Source: Promethearchaeota archaeon (GTDB lineage: Archaea > Asgardarchaeota > Lokiarchaeia > Sigyniarchaeales > Promethearchaeaceae). Taken from it: DNA of 32,000 bases. The position numbers and the translations under genes are program-made. A model generated the notes under the pieces. That model ran no database searches, was not told the DNA's origin, and saw only the letters and a program-made list of their open reading frames with translations. The stretch spans positions 330,001 to 362,000 of the forward strand of contig JAFGBS010000009.1 in the NCBI GenBank assembly GCA_016933055.1, written 5' to 3'. Of the stretch, positions 1 through 32,000 are shown one piece after another (position 1 is the first letter of the stretch; each line of letters opens with the position of its first letter).

Positions 1-124
1 AAATCCATGAAATTATCAGTTCCACAACTATACTCAAAAATAAACTATGATGTGATGAATAAAGACTGAAATTTTAAGATTATTAGTTCAACTGTTGAAA
101 TATATAATTATTTTAGAGATTTAC

Positions 125-1051
125 TTAATCAGTACAATAAGGTGAAGATGAAAATTTACATGCACAATCAGGCGATTCCATTTCAATTGTACAATGTACC
201 GAGATTTTCGTTAAATAGGATTTAATTTTTTGTTTAAGTTCTTCTAATTCTTCCATCTCACAATATTTGGCAACAGCATGCAAACTGATAATATTATTAA
301 TTCCATCCAAAGACCAAATGTGCAAATCATGGATATTTTCCACACCTTTTATGGATTCTAATTCCTTTATCAATCTCTCAGATTCCTCCGTTGGATTAGC
401 TAGTAATAATATTTTGAAGATTTCTACAATGTATTTACCGGCTTTATATAATATATATGCTGAAAGTATAAGAGACATGATTGTGTCAATGATGGGTAAG
501 TCTACAAATAACAATACTGTACCAGTAATTAGAACGCCTATCCACCCGATCATGTCTTCTAAAAGATGCAAGGAGACAATTTTTTCAGACATTATACGAT
601 TTTTTTTCTTCAGAACAAGCCATAACATAGAGGAACCATTTACTAGTACTCCAATGATAGCAATAGTGAAAATCCATATTCCCGATACTTCCGCTGGTTG
701 AAGTAAGCGTAAAAATGCCTCTCTAATGGCAAAAACTGAACCGATAATTAAGGTCATGGAAGAAACCATTGCTCCCAGTAACGTGAAACGCTTATATCCG
801 AAAGTATAATGTTGATTGGCTTCCTTTTTACTGATTTTTATCATAACCCATAATACAAGTATGGATAAGGTATCTCCCAAATCATGAAATGAGTCTGAAA
901 ATAACGCTGCACTATTAGAGATATACGCTCCACCGAATTCCAGAACTGTAAAAAACATATTCAAAATTAATGGAACTAATAATAATTTAGCAGAATCTAC
1001 CGGAATATCATGATTTGAATGTCCATGATAGTGGTCATGAACGTGGTCCAT
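125..1051 (-). CDS. czcD: Cation diffusion facilitator (CDF) Zn/Co/Cd efflux transporter, CzcD-like
   Basis: His-rich N-terminus (MDHVHDHYHGHSNHD), HxxxD metal sites (SFHDLGD, LHLLED), YTFGYKR loop, C-terminal HDLHIWSLDG domain. Start moved from the ORF-track 1126 to ATG 1051 because AAGGAGGT (1056-1063) lies 4 nt upstream. Confidence 0.9.
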   Translation of the reverse strand: MDHVHDHYHGHSNHDIPVDSAKLLLVPLILNMFFTVLEFGGAYISNSAALFSDSFHDLGDTLSILVLWVMIKISKKEANQHYTFGYKRFTLLGAMVSSMTLIIGSVFAIREAFLRLLQPAEVSGIWIFTIAIIGVLVNGSSMLWLVLKKKNRIMSEKIVSLHLLEDMIGWIGVLITGTVLLFVDLPIIDTIMSLILSAYILYKAGKYIVEIFKILLLANPTEESERLIKELESIKGVENIHDLHIWSLDGINNIISLHAVAKYCEMEELEELKQKIKSYLTKISVHCTIEMESPDCACKFSSSPYCTD

Positions 1052-1134
1052 AGGTACCTCCTTATATAACGAAATTAATAGTTTGTTATTAGTCCCAATA
1101 ATGGTTAACAATCTTTTCAATTTCAATTTATAAT

Positions 1135-2085
1135 CTATATAACAAATGTGTCAAACTTAAATCCTTTAAAAAAACTAGCTGCAGATAATTTTTCCTTATC
1201 ATTCATCCAGGAATCTCTCGGATAACTGACTGGATGATCAATTGAGTGTGCTTTTTCGATCCAAAGGGGATTATAAGGGAGTAAATCTATTAAAGATATA
1301 TTAAGACTTTTTAAGAATTGAGCAATTTCTTTCAAATTATCAGATTTAATCGTGATGTGTGGTATTAACGGGATTCTTGGGACTAGCAAGGGTTTGGATG
1401 CGGGTATTTTTAGTTCACTATTATTTTTCGGAAGAGTAACTAGACCCTCTTTCACCAACTGTTTTAAATTTTCAAGAATGGTTACATTATCCACACCACA
1501 ATATTGAATATGTTTGTTTGAATTCATAATTTTTACGTCATAATATATGAATTGAACCTGTTCAAGTATCTTCTTTGTTTGAGAATTTAATGGAAATAAT
1601 CCACAAGTTTCAATTGCAATTCCTATATTAATTTCCCTCAATCTCATGATAAGATTTAGAATAAATTCAGGGAACATCATAGGTTCACCACCAGAGAGGG
1701 ATATACCTCCATTGGAATTTCTATAAAATATCATATTCGATCTAAATCGTTCTACTAGTTCATTTACTGTGTATAGTTTACCTGCAACTGAAAATACGTC
1801 TGCGGGACAATCTATGGTGCAGCATTGGGATAATATACATACAGATCTATTCAATACCATATTAGGATAATTAAATGCATCATTCGGACAATGCACGAAA
1901 CACTGAGGAGTGCAATGAATACAATTTTTCGGTTGATACACTAATTCGGGGTTGACATTTTGTGCCTCAGGATTCTGGCACCATACGCACTTTAGAGCGC
2001 ACCCCTTAAAGAATATCACACTTCGGATCCCTATCCCATCATCGAGTGAATTTTCTTTTATGTCAACAATATAAGGGACTTTCAT
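1135..2085 (-). CDS. Glycyl-radical enzyme activating enzyme (radical SAM, long form with ferredoxin-like insertion)
   Basis: DDGIGIRSVIFFKGCALKCVWCQNPE (CxxxCxxC), Cys-rich insertion CIHCTPQCFVHCP / CILSQCCTIDCP, GGISLSGGEP, AIETCG; 8 nt downstream of the GRE gene. Confidence 0.93.
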   Translation of the reverse strand: MKVPYIVDIKENSLDDGIGIRSVIFFKGCALKCVWCQNPEAQNVNPELVYQPKNCIHCTPQCFVHCPNDAFNYPNMVLNRSVCILSQCCTIDCPADVFSVAGKLYTVNELVERFRSNMIFYRNSNGGISLSGGEPMMFPEFILNLIMRLREINIGIAIETCGLFPLNSQTKKILEQVQFIYYDVKIMNSNKHIQYCGVDNVTILENLKQLVKEGLVTLPKNNSELKIPASKPLLVPRIPLIPHITIKSDNLKEIAQFLKSLNISLIDLLPYNPLWIEKAHSIDHPVSYPRDSWMNDKEKLSAASFFKGFKFDTFVI

Positions 2086-2093
2086 TGTAACTC

Positions 2094-5033
2094 CTATCTG
2101 AATTGATATCGCTCCAAGATCTCCATTTGCATGGTTTTGTTCAGTGATATGAAATAGGCATTGTATCCACTAACACGAATCATAAGCCATCGGTAATTTT
2201 CGGGATGCACCATTGCATCACGTAACATCTCTGAAGTAACTACATTAAATTGAATCTGTAACCCTGATAAATCAAAGTAGGATTTACTATAATCCGTAAA
2301 ATGCTGAACCGCAGTTTTATGCGGATCATTTGGTCCGGGTACTAATTTGACATTAAATGCGAGATTATTTGGAGTTTTCAAGTGGTCAATAGCAGCGACA
2401 GTTTTGATATTTTGGATGAGTTGGTCGGAGGAACCAGCTGAGGGTGTAATGCCTGGAGTAAAAGCTTTCCCACGCAAGCGTCCAGATGGGAGAGCACCCG
2501 ACAGTTTACCAAAAGCACTATGATTTGACATAGACCAAAATCCAACCATATATCTCCCCCCTCTGTAATTTTCGTGCTGGTAGTATTCATTATAAAGAAA
2601 ATCAACAAGATCATGAGCTAAACTCATTAGATCGGGATTATCTCCGGATCCAAATTTGGGTAGATTTGAAATGCGTTGAAGAATCACCTTATCTTCATTA
2701 TGAGAGAAATTTCTATCTAATATTTTTTTCAATGAGTATAAATCCAAAATTTTATCTTCATACACTAATTTTTTAATTGAATATAAGGAATCAATCACAT
2801 CGGTTAATGCCACTAACGCTACACCTGTGGAGTTATAGTGTGCACCCCCATCAACGACATCAGTTGCGGTTTCCACACAGTCCTCAATCATAGTAGAGAG
2901 AAAAGGTGTGGGATGATACTTTTGATGCATTATCCCACAATTATTGTTATATTCGACAGTGTGAGCGATCATATTCCCCATCTGCTTTTTATATCCATGT
3001 ACGACACTTTTAAATGTAGGGAAATGTTCGTTTGTAAATTCTCCCGTTGTTAATCCGACTTGAGGATGAATTAAAGGATGGTATCCATTTCCAAACAGCA
3101 TTTCTAATGGAGCAACAAGGTTTACCATAAGACATCCTGTGTGTCCGAAGTGTTTCCCGACACTAGTTGGTTCAACACACCCAGTAGCTGCCCAATTGTT
3201 TGCATCTTGTTCCGAAAATCCATGTACTTTCTGAACGGTTTCAATCATCAATTTGTCATTATGAATGCTTGGCGTAGACGTGGTATTGATGTTTACTTCA
3301 CATAACCGAGCGAGGTATTCATGAGAATTGAAATCTGGATGATATTTTGCATTTACGTTGGGATCCCGAATTGATAACATTTCGGTAACCTTCAAAAATA
3401 TGTAAGTGAGATCATTTACTGCATTTTTACCATTCACTGTAATCCCTCCAAGAGTGAGTGCTTGATCAGAGGAAGATCCTCCAAAAAGTTTATTTCCCAC
3501 ATTTGGAACCATTGGTAAATGATCTTGCGCTTTAAGATAAAAAGCTCCAATTAATTCAATAACTTTTCGAATGTATTGGTCTTGTTCAGATTCAGAGGAT
3601 AAGGTTTCCATATCTTTGAGAAAATAGGGATATAAAACTTGATCCAAGCGACCTAATGATAATCCTGCGTTCATATTTTCTTGATGTAGACATAGCCATG
3701 TAATCCAGATTGCAGTAATTGCTTCCCGAAAATTGCCTGCGGCTTTATTAGGAACTTGCTTAAGAACAGTATAAATTTCTGGCAAATTATTAGCATTCGA
3801 ATCATTTACATTTTTTATTTTTTTTAATTGCGATTCAACCTCTAATTTTAAATTTTCACCATATATTTGCATTCCTGCAAGGCATGCTTTCATCCCGGTA
3901 TAATACTGTTTTTTCTTTTCATTTTCAGTAATCAAAATTCTTTCATTAAATTCCTCAATTAAATTATTTAATCCATTATCTAAAATGACTGAAAAATTAG
4001 GTATGGTATGGCTTATGGCTTGGGTTTTCCATTCGAAGAAAAGGCTGAAGAATTCTTCCATCCGTTGAGATTTCGGATTATTAAAATGTGAACGAGCCAA
4101 CTCTCGTATGTTTCTATCCATCCAATAAGGATATACATATTTATTGAGGAGTTCAGCATCTTCTTCACTGATATGATAAGGATTTAACTCTCGACTCTGC
4201 ATGGTTGCGAGTTCTGGCCACATTCCTACTCCACCAAACTCTGGAAACAGTAAAACTCCAAGTTTTTTACTGGTAGTGCTTCCAGGAAGTAGGTCTCCTT
4301 CAAAGATTCTTGGAGTTTTATGGGATAAAAGGTATTTTAGCATCAAACCTTGACGCTCGCCAGCTTCCCATTCTGTTCCGTCTAATTTTCTCTCGAATCC
4401 ATTTTGCTTGAAAAATTGCGTTATAAGTTTTGCCCGTTCGGTGCAGAAATGGGCATGTGTAGAGAACCACTCATTTTTCATCCTCTCCAGAATTGGGAAA
4501 TCACGGAGCTTATATCTACCGAGGTAGGGATCTTTTAGAAACTGAACACCATCAACTTTTCTATCCAGTATCAGGTTTTCTTTCATTTTTATTTTCTCTT
4601 CTTCTTCTGTGATCTTTGTCGGAGGAGGGAAATTTTTGGATAGTTTCTTTTTTGGTTTGGTTGGAAAAATAGTAGAGAGGTAACTGAATTTACTAAGATG
4701 TGAGAGACTTCCAATATAGTATAACTCTCCCGAAAGTAACATATCTAATGATTGATCTGCAGAAATCGTTGCGGCGTACGCCATAGTTTTCTTATCTTTA
4801 TAAACTAAAGTTGTATCTGGATTTGGATGATGTTTAAGCAATTTCATGCGTCCATTATGAAATTTGATATAGATATTTGCATCTTCTAATCGAGTTGTTA
4901 TTCTCATTATAACATTGAACGCATAATCTTCTTCTGGGATGTAAATTTCCTCCCGAAACTTTGAAAATAATCGGAATTTTAAAGCCATTAACCGCAATCC
5001 CAATTTGAAGATAAAAATAGATGCCATAAGCAT
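2094..5033 (-). CDS. Glycyl radical enzyme (PFL2/dehydratase-eliminase class) with N-terminal SCP2-like domain
   Basis: Gly loop RVSGY (2163-2177), single-Cys loop GCVEP (3168-3182), SLGRLDQVLYPY, ALTLGG; ~120-aa N-terminal extension with an SCP2-like pattern. True start may be a later Met (e.g. MALKF, 4988). Confidence 0.9.
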   Translation of the reverse strand: MLMASIFIFKLGLRLMALKFRLFSKFREEIYIPEEDYAFNVIMRITTRLEDANIYIKFHNGRMKLLKHHPNPDTTLVYKDKKTMAYAATISADQSLDMLLSGELYYIGSLSHLSKFSYLSTIFPTKPKKKLSKNFPPPTKITEEEEKIKMKENLILDRKVDGVQFLKDPYLGRYKLRDFPILERMKNEWFSTHAHFCTERAKLITQFFKQNGFERKLDGTEWEAGERQGLMLKYLLSHKTPRIFEGDLLPGSTTSKKLGVLLFPEFGGVGMWPELATMQSRELNPYHISEEDAELLNKYVYPYWMDRNIRELARSHFNNPKSQRMEEFFSLFFEWKTQAISHTIPNFSVILDNGLNNLIEEFNERILITENEKKKQYYTGMKACLAGMQIYGENLKLEVESQLKKIKNVNDSNANNLPEIYTVLKQVPNKAAGNFREAITAIWITWLCLHQENMNAGLSLGRLDQVLYPYFLKDMETLSSESEQDQYIRKVIELIGAFYLKAQDHLPMVPNVGNKLFGGSSSDQALTLGGITVNGKNAVNDLTYIFLKVTEMLSIRDPNVNAKYHPDFNSHEYLARLCEVNINTTSTPSIHNDKLMIETVQKVHGFSEQDANNWAATGCVEPTSVGKHFGHTGCLMVNLVAPLEMLFGNGYHPLIHPQVGLTTGEFTNEHFPTFKSVVHGYKKQMGNMIAHTVEYNNNCGIMHQKYHPTPFLSTMIEDCVETATDVVDGGAHYNSTGVALVALTDVIDSLYSIKKLVYEDKILDLYSLKKILDRNFSHNEDKVILQRISNLPKFGSGDNPDLMSLAHDLVDFLYNEYYQHENYRGGRYMVGFWSMSNHSAFGKLSGALPSGRLRGKAFTPGITPSAGSSDQLIQNIKTVAAIDHLKTPNNLAFNVKLVPGPNDPHKTAVQHFTDYSKSYFDLSGLQIQFNVVTSEMLRDAMVHPENYRWLMIRVSGYNAYFISLNKTMQMEILERYQFR

Positions 5034-5075
5034 AGGATTGATTTATTTTCTAATTAAAACTTATGCTTAAGAATA

Positions 5076-5711
5076 CTATTGTTGGTCTTCCAATGATGCA
5101 TATATCTCTTTCCATGAATGACATACAAACTCAGAATGACCAGAAAATGTAGTCTCCCCTTTAATTGTGTCAAATCCTAATACAGCATACTCATATGGTT
5201 TAAACAGGTCACCGTCCTTCGGATGAGTAATAATCCCTACCCCAGAGGGAAATTTCGAAACGATTTTCCGTATTACGTCTCGCTTATAACTATACAATGA
5301 TTCATGGGTTTGCTTGAAGTATAGGTGTATCTTATCCATGGGAAATTGGAGATTGGACAATTGTTCGAGTGTTTTTTCCTGTAATTGTTTGATTCGCTCA
5401 CTAATGATATGTGTTTCAAAGTGTTTGGACAATTTGGTTAATCCTTCAACAGCACCCTTAAATGCTATTTCGAGATCCAGCATATTGTATTGGTTGTAAA
5501 TCTCATAAAATCGATTTCTACGACTACTTGCAGAAAAGCTAATCGTATTTGTCATAAAACTGGCGATTTTCTCATGATTTTCCTTATTACTCAAGTAATT
5601 CTTGATGGATTGATCATCCCATCCAATTTCCTTATATGTCTGAAATTTTCTTGGAGTGGGATCTAATATAATGTATTCTAAAGATGGAATAACTAGGGCA
5701 AAATGTGCCAT
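5076..5711 (-). CDS. Hypothetical protein, degenerate HAD-fold (5'-nucleotidase-like)
   Basis: GAVEGLTKLSKHFETHIISER...KTLEQL and C-terminal EFVCHSWKEI resemble NT5C-type HAD segments, but there is no DxD motif I. Confidence 0.5.
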   Translation of the reverse strand: MAHFALVIPSLEYIILDPTPRKFQTYKEIGWDDQSIKNYLSNKENHEKIASFMTNTISFSASSRRNRFYEIYNQYNMLDLEIAFKGAVEGLTKLSKHFETHIISERIKQLQEKTLEQLSNLQFPMDKIHLYFKQTHESLYSYKRDVIRKIVSKFPSGVGIITHPKDGDLFKPYEYAVLGFDTIKGETTFSGHSEFVCHSWKEIYASLEDQQ

Positions 5712-5725
5712 ATTGTATATAATGC

Positions 5726-6478
5726 CTATTTTTCCTTAATGGGTACGTCAACAACGTCTTGGGATTGTTTGATTGTAAAAAAGAATCTTTGTTGATAACG
5801 CTCCAAAATCCGAATCGTTTGTTCACCAAAAACGATTAGAAAAATGAAATTAGACAAGGCATGAGCAATATCAAATGGAATACTCTGGATATTCGTAGCT
5901 ATGAATGATGCGAGGGATATAGGCCTGATTAACAACCATGACCATATATTCATAAACCATCCATAAAGAAATGCGAGGAGAAAACCCATTAATGCTAATA
6001 TCCATTTATCGGGTTGTTTATTTCTTGTCTTCCCTAACGCACCTCCTAGTAATCCGAAAAATCCCCAAGCAAATATTTGATAGATTGTCCAGACACCTTG
6101 TCCGAGAAATATATTAGATAAAAACGCAGTATTCCCTCCAATTATGAATCCGATTAATGGACCAAATACATAACCTGCGCAAAGAACTAAGAAAGAAACG
6201 GGTTGGACACTGGGAATTCCAACAAAAGGGATCCTAGCTACTGCAGCGAAGGCACTATATATAGCAATTAGGGCAATTTCTTTCGAAGAAATATCCGATT
6301 CTTCAAATTTAAAATATATTGCAAGGATGAATAACAATAAGTAAATCATCCCAATGAGAATTAATGCTAAACTGGGAATTTCATTAACATTGATTTGCTG
6401 ATTAAAAATAATTGGGATCAGGAATGTTAAAATGCCAATTGTGAGTATAAATATGAATAGAAAATTACTGCGTTTCGT
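5726..6478 (-). CDS. ECF transporter substrate-binding (S) component, CbrT (cobalamin)-like
   Basis: KEIALIAIYSAFAAVARIPF, VQPVSFLV, SNIFLGQGVWTIYQIFAWG, DIAHALSN. ORF track starts at ATG 6349, but the frame is open upstream with two more hydrophobic helices up to an SD-preceded ACG at 6478. Confidence 0.8.
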   Translation of the reverse strand, partial: TKRSNFLFIFILTIGILTFLIPIIFNQQINVNEIPSLALILIGMIYLLLFILAIYFKFEESDISSKEIALIAIYSAFAAVARIPFVGIPSVQPVSFLVLCAGYVFGPLIGFIIGGNTAFLSNIFLGQGVWTIYQIFAWGFFGLLGGALGKTRNKQPDKWILALMGFLLAFLYGWFMNIWSWLLIRPISLASFIATNIQSIPFDIAHALSNFIFLIVFGEQTIRILERYQQRFFFTIKQSQDVVDVPIKEK

Positions 6479-8150
6479 TTCTAAAAACCTCCAATAAATT
6501 TTCTGCAGTCAATACGAAATCTGGAATTTCTTTAAAATTCTTTACTAAACGATTGATTTGTGGGATGAATGGTTCATAGTTCGGTAGAATCTTATGTGGT
6601 AGACCATCATCCACTATCCCACCTTCAGATAAAATAATAACTCTATGAGCATATTTGGCTACTGTTTCTATGTCATGGGTCACCAAGATTACGGAATTTC
6701 CATTGGAGCAATAATTATTTAAAAACCTCATGAAATCGGTTTTTTGTCCAATATCCAATCCATGAGTAGGTTCATCTAACACAAGAAGTGTTGGTTTTAA
6801 AAGCAATACCGTGGCTAATGCTGCTCGTTGTTGCTCCCCAATTGATAAAAATCTACCATATCTAGATGAGTAACGCGTCAAATCAAAAGTTTTTAGGCAG
6901 TTTCGGATCGCAGATTCTCGCGTTCTTTCATCTTTATATCCATAATTTCGCAGAACAAAATCAAATTCGTCGTGAAGATTATCTTGATAAAATTGAATCG
7001 ATGGATTTTGGAAGATATACCCGACTTTTCTCGCCATTTCTGCCACTGATTTTGAATTGGCATTTTCTCCATTAAGAAGAATTTTCCCTTTGACTGGTCT
7101 TAGCAATCCATTCATATGCTTAAGTAAAGTGGTCTTTCCACTACCATTTCTCCCCATTATTGCAATAAATTCACCTGGATATATATTCAGAGAAACCTCT
7201 CGTAAAATCCAATCCGAAGATGTTGAATACTTAAACCAAATATCAGATAACTCTAATAGGGGATTTGAATCTGGATTTGGAGGAGTGTATGGATTAAATT
7301 TAAAATCCTTACGGGGTGTATGGATTTTTAAAATTTCTGTCATGGCACTTATGGCATCATGTAATGTTAATGGTGTAAATGTTTGCCTTATTTGTGAAGG
7401 AAAATTTTGAAAAAAATGAACAATGGGGGGTGAAAATGACCGAGCTTCTGGAAATTTATATATCACTTCGGTGGGGGAAGAATCCGCTATTATTTTTCCC
7501 TTTTTCATTAAAACTATACGATCAATATAATCGATTACCCGTTCTAAACGATGTTCTGTAATAATAATGGTTTTCTGATGTTTTTGATTTAAACTGACTA
7601 ATAATTCCATTAATTCCTTCGCTGCGTAGGGATCTAATTCTGATGTTGGTTCATCCATCAATAAAATTTCAGGACCCATTACTAAAATAGAAGCAAGAGC
7701 AACTTTTTGTTTTTCACCCCCCGATAATGTAGTAATTTTTCTGGATAAAAGATTAGTAAATCCCAGATCTTCTGCAACTTCCTGAATTCGTGAGTCCATT
7801 TTGTCTTTTGGGAATCCAAGATTTTCCATACCAAATGCAATTTCTGAATCAACACTACTCATAAATAACTGATTTTCTGGATTCTGAAACACCGTTCCCA
7901 CATGTTGGGATAATTTACGAGGGCTAAGTTCAAACGGATTTTCCCCTAAAACTTGAATGTTACCAGTCAAAAGACCGCCATAAAAATGAGGTATTAATCC
8001 ATTTACAGCTCTCATTAAGGTGGTTTTTCCACATCCGGATTCTCCTGTAATTAAAATGAAATCCCCTTTACTTACCTGCAATGATATCCCCTCTAAAGCA
8101 GGGGAAGGTGTTTTATTGTACGTAAAGCTCAAATTCTCGATCCGTATCAC
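6465..8150 (-). CDS. ecfA: ECF transporter fused A-A' ATPase
   Basis: Two NBDs: GESGCGKTT / LSGGEKQKV / LLMDEPT and GRNGSGKTT / LSIGEQQR / LVLDEPT; VFQNPENQLF Q-loop; GTG start overlaps the ecfT stop (GTGA) with GGAGG upstream. Confidence 0.93.
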   Translation of the reverse strand: MIRIENLSFTYNKTPSPALEGISLQVSKGDFILITGESGCGKTTLMRAVNGLIPHFYGGLLTGNIQVLGENPFELSPRKLSQHVGTVFQNPENQLFMSSVDSEIAFGMENLGFPKDKMDSRIQEVAEDLGFTNLLSRKITTLSGGEKQKVALASILVMGPEILLMDEPTSELDPYAAKELMELLVSLNQKHQKTIIITEHRLERVIDYIDRIVLMKKGKIIADSSPTEVIYKFPEARSFSPPIVHFFQNFPSQIRQTFTPLTLHDAISAMTEILKIHTPRKDFKFNPYTPPNPDSNPLLELSDIWFKYSTSSDWILREVSLNIYPGEFIAIMGRNGSGKTTLLKHMNGLLRPVKGKILLNGENANSKSVAEMARKVGYIFQNPSIQFYQDNLHDEFDFVLRNYGYKDERTRESAIRNCLKTFDLTRYSSRYGRFLSIGEQQRAALATVLLLKPTLLVLDEPTHGLDIGQKTDFMRFLNNYCSNGNSVILVTHDIETVAKYAHRVIILSEGGIVDDGLPHKILPNYEPFIPQINRLVKNFKEIPDFVLTAENLLEVFRNETQ

Positions 8151-9055
8151 CTTTGATTTCCTCCCATCTGTAATAAGAGAATCTGACTTATTCCCACAAT
8201 AAGAATACCCATTACGAACATAATATCATAAAACTGAATGGTTGGAATTGTTAGCTCAGGTAATATTTGAAAGATTCCGAACCCCGCGATTTTCAAACCC
8301 ACTAATGCTGCAAGCAATCCAAAAATTATAAAGACATTTAGATAATCTGTAAATCTAAATCGTATGCGAGAATAAAAAGTTCGTTTCTTTTCTCTATTAA
8401 AAGCACGTGTTTCTAATGCTTCCGATACCTGAATTGAACGCTCTAAGGAATTTGTGAGTAAAGGAAGTAATAAGACCATTTTTCTTCTGATTTTTTGAAA
8501 AAATCTGCCTTTTTCTAATTCAAATCCACGTGCTTTTTGCACATCACTGATGATCTCCAAATCCCCTTTTAAAAGGGGAAAAAATCGAAGGGAAAGTGTG
8601 ATTAAAAGCACTATTATATATGGTAACCTTAATTTTATTAAAGTTTGCATTAATTGATCGGTATCTATAAGGAGATTAAACAAAATAAAACTATAAATAA
8701 CTATCAAAAGTTGAAAAGATGTTATGAAACTTAAGATCAATGCGTTCCATGTTATAATAAATGATCCCAATACAGGTACCTTCTCATAATAAACGATAAT
8801 ATTATTACCTTGCCGATTTAATAGAGTATACAAAATTATCAGAATAAAAACCATGATAAAATAATATCTGAGAGATCTCATCGATTCTTTAAACTTTTTT
8901 GCAATGATAGACAAGATAATGAGGTTAAGGAATAAAATTATGAGATATAAAGGATGATTGAACAGAAAGGAGAAAATAAAATAACTGATTAAAATAAAAA
9001 ACTTAACCAATGCATTCGTCCGGGCGATTTTATTAGGGGATGATGAGTAGGTCAA
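8147..9055 (-). CDS. ecfT: ECF transporter transmembrane T component
   Basis: Hydrophobic N-terminal half, LSLRFFP, coupling-helix motifs QKARG and LETRA; adjacent to ECF ATPase and S component. Confidence 0.9.
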   Translation of the reverse strand: MTYSSSPNKIARTNALVKFFILISYFIFSFLFNHPLYLIILFLNLIILSIIAKKFKESMRSLRYYFIMVFILIILYTLLNRQGNNIIVYYEKVPVLGSFIITWNALILSFITSFQLLIVIYSFILFNLLIDTDQLMQTLIKLRLPYIIVLLITLSLRFFPLLKGDLEIISDVQKARGFELEKGRFFQKIRRKMVLLLPLLTNSLERSIQVSEALETRAFNREKKRTFYSRIRFRFTDYLNVFIIFGLLAALVGLKIAGFGIFQILPELTIPTIQFYDIMFVMGILIVGISQILLLQMGGNQR

Positions 9056-9103
9056 CTTTCCTACCTAATATCTTAGGTACCATCTTAATTAAATCAAACT
9101 CCT

Positions 9104-9826
9104 TCAGAACTCACTCAGTGGGACTTTTCCATCATAAAACACAGTCTTTCCATCAAAATGAATTTGTGCACAAATAATAGGGATTGTTTTCTTCCTAGCG
9201 AAAGACAATGCCGTTCCAAACTTAGGATCCATCTCAAAATTAGGTGAAAATTTAGCTGCTTTATGGAAAATAAGGAATAAAAGCATCCCATTATGCTGGA
9301 TGATTTCATACACATGTCTAGCACCTCGCTCTGTGGGTGCATCAGGAAAATAGGCTATATTATTTTCCTTAATCAAACTTACCCCCTTTACTTCCAAGGG
9401 GATTCCATCCATCATAAAATCTATACGACTTTTCCCTATCGGAACTTCGCTTCTAATTTCTTTTACGTATCGAAATTCTTCTATCAAAGGAAATATAGCT
9501 CGAGAAATACGGTTATGAAGTGCACTGTCAATTAATACCCACTCTTCCGTCTTTGATTGAACTGCTTTCACATACCATGGTAATTTTTTCGTTCCCGGAA
9601 CCATCAGTAGATTTGCATTTTCTTGTAATAGTTCATTCAATCGACCGGGATCATGGATATGTGCTTGAGTTAAATTTCCATTATACTTAATGTTTGCAAC
9701 GAATCGATTAGGTCGATCAATAAATTGTGCGTTATAGAGGTTTGAAATCCTAAAGAGGGGTATCATTACATGTGAGAATTCATATAACTTTTTGAATGTC
9801 GTCTTTTTTTCATTATAAGCTGACAA
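9104..9826 (-). CDS. sfsA: SfsA family DNA/RNA nuclease (sugar fermentation stimulation protein)
   Basis: RPNRFVA, AHIHDPGRLNELL, SRIDF, EVKGVSL, FPDAPTERGARHV. Probable start is the Met at 9766. Confidence 0.9.
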   Translation of the reverse strand: MSAYNEKKTTFKKLYEFSHVMIPLFRISNLYNAQFIDRPNRFVANIKYNGNLTQAHIHDPGRLNELLQENANLLMVPGTKKLPWYVKAVQSKTEEWVLIDSALHNRISRAIFPLIEEFRYVKEIRSEVPIGKSRIDFMMDGIPLEVKGVSLIKENNIAYFPDAPTERGARHVYEIIQHNGMLLFLIFHKAAKFSPNFEMDPKFGTALSFARKKTIPIICAQIHFDGKTVFYDGKVPLSEF

Positions 9827-9830
9827 TAGA

Positions 9831-9838
9831 TTATATTT
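9831..9838 (+). promoter_or_regulatory. Putative archaeal TATA box for a leaderless URO-D-like gene
   Basis: TTATATTT 22-29 nt upstream of ATG 9860 in a divergent intergenic region. Confidence 0.35.
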
Positions 9839-9859
9839 TACCCTGATAATACTATTTTA

Positions 9860-11071
9860 ATGAATTCTCTGGAAAGAGTAAAGGCAGCGCTTCATTTCTC
9901 AGGTCCTGATAAAGTTCCTTTGTTTTCTCAGAATTTAAAAACCGATGTATTGCCCTTGGCTATGCTTCCATCAAAGAATTGGCATCCAGGACATATACCT
10001 GAAGAAGAAGGCCTTTTTCCTCATCCCTTTGATGATTTTGTGGTAAATTTGGGTTTATATAAGTGGAAAAAACCCGATTGGGCAAAAAAAAACCCTAAAT
10101 ACAAAAAAAATAACTGGTTGAAATATCCTCGTGAAGAAATCGATGAATGGGGCTGCATATGGAATCGCTCGGGAGGAAATCAGACTATGGGACATCCAGG
10201 CCGAGCATCCATGCCCAGTTGGGGGGATTTAGATAAATACTTAGAATCTCATACTCCTGATCCCACAGATCGGACTAGATATTCCCTTTTTCTCAAATTA
10301 GGGAAAATAATAAGCCTTTTAGGATTTAAAAAGTATCGTGTTTGTGTTTTAGGTCACGTAGGTCCATCTCAAACTGCAAGTATGATAAGAGGTTTTAGCC
10401 CTTACCTCGTTGACCATGCCAAACATCCAAACGAATTAAAACGCTTGCTAGCTCATCTTACAGAGTTTTATGTGGAATGCATTAAAAATTGGATAAAATT
10501 TAGTGCAAAACCTCATGGATTCTTGCTTGTAGACGATCTGGGAGAGCAGTCAGGGCCCTTTTTCAGTCCCCGAACTTTCAAAAACTTTTACGAACCTGTC
10601 TACCGTACCATATTTCAAACTGCCCATGACTATGGATGTGAAACGCATCTGCATTGCTGTGGTAAAGTAGATAAACTTTTACCATCGTTGATTGAGTGGG
10701 GTTTAGATGCTATAGAGTTCGATAGTCCCCGTATGTCGGGATATACAGATCTCAAGCCGTATGTTGGGAAGATTATGTTTTGGGCATGTGCGAATATTCA
10801 ATCCATATATGTCAATGGGACTCCCGATGAAGTCAGGAAGGAGGTTTGGCATATGATGCGGAATCTTGGCACTAAAGAAGGAGGATTCGGGCTCTATCCA
10901 TATCCCCAACCCTATCATATTCACGTTCCTAAGAAGAACCAAAAAGCATTATATGAGGGTTTAAAGGAATTTGGTGACTATACCAAAATTCCCCCTTATT
11001 GGTGGGACTATCCAACTCCTGATGAGTGGGATAGGTATACAGTACCAGCACTTCCTCCTCTGAGTCCATAA
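9860..11071 (+). CDS. Uroporphyrinogen decarboxylase / MtaA-CmuA superfamily protein (URO-D-like, unknown function)
   Basis: MNSLERVKAALHFSGPDKVP, DEWGCIW, DDLGEQSGPFFSP, LHCCG(K)V, WGLDAIE. Confidence 0.85.
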   Translation: MNSLERVKAALHFSGPDKVPLFSQNLKTDVLPLAMLPSKNWHPGHIPEEEGLFPHPFDDFVVNLGLYKWKKPDWAKKNPKYKKNNWLKYPREEIDEWGCIWNRSGGNQTMGHPGRASMPSWGDLDKYLESHTPDPTDRTRYSLFLKLGKIISLLGFKKYRVCVLGHVGPSQTASMIRGFSPYLVDHAKHPNELKRLLAHLTEFYVECIKNWIKFSAKPHGFLLVDDLGEQSGPFFSPRTFKNFYEPVYRTIFQTAHDYGCETHLHCCGKVDKLLPSLIEWGLDAIEFDSPRMSGYTDLKPYVGKIMFWACANIQSIYVNGTPDEVRKEVWHMMRNLGTKEGGFGLYPYPQPYHIHVPKKNQKALYEGLKEFGDYTKIPPYWWDYPTPDEWDRYTVPALPPLSP

Positions 11072-11250
11072 TGAAATTGAAATTTGGGATTTTTCATTGC
11101 GATTATTTGAAAATAATAGTAACATGCATAAATGGATTTTTTGGATATCATTCATAGCCAAGAAGATAATCTAAAGATTAAAAACAAAGAACATCGCTTT
11201 TTACGAACAAGAAAGAAAATTGATTAGAAATTGAAAGAAGAATAAATAAA

Positions 11251-12498
11251 TTATGCATGATCTGCGAGAGATTTTGCTAATATTTCTCCAATATCCAAAA
11301 CAGGATCCCCATCATTAAACATGAATCCTTCTTCACATGCGGGACATGCTGAAACGATGTACTCTGCTCCTGTTTCTTTTAATTGGGCCACTCTTTGCTT
11401 TCCTATGGCATCAGATATTTCAGGATGATGCACATGACTAACTCCGCCTCTGCCACAACACTGGGTGATATCCCCATGTAAATATACTTCACGAAAATCC
11501 AGATCGGGAATCAGAGAAAATATGAACCGTGCATTTTCTATGTCGATTGTACCCATTTTTCCTCTGCTAGAAATACAGGGATCATGATAGGTGATTGAAA
11601 GGGGGACGGACTTTTCAGGTTTGATTTTCCCTTCTTCCAAAAGTTTACGATAAAATTCTACAGAAGTATATACCTTATAATTATGCTTGCATCCTAGAGT
11701 TTTGTAAGTATTACGGATTGAGTTAGTACATGCAGGGCAATCGGTAACTATGATTTTCGCTCCGGCTTTATTAAATAATGCTATATTTTTCTCTGCGAAA
11801 TATTTTGCAGAATTTAGGAGGCCTAATGTATGTAAAGGTCCTCCACAGCAAGTTCTTTCATCTGCATACATACAAAAGCGAATACCTGCCTTTTGGAGGA
11901 TTTTAATATTCGCTTTTACTGCTGCAGGCTTTTTCTCCGCCATTACACAACCTGTGTAGTAGAACACTTCTGGATTTTCCATATTTACATTCAAATCTTC
12001 AATCTGAGTGAATGTATCTTGTTCAAATGCTGTTTGTTTCTCCATCACCCTGGCATCAAACTCTTTGACTCCGGGGATATAAATTTCTCTGTTAATTAAA
12101 TCCGCTCGGACTTGGGTTAGTAAATCTCCCGTAGAGATGTCCATTGGGCACCAATTTCTACATCCGTCGCAGTTTGTGCACATATATGCGACTTCTGCCG
12201 TATGCAAGTCGGTCATGTCTAAATTTTTCCTCTCCATATGGTAAGAAATACGAGATTTTGTGGCTGGTGCATACATTTCCTTGTGCGTTACCCGAAGGGA
12301 TGGACACTCAAACCTACACATATTGGGACACAAAGCACATTTGAGTAATTCTTTCATATCTACATGAGTTTCCTTCACATAATAGAAATCTTTTTCGTGT
12401 CGAAATCCTTGAATAGTTTTTTTAATATCCTTAAAAGAACCCGAAAAAAATACTTTCACTATCCATTTATATTTCTTAATTTTAGCTAATAATCCCAA
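11251..12498 (-). CDS. CCG-domain Fe-S protein (GlpC/GlcF/HdrD-like electron-transfer subunit)
   Basis: Two 4Fe-4S motifs (CALCPNMCRFECP, CTNCDGCRNWCP), YYTGC, two CCG motifs, TDCPAC, TYHDPC, SACPAC. Confidence 0.88.
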   Translation of the reverse strand: MGLLAKIKKYKWIVKVFFSGSFKDIKKTIQGFRHEKDFYYVKETHVDMKELLKCALCPNMCRFECPSLRVTHKEMYAPATKSRISYHMERKNLDMTDLHTAEVAYMCTNCDGCRNWCPMDISTGDLLTQVRADLINREIYIPGVKEFDARVMEKQTAFEQDTFTQIEDLNVNMENPEVFYYTGCVMAEKKPAAVKANIKILQKAGIRFCMYADERTCCGGPLHTLGLLNSAKYFAEKNIALFNKAGAKIIVTDCPACTNSIRNTYKTLGCKHNYKVYTSVEFYRKLLEEGKIKPEKSVPLSITYHDPCISSRGKMGTIDIENARFIFSLIPDLDFREVYLHGDITQCCGRGGVSHVHHPEISDAIGKQRVAQLKETGAEYIVSACPACEEGFMFNDGDPVLDIGEILAKSLADHA

Positions 12499-12510
12499 AA
12501 TGCAACTCTC

Positions 12511-13971
12511 CTATTCTCGTTCCGGTTCATCATATAATTTTCCAGGATTCATTATGTTGTTAGGATCTATGACATGTTTGATTTTCTTCATTAAATCTAA
12601 TACTGGACCATGTTCGTCTCGCATCCAACGTGCTCTATTTATACCAATACCATGATGATGGGATATCGATCCTCCTGAATTCAGTGTAGCTATCATAGCT
12701 GCATCCCATGCACTATTGTAGAATTCCTCTGGGCTTTTTCCTTCAGGAACAATTCCACTAAATGTAAAGTAAAAACACACACCATTGGGATAAAAATGAG
12801 AAGCATGACCCGATGCAAGTAATAAACCATCGAGTTTTTTCAATTCATTGATAACGGAGTGATATAAATGAACCGCATCGTCCCACATGCATGAAATCTC
12901 AATTGTGTCTGCAATTTGCCCCTTTGGCATATAAACGGAGGTTTCTTTGACATTAAATCGGGTTTCAAACCAATGATCCACTGGATTTTTTCCACAATCT
13001 GTTCCATTGCATTCCAAGCATGTTTTTCGAATCTCTGAGATTTCAAGCTCAACCAAAGATGAAATGGGTGCCTCGCAGACAAAAATTACCATCAGCCTAT
13101 TTTTTGCTTGTGGTTCATTATAGAAATGCCGTTCAGTTTCCTGTTTATCGTAAATGCGAACAACAGCAGGATAAATTTGCTTTTGTAAAATTAACTGAGT
13201 AGCCTTTAAACTGTCTTCTATAGCATCAAACGCAAAGGATACACCTTGTTGCTTTTCAGGTAGTGGCCACATTATCATAGTTGCTTGAGTGACTATACCT
13301 AGTGTGCCCTCGGAACTTAAAAATAAACGTTCAATTTGCGGTCCGTTGGATGCACGAGGGTATAATTTTGTATCTATAATTTCTCCATTAGGGAGAACCA
13401 CTCGCATACTTAAAACAATATCTTCAATTTTACCGTATTTAGTCGAGAATTGACCTGCTGCTCGATGAGCAATCCAACCTCCTACAGTAGAAGTATGGAA
13501 ACTTTGCGGTACATGACCGATAAGAAATCCCTTCTGTTCTAATTGTCTTTCTAGCCATTTACCATTAGCACCAGTTTGTACGGTAACTGTTAAGTTTTGT
13601 TTGTTAACTTCAATTATGTCAGTCATTCTTTTCATATCGAGCATGATCCCCCCGTATACGGGGATGGCTGCGCCTACAACACCTGATCCCTCTCCATAAG
13701 GAACCACAGGTATTTTTTTTCGATTTGCACATATTAATATCCGGGATATTTCTTCCTCATTTTCTGGCCAGACAATAACATGGGGTAATCCGGGGACCTT
13801 ATTTTCCATGATCCAGCGATTTGTAATTAATTGATAGTCTTTTGAATACGCAACAAGATCAGCTTCTTCAGTAGAAACCCAATCGGGTCCGACAATTTCT
13901 GATAATTCAGTAACTAAAGCGTTCAAATCATCAATTTTAACCCGTTTTTTATACACAACATCAAACTTCAT
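12511..13971 (-). CDS. FAD-binding oxidoreductase (VAO/PCMH family), alkyl-dihydroxyacetonephosphate synthase-like
   Basis: PYGEGSGV, GHVPQSFHTSTVGGWIAHRAAGQFSTKYGKIED, SSEGTLGIVT, PAVVRIYD, CFYFTF, SHHHGIG (HHH at 12652-12660), IDPNNIMNPGKL. Confidence 0.88.
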   Translation of the reverse strand: MKFDVVYKKRVKIDDLNALVTELSEIVGPDWVSTEEADLVAYSKDYQLITNRWIMENKVPGLPHVIVWPENEEEISRILICANRKKIPVVPYGEGSGVVGAAIPVYGGIMLDMKRMTDIIEVNKQNLTVTVQTGANGKWLERQLEQKGFLIGHVPQSFHTSTVGGWIAHRAAGQFSTKYGKIEDIVLSMRVVLPNGEIIDTKLYPRASNGPQIERLFLSSEGTLGIVTQATMIMWPLPEKQQGVSFAFDAIEDSLKATQLILQKQIYPAVVRIYDKQETERHFYNEPQAKNRLMVIFVCEAPISSLVELEISEIRKTCLECNGTDCGKNPVDHWFETRFNVKETSVYMPKGQIADTIEISCMWDDAVHLYHSVINELKKLDGLLLASGHASHFYPNGVCFYFTFSGIVPEGKSPEEFYNSAWDAAMIATLNSGGSISHHHGIGINRARWMRDEHGPVLDLMKKIKHVIDPNNIMNPGKLYDEPERE

Positions 13972-14103
13972 AGTTGTACCACATTATAAATAGATAATCT
14001 CACTTGAAAAAGCCAGACGATAAACTTAAACCTATTGGTATCATAATCATCAGAAAAAAGAATTCACAAAGAATAAAATAGCTCTTAAAACAAATATTGA
14101 GTT

Positions 14104-14463
14104 ATGACTTATCTTGAAGATATTCCCGCATTAATTTATACGATGTTATACACTCATAATAAGGACGGTAGACTCCGTAAAGCTACGGAACACAAAAAAC
14201 TCAGTATTTTATTTGATTTTCCGGACTTTCCTCCCGCAGCTTTATTAAAGATACAAAATGGTAATTATGAAGTCTTAAGTGTAGAAAATCCCGAGGGTAT
14301 CTCGGCGGATGCAATCATAAAAGGGAATTTTGAAGATATTGTCGAGTTATCTGGAGGCTTTGGAAGGGGGATCAGTCTTCTCTTAACGGGAAAAGTGAAA
14401 ATAAAAGGGCTTCTAAAAGCGATAACGTTGCTTAAAATCTTGGGGGAAAAGGAGGTGTTGTGA
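14104..14463 (+). CDS. Stand-alone SCP2 (sterol carrier protein 2) lipid-binding domain protein
   Basis: LLKIQNGNYEV...ADAIIKGNFEDIVEL...LLLTGKVKIKG...LLKIL is the SCP2 pattern. Confidence 0.8.
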   Translation: MTYLEDIPALIYTMLYTHNKDGRLRKATEHKKLSILFDFPDFPPAALLKIQNGNYEVLSVENPEGISADAIIKGNFEDIVELSGGFGRGISLLLTGKVKIKGLLKAITLLKILGEKEVL

Positions 14464-15585
14464 TTGAGGGAAATTATGACAAGTTATGAACGTTCTATTG
14501 CTGCAATTGAACATAAATCCGTTGATCGGTTTCCTATTATATCCCTAGGTGTCGATTATGCTTTTTACAATGAATTTATGGAGGAAATTGGTTTCACACC
14601 AGAAGAAGTAAAGCAATATGCAACTGATGGGATATTAACTGGACCTCCTTGGTCACATGGTGTGAATGTAAAATTAGGTGTGGATATCGATTGGACTTCT
14701 ATGAGAGCCAGACAACATTATGATCATGAGACCCATCAAATTCTAGATACATTTGGAGGAATTGATAAAGTTGTGGTGAATGATAGTGGTATTCCCCATT
14801 TGTGGTATGTTAAACCATTCCTTACGTCCAAGGAAAAAATTAAAGACTGGTGGAATTTGGGGAGACCGAAACCTTACACGAACGCTATGATCAAACCTTT
14901 AGTAAAAATTATGCAGACGCTTATAGATAAATACCAAATGTTAAGTATGATTGGCTTACCAGGTCCATGGGAAAACTTGCATATGTCAATTGGAATGGCA
15001 CAAGTTGCGAAATTTTGTCGAAAAGATCAACGATTTCTCGAGGAGATTTTGGAAAAAAATTTTGAAGTTCAAGGAGATGGTTTGGAGCGTATAATGAAAT
15101 TAGGAAATCCTCCCGTTGTCATGTGTGGCGATGACTATGGATTCAATCAAGGTCTCCAAATGCCTATTAAATATTGGAGACAATTTATCAAGCCCATCTT
15201 AAAAAGGTATGTAGAAATCGTACATAGTTATGGATCTAAATTTCTATTACACTCTTGTGGTAGCATAGGAGATATTTTTTCCGACTTAATAGAAATCGGA
15301 GTGGAGGGTGTGGAATCTCTGCAACCAACGATAAATGATCTTGTGACGCTCAAACACAAATACGGGGATAAAATCGCATTATTAGGAACGATAGATGATA
15401 CTAATCTCTTGGTGAGGGGGACAACCGAGCATGTTTGGAGTGAAGTAACGAATTCAGTTAAGTTATTGGGAAAGGAAAGTGGGTATTTGCCGGGTGCAAC
15501 AAATACGCTCCTTAATGCGAAAGTTAGTAATGTGAAGACTATGATTGAAGCAATTCAAAGTATGAATCCTCAATATGTAATTTAA
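14464..15585 (+). CDS. Uroporphyrinogen decarboxylase / MtaA-CmuA superfamily protein
   Basis: MTSYERSIAAIEHKSVDRFP, DTFGG, CGDDYGFNQGLQM, LLHSCG, IGVEGVESLQP, LLGTID. TTG start 6 nt after GGAGGTG (14451-14457). Confidence 0.87.
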   Translation: MREIMTSYERSIAAIEHKSVDRFPIISLGVDYAFYNEFMEEIGFTPEEVKQYATDGILTGPPWSHGVNVKLGVDIDWTSMRARQHYDHETHQILDTFGGIDKVVVNDSGIPHLWYVKPFLTSKEKIKDWWNLGRPKPYTNAMIKPLVKIMQTLIDKYQMLSMIGLPGPWENLHMSIGMAQVAKFCRKDQRFLEEILEKNFEVQGDGLERIMKLGNPPVVMCGDDYGFNQGLQMPIKYWRQFIKPILKRYVEIVHSYGSKFLLHSCGSIGDIFSDLIEIGVEGVESLQPTINDLVTLKHKYGDKIALLGTIDDTNLLVRGTTEHVWSEVTNSVKLLGKESGYLPGATNTLLNAKVSNVKTMIEAIQSMNPQYVI

Positions 15586-16247
15586 TAACGGTATCTCCAT
15601 TCTTGTCGGCATTTCTTACAATAATATTTTTTCGCGAATGACCCCCTACCGGGATCGGGCATTTCTTGACACTCCATTTTCCCACATTTCGGGCATTGAA
15701 TTATTCCATTTTCGGGGTAATCAATTTCTACAACTTGTCTTTGCAAGCTTCTAGGATCGGCTGCATTAAAACTTGCAAGATTGGGGGTAGGTTCCTCCTC
15801 AAATTCAGGTGGTTTTTGGACTAATTCTTTGTATAGTTGAGCTTCGGATGAGACTGATTGAGGATCTACTTCAGATGGTGAGAATAAACTGGAGGGTTTA
15901 ATTAAACCAATATCTTGTTTTTTAGATGTTGAAATAGAAGGGGTGATATTTCTTCCTTGGGATTTTGTAAACGGTTCCAATTTTGCCATGGATAATTCAT
16001 CAAGTTTCTCTACAATGATATTTAATTTTGCAGTTATTGCAGTAAACATAGATTGATAATCGGGTATGGGTGCGCATTCTTCTGGAATTTGTTTTAGTAT
16101 CTCTTCCATTTCAAATAATTCATTTTTAAGTTTTGTATTCTCCTCTTGTAATGAGAGGATTTGTTGTTTCAATAGCTCTTTTAAATCATTTAGCTTGGCG
16201 ATCTGTTCATCTTTCGCTTTAATTAAATTTTCCATACCTTTGTCCAA
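15582..16247 (-). CDS. Hypothetical protein: N-terminal coiled coil, low-complexity linker, C-terminal Zn ribbon
   Basis: Heptad-rich LIKAKDEQIAKLNDLKELLKQQILSLQEENTKLKNEL; C-terminal CPKC...CKKC...W. Confidence 0.75.
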   Translation of the reverse strand: MDKGMENLIKAKDEQIAKLNDLKELLKQQILSLQEENTKLKNELFEMEEILKQIPEECAPIPDYQSMFTAITAKLNIIVEKLDELSMAKLEPFTKSQGRNITPSISTSKKQDIGLIKPSSLFSPSEVDPQSVSSEAQLYKELVQKPPEFEEEPTPNLASFNAADPRSLQRQVVEIDYPENGIIQCPKCGKMECQEMPDPGRGSFAKKYYCKKCRQEWRYRY

Positions 16248-16404
16248 TCCAATTTCACAAGATCATGAATATTATTGATAAAACATAAGTCCGATAGTGC
16301 TAAATAAATTTGTTTAAATTATACCATAATCACTAAAACCATCACAAACTAGATTATCCGCTATATTTCTCTTAATTTGTTCAATTTTAATGTAATAGAA
16401 AGAC

Positions 16405-16420
16405 AAAAATTAAAAAAAAA
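16405..16420 (-). terminator. Putative oligo-T archaeal terminator
   Basis: T9 and T5 runs on the minus strand immediately after the stop at 16423. Confidence 0.45.
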
Positions 16421-16422
16421 TC

Positions 16423-18204
16423 TCAGTTATTATTGGTAAACACTTTTCTCTCTTTTAACATCGCCTTGAATATTTTTTCATAATAAATTTGATTTTTAAC
16501 TTGAGGTTTATTGATATCCAATGTGACATTGTATAGATAAGCATTTTTTTGGTCATATACTATTGAAGCTCTTACAATATTTCCATCTAACTCAAATTCT
16601 GCATCAATTGCTCTCCGTGTCAATTCTTCCGTCTCCTCCGTTTCTGCACTTATCATTTCTATTGAATCTAACCATTCATTGAAATTATCCATATTCAATT
16701 TTTCGTCAAAATTTAAAAATACCGATAGTGTATCATCTAATCGTTTTGTCATCCATTGGAGGGTCCTCAAAATCAGAAAAACGAGTCCAACCCATAAAAT
16801 AAGATTTATGCCAAACCATAAAATGACACCCCAAGGACCAGATGGAAGAGATAATCCAAATAACCTTGGAAAAGTTTCTTCAGTAGAAAAACTATATTCC
16901 CCCACAATTAATGCTAGGATCTCAAAAGCTAATGAGCCTGACATAATCACTTCCAATATCTGCATTTTATTTTCTTGACGTTCCGCTGATTTGAACATAC
17001 GACGTTGAATCTGAGCAGTATCTTTTATACCCCGAAAAATCTGTTGAAGGCGTTTTTCTTGGATTACAGATATTTGATTTTGAAGGTTAGTTACTTCATT
17101 TTCTAACCCTTTTATGAGATCAGCAATATCATCAGCGCGTTCCCAATTTGATTGTAAAGTCTCTCTAATTTCCAAAATATCAGAAAATTGAGATAGATCT
17201 TCATTGAAATGTTTCTTGTGTACATTATATTCATCAAATGCATCCTTGATAGAATTTTTTATAAAAGAACTCAATTCAGACATTAACACACATTCTGCTG
17301 TAACAGCTGCCAATGTCTCTTGTGCTTTTCCAACTGCACGCGGGTCTGTGTGGAAGTTATTCGTCATCTCTTTTACTTCCTTAATCTCATCACTCACACT
17401 AAAAAAGAGATTGAAATAATTAGAAATAAACACGCTAACTGAGCGTGCAAAAGCAAATTGCACTAAAATCGGTTCATAATACGATAAATCTTTACTTATT
17501 AATATAGCTCCTGCGGTTCCGATGAAAACCTTATCTCCGTTTTTTAAATCCTTTGCTTTTTCAATATAATCCAAAATTTGACGCAGTTCTGATTCCTTTT
17601 CTCTCTTATCTAAGTATTCCTCAGCGGTTAAATTCGGTTCCATCGACTCTCCTAAAATCATGAAATATTTTTGGCGATAAAGTGCTCTTCCATAATAATT
17701 AAGATTCAGTAGTTCACGTTGATGTTCAGATAATAAATCATGTAATAGTTTTGATGAATCAAATGCAATATCGGTACTTAAGCGAGGAATATAATCTAAA
17801 TACAGTATATCACTCCTTCCTTGTGCTTCTATTACATCTATCCCACAAATTACTCTACCATATTGGCTGATCGATATTCCTATTTGTTCTTTTTGGATAA
17901 TACCTTGCTCTTCCGGATACATTATTTCTGTCACAAAATTAGAATACTCTGAAAGGGAGAATGACAATAATTCAACTTGTGTTTCTATAGATGAAGTTTC
18001 AACAACAGTAGAATTTGGGAGTTTATCGCGATCGGCAGTAATATACGTTTTTTTAATGTCATTAAAAGCATTTAGTTTTGTATTAAATGCAAACATTTCA
18101 TTACGATGAAATGGAATATATTCTGAAACTAACAGCTTCAAGTTTCTTATTCCGAGAATTTCGGTAAGGCTATTATCTCGTATATTGTGTATTTTCTGAT
18201 TCAT
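16423..18204 (-). CDS. Hypothetical membrane protein with CorA-like architecture (alpha/beta domain, long helices/coiled coil, two TM helices, C-terminal soluble domain)
   Basis: Coiled coil DLIKGLENEVTNLQNQISVIQEKRLQQ, then TM segments ILEVIMSGSLAFEILALIVG and GVILWFGINLILWVGLVFLIL; no GMN motif. Start set at ATG 18204 (MNQKI), 10 nt after GGAGGT; the ORF track gives 18222. Confidence 0.7.
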   Translation of the reverse strand: MNQKIHNIRDNSLTEILGIRNLKLLVSEYIPFHRNEMFAFNTKLNAFNDIKKTYITADRDKLPNSTVVETSSIETQVELLSFSLSEYSNFVTEIMYPEEQGIIQKEQIGISISQYGRVICGIDVIEAQGRSDILYLDYIPRLSTDIAFDSSKLLHDLLSEHQRELLNLNYYGRALYRQKYFMILGESMEPNLTAEEYLDKREKESELRQILDYIEKAKDLKNGDKVFIGTAGAILISKDLSYYEPILVQFAFARSVSVFISNYFNLFFSVSDEIKEVKEMTNNFHTDPRAVGKAQETLAAVTAECVLMSELSSFIKNSIKDAFDEYNVHKKHFNEDLSQFSDILEIRETLQSNWERADDIADLIKGLENEVTNLQNQISVIQEKRLQQIFRGIKDTAQIQRRMFKSAERQENKMQILEVIMSGSLAFEILALIVGEYSFSTEETFPRLFGLSLPSGPWGVILWFGINLILWVGLVFLILRTLQWMTKRLDDTLSVFLNFDEKLNMDNFNEWLDSIEMISAETEETEELTRRAIDAEFELDGNIVRASIVYDQKNAYLYNVTLDINKPQVKNQIYYEKIFKAMLKERKVFTNNN

Positions 18205-18206
18205 AC

Positions 18207-18893
18207 CTATTGTAACCTCCATTCTTCTGGTTCTTTATCATCATTCCTCTCTTTAGCACGTAGGAATATTTTGATGGTTTTTTTATCATCGATTTGAAGA
18301 TATCCGTATTTTTCATCTCGCCTTGCATAGTTAATATAAAAAGGAAATTTTGGAAAATAAGGTTTAGAGGAATAAGATATATCTTCGATCGTTGTAATAT
18401 CAGAATCAGTCCGTGAATTGCATGATTTGCACATCAGATAAATATTATCTTGGGGGTTTTTCTCGTATCGAACACTCAACAACTCATTGCATTGATTACA
18501 CCGAATAATTTTATCCATCTTTCTCATGTATTCTTCGGGAATTCCAATTTTAAAGCCCTTTTTAGTCACTCGGTAGGCAGAAATCATTTTGGAGCTTTGA
18601 GAAATCAATTTTAAACATTCCACAAGATCTAATTGTCTGAGATCAACAATATCGTCTTCGGCTTCTTGGCTAATATTAAAAAACATTCGCCCATTGACCG
18701 TATCGACACTCAATGGTGCATAATCATAACCCGTAAATACTTGATCGATAATTCCTTGAAAAATAAAAGTTCGCAATGCCAATTCCTTTAACCAGACATC
18801 TGGATCCTCTAAATTTCTCCCTATATTCGAAAATTGGGAAATCAAGTAAAGTAGTTTTTTCTGGTCATCAGTTAATTCTAATGGAGACATCAT
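18207..18893 (-). CDS. Hypothetical protein, winged-helix-like domain plus Zn ribbon
   Basis: LTDDQKKLLYLIS..., YDYAP, NISQEAEDDIVDL, wing motif AYRVTKKG, then CNQC/CKSC. Confidence 0.72.
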   Translation of the reverse strand: MMSPLELTDDQKKLLYLISQFSNIGRNLEDPDVWLKELALRTFIFQGIIDQVFTGYDYAPLSVDTVNGRMFFNISQEAEDDIVDLRQLDLVECLKLISQSSKMISAYRVTKKGFKIGIPEEYMRKMDKIIRCNQCNELLSVRYEKNPQDNIYLMCKSCNSRTDSDITTIEDISYSSKPYFPKFPFYINYARRDEKYGYLQIDDKKTIKIFLRAKERNDDKEPEEWRLQ

Positions 18894-18934
18894 TTACTTG
18901 AACCTATTTGTCATAATTGTATTGATGATGGTGT

Positions 18935-18955
18935 AAAAAAAGATTTGTAAAAAAA
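18935..18955 (-). terminator. Putative oligo-T terminator after the kinase gene
   Basis: Two T7 tracts (18949-18955, 18935-18941) on the minus strand just downstream of the stop at 18968. Confidence 0.4.
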
Positions 18956-18967
18956 TAAATCTTGAAT

Positions 18968-20506
18968 CTATTTCACAATACGTACGGCATTAACTGCCTT
19001 ATTCCATCGTATTAATTTCTCCTTTCGTTTTTCGGGATCCATTTTTGGGATAAACTCGGTATAATCTAATTTCAAGGATTTTAATTCCGTTAGATCTTTC
19101 CAAAAACCTACACCGAGACCGGCAAAAAAAGCAGCACCAGTTGCTGTCATATCCGCTTCTGGTGCTCTTTTCACTACAAAGTTTGCAAAATCTGCCATTG
19201 CTTGAAGTTCGATATCAGATTTACTTACTCCGCCATCTACTTTGATGCTTTTTATTTTTGTATTTGTGTCTTGTTCAATTCCCTTGATGATATCATACAC
19301 GCGCAAGGCTAGCCCTTCCAAAACAGCCCTGGCTACATGACGTCTATGTGTAGTAAGGGAAAGTCCAAAAATTGCTGCCCGACAGGAAAAATCGAAAATA
19401 GGGAACTGAATGCCTGTGGGAGCAGGTACGAATACCACACCTTCTGTATCTTCCGTTTCTGAGGCGAATTCATTTAATACTTTTGGTGTATCTGACAATC
19501 CAATTCCCTCTCCTAACCAATCAATCAATGTTCCTGCTGTTGCCACTTGTCCTTCTAGCAAATAGGTGGCTTTTCCGTCAATAAACCATGCAATGAGAGG
19601 ATATAATCCCCGTTTGGAAATTTTTGGATTCTCACCTACTGTGACATCCACAAAAATACCCGATCCTTGAGATACTTTAACATCACCTGGTTCAAAACAT
19701 TGTTGACCGAACAATGCACACTGTTGATCACCACCTGCAGCATGAATGGGGATCTCTATACCAAATAATGACTTATGGGTCATTCCAAACAAGGAATTGG
19801 TTTCTAATACTTGGGGAAATCCCTCAATGGGCAAATTAAACATATTACAATATATCTTATTCCATTCCATATCGAATGGATTAAAAAGTCCCGTGCTTGC
19901 GGCATTAGTGTAATCGGTAACATGTGACTTTTTCCCAGTTAGGTTATAAATAAACCATGTGTCCAATGTTCCAAAAATTATTTCCCTCTTTTTTAACCGA
20001 TCTCGTAAATCTGGTTGGTTGTCGAGTAACCATTTTAGTCTCACTGTCGCCTGCGCTGGATCAAATTTGAACATAGAGGTGGTTTTCATCATAACACTAC
20101 TACTGATTGCCCCGATAATTTTAGTAATTCCTTTGAGAAACCGCCATTTACCCTTTTCATTCATTTTCTCTGCTGTTTCAACAGAGCGAATATCTGCCCA
20201 GCTTATAAAATTAGTTACTGGTTTTCCTGTTTCTTTCTCCCATAAACAAAAAGAACCTCGTTGATTGCTGATCCCAATCGCAGCAATATCTTCAGCTAAA
20301 AATCCTTTATTCAGAACACTTTTTACCACACTCAATAAAGCATTCCATAATTCTTGGGGGTTATCCTCAATTGCGCCCTCTTCAGGATGTAGAGGATTTG
20401 TTTTTTGATATTCTCGGGCTACGATATTCGCATGTTTATCAAATAAAATTGCTCGTATACCAGTAGAACCCGAATCGATACTAAGTATATATTTTTTTTC
20501 ACTCAT
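18968..20506 (-). CDS. glpK: FGGY-family glycerol kinase, GK5-like subtype
   Basis: SIDSGSTGIRA, GISNQRG, FGTLDTWFIYNLTG, TDYTNAASTGLF, GGDQQCALFG, KVDGGVS, TATGAAFFAGLGVGFW. Has a helical insertion and NQRG/DPAQ substitutions relative to canonical GlpK. Confidence 0.85.
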   Translation of the reverse strand: MSEKKYILSIDSGSTGIRAILFDKHANIVAREYQKTNPLHPEEGAIEDNPQELWNALLSVVKSVLNKGFLAEDIAAIGISNQRGSFCLWEKETGKPVTNFISWADIRSVETAEKMNEKGKWRFLKGITKIIGAISSSVMMKTTSMFKFDPAQATVRLKWLLDNQPDLRDRLKKREIIFGTLDTWFIYNLTGKKSHVTDYTNAASTGLFNPFDMEWNKIYCNMFNLPIEGFPQVLETNSLFGMTHKSLFGIEIPIHAAGGDQQCALFGQQCFEPGDVKVSQGSGIFVDVTVGENPKISKRGLYPLIAWFIDGKATYLLEGQVATAGTLIDWLGEGIGLSDTPKVLNEFASETEDTEGVVFVPAPTGIQFPIFDFSCRAAIFGLSLTTHRRHVARAVLEGLALRVYDIIKGIEQDTNTKIKSIKVDGGVSKSDIELQAMADFANFVVKRAPEADMTATGAAFFAGLGVGFWKDLTELKSLKLDYTEFIPKMDPEKRKEKLIRWNKAVNAVRIVK

Positions 20507-20624
20507 TAGAATTACACCATAACATGCTCATCTATACACTAACTATGATGGAATTCTCTATTTAACAGTTCTTATACCCGAAAAAAAAGAAACAGAAATA
20601 TTTGCTAATATCTCCATTATATAA

Positions 20625-20960
20625 TTAACTTTCAAGTTCCAATAAGTTTCTTATAAATTTCTTTCTTAATCCATCAATTCCGAACAACTCTTTGAAGTAG
20701 TATTTATTTTCGTTGGGTAGGTAAATTACTGGAGTGTATACAGTACAACCCTCTATATCACAAAATGTCTGGATGAACATCTCATTATGTAACAATTTGT
20801 CCACGACTTGCTGGTCCTCTACTGACCATTCCTCAAATCTAATGTCCTCTTCCTTTAACCAACTTTTCAAATCTGAGCATTTACTACAATTTTCTTTCGT
20901 AATTACTTTAAATTCTTTCATGATTGCTTTGAATTTAAAAAACATCTTAAGTATTCTCAT
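20625..20960 (-). CDS. Glutaredoxin/thioredoxin-fold protein (CSKC)
   Basis: KVITKENCSKCSDLKSWL...YTPVIY. Probable start is the Met at 20921. Confidence 0.75.
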   Translation of the reverse strand: MRILKMFFKFKAIMKEFKVITKENCSKCSDLKSWLKEEDIRFEEWSVEDQQVVDKLLHNEMFIQTFCDIEGCTVYTPVIYLPNENKYYFKELFGIDGLRKKFIRNLLELES

Positions 20961-21085
20961 TTACTGAACAAATTTTTTTCTCAATTTTTTCCTTTGAAAA
21001 TTTTGTATATCTTCAAGCTAACTTATTACAAATTAATAAAATATATTCTGATTGTCACAGAATTTTTTTTTTGATTGGGTGAATG

Positions 21086-21093
21086 TTTATATT
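21086..21093 (+). promoter_or_regulatory. Putative TATA box for the leaderless grx-FTR unit
   Basis: TTTATATT 24-31 nt upstream of ATG 21117. Confidence 0.4.
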
Positions 21094-21116
21094 TAATTTG
21101 AAATGAGTAAAGAATT

Positions 21117-21425
21117 ATGACTGAAACTATACAACGCATTAACTATACTTTTGAGGGTAATAAGGATATTGGGAAAGATGTCACCGTATATGCTCTTTCA
21201 ACATGCGGTTTCTGCCGTCGAGCTCTTCAATTCTTACGAGATGCTGACTGTAAATTCAAATTTGTCTATGTGGATAAACTCCCATACGAAACCAAACAAC
21301 AATTAAAAGAAGAACTACAAGATAGATATGAAAAACGAGTAGTATTTCCTTATTTAGTTATAGATGACTCAGATGTACTTGCTGGTTTCGTAGAAGAAGA
21401 TTGGAAAAACACCTTAGGACTTTAA
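21117..21425 (+). CDS. Glutaredoxin (NrdH/Grx-like, CGFC)
   Basis: VTVYALSTCGFCRRA, VVFPYLVID, LAGF. Confidence 0.88.
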   Translation: MTETIQRINYTFEGNKDIGKDVTVYALSTCGFCRRALQFLRDADCKFKFVYVDKLPYETKQQLKEELQDRYEKRVVFPYLVIDDSDVLAGFVEEDWKNTLGL

Positions 21426-21446
21426 TTTATCTATTACTATGATATA

Positions 21447-21797
21447 TTGATCATTATGCCAAATAGGAAAACACTGAAGGATACAGAAAAATTTGTATTT
21501 ATGGTAGCGGAAAAACAGGATTGGGAACTACATCCAGATAAAGAATTCTTAAAAATGCTATGTGAGGGATTAACCGAGAACTGGAATCGATATGGTTACT
21601 ATTCATGTCCATGTAGGGACGGATCTGGAAGTAAAATAACCGATAATGATATCATCTGCCCATGTGATTATTGCGAACCAGACCAACAAGAATATGGACA
21701 CTGTTATTGTGGATTATATTTAACAAAGGAATTTGCAGCCACAGGAAAAATACCCAAATACATACCCGAACGTAGACCAGAAGAAAAAATCCAATAA
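21447..21797 (+). CDS. ftrC: Ferredoxin:thioredoxin reductase catalytic subunit-like protein
   Basis: YGYYSCPCR, ICPC, GHCYCGLY (CPC/CPC/CxC cluster and disulfide motifs). Likely start is ATG 21456. Confidence 0.9.
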   Translation: MIIMPNRKTLKDTEKFVFMVAEKQDWELHPDKEFLKMLCEGLTENWNRYGYYSCPCRDGSGSKITDNDIICPCDYCEPDQQEYGHCYCGLYLTKEFAATGKIPKYIPERRPEEKIQ

Positions 21798-21804
21798 GCT
21801 ATAA

Positions 21805-23658
21805 TTATATTAAATTGCAAATTCGTTCATTTTTTTTTATCCCTTTCAAAATTTGGATAAATCTATGATTCCAAAGTGTAGATAAATAAGTACTTATTTG
21901 CTCATGAAAGGAATTATTCGCTATATCAGTACGATGGATATTAAGGGATGGAGTCTCCGTTAATATTTGCTGAATATGAGAATCTAGCATTACACTAAAA
22001 TTGTATATTCCTTCCCAATTTACCTGGATTGATTGGATCCATTCATTATACTCAGATATCGATAAATATAGTAAAACCATAACCCCATTCAGCAACGTAT
22101 ACAACTTTTGGTACAAATCAGAATTAGTGGACTGGAATCCCATGTAAGAAAGAGAATTTGATAGAAAGTGAAACAATCGATATGTTGTTTCATCATTTTT
22201 AGGGACGCAGTAATAAGGAACTTGCTTTAAATAGATGAAATCTAACCGAGTAGACCGGATTGCACCTGCGTAGACAATTTTATATAAATACCATGCGAAA
22301 AGTTTGGAATTAAGATAACATAATAGATAAACCCTAAGAAATTCATTAGTTAATGGCTTTTTTAACTCTTTAAGGAAAATGTTTACTACTGTATCAAAAC
22401 ATACATATTTACCTGATGGGGGTCTTCTGCTAAAAACTAGTTTATAATGGGGAACTGGCTTTTTTACATGAGCATTTGCAAGCTGTCCTAGTATTTCCCC
22501 CAAAAATGTTGTTTTTCCGTCTAATATACTTCTGCAGATTCCTTTCCTAATAGGTTTTATATGAAATTGCCCAATTAGTTTTCCCTCGATACAGAAAAGG
22601 AAATTATTTTGGTAACGATTTATGGTTTTAGCTTGGTTTTGAATGTTCAGGCCCCTATATGCTTTAATACAACTTTCTAGAGTTTTTTTATGTATTTGCA
22701 AGTCTTGATATAACAAATATTCTTGATGAGTCAAACTCAAGATCAATGAATTTTTTTTAATTTTTTCCGTTTTCTCAATAGATATTCGACTTCCTTCGTT
22801 AGTCTCAGTAATATAATGCGTTCTAGATGCATCTTTTCCTGTAACAAGTAAAATTTGCTCCAATTTTACCTTATTAAACGCTTTACTAATATCTTGGATA
22901 AATATTAAATCTCTAAGAATACATATTTTCAAGGAATTCCACCGTCTACTGTATGCGAGAGATTTAGGGAGAATAAAACCCATTTTTCCTTTTTTTTTTA
23001 GAAGAGCTTTGCATAATAGGAAAAAATACGCAGCAGAATTTTGAATAATTGATGGATATAGCTTTCTCATACGTTTTAGGTGTGCCGTTTCTATGAATGC
23101 ATTGTAGGGAGGATTACATAATATTACGTCATATTTTTTGTCCGGGTCATATATATCGAAGAAATTTGCATATTGGATGGTTTGTAATAAATTATGGCAT
23201 TCATTTTTGATTACAGATAAAGAAAAGGGATTTTTTTTATGAAGAGGATTTAAAGACCAATATACAAGTCGTAATCTGCAGAGTTCTACTGTCTTATTAT
23301 TTATATCAAAACCATAAAGGCAATTATGCACAATCTTTTTTCGAATTTTCACTTCCTCATTATCCGAAATTATTTTTCCAGCAAGAATCACAGATAAAAC
23401 GTAATTTGCTGCTGCTATCAGAAACTCTCCGAGACCGCATGCAGGATCTAATATCTTAATATTGAGTAAATCTTCTACTTTTTTATCATTGAAACAATTT
23501 TCAGTTAATTTCACGGCAATATCAGGGGGTGTAAAAAAAGAACCAAGATTCTTATTCAAAAATTGTGGATAAATCTGAGAGAAAAGTTTTGCATTTCTCT
23601 CTTCTTCTGTCCATTTCGGGTTTGTATATATTTCGTAAAGTATCTGATCAATTTCCAT
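21805..23658 (-). CDS. N6-adenine DNA methyltransferase, gamma class (TaqI/Eco57I-like) with C-terminal TRD
   Basis: GSFFTP, ILDPACGLGEFL, LYGFDIN, ILCNPPY, GKMGFILP, YLLCYLNSKLF. Confidence 0.87.
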   Translation of the reverse strand: MEIDQILYEIYTNPKWTEEERNAKLFSQIYPQFLNKNLGSFFTPPDIAVKLTENCFNDKKVEDLLNIKILDPACGLGEFLIAAANYVLSVILAGKIISDNEEVKIRKKIVHNCLYGFDINNKTVELCRLRLVYWSLNPLHKKNPFSLSVIKNECHNLLQTIQYANFFDIYDPDKKYDVILCNPPYNAFIETAHLKRMRKLYPSIIQNSAAYFFLLCKALLKKKGKMGFILPKSLAYSRRWNSLKICILRDLIFIQDISKAFNKVKLEQILLVTGKDASRTHYITETNEGSRISIEKTEKIKKNSLILSLTHQEYLLYQDLQIHKKTLESCIKAYRGLNIQNQAKTINRYQNNFLFCIEGKLIGQFHIKPIRKGICRSILDGKTTFLGEILGQLANAHVKKPVPHYKLVFSRRPPSGKYVCFDTVVNIFLKELKKPLTNEFLRVYLLCYLNSKLFAWYLYKIVYAGAIRSTRLDFIYLKQVPYYCVPKNDETTYRLFHFLSNSLSYMGFQSTNSDLYQKLYTLLNGVMVLLYLSISEYNEWIQSIQVNWEGIYNFSVMLDSHIQQILTETPSLNIHRTDIANNSFHEQISTYLSTLWNHRFIQILKGIKKNERICNLI

Positions 23659-25441
23659 TTAAATCATCGGGGATATAACCGCTTGATTGTGCATTATAGA
23701 GTTTTCGATATATTCCATTGGGTAGTTGCATTAGTTCTTCGTGCGTACCACGTTCAGCAATACCCTTTTTCGTCATTACTAAAATCTCATGTGCATTCTT
23801 TATTGTGCTTAAGCGATGCGCAACTGCAATTGTCGTCCGTCCTTTTGAAAGATCATCAAAAGATTTCTGAATTTCTATTTCAGTATGTGAATCTAAGGAT
23901 GAGGTTGCTTCGTCTAGAATTAAAATTGGAGGATTTTTTAAGAACACTTGGGCTATTGCAAGTCGTTGCTTTTGACCCCCCGAGAGTTTAATTCCCCTCT
24001 CTCCCACTATAGTATCATAGCCCTCAGGTAATGTCATAATAAAATCGTGCAGTTTTGCACTTTTAGCAGCCCTGATAATTTCCTCATCTGTCGCTCCTGG
24101 TTTTCCAAATTCAATATTTTCACGGATGGTTCCATAAAATATGAAAACGTCTTGATACACAATTCCAATATTTTTACGCAGCGATTCTAATTTTAAATCT
24201 TTAATATTTATATCGTCAATAAAGATTATTCCATTTCCTTCTTTGACGTCATAAAATCTCGGAATGAGATGTACCAGGGTTGTCTTTCCCACTCCGCTTG
24301 TTCCAACGATACCTATTTTCATTCCTGGTTCTATCTCGATATTAAAATCATTTAAAATCCAACTATCCTCACCCTCTTCGTTATATCGGAAAGAAACATT
24401 TGAAAATTCAATTTTTCCTTTTGGATACGTTAAATCAACTGCATCCTCTTTTTCAAGCATATCTGATTTAGTTTCCATTAAATCATGGAACCTTTTAAAT
24501 CCTGCATATCCAGATTGGAAGATCTGGGTGAATTGGATTAATCTACGAATAGGTGTAATGAAGTATGCAACATAAAGAAGATAAGCAACTAACTCACCGT
24601 ATAAAATAGTACCATTATACACGAATAATGCACCAGTAAATATTGCGGCTAAACTCAGTAAATCCATTAAGAAGTTATTACCTGCGCTGAATTCCCCTAA
24701 GTGCTTATAAGATTTACGATATGATTCAACATATTCCATATTCTTTTCCAGAAACTTATCAATTTCATAAGATTCATTAGTGTAACTTTTTGTGCTTCGA
24801 ATCCCAGAAATGCTGGATTCAATCCTTGCGTTTATCTTCGCATGACTCTCTCTTACACCTCGGAAGGTGGTAACTAATTTTGTTCGTTTAGCTAATGAAA
24901 AAATAATCAGAAGGAATACAATAATAAAAATAATTCCTGTAATCAATGGGTTTATCGTCATCAATATAATGAATGATCCAATTATCATAATCATGGATAT
25001 GAACAAGTCCTCGGGTCCATGGTGTGCCATTTCAGAAACTTCTCTTAGATCCCCAACAATCCTTGACATTAATTGCCCAGTGCGCATATTATCAAAGTAC
25101 GAGAAAGGCATTTGCTGGATATGGATAAAAAGATCTTTTCTCATATCTCCTTCCATGTAAGTTCCTAAAAGATGCCCATAATAGGACATGATATAGGATG
25201 CTATCATCTTTATAATATATAGAAAAAATAAAACACAAGAGAAAATGATGATCATCTGGATGTTTCGATTAGGTATCCAATTGTCTATATACCAGCGTGA
25301 AGAAATAGGGAAAATTAAATCAAGAGCAGCTGTTAAGGTTGCACAGATCATATCTAAAATAAATAGACCTTTGAATGGTTTATAATATCGAACAAATCTA
25401 CGAAAAATTTGCATTTTGTGTGAAGGAATATCACATAACAT
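23648..25441 (-). CDS. ABC exporter, fused permease/ATPase (ABCB/MsbA/YwjA-like)
   Basis: TM domain with MSRIVGDLREVSEMAHHGPED; GTSGVGKTT, LSGGQKQR, ILILDEATSSLD, VAHRLSTI. Confidence 0.95.
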   Translation of the reverse strand: MLCDIPSHKMQIFRRFVRYYKPFKGLFILDMICATLTAALDLIFPISSRWYIDNWIPNRNIQMIIIFSCVLFFLYIIKMIASYIMSYYGHLLGTYMEGDMRKDLFIHIQQMPFSYFDNMRTGQLMSRIVGDLREVSEMAHHGPEDLFISMIMIIGSFIILMTINPLITGIIFIIVFLLIIFSLAKRTKLVTTFRGVRESHAKINARIESSISGIRSTKSYTNESYEIDKFLEKNMEYVESYRKSYKHLGEFSAGNNFLMDLLSLAAIFTGALFVYNGTILYGELVAYLLYVAYFITPIRRLIQFTQIFQSGYAGFKRFHDLMETKSDMLEKEDAVDLTYPKGKIEFSNVSFRYNEEGEDSWILNDFNIEIEPGMKIGIVGTSGVGKTTLVHLIPRFYDVKEGNGIIFIDDINIKDLKLESLRKNIGIVYQDVFIFYGTIRENIEFGKPGATDEEIIRAAKSAKLHDFIMTLPEGYDTIVGERGIKLSGGQKQRLAIAQVFLKNPPILILDEATSSLDSHTEIEIQKSFDDLSKGRTTIAVAHRLSTIKNAHEILVMTKKGIAERGTHEELMQLPNGIYRKLYNAQSSGYIPDDLNGN

Positions 25442-25447
25442 TTAGAG

Positions 25448-26188
25448 TTATTTTTTGATAATTTCATTAAATAGATCATATTTTTGTGTCTGTAAATAAT
25501 CATGTGCTCTGCCCAGACTTTCCGGTTGCTTATGAGTTTTCGCTGTTGTAAGCGTAAGTTTTACCGCTGTATCCAATTTTATCCTATACCCAACACTTAC
25601 GAAAACGGGAGAGGATTTATCTTTTAGTACAATTACATACCCTATCGTCTCCTCCTCGTCGATTATGGGGATTGTTTTTCCTACTTTTCGTTCAATTTTT
25701 TTCCAATCGTGTACATTAATAAGAGGCTTTTTTGCGACTCCTATGGAAGGTATGTTCATAGCGACTCCGATGGCAGTAGCTGCTCCAAAACGATGCGGAT
25801 GAGCTCGACCATGCCCATCAAAAAATAGTACATCAGGTTGTGGTGATAATTTTTCAAGAGCTTTTGAAGCAATCAGAATTTCTCGAAAAGCTAACAATCC
25901 CGAAATGTATGGAAATTCGACCTTTCCTGTAGAAAATTCATGAGAAACCTCTTGTTGTTCTTTAACATCCCATAAAACTGCACATGCAAACCCATATTCA
26001 TTTATATCATCTTCTAAATAGACTAAATCCACCCCCGCAACTAAATTGATGTCTCCCAATTCAATTCCTGGTGCATTCTCCTTAGAAACGAATTTTGCCC
26101 ATTTTTTTTGTATCCCAATAGCTTGTTCTAGGGAATTTGGATATTGAAGTAATTCATTGCGATTATAATTTTCCTTCATAAAATCCAT
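25448..26188 (-). CDS. nfi: Endonuclease V (deoxyinosine 3' endonuclease)
   Basis: AGVD, PYISGLLAFRE, DVLFFDGHGRAHP, SIGVAK, PVFVSVG, RAH; catalytic D/E/D/H present. Confidence 0.93.
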   Translation of the reverse strand: MDFMKENYNRNELLQYPNSLEQAIGIQKKWAKFVSKENAPGIELGDINLVAGVDLVYLEDDINEYGFACAVLWDVKEQQEVSHEFSTGKVEFPYISGLLAFREILIASKALEKLSPQPDVLFFDGHGRAHPHRFGAATAIGVAMNIPSIGVAKKPLINVHDWKKIERKVGKTIPIIDEEETIGYVIVLKDKSSPVFVSVGYRIKLDTAVKLTLTTAKTHKQPESLGRAHDYLQTQKYDLFNEIIKK

Positions 26189-27004
26189 CTATTCCTCTTT
26201 TTTAAAAGCCTTTAGGGAGAACATCAATGGAACCTTATACGGGAATTCTGGTGGAAAATAGTAATACCCGTCCTCATGCTTAAACAACATGGGGTGAGAT
26301 TTATACTCAGAATATGGGTATTCATGAAATTTCTCTATAGTGAGACCTACATTAACCAAATTATTGATAATTGAAGAGATGGGATGTCTCCATTCATATG
26401 CTGTTTTATTTTTCATGGGAGTATCGGATGCATAGGTGTACCCATCCTCATAATGTTCAACTTGACCTTCTGTGAAATAATTATATGCGATTCTCAAATG
26501 ATCTTTGAATTTTTCATCAAACAATTGACCAAAGGGATGCCCGTCAATGATATAGAAAAATCCTCCCGGTTTTAGGAAGTGATTAATTATCTTGGCCCAG
26601 TTCTCTAGATCGGGTAACCACGCAAGAACTCCATATGAAGTGAATACTATATCAAATTGACCAGTTAAGTGTTCCGTAAGAGAATAAATATTGGATTCTA
26701 TAAAATTTGCTGGGATCGCTAATTCTTTACTCAATGATCTCGCTAATTCGACTGCTTTATCGGAAAAATCTACACCCGTCACAATAGCTCCCATATTCGC
26801 CAAACTAAGGGAATCCATTCCAAAATGGCATTGTAGATGCAACATTAATTTTCCCGAAACATCCCCCAGTTCCTTCTGTTCTAAACGTAAAAGAGAATTT
26901 CTTGTTTTTTTAAATTTCTCTAATCCGTAAAATTTGGATTTGGAATGTATTTCAACGCGTTCATTCCAATTTTTTCGATTGGTATCAAAGTATTCATCAT
27001 TCAT
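26189..27004 (-). CDS. Class I SAM-dependent methyltransferase
   Basis: LHLQCHFGMDSLSLANMGAIVTGVDFS, FDIVFTSYGVLAWLPDL, LKPGG. Confidence 0.9.
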   Translation of the reverse strand: MNDEYFDTNRKNWNERVEIHSKSKFYGLEKFKKTRNSLLRLEQKELGDVSGKLMLHLQCHFGMDSLSLANMGAIVTGVDFSDKAVELARSLSKELAIPANFIESNIYSLTEHLTGQFDIVFTSYGVLAWLPDLENWAKIINHFLKPGGFFYIIDGHPFGQLFDEKFKDHLRIAYNYFTEGQVEHYEDGYTYASDTPMKNKTAYEWRHPISSIINNLVNVGLTIEKFHEYPYSEYKSHPMLFKHEDGYYYFPPEFPYKVPLMFSLKAFKKEE

Positions 27005-27040
27005 TTTATGAATGTTCGGAATCTTTGTATTATAATTTTT

Positions 27041-28570
27041 TCAGAATTCTAGAAAATCATATAATAATTTATTCAATAAACGGTAAAATTTGATCGCGCC
27101 TGTATTTTTGAAGAATTTAAACCAAGGTAATATTGGATAGCAGTCTAATGTTGTATCATCATTCAATTTTCGTAGCAGAAAAAGAAATGAAAGATACTTA
27201 AATGGGTTTATTGAATTGCGTTCCAAAATCAAGAATTTAATTATATGGCGTAAATAATTTTTATTGATAAAAATGATTGTGCTAAGAAACCCCCATTGAG
27301 ATGAAAGGGAATTATATAATGATTCTTTTTTCATATCAGAGATTCCTAAATCTTGTGCTGTATAGTACTGAATGTGCTGCAATATAGATTGATTAAACTT
27401 AATTCGTAAAGCTTCTACGATTATCTTACGTTCATTAGTAAATACTATGGCAAGTTGATCGTTTGGACCAATACTCTCCTTGAAACATTGAATTATATTT
27501 GAGGGTAAGGACCAATAGGATAATTTTCTCGGATTTAAGAGAAATCCACATATTCTGGTGAACAGTCGAACATACCCATTGTAGATAATAGGACGGGGAA
27601 TAACATCCCATAGTTCTTCATTTTTTTTAACAAAATAAAGAAATCTCTGAAGTAAATATTCCAATCGCTTATCAGAAAGTGGAAAATCAGACTCACACAG
27701 ATCAGAAATAAAATCGTAGCACCAATCTATGTCAACAAAATAACCCACTTTCGCCCTATGTCTCTTAGTATATTCTCTTTTAAATTCTCTCATGAAATGG
27801 ATCCACCGATAATGATCTTTAATGGTAGTTCGACCAAATTCATAAGGTTTTGAGATTAGAATAGAGGAAGTATTTTTCTTGAGAAAAGTAACATACCAAT
27901 CCTCATCGAAAAATGTAATTGGTATTGTTTCATTTTTGAATTCGCACTGAAATTTCGCGAAATATTCCTTATAATTAACGAATTTCTCAGTAAAATAACT
28001 TATAGTTGAAATTAAACGAATTTGGGGATAAGAAACGATGAAGTTTTTTACGCATCCCTCCAGTAATAATTCAAACAATTGTATTAACTTTAATTCTTCT
28101 TTCTCGGAGTTTTGAATAATTTGAGAAAGATTTCGTAGATAATCAGCATCAATTATCTTCATTCGACCCAATTGGGCAGCATACTTATTTTGAATGAAGG
28201 TACAAACTGATTGGAATACATTCTTCTTTTCACCTTCTAAATTGAAATTTTCAGGAATTACATCCAATATGACATCTTGAATCGTCGTTTGTTTTATGGT
28301 TAAATTTACTAAAAGAGATTCCATTATCAGTCTTCTATTATAATCATATACAATTATTAGGAAATCATCCCTCTCATCTATGAACGCTAAATATTTTGTT
28401 AGAAGTTTGTAAGCATGGTATAAATTGATATATTTATTTAAAAAAGGGATTTGTATATCTTCTAATTTCTGTAAACTCATAAATGATCGATTTGTATCTC
28501 CCACCAATGAGGACTGTTCGAAATTGGAGATTGTTTTATAAAAAATTGCTAGGTCTTCAAGATATTTCAT
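27041..28570 (-). CDS. Hypothetical protein with three internal ~150-aa repeats
   Basis: 509-aa ORF with ATGA overlap to the upstream stop and AGGAG SD; no recognised family. Confidence 0.8.
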   Translation of the reverse strand: MKYLEDLAIFYKTISNFEQSSLVGDTNRSFMSLQKLEDIQIPFLNKYINLYHAYKLLTKYLAFIDERDDFLIIVYDYNRRLIMESLLVNLTIKQTTIQDVILDVIPENFNLEGEKKNVFQSVCTFIQNKYAAQLGRMKIIDADYLRNLSQIIQNSEKEELKLIQLFELLLEGCVKNFIVSYPQIRLISTISYFTEKFVNYKEYFAKFQCEFKNETIPITFFDEDWYVTFLKKNTSSILISKPYEFGRTTIKDHYRWIHFMREFKREYTKRHRAKVGYFVDIDWCYDFISDLCESDFPLSDKRLEYLLQRFLYFVKKNEELWDVIPRPIIYNGYVRLFTRICGFLLNPRKLSYWSLPSNIIQCFKESIGPNDQLAIVFTNERKIIVEALRIKFNQSILQHIQYYTAQDLGISDMKKESLYNSLSSQWGFLSTIIFINKNYLRHIIKFLILERNSINPFKYLSFLFLLRKLNDDTTLDCYPILPWFKFFKNTGAIKFYRLLNKLLYDFLEF

Positions 28571-30291
28571 CCTTTCATCTCCTGTTGATTAACTGAATCT
28601 TCTATCACATCTGTAAAGTTATTTGAACCAATTTTTATGTAATCCTCTAAAAAGACCTTCCTCATTGTTAATCCGGGCGTCCATCTTCTTTTAAAAAATT
28701 TCACTAATGCGTTCAAATAAGCGAAACCATCAGGTGGACATCCAGAAATTTCTAATATGTTTGGATTTAACTTAGTAAGTGGGTTTTTCTCTCGTTTTTT
28801 CTCTCGTTTTTGAATTCGATTTTGTAGAGTGTGTTGTAATTGCATTCGATAGGTCCCAAATCGTTTCATTCGATTAATTTTTTGCGTTAATCGCTTTTTC
28901 GCTCGTTCTCTCTTTTTACCTTCAGGAATTTCATGAATTATAAAATCGTAATGTTTTTGCAATTCAACTTCTTGTTTTTGGATTCTAATTTTTAATCTAG
29001 CTCGCTCTAAATCAATATCTCGTTCAGATCGAATTTTGCTCTTAACAATTATTTTTCTAAATCGGCGATCTTTTGTAGATTCGATAGCACAATCCCCAAA
29101 GATGATGCAATATTCATTACTCGGTTCAATAGGATTCTTTCCAAGTAACACCGAATATTGGGGTAAGGTTTCTTGGTCCTTTATCATACAAGTCTTCAAT
29201 AATAACAACATTTCCGTTGCAGCCTTCTTGCACCCGGAACACATTACTCCTTTACAAATTTCTGTTTTATTAGGCCAAATTTCAGTAATGTTGATGAAAG
29301 TTTCATGTCCGCTAACTTTCGGAATGATTTTATCCTTTTTATAAGATTTTTTGCTCCAAAACCTTTTTTTCTCCTCTTCTTCTTGCTCCTTTTCCTTTCC
29401 ACTGAGTAAAAACGAAACATCCCTCTCTTGGATGTGATTTTCATTATCTTCATATAAGCTTATTTCAAATCTTGATTTTTGCTCGTCACTCAATAGACTA
29501 TAATCAAAATTCTTAATGTATTCCACCAAAGGACTATCGTTAGGATCTAATCCAATTAAACGGAATGCCACATAATCTCCTATTATTGAATTATCAGAAA
29601 TCATCGACATATGAGAATAGAGAATGCTGCTATCTTTGTATAGAAGCGGTCCAGCTCTTGATAAACACACAGAAAAATCATATATAACTAAGTCAGGGGG
29701 ATGAATCAAGTGGGATTCCAGGATAATTTGATTATATTTTTTGAGATATAAGTCATTCTCACAAAAATGTGGATCATTATATTCTTGAGGAAGAGTTTTT
29801 ACCTGATTTCCAATAAGATATTTTGAACTTTCGATTGCCATGCTTAATAAATTAAACATTGATATCTTGGGGTTGACTATAGAAATAAACAATTCTGCCT
29901 TTTCTATCATCTTAGGGTATTCAATAACGTAATTTGACATTTCATACTCTGATTTTTCTTGATTTCCATCTAACGGTATGAATTGTACAAGTGGAAATTG
30001 TGAGGATATATATGTATTAAACCCTAAAGAATCCCAGACCTTTTTAGGAGAAATTGTGCTAAGAGACCCTCCAACTACAGATATTTGTTTTACCCCGAAT
30101 TCAAAAAGTGTTTTAATAACGTAATACAAAAACTCAGGATTAATAGTGACGGGATAAGTTTGTGGAAAAGAAAGATCTATCTGTATTAACACCGAAGAAC
30201 ATTCTTTTATTCGAATTTTATAAGGTTCGAATAGCATTTGTACCGATAGTTGAAGATTAGAGATATTGGAAATGAGGATTTTAGATTTCAC
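28567..30291 (-). CDS. Degenerate DUF362-like Fe-S protein with long Lys/Arg-rich insertion
   Basis: VTINPEFL...GVKQISVVGGS, YPKMIEKAELFI, PDLVIYD, C-terminal CKGVMCSGC, FGDC, GCPP. Confidence 0.65.
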   Translation of the reverse strand: MKSKILISNISNLQLSVQMLFEPYKIRIKECSSVLIQIDLSFPQTYPVTINPEFLYYVIKTLFEFGVKQISVVGGSLSTISPKKVWDSLGFNTYISSQFPLVQFIPLDGNQEKSEYEMSNYVIEYPKMIEKAELFISIVNPKISMFNLLSMAIESSKYLIGNQVKTLPQEYNDPHFCENDLYLKKYNQIILESHLIHPPDLVIYDFSVCLSRAGPLLYKDSSILYSHMSMISDNSIIGDYVAFRLIGLDPNDSPLVEYIKNFDYSLLSDEQKSRFEISLYEDNENHIQERDVSFLLSGKEKEQEEEEKKRFWSKKSYKKDKIIPKVSGHETFINITEIWPNKTEICKGVMCSGCKKAATEMLLLLKTCMIKDQETLPQYSVLLGKNPIEPSNEYCIIFGDCAIESTKDRRFRKIIVKSKIRSERDIDLERARLKIRIQKQEVELQKHYDFIIHEIPEGKKRERAKKRLTQKINRMKRFGTYRMQLQHTLQNRIQKREKKREKNPLTKLNPNILEISGCPPDGFAYLNALVKFFKRRWTPGLTMRKVFLEDYIKIGSNNFTDVIEDSVNQQEMKG

Positions 30292-30378
30292 TTTTTATTA
30301 TCCCACTGGTATGAAAGACTCACTTGTTAAATATAATGTGTCTTCATTGCATCGTTAGTGTCTTTGTGTTTCTTTCAT

Positions 30379-31602
30379 CTATTTCATATGGGATTGTTTT
30401 TCATGAGAGCCATAAGCTTTATTTCGAGATGCTAACTGTCCTAATATTTTTTCTAACTCTGGAGCGATCTGTCCTACTGGTTCACTACTATACGGGGTAC
30501 CAGGTAACGGCATGAACGTATGGGTGTGAATTCGTATTTTTTTCGAAGATTTAAGAATATCCCTGAAAAATTGAAGAGTTAGGGTTATATCTTCTTCTGT
30601 TTCTCCGGGAAGTCCAAAAATAAAATCTAAATCAACTCCGTATCCATAACCTAGTATCAATTCTATAGCATCTAATGCTTGTTGAAACGTATGTGCCCGA
30701 TTACAACTTTTCAGTAATTTATCTGATGCGCTTTGAACTCCAATAGTGAAGAATTTATTGCTTATAAAGGGATGAACTGCTTCCATCATCTCCGTAGTGA
30801 CATATTCTGGTCTAATTTCCGAAGGGAAAGTGCCAAAATAAATTTCATCTAAGTTCGGGATAGCCTTAATATCATGAAGCAATTTTTTTACAATTACTGG
30901 ATTAGTACTCTTGCCTTTAGGAGAACCATATGCAAATGCATTGGGAGTAGTAAACCACACCCGGTCATAACGAATCTCCACAGCTCGTTTTATCCAACGA
31001 ACAATATTTTCAGGAGCAACATGTCGCATGGTCGTATACAAATGTCCTGTTTGACAAAATTTACATCGGAAAGGACATCCCCTGCTTATTTCGATAGGAC
31101 AAAATACTCGGTATTTTTCTGAATAAGGGGGATATTTATTCAGATCTACAGATTCATTAACAACATATATTTTTGCAACAGACGAAATGCTGCTTTTTAT
31201 ATCAGCGAGAAATTTAGGAAAACTGATTTCTGATTCTCCTAATATTACAAAATCAGCTCCCATATGTATAACATCTTCTGGATGACCAGTAGCATGCCAT
31301 CCACCAACTACAATTAACAAGTTTTTGCATAATTTCCGTAGTTTCGGTACGTTGTGTTCCATAAAATTTTGAAAATCCGTTCTCTGCGCCGTCATCAATG
31401 ATACTGGTATAATCACGTAAGGGCGCTTTCGAATTTGGTAATGCAATAAATTTGAGGGTACTAGTCTGAAAAGATTTTTTCTGATAATCACAATATCATA
31501 AAGATTCTGGATTTCTGAATTATATTCAATCACACTCAACAATTTTGCATAGGAATACACATTTGGTTTCGAAACGCAAAAGAACAGTAAAGGTTTTAGC
31601 AT
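30379..31602 (-). CDS. B12-binding domain/radical SAM protein (MJ1487-like family)
   Basis: VVGGWHATGHP, GESE, IEISRGCPFRCKFCQT, FPSEIRPE, IGVQSAS, DFIFGLPGE, HTFMPLPGTP. Confidence 0.87.
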   Translation of the reverse strand: MLKPLLFFCVSKPNVYSYAKLLSVIEYNSEIQNLYDIVIIRKNLFRLVPSNLLHYQIRKRPYVIIPVSLMTAQRTDFQNFMEHNVPKLRKLCKNLLIVVGGWHATGHPEDVIHMGADFVILGESEISFPKFLADIKSSISSVAKIYVVNESVDLNKYPPYSEKYRVFCPIEISRGCPFRCKFCQTGHLYTTMRHVAPENIVRWIKRAVEIRYDRVWFTTPNAFAYGSPKGKSTNPVIVKKLLHDIKAIPNLDEIYFGTFPSEIRPEYVTTEMMEAVHPFISNKFFTIGVQSASDKLLKSCNRAHTFQQALDAIELILGYGYGVDLDFIFGLPGETEEDITLTLQFFRDILKSSKKIRIHTHTFMPLPGTPYSSEPVGQIAPELEKILGQLASRNKAYGSHEKQSHMK

Positions 31603-31663
31603 CCACTCACATCATGACGAAATTCAAACTGCAATTCGAATTTTTGAAATATATAAAGAATTG

Positions 31664-31828
31664 AAAAAGAAAAAGTAAATGATTTCAGACTGTTACTTCA
31701 ACCTAGTATAACATCATTACCAACATATAACCTACGAAAACAACTTCGGATATAACGTCAAATGCAACAAAAACTCTTACGTAAAATACGTAGGTAGAAT
31801 TCAAGAAAAAATAAAAAAGAAAAAGTAA
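31664..31828. repeat. 15-bp direct repeat pair AAAAAGAAAAAGTAA
   Basis: Identical copies at 31664-31678 and 31814-31828. Confidence 0.6.
31805..31826 (-). terminator. Putative oligo-T terminator of the thermosome gene
   Basis: Minus strand reads several T5-T6 tracts starting ~15 nt after the TAG stop. Confidence 0.5.
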
Positions 31829-31840
31829 TAACTTTCGTAT

Positions 31841-32000
31841 CTAGTACATGCCGCCACCAGGAGGCATTCCAGGAGGTCCACCAGAATTTGCACCGGCAGA
31901 TATAATATCGTCGATTCTTAATATCATCTGAGCGGCTTCACTTGCAGATTTGATGGCTTGCTTCTTTACCACGATTGGTTCAATAACTCCTGCTGAAAGA
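31841..32000 (-). CDS. ths: Thermosome (group II chaperonin) subunit, C-terminal fragment; gene continues beyond the window
   Basis: Manual translation of 31999-31841: [52 protein letters not shown]. This matches the thermosome [24 protein letters not shown] motif plus the GGM tail. Absent from the ORF track. Confidence 0.93.

Follow-up and report, generated by a model that had tools for sequence, protein, structure and literature searches.

To our knowledge, all characterised eliminase-type glycyl radical enzymes (GREs) act on small, water-soluble molecules. In their CXE motif, the Cys is the thiyl radical site and the Glu is the general base, and His164 of glycerol dehydratase is proposed to protonate the leaving hydroxyl (PMC13450708). 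In benzylsuccinate synthase and (1-methylalkyl)succinate synthase, the beta subunit sits on the catalytic GRE subunit above the substrate channel, where it presumably controls the entry of hydrophobic substrates (PMC13450708). A. fulgidus PFL2/PflD (2F3O) is an archaeal, GCVE-bearing GRE of 776 residues to which neither a function nor a substrate is assigned. The SCP2 fold occurs in solved enzyme fusions (alkylsulfatases, MFE-2, UbiJ), where it goes with hydrophobic ligands.

In the window (the whole stretch of DNA analysed, 32,000 nucleotides from a Promethearchaeota archaeon), a GRE gene and an activase gene form an intact two-gene operon (Table 1). Both ORFs run in the same direction; the activase gene starts 8 nt downstream of the GRE stop codon, with GGAG ahead of its ATG. 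The GRE itself probably starts at the ATG at 5027, as orthologues begin at M3 (the third codon). With its PFL-like barrel, an RVxG[YFW]-type loop, and an adjacent radical SAM activase, the protein belongs to the GRE superfamily.

Table 1 Features of the GRE–activase operon, with positions counted from the first nucleotide of the window
Feature	Position	Strand	Length and basis
SCP2-fused GRE gene (P0001)	2094-5033	minus	979 aa; ORF and translation; Pfam PFL-like and Gly_radical
Predicted SCP2-fold domain, residues 5-122	4668-5021	minus	AF2 models, fold matches, profile links
Lys/Pro/Glu-rich linker, residues 123-152	4578-4667	minus	Sequence
PFL-like ten-stranded barrel core, residues 183-842	2508-4487	minus	Pfam PF02901, E 9.5e-148
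His342	4008-4010	minus	Aligned with glycerol dehydratase His164; 118/118 in family
FGGSSSD loop, residues 517-523	3465-3485	minus	Pocket segment at the place of glycerol dehydratase FGGYPMY
Cys loop GCVEP (G618-P622; Cys619, Glu621)	3168-3182	minus	Alignment, family conservation, sequence
GFWSMSNH segment, residues 831-838	2520-2543	minus	Trp833 at the position of glycerol dehydratase Tyr640
Glycyl radical domain, residues 858-962	2148-2462	minus	Pfam PF01228 (Gly_radical), E 8e-22
RVSGY glycine loop (Gly956)	2163-2177	minus	Gly956 in 118/118 family members
Long-form GRE-activating radical SAM enzyme gene (P0002)	1135-2085	minus	316 aa; TIGR02494, Cys motifs

Catalytic core: Cys619, Glu621, and His342 align with Cys433, Glu435, and His164 of glycerol dehydratase. 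Among 118 relatives, Cys619 and Glu621 are each conserved in 117 and His342 in all 118. By sequence, the solved structures closest to it are those of A. fulgidus PFL2, glycerol dehydratase, and propanediol dehydratase, with E values of 1e-98 to 1e-92; the X-succinate synthases match at E 2e-47 to 9e-39. The core fold gives Z scores of about 45.5 to 2f3o, 1r8w, 5i2g, and 9rco, 44 to CutC, 36-38 to the X-succinate synthases, and 33 to PFL. The best solved sequence match is 2F3O (E 2.8e-98, Z 45.7), which has no SCP2 module. The barrel superimposes on the B12-independent glycerol dehydratase of C. butyricum (1R8W) and on 1,2-propanediol dehydratase (R. inulinivorans 5I2A/5I2G; 9RCO) with an rmsd of 1.8-1.9 over about 780 residues at about 28% identity. 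With these dehydratases the enzyme shares the single-Cys CXE loop, the His at the His164 position, the RVxGY loop, and a long-form activase partner. The core is of the single-Cys CXE eliminase type and is not a PFL. It differs from the dehydratases in about 150 extra N-terminal residues (SCP2 fold and linker), and it stays below the cut-off of their subfamily TIGR01774 (PFL2-3; 448.1 vs 678.2 bits). The cut-offs of the NCBIfam equivalogs HypD, CutC, HpsG/HpfG, IAD, and HPAD were missed as well (359/1100, 312/1050, 300/1000, 243/1100, and 206/1150, respectively).

Substrate pocket: Residues H281/S282, Y339, D447, and Y640 of glycerol dehydratase, which we take to be substrate-pocket residues, are replaced by A456/G457, S520, G633, and W833, respectively; the position of G633 is Asn in most of the family. 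The FGGSSSD and GFWSMSNH segments are family-specific and unlike those of glycerol dehydratase, and at the loop that reads FGGSSSDQ here, 2F3O has FSGQATNQ. The conserved pocket is rich in Ser, Asp, and His (Ser520-Ser522, Asp523, His628, His631, and His838).

Activase: The activase scores 239 bits against TIGR02494 (cut-off 174). Because it carries a CxxxCxxC motif (C29/C33/C36) plus two further Cys clusters, it is assigned to the long form. The original prediction, made from the sequence of the window, had named a long-form activase, a full GRE barrel with GCVEP and RVSGY, an eliminase-type rather than PFL-type enzyme, and a pocket different from that of the dehydratases. All four agree with the Pfam matches, the located motifs, the conserved CXE and His residues, the proximity to the dehydratases in sequence and fold, and the replaced pocket positions. 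Its loop comparison was correct for FGGSSSDQAL in this enzyme, but the dehydratase segment given as FAGYPMFQNL blends FGGYPMYQNL of glycerol dehydratase with FAGYSLFQNL of propanediol dehydratase.

N-terminal domain: Residues 1-160 gave no match to the Pfam SCP2 model (PF02036) at E ≤ 1 and none in NCBIfam. A phmmer search of the N-terminus against PDB sequences returned nothing at E ≤ 10, and BLASTP found no similarity to the stand-alone SCP2 protein of the window (14104-14463). The family member P0027 reaches 18.2 bits with Pfam SCP2, below the cut-off of 21.3. As the direct HMM and sequence tests are empty, the SCP2 assignment rests on fold and profile links. When the AF2 model was compared with 48,161 chains, the top 10 were all SCP2 (Z 10.7-7.7 over 100-111 residues), and the next match had a Z of 5.5. 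Foldseek gave UbiJ-SCP2, the alkylsulfatase C-domain, and MFE-2 SCP2L as the best PDB matches (probability 1.00). A profile search with the domain, which has a pLDDT of about 94 within the full-length AF2 model, retrieved 70 proteins; among the 51 short ones, Pfam SCP2 is present in 15 and Alkyl_sulf_C in one. A language-model search with the module likewise leads to SCP2 clusters. Hence, the N-terminal module is predicted to have the SCP2 alpha/beta fold, the same as in the alkylsulfatases SdsA1/Pisa1, MFE-2 SCP2L, and UbiJ (TM by target 0.5-0.65, Z 8-10.7), at 9-19% identity to these. Here, it lies at the N-terminus and is joined to a radical enzyme. The following linker is gappy and variable across the family, and the core aligns in fold with glycerol dehydratase from about residue 153 onwards. 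The original prediction had proposed both the SCP2 module and the Lys/Pro/Glu linker. The linker is present in the sequence, and the module is borne out by the solved folds and by profile links to Pfam-SCP2 proteins, although a search of this region against Pfam SCP2, which had been suggested as a check, failed to match. The proposed extent (4670-4930) proved too short, as the fold spans about 4668-5021. Its remark that no characterised GRE with SCP2 is known agrees with the literature searched, in which we found neither such an enzyme nor a description of this family; the search included a June 2026 GRE review, which does not mention SCP2 (PMC13450708).

Family and gene neighbours: In species genomes, 581 stretches were confirmed as belonging to the family; they come from Asgard archaea, Desulfobacterota, Bacillota, Chloroflexota, and others. 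The enzyme is not a rare oddity of its own genome but belongs to a family with members in hundreds of genomes. The hosts include fatty-acid and hydrocarbon degraders, e.g., Syntrophomonas and Desulfatibacillum. Gene neighbours were counted in 78 related loci, which were found with the full-length family alignment. The activase follows the GRE in 62 of them. An aldehyde:ferredoxin oxidoreductase (AOR) is present in 18 (Asgard, Desulfobacterales, Bacteriovoracaceae, Syntrophomonas, and Acididesulfobacillus), enoyl-CoA hydratase (ECH) in 11, SDR in nine, TetR in eight, and acyl-CoA dehydrogenase in one. Since AOR, SDR, and ECH genes occur commonly and a single Asgard clade supplies most of the AOR cases, the association is only semi-independent. 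The recurrence of AOR, ECH, and SDR is compatible with an aldehyde-forming eliminase that feeds acid and CoA metabolism; it does not pinpoint the substrate.

The operon in the window is itself flanked by genes for an ECF transporter, a HAD-fold protein, and a cation-efflux protein, and no AOR, ECH, or SDR gene adjoins it. The upstream HAD-fold gene (5076-5711) was rejected as a conserved partner, since it is absent from the locus of the nearest relative. A family member from Desulfobacterales has a HAD hydrolase gene upstream as well, but the two show no similarity. The ECF transporter and cation-efflux genes recur in close Asgard relatives only and likely reflect lineage synteny.

Docking of the SCP2 domain: The full-length AF2 model has a pLDDT of 92.5 and a pTM of 0.93. 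When residues 1-125 and 160-979 were predicted as a complex, the score was 0.89, compared with 0.02 for the best of three controls. Of 80 solved complexes, 58 attain this mark, as do 2 of 110 mismatched pairs; the calibration is approximate here, as a custom alignment was the input, and both chains are parts of one protein. The three runs share at least 94% of the contacts, with a partner pLDDT of at least 85. Family-invariant residues at the predicted interface are W272, E274, R281, P302, E311, and R314 of the core and L100, G108, and N109 of the SCP2 domain. In the complex model, the domain abuts core residues 511-516 and 843-844, which flank the pocket segments; the former immediately precede the FGGSSSD loop. 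Thus, the SCP2 domain is predicted to dock in a fixed position on the catalytic barrel, beside the loops with the family-specific pocket residues. In two metagenome contigs, a separate SCP2-like gene is directly followed by a core gene whose product is 46-50% identical to the present core, and these split pairs suggest that the SCP2 part is a discrete module. It resembles the beta subunits of the succinate synthases in being a small accessory module on a GRE and a separate gene in some contigs. The beta subunits, however, are Fe-S proteins of an unrelated fold.

Proposed reaction: On balance, we lean towards a hydrophobic substrate whose hydroxylated head undergoes a radical 1,2-elimination to an aldehyde while the SCP2 domain holds the tail. 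The activase would place the radical on Gly956, from where it would move to Cys619. Cys619 would abstract an H atom from the carbinol carbon of the substrate, Glu621 would deprotonate that carbinol hydroxyl, and His342 would protonate a leaving group next to it, which is most likely another hydroxyl. The outcome would be a 1,2-elimination to an aldehyde, as in the B12-independent glycerol and propanediol dehydratases. The SCP2 domain would hold the hydrophobic tail of an amphiphile, and the polar head would enter the Ser/Asp/His-lined pocket; this pocket is polar throughout the family, so it could admit only a polar head. From the GRE, the aldehyde would in many relatives pass to the adjacent AOR and then to CoA/beta-oxidation enzymes. 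For this reading as a whole, we counted the eliminase-type core, the SCP2 fold, its fixed docking, its modular nature, and the AOR and lipid-type neighbours and hosts. Against it, we counted the lack of AOR, ECH, and SDR at the enzyme's own locus, the semi-independence of the AOR association, the Pfam SCP2 non-match, and the polar conserved pocket, which would suit a small polar substrate equally well.

Such a substrate (a diol, polyol, amino-alcohol, or sulfo-alcohol) would make the SCP2 domain a built-in accessory and not a substrate carrier. It might cap or gate the channel, stabilize the glycyl radical domain, or tether the enzyme to the membrane. The conserved Ser, Asp, and His lining of the pocket fits this alternative, as do the position of the most conserved SCP2 residues (L100, G108, and N109) in the predicted core interface and the occurrence of the SCP2 part as a separate gene; small subunits lying over the channel are already described for GREs, such as the beta subunits of benzylsuccinate and (1-methylalkyl)succinate synthases (PMC13450708). 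We nevertheless regard it as rather unlikely, because SCP2 in the solved fusions goes with hydrophobic ligands and because the TetR, ECH, and acyl-CoA dehydrogenase neighbours and the fatty-acid-degrading hosts lean to hydrophobic substrates.

The enzyme could also be a lyase that expels a non-hydroxyl group (alkoxide, amine, phosphate, or sulfonate) beta to the carbinol on a lipid head, comparable to the small-molecule reactions of CutC and IslA. The same CXE chemistry operates in C-N and C-S lyases, as seen from the GRE review (PMC13450708) and the solved matches, and, apart from Cys, Glu, and His, the positions in the pocket are unlike those of the dehydratases. A Zn-dependent phospholipase C is encoded downstream in four related loci, but these belong to one closely related bacterial clade. 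As the His at the His164 position, with its proposed role in protonating a leaving hydroxyl, is invariant and the diol dehydratases are nearest by sequence and fold, we consider a lyase improbable.

Addition of a hydrocarbon to fumarate with SCP2 delivering the alkane, as proposed for A. fulgidus PflD and for Asgard (Hermodarchaeota) GREs, is hardly credible here: similar archaeal GREs are annotated as alkyl-/benzylsuccinate synthases (PMC8163825), A. fulgidus PFL2 is the closest solved match by sequence, and a hydrophobic carrier would suit alkanes, with family members in Desulfatibacillum, but the fold Z to the X-succinate synthases is clearly lower (36-38 vs 45), the eliminase CXE and His set is invariant, ORFs for small Fe-S beta or gamma subunits are missing between and beside the two genes and do not recur in the 78 loci, and the recurrent AOR indicates an aldehyde rather than a succinate adduct.

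For the favoured elimination on a hydrophobic substrate, one specific version would make the enzyme the entry point of an ether-lipid or monoglyceride route. The alkyl chain would sit in SCP2, and the GRE would dehydrate the free vicinal diol of a 1-O-alkyl(acyl)glycerol to a 3-alkoxypropanal. AOR would then form the acid, and after CoA activation, an ECH-type enzyme would expel the fatty alcohol. As the alcohol would be eliminated from a beta-alkoxyacyl-CoA, the ether bond would be broken without O2. We know of no anaerobic enzyme for such ether-bond breakage, and we see this route as a long shot. Likewise, the alkyl- or acylglycerol and hydroxyacyl substrates and the O2-free ether cleavage of the original prediction stay conjectural.

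Little is known of the breakdown of lipids, long-chain diols, and ether lipids in anoxic sediments and digesters. That hundreds of anaerobe genomes, including those of Asgard archaea, syntrophic fatty-acid degraders, sulfate reducers, and Dehalococcoidia, share a conserved family with a docked lipid-carrier fold points to radical chemistry on substrates that do not dissolve in water. In the literature, comparable enzymes of Asgard archaea have been interpreted as alkylsuccinate synthases, which their motifs do not support. For the GRE class, SCP2 would be a new kind of accessory module. For anoxic lipid breakdown, the family offers a concrete enzyme, with Desulfatibacillum alkenivorans and Acididesulfobacillus acetoxydans as cultured hosts.

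The best-supported reading of P0001, the SCP2-fused glycyl radical enzyme (GRE) of the window, is a radical 1,2-eliminase for a hydrophobic or amphiphilic substrate: it would act on the molecule's hydroxylated head, with the tail held by a docked SCP2 module. Most likely, this eliminase is a dehydratase. The features on which the analysis draws are collected in the table.

Features of the GRE, its gene surroundings, and its paralogues (positions refer to the window unless stated otherwise)
Feature	Position	Strand	Remark
ECF-transporter T component	8147-9055	-	
ECF-transporter A component	6465-8150	-	
ECF-transporter S component	5726-6349	-	
HAD-fold protein	5076-5711	-	211 aa
GRE P0001	2094-5033	-	979 aa
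Activase	1135-2085	-	316 aa; 8 nt after GRE
Cation-efflux protein	125-1126	-	
Second URO-D-like gene	9860-11071		
GlcD/GlcF-like pair	11251-13971	-	
Stand-alone SCP2 protein	14104-14463	+	119 aa
URO-D-family gene	14464-15585	+	methyltransferase-type
Lys/Pro/Glu linker	P0001 residues 123-152		from sequence
Pfam PFL-like	P0001 residues 183-842		E 9.5e-148
Pfam Gly_radical	P0001 residues 858-962		E 8e-22
GRE paralogue (L010)	same genome (G000), C11:22075-24192		
GRE paralogue (L011)	same genome (G000), C15:183101-185425		
GRE paralogue (L012)	same genome (G000), C5:49197-51149		

The original prediction proposed an HMM comparison of the N-terminus with Pfam SCP2. This gave no match for residues 1-160/185, nor did Pfam as a whole, NCBIfam, or PDB sequence searches with the same residues. 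Nevertheless, structure models, a profile search, and a language-model search agree, and on these lines the module is an SCP2 fold, as had been claimed. The AF2 model of residues 1-200 is of middling quality (pLDDT 55.8 overall, 70-80 over residues 40-100); its ten best matches among 48,161 PDB representatives, with Z 10.7-7.7 over 100-111 residues, are SCP2 proteins without exception, and the best structure outside the top ten reaches Z 5.5. Foldseek matched UbiJ-SCP2, alkylsulfatase C-domains, MFE-2 SCP2L, and A. fulgidus SCP2 with a probability of 1.00. A domain profile built from six Asgard orthologues and scored against 1.84 billion representatives matched 70 proteins, about ten of which are N-termini of other PFL-like enzymes; the short matches carry Pfam SCP2 in 15 of 51 cases and Alkyl_sulf_C in one. 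The language-model search also led to SCP2 clusters (0.92, 181 shared features). Beyond the linker, from about residue 153, P0001 aligns to the usual N-terminus of glycerol/propanediol dehydratase.

The window also encodes a stand-alone SCP2 protein (Pfam SCP2 E 1.4e-5), which has no sequence similarity to the GRE module. Its gene adjoins a URO-D-family gene, and a second URO-D-like gene is present. A FAD_binding_4/FAD-oxidase_C flavoprotein followed by a CCG/4Fe-4S protein forms a GlcD/GlcF-like pair, which also occurs near the GRE on the contig of the closest relative (L005).

In the full-length AF2 model of P0001 (mean pLDDT 92.5, pTM 0.93; alignment of 67 relatives), the SCP2 domain has a pLDDT of about 94. 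None of three controls exceeded a docking score of 0.02, whereas residues 1-125 and 160-979, folded as two chains, gave 0.89. This mark is reached by 58 of 80 solved complexes versus 2 of 110 mismatched pairs, a calibration that is only approximate here as our own alignment was supplied. Three runs had at least 94% of contacts in common with partner pLDDT of at least 85, but both chains are halves of one protein, so the test and the AF2 model do not count as independent evidence. The predicted interface comprises residues 28-39, 77-79, and 92-122 of SCP2 (L100, G108, and N109 are family-invariant) and residues 269-281, 297-329, 511-516, 654-657, and 843-844 of the core (W272, E274, R281, P302, E311, and R314 are family-invariant). 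It adjoins the FGGSSSD loop (517-523) and the GFWSMSNH segment (831-838); the substrate channel of GREs is conserved (PMC13450708). In two metagenome contigs, a separate SCP2-like gene directly precedes a core gene 46-50% identical to the P0001 core, so the module is a discrete partner of the core. A rival reading is that the substrate is small and polar and SCP2 serves as a cap or accessory subunit. In the literature searched, we found no paper linking a GRE with SCP2, and the June 2026 review of the superfamily (PMC13450708) does not mention SCP2.

The core is a full GRE, as originally described: both Pfam domains are matched, the Cys loop reads GCVEP, and the glycine loop reads RVSGY. A. 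fulgidus PFL2 is the nearest solved sequence (E 2.8e-98), ahead of glycerol dehydratase (1.4e-92) and propanediol dehydratase (1.2e-91). The same three reach a fold Z of about 45.5, whereas CutC, PflD, and HypD score 43-44, X-succinate synthases 36-38, and PFL 33. Cys619, Glu621, and His342 align to Cys433, Glu435, and His164 of glycerol dehydratase, in which Cys433 abstracts hydrogen, Glu435 is the base at the C1 hydroxyl, and His164 is the acid for the leaving C2 hydroxyl (2026 review, PMC13450708). The retained Cys/Glu/His set and the fold similarity bear out an eliminase type rather than PFL. A lyase releasing another leaving group is a further rival to the dehydratase. The glycerol dehydratase residues H281/S282, Y339, D447, and Y640 are all replaced (A456/G457, S520, G633, and W833, respectively), in line with the different pocket that had been suggested. 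Among 118 full-length relatives, H342 and G956 are invariant, C619, E621, and W833 are kept in 117, and FGGSSSD is kept in at least 104 at each position and at least 110 at six of seven. Such a highly conserved pocket implies one substrate class throughout the family.

As candidate identities, HypD, CutC, HpsG/HpfG, IAD, and HPAD were rejected, P0001 lying far under every NCBIfam equivalog cut-off; membership of subfamily TIGR01774 was rejected likewise. Judged by sequence scores, P0001 is none of NCBIfam's named GRE functions. A third rival is the alkylsuccinate-synthase reading given to Asgard GREs (PMC8163825); against it, the CXE-plus-His set (CXE, the Cys-x-Glu motif of the Cys loop) is invariant in SCP2-fused GREs, the small subunits are missing, and the fold similarity to X-succinate synthases is lower.

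The minus-strand genes from 9055 to 125 are all co-directional. The activase exceeds the curated TIGR02494 cut-off for GRE-activating enzymes (239 vs 174 bits) and has CxxxCxxC plus two more Cys clusters, hence the long form that had been predicted. Its ATG is preceded by GGAG, and the GRE start has a TTTAATTA-like box about 24 nt upstream of it; from sequence, the pair may form its own transcription unit. GRE orthologues start at codon 3 of the window ORF. The HAD-fold protein encoded directly upstream (Atlas model TM 0.80 to HAD IIIB/NT5C clusters) may be inactive because ALVIPSLEY, at its N-terminus, replaces the DxD nucleophile motif of HAD phosphatases. Its gene is absent at the closest relative's locus.

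The family's proteins are 975-1035 aa long, fall into over 100 clusters, and share 48-85% core identity; the N-terminal domain is present throughout (gap fraction about 0 over residues 11-123). A scan of species-representative genomes gave at least 581 confirmed stretches. The best 80 of these include Asgard archaea (Prometh-, Sigyn-, Hod-, Frey-, and Jordarchaeia), bacteria (Desulfobacterota, Bacillota, Chloroflexota, Bdellovibrionota, Leptospirales, and others), and the cultured hosts Desulfatibacillum alkenivorans and Acididesulfobacillus acetoxydans. The module occurs in 33 of 301 Asgard-phylum genomes searched, mostly in three families. The three further GREs of the same genome (800-868 aa, 28-31% identical to P0001) have no SCP2 module and served as the root of a FastTree tree, whose topology is indicative, given the quick method and long outgroup branches. 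The family stays together, and Asgard sequences fall into at least three clades: the largest is nested among Desulfobacterales, and the window's GRE belongs to one that is small, divergent, and confined to Asgard archaea.

In 78 loci, we called and clustered the ORFs lying up to 7 kb from the GRE. The activase follows the GRE in 62. Aldehyde:ferredoxin oxidoreductase (AOR) is the next commonest neighbour (18/78), in varying arrangements, in Asgard archaea, Desulfobacterales (25 nt downstream of the GRE), Bacteriovoracaceae, Syntrophomonas, and Acididesulfobacillus. Enoyl-CoA hydratase (ECH) occurs in 11 loci (Desulfobacterota, Dehalococcoidia, Asgard), once beside an acyl-CoA dehydrogenase; SDR reductases occur in nine, TetR regulators in eight, and a Zn-phospholipase C in four, all of one clade. 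Apart from the activase, none of these neighbours was found in the window's own clade, and the ECF and cation-efflux synteny is common only to close relatives. Five Promethearchaeota loci (L037, L042, L049, L050, L055) carry a tandem of two SCP2-fused GRE genes with a spacing of about 150-250 nt; a single activase gene and an AOR gene come after the tandem. In Chloroflexota (Dehalococcoidia/Chloroflexia; L035, L057, L070, L072), a 687-aa fusion of an AT3 acyltransferase to an SGNH hydrolase is encoded ahead of the GRE; this lineage-specific neighbour may have a bearing on the GRE substrate. For the radical 1,2-eliminase, the AOR/ECH/SDR neighbourhood fits an aldehyde product that would pass to acid and CoA metabolism, and O2-free ether-lipid cleavage, originally put forward as a candidate role, could also be accommodated by the AOR and ECH neighbours.

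Follow-up and report, generated by a model that had tools for sequence, protein, structure and literature searches.

Within our window (the whole stretch of DNA analysed, 32,000 nucleotides from a Promethearchaeota archaeon), an 18 kb region is probably not a single pathway locus but three modules, each conserved on its own, that lie side by side in one genus only. These are an SCP2-fused glycyl radical enzyme (GRE) with its activase (module A), a kinase with an AGPS-like flavoprotein and a CCG Fe-S protein (module B), and a small SCP2 protein with a URO-D/MtaA-like protein (module C). Module B is a real and old module tied to glycerol-phosphate/DHAP metabolism; an ether-lipid substrate for these enzymes is possible.

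The initial annotation had read the region as one dispersed locus. All the genes that it named were found where it had placed them (Table 1). Linkage across related genomes, the check it proposed, divides its reading: the association of kinase, flavoprotein and Fe-S protein is borne out by Asgard synteny, while those of the SCP2-GRE and of the SCP2/URO-D pair are not. Since these last two have no conserved linkage beyond one genus, the 18 kb "locus" is to be seen as a juxtaposition specific to that genus. Of 301 genomes of the phylum, 168 carry the flavoprotein, about 33 the SCP2-GRE and only 12 the URO-D cassette. Inside the genus the arrangement from the GRE to the flavoprotein and CCG genes (FAD-CCG) is entire in all three available relatives, and two of these also have the SCP2/URO-D genes next to the flavoprotein gene and divergent from it, so the genes may be co-regulated locally in this lineage.

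Table 1. Features of the region, with their positions in the window
Feature	Module	Position	Strand	Signature
GRE activase (radical SAM)	A	1135-2085	-	TIGR02494, 239 bits (cut-off 174)
SCP2-fused GRE, 979 aa	A	2094-5033	-	PFL-like and Gly_radical domains
GRE catalytic part, residues 183-979	A	2097-4487	-	
GRE SCP2 domain, residues 1-122	A	4668-5033	-	predicted fold
211-aa protein (flank)	outside modules	5076-5711	-	faint HAD/acid-phosphatase likeness; sub-threshold Pfam matches only
ECF transporter (S, fused A/A', T components) and SfsA; unrelated intervening genes		5726-9826	-	Pfam
Second URO-D/MtaA-like protein, 403 aa		9860-11071	+	HCCG motif; Pfam URO-D 51 bits
CCG/dicluster Fe-S subunit (GlpC/GlcF/HdrD/TfrB type), 415 aa	B	11251-12498	-	two CCG domains and Fer4_8 (dicluster)
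AGPS-like VAO-family flavoprotein, 486 aa	B	12511-13971	-	His438-440, Arg272, Tyr401
SCP2 plus URO-D/MtaA-like two-gene cassette	C	14104-15585	+	
Small SCP2, 119 aa	C	14104-14463	+	Pfam E 1.4e-5
URO-D/MtaA-like protein, 373 aa, abutting small SCP2	C	14464-15585	+	HSCG aligned with MtaA H-x-C zinc motif
221-aa coiled-coil/zinc-ribbon protein and 228-aa/599-aa pair (inserts between kinase and flavoprotein)		15582-18893	-	
GlpK-like FGGY kinase, altered polyol pocket	B	18968-20506	-	NQRG 81-84, DPA 149-151; Asp of GDQQ kept

Module B: components

The proposal of an AGPS-like flavoprotein with a CCG Fe-S subunit proved correct. The best solved relative of the flavoprotein is AGPS (2uuu), at 213 bits; D-lactate dehydrogenase scores 145. 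The flavoprotein has the motifs SHHHG, VVRIYD and CFYF in common with AGPS. The residues listed in Table 1 are invariant or nearly so in an alignment of 11 Asgard orthologues, and the gene is single copy. The CCG gene starts 12 nt past it and follows directly in 39-40 of 40 Asgard loci.

Compared with AGPS/ADPS (EC 2.5.1.26; PDB 2uuu, 4bby; myxobacterial MXAN_1676), the flavoprotein has the same VAO-type fold (FAD_binding_4 and FAD-oxidase_C) and the same conserved motifs (SHHHG, V-R-I/V-Y-D, C-x-Y-F). However, the Asgard protein has an N-terminus shorter by about 75-140 residues, is always encoded with a dicluster/CCG subunit, and has FGGY kinases and glycerol-3-phosphate (G3P) dehydrogenase genes as neighbours instead of FAR/GNPAT; not every member of its clade has the middle His. 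The two-part design, a VAO-type flavoprotein passing to a dicluster/CCG protein, is that of glycolate oxidase GlcDEF, D-lactate dehydrogenase Dld-II/LdhAB and YdiJ, whereas the active-site motif is H-H-H in module B and E-H in those enzymes, and the genomic context differs.

The kinase matches solved glycerol kinases with 366 bits, with scores under the cut-offs of both NCBIfam GlpK models. Its NQRG and DPA correspond to NQRE and DPY of GlpK. No Asgard kinase linked to FAD-CCG genes has an equivalent of Glu84, a glycerol ligand in GlpK, and in those of the GlpK-like type Tyr135 is missing as well. Because these ligands are missing, plain glycerol is an improbable substrate, and the kinase would phosphorylate another glycerol-like polyol. 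The resulting ester, of glycerol-phosphate/DHAP type, would then bind in the AGPS-like pocket of the flavoprotein and react at the flavin with a net transfer of two electrons, which presumably leave through the dicluster/CCG subunit to an acceptor.

Module B: synteny

We sampled 40 Asgard flavoprotein loci, one per genome, from about 35 genera. An FGGY kinase, either the orthologue or a second FGGY type, lies within 10 kb of the flavoprotein in 33 of the 40, and in most families sampled the kinase, flavoprotein and Fe-S genes are adjacent or a few kb apart. Gene order varies by lineage: this genus has FGGY-x-FAD-CCG, its sister family FAD-CCG-FGGY, and lineages elsewhere FGGY-GlpABC-FAD-CCG, with FGGY-GlpA-GlpB-GlpC-FAD-CCG in 13/13 loci of family f9. 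The same slot beside FAD-CCG is filled by either of two unrelated FGGY subfamilies. Genes for G3P dehydrogenase (GlpABC or GlpA/NOX/DUF1667) adjoin the flavoprotein in 21-22 of the 40 loci. In other Asgard lineages module B is thus in one operon with GlpABC or lies beside the GlpA/NOX/DUF1667 genes; GlpB clears its NCBIfam equivalog cut-off. The remark that the window holds no GlpD/GlpA thus stands for this genome, where none is adjacent and the GlpA/NOX/DUF1667 set sits on another contig (C10), but not for those 21-22 other Asgard genomes.

The neighbourhood in most Asgard families is that of GlpK-GlpABC anaerobic glycerol catabolism and of the Thermococcus-type GlpA/NOX/DUF1667 G3P dehydrogenase, and module B likewise has a GlpC-type CCG subunit and an FGGY kinase. 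It differs in having no GlpA adjacent in the window, a flavoprotein of the VAO and not the DAO family, and kinases that are under the GlpK cut-offs and without Glu84. When all prokaryote species were scanned, 26 of 40 loci whose FAD gene carries the His-type motif had FGGY or GlpA/GlpD as a neighbour, against none of 24 loci for the GlcD/D-LDH type (GEH/AEH). The linkage of bacterial AGPS-like genes to glpD/glpK-type genes, which the initial annotation had mentioned, is seen there too.

Module A: an SCP2-fused GRE

The suggestion that the GRE carries SCP2 was confirmed by structure prediction. The N-terminus has no Pfam SCP2 match, and a profile comparison shows no similarity between it and the small SCP2 of module C; residues 1-122 are nevertheless confident (pLDDT 81-94) in an AlphaFold model based on 21 orthologues. 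The top PDB hits of this model all have the SCP2 fold: UbiJ-SCP2 (at E 2e-6), domains of alkylsulfatases, and sterol carrier proteins. The PFL-like domain starts at residue 183, and the key motifs are RVSGY with Gly956 and GCVEP with Cys619/Glu621.

The GRE reaches no NCBIfam equivalog cut-off. Its closest solved relatives are B12-independent glycerol/1,2-propanediol dehydratases and A. fulgidus PFL2 (333 and 315 bits), with which it has in common the Gly radical loop, Cys-x-Glu, the His164 equivalent and an adjacent dedicated activase, whereas its roughly 180 N-terminal residues with the SCP2 fold are additional. Of the glycerol dehydratase residues, C-x-E and His164 are kept but His281/Ser282 and Asp447 are not. 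The activase would install the radical on Gly956, and Cys619 and Glu621 may then promote elimination or dehydration of a hydrophobic substrate bound by the SCP2 domain, yielding an aldehyde. An aldehyde is the suggested product because an aldehyde:ferredoxin oxidoreductase (AOR) gene is a recurrent third member in other genera, following the activase in 10 of 20 loci.

The activase gene lies 8 nt past the GRE gene and adjoins its orthologue in 19 of 20 other loci. In the 19 sequenced neighbourhoods outside the genus (families f1, f2 and f21, 44-59% identity) only GRE and activase are kept, and the other families of the candidate locus are absent. Outside the genus, 27 genomes hold both SCP2-GRE and flavoprotein and none has them on a shared contig, which in these mostly fragmented MAGs sets a lower bound on the distance, typically >8 kb on sequenced flanks. 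This speaks against the idea that the GRE acts in the same pathway.

Module C: an SCP2 and URO-D/MtaA-like cassette

The cassette is rare, yet its pairing is kept in 10/10 loci. In it an SCP2 carrier is paired with a putative zinc-type MtaA-like transferase. The URO-D-like protein matches the TIM-barrel URO-D fold of the MtaA/CmuA methylcobamide:thiol methyltransferases, its zinc motif aligning with that of MtaA (4ay7), but it scores far under the cut-off (58 vs 235 bits) and is partnered by an SCP2 protein, not a corrinoid protein. Elsewhere its neighbours are GDSL lipase, HAD, enoyl-CoA hydratase and acyl-CoA dehydrogenase genes; at nine loci outside the genus no other candidate-locus family lies nearby, which likewise argues against the pair's proposed place in the pathway. 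In one genome of the same genus (G234) the cassette sits on a separate contig.

Alternative explanations

That all four units form one dispersed alkyl-/acyl-glycerol pathway (kinase to the 3-phosphate, oxidation or exchange by flavoprotein and Fe-S protein, radical cleavage by the GRE, lipid carriage by SCP2) is quite improbable. In its favour, all the parts fall in 18 kb, as they do in three relatives of the genus, the kinase pocket is without ligands for the distal glycerol hydroxyls, and the GRE has a C-x-E eliminase motif; however, GRE and SCP2/URO-D are unlinked to flavoprotein and kinase beyond the genus, the three genome distributions diverge, and G234 has the cassette on a different contig. 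The two SCP2 folds are weak evidence for it, because in this genome SCP2 is commonly fused to other redox enzymes. Module B alone might instead handle glycerol ether or ester lipids, an alkyl-/acyl-glycerol kinase feeding an AGPS-like enzyme that oxidises alkyl-G3P or uses flavin N5 chemistry to free the alcohol of alkyl-DHAP. We consider this unlikely. Conserved AGPS signature residues, the missing Glu84 and Tyr135, an alpha/beta hydrolase encoded behind the kinase in family f2 and a basic amphipathic N-terminus on the CCG protein are in its favour, but that hydrolase fits no lipase model, the AGPS N-terminal domain is missing (the alignment begins at residue 128 of the Dictyostelium enzyme), the Fe-S partner, being obligate, suggests a net redox reaction, which AGPS does not carry out, the usual GlpABC neighbours are soluble-substrate enzymes, and in the wider family an EHH-motif subclade beside a true xylulokinase suggests small polyol substrates.

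An ordinary dehydrogenase of D-lactate, glycolate or another 2-hydroxyacid, placed near glycerol genes through the methylglyoxal bypass, is very improbable. The top NCBIfam match of the flavoprotein is GlcD, and GlcDF, Dld-II and YdiJ share the architecture of FAD-oxidase, dicluster and CCG parts, but the score of 219 bits is far under the cut-off of 568, H-H-H replaces the E-H-G motif of that clade, three other GlcD-like/CCG pairs in the genome are available for the role, and the 24 GEH/AEH-type loci are without FGGY or GlpA neighbours. We regard as extremely unlikely a true alkyl-DHAP synthase with which Asgard archaea would make ether lipids of bacterial or eukaryotic type. The similarity to AGPS, including its catalytic motifs, the JGI annotation of homologues as alkyldihydroxyacetonephosphate synthase and PlsC-type acyltransferases elsewhere in the genome agree with it; the missing N-terminal domain, the constant Fe-S partner, the lack of any linked FAR or GNPAT gene and a middle His that is Gln throughout family f9 do not, and according to a phylogenomic preprint Archaea have no plasmalogen pathway (10.1101/2025.10.10.681575).

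Intervening and flanking genes

The ECF transporter/SfsA genes lie beside the GRE solely in same-genus relatives, and the second URO-D-like protein, without an orthologue in 40 other flavoprotein loci, adjoins the CCG gene in this genus only. Two sister-genus genomes (L030, L031) have homologues of the 211-aa protein 1-3 kb downstream of FAD-CCG. Counting against the three-module reading, several pieces have a lipid flavour, namely the two SCP2 folds, the alpha/beta hydrolase of family f2, and the lipase and acyl-CoA genes near module C.

The 221-aa, 228-aa and 599-aa proteins have no family match, and neither close relative, L008 or L165, has the 599/228 pair. Two insertions have shifted the kinase 5 kb from the flavoprotein in this genome; the three gene orders among close relatives (FGGY-p221-FAD in L008 and FGGY-p221-UROD-SCP2-FAD in L165, besides the one here) support this insertion history.

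Organization of the locus

Open reading frames called in six frames and then scanned against Pfam and NCBIfam recovered all the genes that the initial annotation had listed and joined into a single dispersed pathway of ether-lipid or monoglyceride metabolism (2094-20506). Comparison with other genomes divides them differently: the region is an assembly of three modules with separate evolutionary histories, formed by an SCP2-fold glycyl radical enzyme (GRE) with its activase, by an FGGY kinase with an AGPS-like flavoprotein and a CCG Fe-S protein, and by a small SCP2 with a URO-D/MtaA-like protein. The source genome comprises 3.76 Mb in 36 contigs, and the window lies on contig C17 (330001-362000). 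On the minus strand of the window, a co-directional string runs from SfsA through the ECF transporter, a 211-aa protein, the GRE and the activase to the cation-efflux gene, with gaps of 8-115 nt.

Features of the region, with window coordinates
Feature	Position	Strand	Remark
Cation-efflux (CDF) protein	125-1126	-	end of co-directional string
GRE activase	1135-2085	-	8 nt downstream of GRE
GRE, 979 aa	2094-5033	-	
211-aa protein, no family	5076-5711	-	
ECF transporter	5726-9055	-	
SfsA	9104-9826	-	Pfam/NCBIfam scan
URO-D-like protein, 403 aa	9860-11071	+	
CCG Fe-S protein	11251-12498	-	12 nt from flavoprotein gene
AGPS-like flavoprotein	12511-13971	-	
Small SCP2 abutting URO-D-like protein (373 aa)	14104-15585	+	divergent from flavoprotein gene, 132-nt spacer
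221-aa zinc-ribbon protein; 599-aa and 228-aa pair, no assigned function	between SCP2/URO-D and kinase	-	
FGGY kinase	18968-20506	-	

The SfsA and 403-aa URO-D-like genes are divergent, with start codons 33 nt apart (9826-9860). This leaves scant space for two archaeal promoters, so that one or both starts may sit further inward.

Kinase, flavoprotein and Fe-S protein form a conserved module

The flavoprotein is single-copy and present in 168 of the 301 genomes of the phylum. When 40 of its neighbourhoods, from about 35 genera, were examined, the CCG Fe-S gene came next in 39-40 and an FGGY kinase lay within 10 kb in 33. The neighbourhood and co-occurrence analysis thus bears out one part of the proposed pathway, the bond between kinase, flavoprotein and Fe-S protein, which is conserved across Asgard archaea, while the links to the GRE and to the SCP2/URO-D pair prove confined to the genus. 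A GlpA-type dehydrogenase is also adjacent in 21-22 of the 40 loci, either as GlpA-GlpB-GlpC, in which GlpB passes its equivalog cut-off, or as GlpA/NOX/DUF1667; in the source genome, the GlpA/NOX/DUF1667 set is found on contig C10.

Gene order varies between lineages. Family f9 carries the operon FGGY-GlpA-GlpB-GlpC-FAD-CCG in 13/13 loci, the sister family f2 shows FAD-CCG-FGGY, usually with an alpha/beta hydrolase next, and the window genus has FGGY-(p221)-FAD-CCG, p221 being the 221-aa zinc-ribbon protein. The kinase slot is shared across genera by two FGGY subfamilies, one GlpK-like and one XylB/LsrK-like that reached no cut-off. Such altered gene order, together with non-orthologous replacement of the kinase, argues for selection on the linkage rather than mere inheritance.

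A scan across prokaryotes, with one genome per species, extended the association to Bacteria, among others Paraburkholderia, Bradyrhizobium, Acidimicrobiia, Chloroflexia and Bacteroidota. An FGGY or GlpA/GlpD gene accompanied the flavoprotein gene at 26/40 loci of the His-type motif, compared with 0/24 loci of the GlcD/D-LDH type (GEH/AEH). One subclade, with the motif EHH, adjoins a true xylulokinase, and the wider family therefore probably covers several small polyol phosphates.

Three minor points concern these loci. The two FGGY types, which are unrelated to each other, occur in tandem at L090:1454-7015, and sister genera (also loci L032-L039) swap types after FAD-CCG. Several f2 genera (loci L034-L038, L086, L088, L090 and L091) share, ahead of the flavoprotein gene, a conserved soluble helical protein of about 492 aa with no Pfam family, which the source genome lacks. 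In-frame TGA, flagged for one genus among the flavoprotein orthologues, raised the possibility of recoding; this was rejected, since at the one locus where the alignment reproduced it the TGA precedes the start codon and is a read-through artefact.

An AGPS-like active site with an electron-transfer partner

The flavoprotein combines a VAO-type FAD domain (PF01565, 1.2e-42) with a cap domain (PF02913, 3e-33), and its best solved relative is AGPS (213 bits, versus 145 bits for D-lactate dehydrogenase). Its motifs SHHHG (437-441), VVRIYD (270-275) and CFYF (399-402) line up with their counterparts in 2uuu and 4bby, and His438, His440, Arg272 and Tyr401 are invariant in an alignment of 11 Asgard orthologues; family f9 reads HQH in place of HHH. 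The HHH loop and the active-site Arg and Tyr have catalytic roles in AGPS. Membership of the GlcD/D-lactate dehydrogenase clade is not borne out: the E-H-G motif which that clade has before the C-terminus is absent from the flavoprotein, which reads SHHHG, and the TIGR00387 score is 219 bits for a cut-off of 568. The source genome holds three ordinary GlcD-like/CCG pairs outside the window.

The likeness to AGPS nevertheless stops short of identity. AGPS acts redox-neutrally, without an electron-transfer partner, and is linked to FAR and GNPAT. The N-terminal helical domain of AGPS is missing here, with only about 50 residues ahead of the FAD domain (residue 53 aligns to 128 of 2uuu, and residue 55 to 198 of 4bby). 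Unlike AGPS, the flavoprotein is followed by an Fe-S gene, whose product contains two CCG domains (PF02754 in two stretches, 1.6e-28) and a 2x[4Fe-4S] ferredoxin domain (PF13183), as in GlpC, GlcF and HdrD. No FAR or GNPAT gene is present in the window; a genome-wide search returned, as NAD_binding_4 matches, generic SDRs of about 330 aa, and three unlinked PlsC-type acyltransferases. The AGPS-like pocket points to a DHAP-type ligand and the Fe-S partner to a net transfer of electrons, something that AGPS does not do.

The kinase, the sole GlpK-like gene of the source genome, resembles solved glycerol kinases (366 bits) and scores below both GlpK cut-offs (NF000756, 455.8 vs 498; TIGR01311, 455.5 vs 590). 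In GlpK, glycerol is bound by Arg83, Glu84, Tyr135 and Asp245 (E. coli numbering). Aligned with S. aureus GlpK, the window kinase keeps the Arg and the Asp, replaces Glu by Gly (NQRG for NQRE) and Tyr by Ala (DPA for DPY), and carries an insert of 14-16 aa. The same pattern holds among the flavoprotein-linked kinases: each has the equivalents of Arg83 and of the catalytic Asp, none has Glu84, and in those of the GlpK-like type Tyr135 is missing as well.

The most plausible reading of the module is a two-subunit flavin/Fe-S dehydrogenase whose substrate is a glycerol-like compound phosphorylated by the kinase and which works alongside the oxidation of G3P to DHAP. In view of the changed kinase pocket and of the neighbouring hydrolase in f2, the substrate might also be an ether- or acyl-glycerol; none of the results requires this. 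A fuller version, which we consider improbable, would have the module carry out anaerobic salvage of glycerol ether (or lyso-) lipids. The kinase, GlpK-like with an enlarged pocket, would then be the long-sought alkylglycerol kinase; the flavoprotein, using AGPS-type N5 chemistry and its Fe-S partner, would oxidise alkyl-glycerol-phosphate or free the alcohol from alkyl-DHAP; and in the window genus the SCP2-guided radical enzyme would supplement the route by acting on its hydrophobic product.

The kinase/flavoprotein/Fe-S module is uncharacterised, occurs in more than half of the sampled Asgard genomes and in many bacteria, and is routinely mis-annotated as alkyl-DHAP synthase. A literature search found no treatment of the Asgard AGPS-like/CCG pair, of SCP2-GRE fusions or of the function of Rv2251. 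The substrate of the module bears on how the glycerol-phosphate backbone is handled in the closest archaeal relatives of eukaryotes, and hence on the lipid-divide question.

A glycyl radical enzyme with an SCP2 fold

The GRE has all the elements of its family, namely a PFL-like barrel (PF02901, 9.5e-148), a Gly radical domain (PF01228, 8e-22) with the motif RVSGY at Gly956, a Cys loop GCVEP with Cys619 and Glu621, and a neighbouring activase. Among solved structures it comes closest to A. fulgidus PFL2 and to glycerol dehydratase, and it attained no NCBIfam equivalog cut-off. Besides Cys-x-Glu, the 1,2-diol dehydratases are marked by residues corresponding to His164, His281/Ser282 and Asp447 of C. 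butyricum glycerol dehydratase. In an alignment to 1r8w, the enzyme keeps C-x-E and the His164 equivalent; the signature of glycerol/propanediol dehydratases is not found, positions 281/282 being Ala-Gly and 447 Gly.

About 180 residues precede the catalytic domain. This N-terminus gave zero Pfam matches at E values up to 10, and neither BLASTP nor profile-profile comparison detected similarity to the small SCP2 of the window. A model was folded from an alignment including 20 orthologous N-termini, with residues 1-122 predicted confidently (pLDDT 81-94). In a Foldseek search of the PDB, its 45 best matches were all SCP2 domains (top E 2e-6, target TM-score 0.56-0.65), led by UbiJ-SCP2 (E 2e-6), the SCP2 domains of alkylsulfatases and sterol carrier proteins. 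As the sequence tests had found nothing, the assignment was settled by the fold search alone, and the label "SCP2-GRE" of the initial annotation is correct at the level of the predicted fold.

About 33 of 301 phylum genomes encode a full-length orthologue that includes the N-terminal extension; these fall in three families at 44-49% identity and, at 80%, within the same genus. Each of 20 fetched GRE neighbourhoods was compared with every window protein. The activase is kept beside the GRE in 19, and the third gene most often nearby is an aldehyde:ferredoxin oxidoreductase (AOR; 10 loci of family f2), a neighbour that fits an aldehyde-forming eliminase. The GRE, itself uncharacterised, is thus probably an SCP2-guided eliminase yielding an aldehyde, and its recurrent AOR neighbour makes it a candidate in its own right for attacking a hydrophobic substrate anaerobically.

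The AOR-SCP2 fusion of the source genome was rejected as the missing partner of the GRE, because it is not orthologous to the GRE-linked AOR of other genera (31% identity, versus 53% for a gene on contig C16). This fusion, on contig C15 (L168:3916-7596), is a 766-aa AOR whose C-terminal tail has a sub-threshold SCP2 match (20 bits), and it adjoins an iron alcohol dehydrogenase. A CDF gene lies near the SCP2-GRE in the window genus (125-1126), and a longer paralogue of it is likewise close to the SCP2-GRE of genus g8 (L019:4014-5438 and related loci).

The radical enzyme and the flavoprotein module are joined only locally

A common pathway would bring the GRE together with the kinase and flavoprotein in other genomes too. 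Only three very close relatives (79-85% identity) repeat the gene order FAD-CCG-UROD-ECF-GRE-activase. Outside the genus, the fetched GRE neighbourhoods retain only the activase, and the flavoprotein, CCG protein, kinase, SCP2 and both URO-D-like proteins are without orthologues there; a 59%-identical GRE orthologue, on a 10 kb contig, likewise has other neighbours. In 27/27 extra-genus genomes holding both, GRE and flavoprotein lie on different contigs, and four GRE-bearing genomes gave no flavoprotein at E 1e-70. Fragmented MAGs make up most of the genomes compared, and related ones do not count as independent samples. The two SCP2 folds of the region speak only weakly for a shared pathway, because fusions to SCP2 are frequent in the source genome, where an OYE-type reductase carries the domain and an AOR ends in an SCP2-like tail. 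The deep association of AGPS-like flavoprotein, Fe-S protein and FGGY kinase, near G3P dehydrogenase genes, is thereby told apart from local coincidence, and the region should not be labelled an "ether-lipid locus".

The SCP2/URO-D cassette

The third module is also independent of the others, contrary to the linkage first proposed. Orthologues of the 373-aa URO-D-like protein were found in 12/301 genomes, with the small SCP2 gene immediately upstream in 10/10 fetched loci; this constant position identifies the pair as a real cassette. Its neighbours elsewhere include a GDSL lipase, a HAD hydrolase, an enoyl-CoA hydratase, an acyl-CoA dehydrogenase and a CoA ligase-type protein, and outside the genus never the flavoprotein, GRE or orthologous kinase. 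Both window URO-D-like proteins carry the H-x-C motif of the MtaA type; the comparison with MtaA/CmuA was negative (TIGR01463, 58.5 vs 235), and no corrinoid protein was found among the neighbours, which were annotated for 4 of the 10 loci. The cassette is an SCP2 and MtaA-like pair in a lipid-flavoured context.

In one of the three close relatives the cassette occupies the same place as in the window, between p221 and the flavoprotein gene; a second reads FGGY-p221-FAD and carries its cassette on a different contig. The 599- and 228-aa pair is absent from both. These gene orders indicate that the 5 kb gap between kinase and flavoprotein arose by recent insertions.

The association of URO-D and SCP2 recurs in the source genome, beside sterol-enzyme-like genes. 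At L167:4447-11378 (contig C24, 8446-15377), a URO-D-like gene is followed after 82 nt by the gene of a 793-aa Old-Yellow-Enzyme/Pyr_redox_2 reductase that ends in an SCP2 domain, and then by genes for a DUF1295 membrane protein and for an EXPERA(EBP)-SDR fusion.

Other observations

The stretch 21805-31602 also encodes an Eco57I/MmeI-like DNA methyltransferase, an ABC exporter, endonuclease V, a DUF362 protein fused to a long C-terminal region, a 509-aa protein without a family and a B12-binding radical SAM enzyme. From the source study, two metatranscriptome runs yielded a single 40-nt partial match to 1135-20506, and no RNA datasets matching 11251-15585 were found. Two 2017 hot-spring metagenome runs, from studies unconnected with the sediment sample from which the window probably comes, contain contigs 99-100% identical to parts of 1135-20506.

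Follow-up and report, generated by a model that had tools for sequence, protein, structure and literature searches.

What does a pair of adjacent genes do when one encodes a winged-helix/zinc-ribbon protein and the other a membrane protein with the architecture of CorA but without its GMN motif? Both ORFs lie on the minus strand at 16423-18893 of the window, that is, of the whole 32,000-nucleotide stretch of Promethearchaeota archaeon contig JAFGBS010000009.1 that was analysed. In prokaryotes and mitochondria the chief gates for magnesium are channels of the CorA type. CorA is a pentamer in which GMN forms the magnesium filter, and this motif is held to be the hallmark of the channels. From the evidence set out below we put at about even the chance that the two genes encode two subunits of one membrane complex, a CorA-type gated cation channel, the channel function being presumed from the likeness to CorA.

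Homologues of both ORFs were found at E-values from 1e-22 down to 1e-192 and therefore neither is a chance ORF. Each gene is single-copy in its own genome. A first-pass annotation, made from the letters of the DNA, had described a bicistronic unit with T-tracts on both sides, coupled by a TAG-gt-ATG junction with GGAGGT inside the first gene, and all of these elements are present at the locus as it was written (Table 1). The motifs that it listed are also there, namely GYDYAP, FNISQEAEDD, AYRVTKKG, CNQC...CKSC and IEDISYSS in the 228-aa ORF of gene 1, and in gene 2 SEYIPF, a long helical stalk, two TM helices, GEY and an extra C-terminal domain. The junction consists of GGAGGT (18220-18215), 5 nt, TAG (18209-18207), GT and ATG (18204-18202), an arrangement which suggests that GGAGGT may act as a Shine-Dalgarno-like site and couple the translation of gene 2 to that of gene 1. 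An in-frame ATG at 18222 is an alternative start of gene 2, giving a product of 599 aa and an overlap with gene 1; the start at 18204 (593 aa) is the one found in both the database entry and the Atlas record. The two T7 runs lie just past the stop codon (18970-18968) of an upstream FGGY kinase gene and before the start of gene 1, and probably serve to terminate transcription of the kinase gene, to promote that of the module, or both. Archaeal transcription terminates at oligo-T, and the T9 and T5 runs behind gene 2 are a likely terminator of this kind. A scan of the locus for bacterial promoters and terminators gave hits at the shuffle level only, the consensus being bacterial and the host an archaeon.

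Table 1. Position in the window and basis of the features of the two-gene locus
Feature	Position	Strand	Description and basis
Gene 1	18207-18893	-	228-aa small subunit, Pfam PF27231 (MJ1567 family); ORF list and precomputed Pfam
Winged-helix domain	18510-18893	-	gene 1 residues ~1-128; VIA-align, AF2 model
Zinc ribbon CNQC...CKSC	18420-18500	-	two CxxC knuckles; three short strands in AF2 model
Conserved gene 1 tail IEDISYSSKPYFPKFPFYI	18330-18389	-	predicted docking on gene 2 beta-sheet and stalk
Gene 2	16423-18204	-	593-aa membrane subunit, Pfam PF27230 (MJ1566_N family), CorA-like architecture
Cytoplasmic alpha/beta domain	17497-18153	-	gene 2 residues ~18-236 (593-aa form); AF2, CorA/ZntB soluble-domain matches
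Helical stalk	16975-17487	-	gene 2 residues ~240-410; AF2 helices 240-282, 289-330, 346-434
Membrane part	16738-16974	-	TM1 (~411-437), outer loop (438-456), TM2 (457-489); AF2, family alignment
Extra C-terminal domain	16426-16734	-	gene 2 residues 491-593 (~100 aa); AF2, predicted cytoplasmic
GGAGGT, Shine-Dalgarno-like	18215-18220	-	within gene 1 end, 10 nt ahead of gene 2 ATG; putative function
T-rich intergenic tract	18935-18955	-	two T7 runs (18955-18949, 18941-18935); sequence, putative function
T9 + T5	16405-16420	-	T9 (16420-16412), T5 (16409-16405), immediately after gene 2 stop; putative function

Precomputed Pfam hits of the protein databases (Pfam 38.1) assign gene 1 to PF27231 (MJ1567) and gene 2, together with all of its homologues, to PF27230 (MJ1566_N). 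The family names, which we took from Atlas, derive from a pair of Methanocaldococcus jannaschii proteins whose locus numbers are consecutive. Both are catalogued families of unknown function; by these annotations our two genes belong there, with no difference from the other members, and the fused PF27231+PF27230 architecture is on record for eukaryote clusters. For gene 1 alone the homologues number 331 representatives at E<=1e-3. Scans of gene 1 and gene 2 with NCBIfam and with a copy of Pfam that lacks PF27230 and PF27231 gave nothing above cut-off, and a search of PDB sequences with the family profile returned a designed coiled coil and noise. A literature search for PF27230, PF27231, MJ1566 and MJ1567 found no paper, and CorA, Mrs2 and magnesium are all unmentioned in two 2026 papers on structural homologues shared by Asgard archaea and eukaryotes. 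The family is represented by automatic catalogue entries only. Some of its public annotations are wrong: JGI names the product of some members 'WD repeat-containing protein 35' (WDR35), which we reject as annotation spill-over.

The likeness of gene 2 to CorA is seen in structure. In the AF2 model (pLDDT 82.8) the alpha/beta domain is followed by the stalk, whose last helix (346-434, 89 residues) runs unbroken into TM1. CorA or Mrs2 proteins are found almost throughout the top Foldseek matches listed (best E 2.4e-4, prob 1.00). In VIA-align the model matches TmCorA (Z 8.9, 253 residues across model residues 20-486), the soluble domain of MjCorA (Z 8.8, 2.2 A), CjCorA (8.5), ZntB (8.2), MRS2 (8.0) and CmaX (7.3), the matches to CorA, ZntB, MRS2 and CmaX together spanning residues 19-490. 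The alpha/beta domain is matched by 4egw_A (Z 8.8, rmsd 2.2 A, 130 residues aligned), 8zah_A (Z 8.5) and 3nvo_B (Z 8.2). These fold scores are middling, with Z below 9 and TM-scores of 0.16-0.38, and generic helical bundles score equally high. In a profile-profile comparison (hhalign) of the family with 26 Asgard CorA proteins the probability is only 80% (E 1.3e-5), over 150 columns that cover the stalk and TM1 only (residues 252-446 of the 599-aa form). The CorA profile PF01544 does not match gene 2 even at E<=1, and in a scan of the whole genome it finds two canonical CorA genes elsewhere and not gene 2. K+R residues number 6 ahead of TM1, 1 within the loop and 2 behind TM2, which indicates an N-in/C-in topology, as in CorA. 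The extra domain behind TM2 has a beta-alpha-beta4-alpha fold in the AF2 model, and the folds that match it best, those of Bet v 1/SRPBCC-like proteins and the AP-2 appendage, do so at middling scores (Z 6.6-7.5). The AF2 model, Foldseek and VIA-align thus bear out the first-pass view of a CorA architecture with an additional C-terminal domain and no GMN. Gene 2 would accordingly count as a strongly diverged representative of the CorA/Mrs2/ZntB structural superfamily whose two termini, together with the domain added at the C-terminal end, lie in the cytoplasm.

Neither GMN nor GxN is present at the outer end of TM1 in gene 2, and the lack of GMN agrees with the first-pass annotation; its further claim, that GEY stands where CorA has GMN, did not hold, as in the profile-profile alignment with Asgard CorA proteins 'VGEYSFS' of gene 2 aligns with 'AGIYGMN' of CorA. 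GEY is thereby matched to the G-I-Y just ahead of GMN, and the position of GMN itself is taken by S-F-S. TM1 has a conserved G, A and F and a mid-helix D/E (E428 in the 593-aa form of gene 2), and it ends with G-[ED]-[YW], or more fully G-[ED]-[YW]-[ST] in the family consensus. Among 65 family members the counts at the conserved positions are G 64/65, D/E 51/65, G 59/65, E/D/Q/N 51/65 and Y/W/F 55/65; G-[ED]-[YW] is absent from one Asgard clade (L010-L014). The outer loop between TM1 and TM2 is acidic. The conserved TM1 with its acidic residue and the acidic outer loop may be pore-like features.

The same data bear on a second explanation, in which there is no channel, and the stalk and TM helices only anchor and oligomerise a cytoplasmic head, made up of the alpha/beta domain, the winged helix and the C-terminal domain, which binds another partner or a small molecule, so that the complex would be a membrane-anchored scaffold or signalling complex. 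The absence of GMN and the failure of PF01544 to match would be expected under this explanation, and the invariant residues of gene 2 are mostly found in that head, outside the membrane, the alpha/beta domain having most of the invariant polar ones (Q104, E106, D137, R141, D145, Q162, R177, E206 and Q209). The C-terminal domain weakly resembles ligand-binding Bet v 1/SRPBCC folds (Z 6.6-7.1), and some eukaryote-type members have gained further cytoplasmic domains (ANKRD40_UBL, and a weak SprT-like match). However, TM1 is conserved beyond hydrophobicity, in its G, A, F, acidic residue and G-[ED]-[YW] end, which is unexpected in a mere anchor, and the entire CorA architecture has been retained, including the continuous helix of stalk and TM1. 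We therefore consider a scaffold without a channel rather unlikely.

The two genes belong together. Gene 1 was found directly upstream of gene 2 on the same strand at 27 of the 27 Asgard loci that have upstream DNA to check, with a gene 2 identity of 24-36%, and no flanking gene is conserved beyond the pair; the proposed two-gene module is therefore a conserved one. In nearly all long homologues of gene 1, the gene 2 region follows immediately after the gene 1 part in one chain. Named members with this fusion are from Chromosphaera perkinsii, an EukProt protein, Candidatus Wallbacteria, where the fused form sits on an 841-kb contig, and a 'bacterium' MAG, and the Atlas clusters of the fused form are mainly Oomycota and Chlorophyta. 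The first-pass annotation had pointed to protist proteins that combine such motifs in one chain. Fused eukaryotic proteins with DYDYAP, NISQEG, EDVSY and EWIPFG do exist, and both ORFs match the same chains. Its further suggestion of an archaeal split version of a protein shared with eukaryotes stands in so far as the protein is split in archaea and fused in eukaryotes, but the fused form is also bacterial (Wallbacteria). Split forms, by Pfam name and Atlas taxa, also reach non-Asgard archaea, and the family has members in Methanococcales (MJ1566/MJ1567), Thermoplasmatota and Thermoproteota. A profile search of genome contigs with a 7-sequence alignment gave three loci, all Asgard or from an uncultured archaeon, and no non-Asgard outgroup, and in an unrooted tree the eukaryotic forms are not placed inside Asgard. 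Since bacteria and non-Asgard archaea have the family too, and its eukaryotic members are not nested in Asgard in the tree, it is weak evidence on the origin of eukaryotes.

The distribution within the phylum is patchy: gene 2 was found in 50 of 400 genomes and 23 of 85 genera, and in none of the 13 other genomes of the family to which the window belongs. Patchiness of this kind, and a small gene placed first and tightly coupled to the next, could point to a conflict system (toxin-antitoxin or defence), with gene 2 as a membrane-permeabilising effector and gene 1 as its neutralising or sensing partner, similar to CRISPR-associated CorA or to Panacea-type antitoxins. CorA-type defence effectors have a precedent (PMC10600005). 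Among the clusters that Atlas lists for gene 1 by structure there are SocA/Panacea-like ones at TM values of 0.43-0.47, all below 0.5, and an Atlas feature match of 0.89 is to a cluster in which 16% of the members are of the SocA/Panacea family. PADLOC, however, gives no credible match for either gene, PF13274 matches neither gene 1 at E<=1 nor anything at the module in its own genome or in the sampled module-bearing genomes, and no defence genes recur beside the pair. Stable fusion across many eukaryote lineages is also not how toxin-antitoxin pairs behave. A conflict system is thus distinctly improbable.

Gene 1 comprises a winged-helix domain, a CxxC...CxxC zinc ribbon and a conserved C-terminal tail, and the AF2 model (pLDDT 85.2) and the VIA-align matches agree with the earlier reading of it as a winged helix with a zinc ribbon. 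All 50 matches listed for residues 1-128 are winged-helix proteins or domains (Z 8.2-9.9), the nearest being TubR (Z 9.9), RosR (9.5) and MarR (9.5). Foldseek gave no match for gene 1 at E<=0.001, and its weak rows mix zinc-ribbon proteins (aIF2-beta, eIF5, Rpb9) with PadR/MarR proteins. The SocA/Panacea antitoxins were considered as an identity for gene 1 and rejected, a PF13274 scan of 81 genomes having found one unrelated gene and none at the module. The three strands of the zinc ribbon are at residues 139-163 in the model, and the Pfam zinc-ribbon matches are weak, none reaching the cut-off (E 0.005-0.2). In the split forms three of the four Cys show little or no variation, and Cys are missing from several of the fused eukaryote-type forms. 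A beta-hairpin is inserted between YDYAP and NISQE, that is, between helices 2 and 3. The third helix, ISQEAEDDIVDLRQLDL, which has the position of the recognition helix, is acidic (net charge -5.2), and this acidity is kept in the family consensus NISQEGxDDIxDLRE; gene 1 thus has no basic recognition helix for the DNA major groove. The winged-helix domain has a pI of 4.84 and the whole protein one of 5.3, and the wing segment is basic (+3.7). The DNA-sensing role suggested in the first-pass annotation is not borne out: DNA binding by gene 1 is unlikely, because the helix in the recognition position is strongly acidic and the pI of the protein is 5.3.

What gene 1 binds instead is predicted to be gene 2. 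The model of the complex scores 0.72, while the best of three controls scores 0.00. Of 80 solved complexes 58 attained this mark, as did 2 of 110 mismatched pairs, figures which are only roughly valid here because we used our own alignments. At least 77% of the contacts recur between runs, and the partner pLDDT is 75 or higher. A PDB search found no solved complex similar to this one. The contacts with the lowest error are between gene 1 residues 174-183 and gene 2 residues 23-25, 89-91, 109-125 and 241-249. Eight of the 13 invariant residues of gene 2 are in the predicted interface (Fisher p = 2e-5), an enrichment that may involve some circularity, since conserved columns also guide structure predictors. 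That gene 1 binds gene 2 through conserved motifs is a well supported prediction of these models. The last explanation, that gene 1 is a DNA-binding regulator which gene 2 tethers to the membrane until a signal releases it, has in its favour the MarR, PadR and RosR-type nearest folds (Z 8-10) and the basic wing, but the acidic helix and domain pI already given, the orientation of the most conserved gene 1 residues towards gene 2 and not solvent in the complex model, and the permanent fusion to a membrane protein in protists and bacteria, which argues against release, make it highly improbable.

The reading that we prefer is that of a two-subunit gated cation channel. Gene 1 would clamp the cytoplasmic domain of gene 2 through YDYAP, NISQE and IEDISY-PYFP, with no DNA binding, and protists and some bacteria would make the same assembly as one chain. 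The analysis shows homology, gene pairing, fusion and fold, and it predicts an interface; what we propose for oligomeric state, pore, substrate and gating is drawn from analogy with CorA. The complex is most likely an oligomer, as CorA is, with a central pore lined by TM1. The conserved mid-membrane acidic residue and the G-[ED]-[YW] of the outer end may stand in place of the GMN filter, and the pore would then pass a cation under other selectivity rules. The junction of the subunits, which is packed with invariant charged residues, may be a cytoplasmic sensor that opens and closes the pore.

More tentatively, and with doubt outweighing confidence, we speculate that the pair is the prototype of a heteromeric branch of CorA-type proteins, common to archaea, a few bacteria and many protists, in which gene 1 and the cytoplasmic domain of the channel form a ligand or ion sensor and G-[ED]-[YW] with a mid-membrane acidic ring serves as the selectivity element in place of GMN. 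If this is true, those eukaryotes would possess, in addition to Mrs2 and Alr1, a third CorA-like transport system that is so far unstudied. The family is widespread and keeps the CorA architecture without GMN; it has an additional C-terminal domain and relies on a further subunit, which in eukaryotes is fused on. With the two small proteins of the archaeal split form, which can be expressed separately, one could probe the role of the fused protist protein and learn whether the CorA scaffold now serves another ion or ligand-gated signalling.

Gene 1 is similar to winged-helix proteins of the MarR/PadR/RosR/TubR type in the fold of residues 1-128 (Z 8-10, 70-98 residues aligned). It differs from them in its acidic third helix, beta-hairpin insert and appended zinc ribbon, and unlike these regulators it is predicted to bind protein and not DNA. 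The known systems closest to gene 2 are the divalent-cation channels CorA, Mrs2, Alr1, ZntB and CmaX, of the MIT or 2-TM-GxN superfamily (PDB 4ev6, 5jrw, 8zah, 3nvo, 8ts1, 7nh9). Like CorA, Mrs2 and ZntB, gene 2 has an alpha/beta cytoplasmic domain, a stalk that passes into TM1 without a break and a pair of C-terminal TM helices in the N-in/C-in orientation; the profile-profile signal to CorA over stalk and TM1 is weak. Unlike CorA, it has neither a PF01544 match nor GMN, and has a larger N-terminal domain, a longer acidic outer loop, the added C-terminal domain of ~100 aa and, in contrast to canonical CorA, an obligate extra subunit (gene 1) or N-terminal fusion.

A parallel is found in type III CRISPR systems, where divergent CorA-family proteins with a unique N-terminal domain are ligand-activated membrane effectors; the CorA of Bacteroides fragilis, a type III-B effector, is activated by SAM-AMP (PMC10600005). 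In gene 2, too, a CorA-type membrane part that has diverged is linked to a cytoplasmic domain of a different kind, and as a cluster of conserved residues at a domain interface is the proposed ligand site in the CRISPR-associated CorA (PMC10600005), so the predicted interface of gene 2 is rich in invariant residues. The likeness is one of description only, and, unlike CRISPR-associated CorA, the pair has no CRISPR or other defence genes near it. The partners also differ: that of the CRISPR-associated CorA is a nuclease, whereas that of gene 2 is a winged-helix/zinc-ribbon protein, of a family that is conserved in eukaryotes.

The first-pass annotation had proposed a bicistronic module of a winged-helix/zinc-ribbon protein (gene 1) and a CorA-shaped membrane protein (gene 2). 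When the window was read for ORFs, both minus-strand ORFs were present exactly where they had been placed, together with the tight junction, the GGAGGT within gene 1, the T-tracts on both sides and all of the gene 1 motifs (GYDYAP, FNISQEAEDD, AYRVTKKG, CNQC...CKSC and IEDISYSS). An alternative in-frame ATG of gene 2 further upstream, at 18222, would give 599 aa. Each gene has one copy in its own genome (3.76 Mb, 36 contigs, 91% complete). Of 400 genomes from the phylum, 50 (in 23 of 85 genera) have a gene 2 homologue; the 13 others from the window's own family have none. Named relatives are Promethearchaeota, Sigynarchaeum and Helarchaeota MAGs. We fetched 29 foreign loci, two of which end at a contig edge upstream. 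In all 27 usable loci gene 2 is immediately preceded, on its own strand, by a gene 1 homologue that abuts or overlaps it, and in another Promethearchaeota MAG the two homologues have consecutive locus tags. Around the pair in the foreign loci we found no conserved genes except among close kin. The two genes are a conserved, self-contained unit.

Coordinates of the two genes, their parts and other features (window positions unless stated)
Feature	Position	Strand	Remarks
Gene 1	18207-18893	minus	228 aa
Gene 2	ATG 18204-18202	minus	593 aa; start as in database and Atlas records
Gene 1 stop	TAG 18209-18207	minus	then GT, then gene 2 ATG
GGAGGT	18220-18215	minus	
Upstream T-tract	18955-18935		two T7 runs, after stop of upstream FGGY kinase gene
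Downstream T-tract	16420-16405		T9 and T5 runs, after gene 2 stop
Gene 2 alpha/beta domain	residues about 18-236		AF2 model
Gene 2 stalk helices	last one residues 346-434		continuous with TM1; AF2 model
Gene 2 TM2	residues 457-489		after a loop; AF2 model
Gene 2 C-terminal domain	residues 491-593		beta-alpha-beta4-alpha; AF2 model
221-aa ORF	15582-16247	minus	175 nt downstream of gene 2
Redox cluster	20625-21797		
N6-adenine DNA methyltransferase	21805-23658	minus	overlaps end of ABC transporter gene by 11 nt
Fused ABC transporter	23648-25441	minus	ABC_membrane + ABC_tran
509-aa ORF	27041-28570	minus	flanked by methyltransferase and DUF362 protein genes
Canonical CorA	G000:C17:139912-140790	minus	own genome, outside window; PF01544 261 bits
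Canonical CorA	G000:C17:286300-287130	plus	own genome, outside window; PF01544 136 bits

Within the window, the pair is surrounded by genes of ordinary metabolism (FGGY kinase, URO-D-like, SCP2, FAD oxidase, glutaredoxins). The 221-aa ORF, in which a coiled coil at the N-terminus is followed by a CPKC...CKKC zinc ribbon at the C-terminus, had no match in a Pfam search and is absent beside the module in other loci, which span only about 1.5 kb per side. The redox cluster comprises a glutaredoxin-like ORF (weak match) and, adjoining on the plus strand, a glutaredoxin and a homologue of the ferredoxin-thioredoxin reductase catalytic beta chain. The N6-adenine DNA methyltransferase is N6_Mtase/Eco57I-like and matches type II/IIG methylases in PADLOC; we identified no restriction partner for it. 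The 509-aa ORF had no Pfam match at E<=1e-4.

Our analysis also shows that the two-gene unit is equivalent to a single-chain protein of eukaryotes and bacteria. An exhaustive search with gene 1 returned 331 representatives at E<=1e-3, many of 750-1500 aa, and in nearly all of the long homologues the gene 2 region stands straight behind the gene 1 region. These long homologues carry DYDYAP, NISQEG, EDVSY and EWIPFG, motifs that the first-pass annotation had placed together in single-chain proteins of protists. Fused members include proteins of Chromosphaera perkinsii, a second EukProt entry, Candidatus Wallbacteria (on an 841-kb contig) and a 'bacterium' MAG; the Atlas clusters that combine the two families contain Eukaryota only (100%), most commonly Oomycota and Chlorophyta. 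In several eukaryote-type fused forms the cysteines of the zinc ribbon are gone. A maximum-likelihood tree of 60 gene 2 regions, left unrooted, separates 26 fused proteins from all Asgard split forms by a branch with strong support (SH-aLRT 99); as it has no outgroup, the tree does not show the origin of the eukaryotic form. One further fused protein, P0005 (755 aa), shares 42% identity with the window's gene 2 and falls within the window's own Asgard clade, apart from the main fused clade. This placement suggests that the two genes fused a second time, independently, unless the short JGI contig (2532 bp) is a sequencing artefact.

Some long homologues carry additional domains. In the eukaryote-type P0082 (1507 aa) WDR35/IFT121 domains (Beta-prop_WDR35_2nd, E 1e-101; TPR_WDR35) are joined to the unit; this may reflect two neighbouring genes merged into one gene model, or a genuine fusion, and probably explains the JGI label 'WD repeat-containing protein 35' on several family members that are without WD repeats. 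Two other fused homologues have weak N-terminal SprT-like metalloprotease matches, just above the cut-off in P0143 (E 6e-6, 26.4 bits against 25.6 bits) and below it in P0046.

Against local Pfam and NCBIfam libraries neither gene had a match above cut-off, gene 1 having sub-threshold zinc-ribbon matches only. Precomputed Pfam hits in a large protein database assign gene 2 to PF27230 and gene 1 to PF27231, named MJ1566_N and MJ1567 in the Atlas (Pfam 38.1). Both are families of unknown function, and the consecutive numbers of their Methanocaldococcus jannaschii namesakes suggest, from the names alone, that the genes are paired there too. Our literature search on these accessions and family names found no paper mentioning them. 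The proteins are thus not new, since both families are already catalogued. What is new relative to the catalogue is the split/fused relation spanning domains of life and the putative reading as a two-subunit CorA-type complex without GMN, the signature motif of CorA Mg2+ channels.

The AF2 model of gene 2 (mean pLDDT 82.8, 32-sequence alignment) agrees with the CorA likeness proposed earlier: CorA and Mrs2 make up nearly all of the top Foldseek matches listed (best E 2.4e-4, probability 1.00), though the differing angles of the long helices keep the TM-scores low (0.16-0.38). VIA-align matched TmCorA (Z 8.9, 253 residues, model 20-486), the MjCorA soluble domain (Z 8.8, rmsd 2.2 A, 130 residues), EcCorA (Z 8.8), CjCorA (Z 8.5, rmsd 2.1 A), ZntB (Z 8.2), MRS2 (Z 8.0) and CmaX (Z 7.3). 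Generic helical bundles reach equal Z, so these values alone are not decisive; the weight of the predicted fold match lies in the consistent return of every CorA superfamily branch across the whole chain. The C-terminal domain had middling fold matches only (Bet v 1/SRPBCC-like and AP-2 appendage, Z 6.6-7.5). In a local profile-profile alignment, the family and 26 Asgard CorA sequences matched at 80% probability (E 1.3e-5) across 150 columns from the stalk and TM1, with VGEYSFS opposite AGIYGMN. Among 65 family members TM1 has Gly in 64, then Ala and Phe, and a mid-helix acidic residue in 51; its outer end has G in 59, E/D/Q/N in 51 and Y/W/F in 55, a motif missing in one Asgard clade. Basic residues flanking the cytoplasmic sides and an acidic loop indicate CorA topology. 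PF01544 does not match gene 2 but does pick out two canonical CorA genes at other places on the contig, so the organism is already equipped with standard magnesium channels; among a few genomes sampled, two that carry the module (G011, G015) had no PF01544 match. Gene 2 is probably a distant relative of CorA, and may work like it, but as it lacks both defining features, the profile match and GMN, it should not be filed as CorA.

Modelling supports, but does not show, binding between the two proteins. The best of three controls scored 0.00 and the complex 0.72 (0.68-0.76 in three runs). Benchmarking, rough here because our own alignments were used, puts 58 of 80 solved complexes and 2 of 110 mismatched pairs at or above that mark. 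The runs share at least 77% of contacts, with partner pLDDT of at least 75; no similar solved complex was found in the PDB. Gene 1 contributes residues 56-79 (YDYAP, a hairpin and NISQE) and 168-187 (IEDISYSSKPYFP), and gene 2 its beta-sheet and first stalk helices, so the motifs noted at first pass form the seam between the two halves. The predicted interface is clamp-like and rich in invariant charged residues. It holds 8 of the 13 invariant gene 2 residues (Q104, E106, D137, R141, D145, R177, E206, Q209; Fisher p = 2e-5), an enrichment to be read knowing that predictors lean on conserved columns.

For gene 1 (AF2 model, pLDDT 85.2), every one of the 50 VIA-align matches listed for residues 1-128 is a winged-helix protein or domain (TubR Z 9.9, RosR 9.5, MarR 9.5), and a three-stranded zinc ribbon follows, bearing out the fold first suggested. 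The idea of DNA sensing fared less well: the recognition-position helix, ISQEAEDDIVDLRQLDL, has a net charge of about -5 in a domain of pI 4.8, and this acidity, kept across the family, makes canonical DNA binding unlikely.

We propose that the module may form an oligomer with a TM1-lined cation pore, in which a composite cytoplasmic head would set gating, as in CorA, where gating is set by Mg2+ bound between the cytoplasmic domains. The main alternative is a membrane scaffold or sensor that does not conduct ions. The reading as a toxin-antitoxin or defence pair finds favour only in the module's scattered occurrence and in a weak resemblance to Panacea domains in the Atlas. Arguing against it, PADLOC has no credible match for either protein, the PF13274 scans found nothing at the module, and the eukaryotic fusions are stable. 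A tethered transcription factor is at odds with the acidic recognition-position helix of gene 1. Compared with known systems, the putative pore protein has a CorA-like architecture but is without GMN. In CRISPR-associated CorA effectors a conserved interface cluster has been proposed to bind SAM-AMP, and the charged interface of gene 1 and gene 2 may parallel that cluster (PMC10600005).

Follow-up and report, generated by a model that had tools for sequence, protein, structure and literature searches.

An FGGY kinase of a Promethearchaeota archaeon very likely belongs to the glycerol kinase 5 subfamily and carries an altered glycerol pocket

The kinase gene considered here raises the question of whether an archaeal protein that resembles glycerol kinase is an ordinary GlpK or a relative of animal glycerol kinase 5 (GK5), and what such an enzyme might phosphorylate. 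The gene occupies 18968..20506 on the minus strand of the window, by which we mean the whole 32,000-nucleotide stretch of Promethearchaeota archaeon DNA that was analyzed (GCA_016933055.1 JAFGBS010000009.1:330001-362000). On translation, this entry in the list of open reading frames gives 512 codons from an ATG start with no internal stops, and the 512-aa product carries in a single chain both Pfam domains that mark the FGGY superfamily and its actin-like ATPase fold (FGGY_N, 8e-52, 176.7 bits; FGGY_C, 6e-27, 95.1 bits). The strong matches among solved structures are all glycerol kinases, the best being S. aureus 3G25 (E 2e-108), and the predicted structure of the window kinase (pLDDT 91) has TM scores of 0.85-0.90 to GlpK structures. 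The resemblance to canonical GlpK, as represented by the E. coli (1GLA/1BU6), S. aureus (3G25), and T. kodakarensis (6K78) enzymes and the TIGR01311 family, thus extends to the fold, the catalytic Asp, and the ATP motifs, at 35-37% identity. The window kinase differs from canonical GlpK in lacking the equivalents of Glu84 and Tyr135, in carrying a 16-residue insertion, in branching outside the GlpK clade, and in missing both NCBIfam GlpK cutoffs, with 455.5 bits against the 590.35 required by TIGR01311 and 455.8 bits against the 498 required by NF000756.

The differences are concentrated in the substrate pocket. In established GlpK structures, E84 and Y135 form hydrogen bonds with glycerol hydroxyls, and together with R83, W103, D245, and F270, they make up the full set of glycerol contacts, four of the six being kept in the window kinase. 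All of the codons concerned lie on the minus strand. Pairwise alignment to the S. aureus and Enterococcus GlpK proteins, together with re-translation, places NQRG (aa 81-84, 20255..20266) against NQRE, so that R83 is kept and Glu84 is replaced by Gly, and DPAQA (aa 149-153, 20048..20062) against DPYFS, with Tyr135 replaced by Ala and Phe136 by Gln. The glycerol-stacking Trp of GlpK is retained as W103 (20198..20200), which is invariant in the family alignment, the catalytic base Asp245 as D260 in GGDQQ (19727..19729), aligned to GDQQ of GlpK, and Phe270 as F285 in GSGIF (19652..19654). Near the N-terminus, D11 (20474..20476) of the phosphate-binding loop DSGSTG, aligned to DQGTTS of GlpK, is invariant in 55 family members. 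Both the loss of E84 and the retention of the other four contacts had been proposed in the initial annotation of this DNA and are borne out by these alignments.

The same pattern is found across 341 homologues in the 33-37-aa insertion state, over which the residue counts were taken. The equivalents of R83 and D245 are present in all 341, W103 in 338, and F270 in 336, whereas position 84 is A, G, S, or N in 337 and Glu in a single sequence. With only 1 of the 341 insertion-bearing relatives having Glu84, the loss of E84 and Y135 and the presence of the insertion are, judging from the alignments, traits of the subfamily and not chance changes. The DPAQA loop also stood as originally described, including the loss of Y135, but it is not the typical form: DPAQ is a minority state (A in 10/341, Q in 52/341), and the norm of the subfamily is TTDH in Asgard archaea and Leptospira and TTQH in animals. 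The loop His, found in 239/341, is missing from the window kinase, which has D-P-A-Q instead of T-T-[DQ]-H and has lost both the Tyr and the Phe.

The second distinguishing feature is a helical hairpin at aa 119-145 (20072..20152, minus strand), which emerges from both the alignments and the structure models and contains 16 residues absent from GlpK. The stretch KWRFLKGITKIIGAISSSVMMK corresponds to aa 120-141 of the re-translated window kinase, and the 16 extra residues as placed by alignment are aa 131-146 (nt 20069-20116, minus strand), between the W103 region and the loop equivalent to DPYF. In pairwise alignments to the S. aureus and Enterococcus enzymes, the gap on the GlpK side is 14-16 residues; over the span of P0001 residues 112-146, multiple alignments give 35 aa for the window kinase versus 17-20 aa for canonical GlpK, from which the size of 16 aa follows. 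The insertion of about 16 aa is therefore present where it had been proposed, and its length equals that in all named animal GK5. AlphaFold models the hairpin as two helices (119-135 and 138-145) with pLDDT of 88-93 and predicts the same two helices in animal GK5 (139-155 and 158-165; overall pLDDT 91), while profiles of the Asgard/prokaryotic and animal GK5 proteins align over 515 columns without a gap, insertion included.

The pocket and the hairpin, which lies just before the altered loop, invite a reading in which the enzyme phosphorylates a 1-O-alkyl- or 1-O-acyl-glycerol, the open pocket admitting the substituent and the amphipathic insertion docking on membrane or lipid. It is consistent with this reading that the lost residues are the hydrogen-bond partners of glycerol hydroxyls other than via the catalytic base and that the hydrophobic moment reaches 0.45-0.60 over aa 117-139. 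However, most members have polar residues (D/Q and H) and not greasy ones in place of those lost, and the insertion is confidently modeled as part of a globular protein in both the archaeal and the animal enzymes. GK5 had also been a candidate for the orphan animal alkylglycerol kinase, an idea weakened by a preprint that assigns this activity to ACAD10, an unrelated kinase. On this evidence and that of the gene neighborhoods described below, phosphorylation of a 1-O-substituted glycerol is not favored and appears improbable.

Placement of the window kinase relative to GlpK and GK5 was addressed with an IQ-TREE phylogeny of 88 rows and 470 columns, from which the insertion, the loop, and position 84 had been removed and for which two further FGGY paralogues encoded in the same genome served as the root. 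The insertion-bearing proteins form one clade (support 99/96), within which all named animal GK5 fall into a eukaryotic clade (100/97), the sister of a prokaryotic one (97/87). The prokaryotic GK5 clade is mostly Asgard, with Spirochaetes (Leptospira) and Bathyarchaeia inside it. One part of it, group A (100/100), places the window kinase beside the proteins of Lokiarchaeum ossiferum and Harpocratesius and also includes other Asgard lineages, a Bathyarchaeota metagenome-assembled genome (MAG), Leptospira, and other Spirochaetes; the second part, group B, consists of Promethearchaeota proteins 39-43% identical to the window kinase, which share its insertion state and its loss of E84. The first outgroup is a group with a 45-residue insertion from Theionarchaea, Thermoplasmatota, Actinomycetota, and Planctomycetota, followed by short forms without E84 and then by canonical GlpK. 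Branching with ordinary GlpK would have spoken against a GK5-type enzyme; a topology constrained to unite groups A and B with canonical GlpK cost 109 log-likelihood units and was rejected by the AU test (p-AU 2e-7), while a single bacterial subclade was not rejected (p-AU 0.14).

Similarity searches point in the same direction. In a search of 1.8 billion representatives, named animal GK5 proteins rank directly behind the prokaryotic relatives and include those of Styela, sandfly, Anopheles, beetle, spider, and mite. With Styela GK5 as the query, chordate, annelid, and insect GK5 were recovered, and with P0126 as the query, mollusc and echinoderm members. All of the named animal GK5 have an insertion of identical length and lack both Glu84 and the Tyr-Phe pair. 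The sequence motifs given in the initial annotation as typical of metazoan GK5 are all found in the animal sequences, in the forms NFISWQDLRA, F.F.TQHVSLRL.W.L, GDVK, and G.YPLIGW, but GDVK is not specific, as some canonical GlpK proteins have it too. The scores below both GlpK cutoffs, the common insertion and pocket changes, and the clade shared with animal GK5 uphold the earlier proposal of a GK5-type enzyme in place of an ordinary GlpK, and we regard it as very likely, on these sequence comparisons, that the window kinase is a member of the GK5 subfamily. The GK5 label itself is already in public databases: NCBI applies the name 'glycerol kinase 5' to relatives 53-64% identical to the window kinase in Promethearchaeota, Hodarchaeales, and Thorarchaeota MAGs, and UniRef does likewise for the Leptospira relatives. 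What the window gene gains is a better name, GK5-type and not GlpK, and no new kind of system is implied.

The likeness to animal GK5 (e.g., Styela clava XP_039262763 and Anopheles gambiae Q7QJM6) extends to the two-domain FGGY fold at 34-38% identity, the insertion of equal length with the same two predicted helices, the position in sister clades, the change of Glu84 to a small residue, the replaced DPYF loop, and the retained equivalents of R83, W103, D245, and F270. The insertion and pocket changes that define GK5 would predate animals. The window kinase differs from animal GK5 in its archaeal host, in having no N-terminal extension, in having no possible SREBP partner, and in its DPAQ and NQR/GSG motifs as opposed to TTQH and TQR/GTG. 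Animal GK5 is a poorly understood enzyme linked to lipid synthesis in the skin, and no structural study is known to have addressed its true substrate; mouse Gk5 is the protein of Zhang et al. (2017, PNAS 114:E5197). Archaea are not known to have SREBP. This bears on the notion that the window kinase might be a noncatalytic, regulatory protein by analogy with SREBP-binding mouse GK5, for which the emphasis of the animal GK5 literature on a regulatory role in skin lipid synthesis could be cited; with the catalytic and nucleotide-binding residues invariant across the 341 homologues and no SREBP known in archaea, such a role is highly improbable.

The intactness of these residues in the 341 homologues instead argues for an active enzyme. 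The window kinase would be a soluble FGGY kinase of the GK5 subfamily with its catalytic machinery intact. Using ATP, it may phosphorylate glycerol, or a small alcohol resembling glycerol, at a primary hydroxyl, and the rest of the substrate molecule would be read differently from the way it is read by GlpK. A difference of this kind would imply a role separate from housekeeping glycerol catabolism, and an active GK5-subfamily kinase with such a separate role is the reading toward which we lean, with somewhat more confidence than doubt.

The most serious competitor is that the window kinase is simply the housekeeping glycerol kinase of this organism, converting glycerol to sn-glycerol-3-phosphate, which a GlpD/GlpA-type dehydrogenase would then convert to dihydroxyacetone phosphate (DHAP), with the pocket changes tuning kinetics or regulation. 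A search with the GlpK models found no canonical GlpK in this genome, which is 91% complete, and the window kinase is its best GlpK-model match. The genome does encode one glycerol-3-phosphate-dehydrogenase-type protein of the GlpD/GlpA kind, its sole gene with DAO and DAO_C domains (L033 3953-6928 = G000:C17:217952-220927), and this combination means that the window kinase could be its glycerol kinase. The retained equivalents of R83, W103, D245, and F270 would suit such a function, as would the glycerol kinase activity in vitro that PMC6473107, citing Zhang 2017, reports for mouse GK5; if GK5 is active on glycerol, the pocket changes need not alter the substrate. Against this stand the subfamily-wide loss of E84 and Y135 and the presence in the same genome of a second FGGY paralogue with all six GlpK glycerol contacts, including NQRE and DPYF (L002 1456-2979, minus strand = G000:C28:110152-111615). 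This paralogue scores 376 bits against XylB (cutoff 380) and 350 bits against GlpK, branches outside GlpK plus GK5, and has orthologues in order-level relatives, which likewise lack canonical GlpK. Furthermore, a true GlpK occurs beside a close relative of the window kinase in five other genomes: all four of the Asgard genomes of family f22 and Leptospira combine a close relative with a GlpK above the cutoffs. Animals, too, have GK5 alongside GK. Weighing both sides, we consider the housekeeping reading a possibility to be taken seriously, though a distinctly less likely one than a separate role. Neither the NQRE paralogue nor the GlpD-type gene lies in a context that hints at function; the latter adjoins a prokaryotic ketohexokinase-family gene and no FGGY kinase. 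A GpsA-type domain did not turn up in the genome at its 91% completeness.

A different kind of indication comes from the group-B kinases. In four genomes of order-level relatives, from three genera, and in one metagenome contig, the kinase gene lies 24-184 nt downstream of genes for an AGPS-like flavoprotein and a CCG Fe-S protein, with which it forms an operon; an alpha/beta hydrolase gene comes next in L020 and in three (L022-L024) of the four genomes that were fetched. Orthologues of the flavoprotein and Fe-S pair occur in the window at 11251-13971 (minus strand), where a FAD_binding_4/FAD-oxidase_C flavoprotein gene is followed by that of a CCG Fe-S protein (GlpC/TfrB-like); the pair is 55-58% identical to the group-B operon copies, and among solved structures the flavoprotein matches AGPS best (2UUU, 213 bits), ahead of D-lactate dehydrogenase (145 bits). 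The coexistence of close relatives with GlpK, together with the group-B operon, suggests a distinct role. For a 1-O-substituted glycerol substrate, the presence of an AGPS-like flavoprotein and of a lipase-type hydrolase in the operons of the sister-group kinases, the AGPS match of the window flavoprotein, and the SCP2 genes nearby would count as support. However, the Fe-S protein that accompanies the AGPS-like enzyme speaks for net redox chemistry and not for ether synthesis, and the window gene is not directly linked to the AGPS-like pair. In contrast to the group-B genes, that of the window kinase, a group-A member, is probably monocistronic and is separated from the flavoprotein pair by 5 kb.

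Coupling of the window kinase to the AGPS-like pair was considered as a conserved feature and rejected, as the two are not contiguous in the window and the pair is missing at the other group-A loci. In a genome of the same family, the kinase and the AGPS-like pair are on different contigs, and the f22 genomes with close relatives of the kinase have no close AGPS-like orthologue. The flavoprotein pair of the window is flanked by two URO-D/MtaA-like genes and a small SCP2 gene, at 9860-11071, 14104-14463, and 14464-15585, all on the plus strand.

Comparable arrangements exist in bacteria. In Pseudomonas aeruginosa, the PA3026-PA3024 operon of the GliR regulon combines the genes for an FGGY kinase, a GlpD homologue, and a FAD enzyme annotated as AGPS; its function is described as unsolved (PMC8151288). 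A bacterial GlpK-like kinase without E84, P0133, is encoded in a similar operon with GlpA/B-like genes and a homologous SHHHG flavoprotein. Kinases of the P0133 type differ from the window kinase in having no insertion and in branching outside the GK5 clade. A URO-D gene, like those flanking the window pair, also occurs in a bacterial operon (L028), together with genes for a B12-binding protein, two FGGY kinases, GlpA/B-like proteins, and a homologous SHHHG flavoprotein behind a GlpP antiterminator.

A more far-reaching scenario would be that Asgard and animal GK5-type kinases act on one and the same substrate, as yet undescribed and either derived from glycerol or similar to it, whose phosphate ester feeds the AGPS-like flavoprotein and Fe-S enzyme in a route of glycerolipid or ether-lipid salvage or breakdown, inherited by animals, via GK5 and AGPS, from an Asgard-related ancestor. 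We regard this as a long shot. Independently of that scenario, the nearest prokaryotic relatives of GK5 are mostly Asgard, and a sister-group kinase is wired to an AGPS-like redox enzyme, so these prokaryotic proteins and operons may offer a tractable route to what GK5-type kinases phosphorylate.

The relationship to eukaryotes also requires a qualified statement. The initial annotation had raised the possibility of a protein shared with eukaryotes, and this is upheld insofar as the sister clade of animal GK5 is mostly Asgard; the case is weakened by the Spirochaetes and Bathyarchaeia within that clade, by the patchy distribution in Asgard archaea, and by the restriction of the named eukaryotic members to animals. 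In a survey of 201 sampled Asgard genomes of the phylum, close copies, defined by an identity of at least 55%, occur in seven genomes of two families, and copies of 39-43% identity, assigned to group B through operon context and the named group-B sequences, occur in nine genomes, all of the same one order. Look-ups of P0126 and P0125 in the atlas gave only animal or bacterial clusters, and no named protist GK5 was found. The deep unnamed rows of the eukaryotic clade come from eukaryote-like contigs that are poor in genes, where the neighbors are reverse transcriptase, protein kinase, or faintly Ig-like genes, and one row of this clade is a EukProt transcript. The topology fits Asgard ancestry, but with so patchy a distribution and only animals on the eukaryotic side, transfer is as viable as descent; Asgard ancestry of animal GK5 is thus possible from the tree, and both descent with massive loss and transfer in either direction are possible histories. 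The result bears weakly on the wider subject of lipid-related genes common to eukaryotes and Asgard archaea, and the literature searched contained no papers on GK5 in archaea. On one eukaryote-like metagenome contig (L016 6001-10556), two FGGY genes of 520 and 509 aa lie in tandem, one of which is a deep-branching GK5-type row of the tree (P0231).

The immediate surroundings of the window kinase gene suggest that it is expressed on its own. Read directly from the sequence, a T-rich tract (20581..20598, minus strand) comes after the glutaredoxin-like gene upstream; an AT-rich region comes next, with GGTG 8 nt before the kinase ATG, and two T-tracts directly 3' of the kinase TAG stop (18935..18960, minus strand) form a putative terminator. 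The upstream tract, which may act as terminator or promoter, suggests that the kinase gene has its own transcription start, and these elements together indicate that it is probably transcribed alone, as a monocistronic unit. Among sequencing runs, the stretch is present in one sediment metagenome, and no RNA sequencing run containing it is listed.

No conserved, function-informative neighborhood of the kinase was found in L. ossiferum, Leptospira, three Asgard contigs, and a spirochaete-type genome, and the loci of close relatives have in common with the window only glutaredoxin, ferredoxin-thioredoxin reductase, N6-methyltransferase, or URO-D-like genes. Directly downstream of the kinase, two overlapping genes (16423-18893, minus strand) encode a 228-aa protein with a CxxC...CxxC ribbon and a 599-aa protein; this pair has no Pfam match and is not beside the kinase in the relatives' loci examined. 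On the other side, 20625-23658 holds a glutaredoxin-like gene, a glutaredoxin, the ferredoxin-thioredoxin reductase beta subunit, and an MmeI/Eco57I-type N6-methyltransferase, a run that shows partial synteny with the kinase locus of L017, a 62%-identical relative, and in another relative (L018), the N6-methyltransferase directly follows the kinase. Farther away, at 1135-5033 on the minus strand, the window encodes a glycyl-radical enzyme (PFL-like plus Gly_radical, 979 aa) and its radical-SAM activase.
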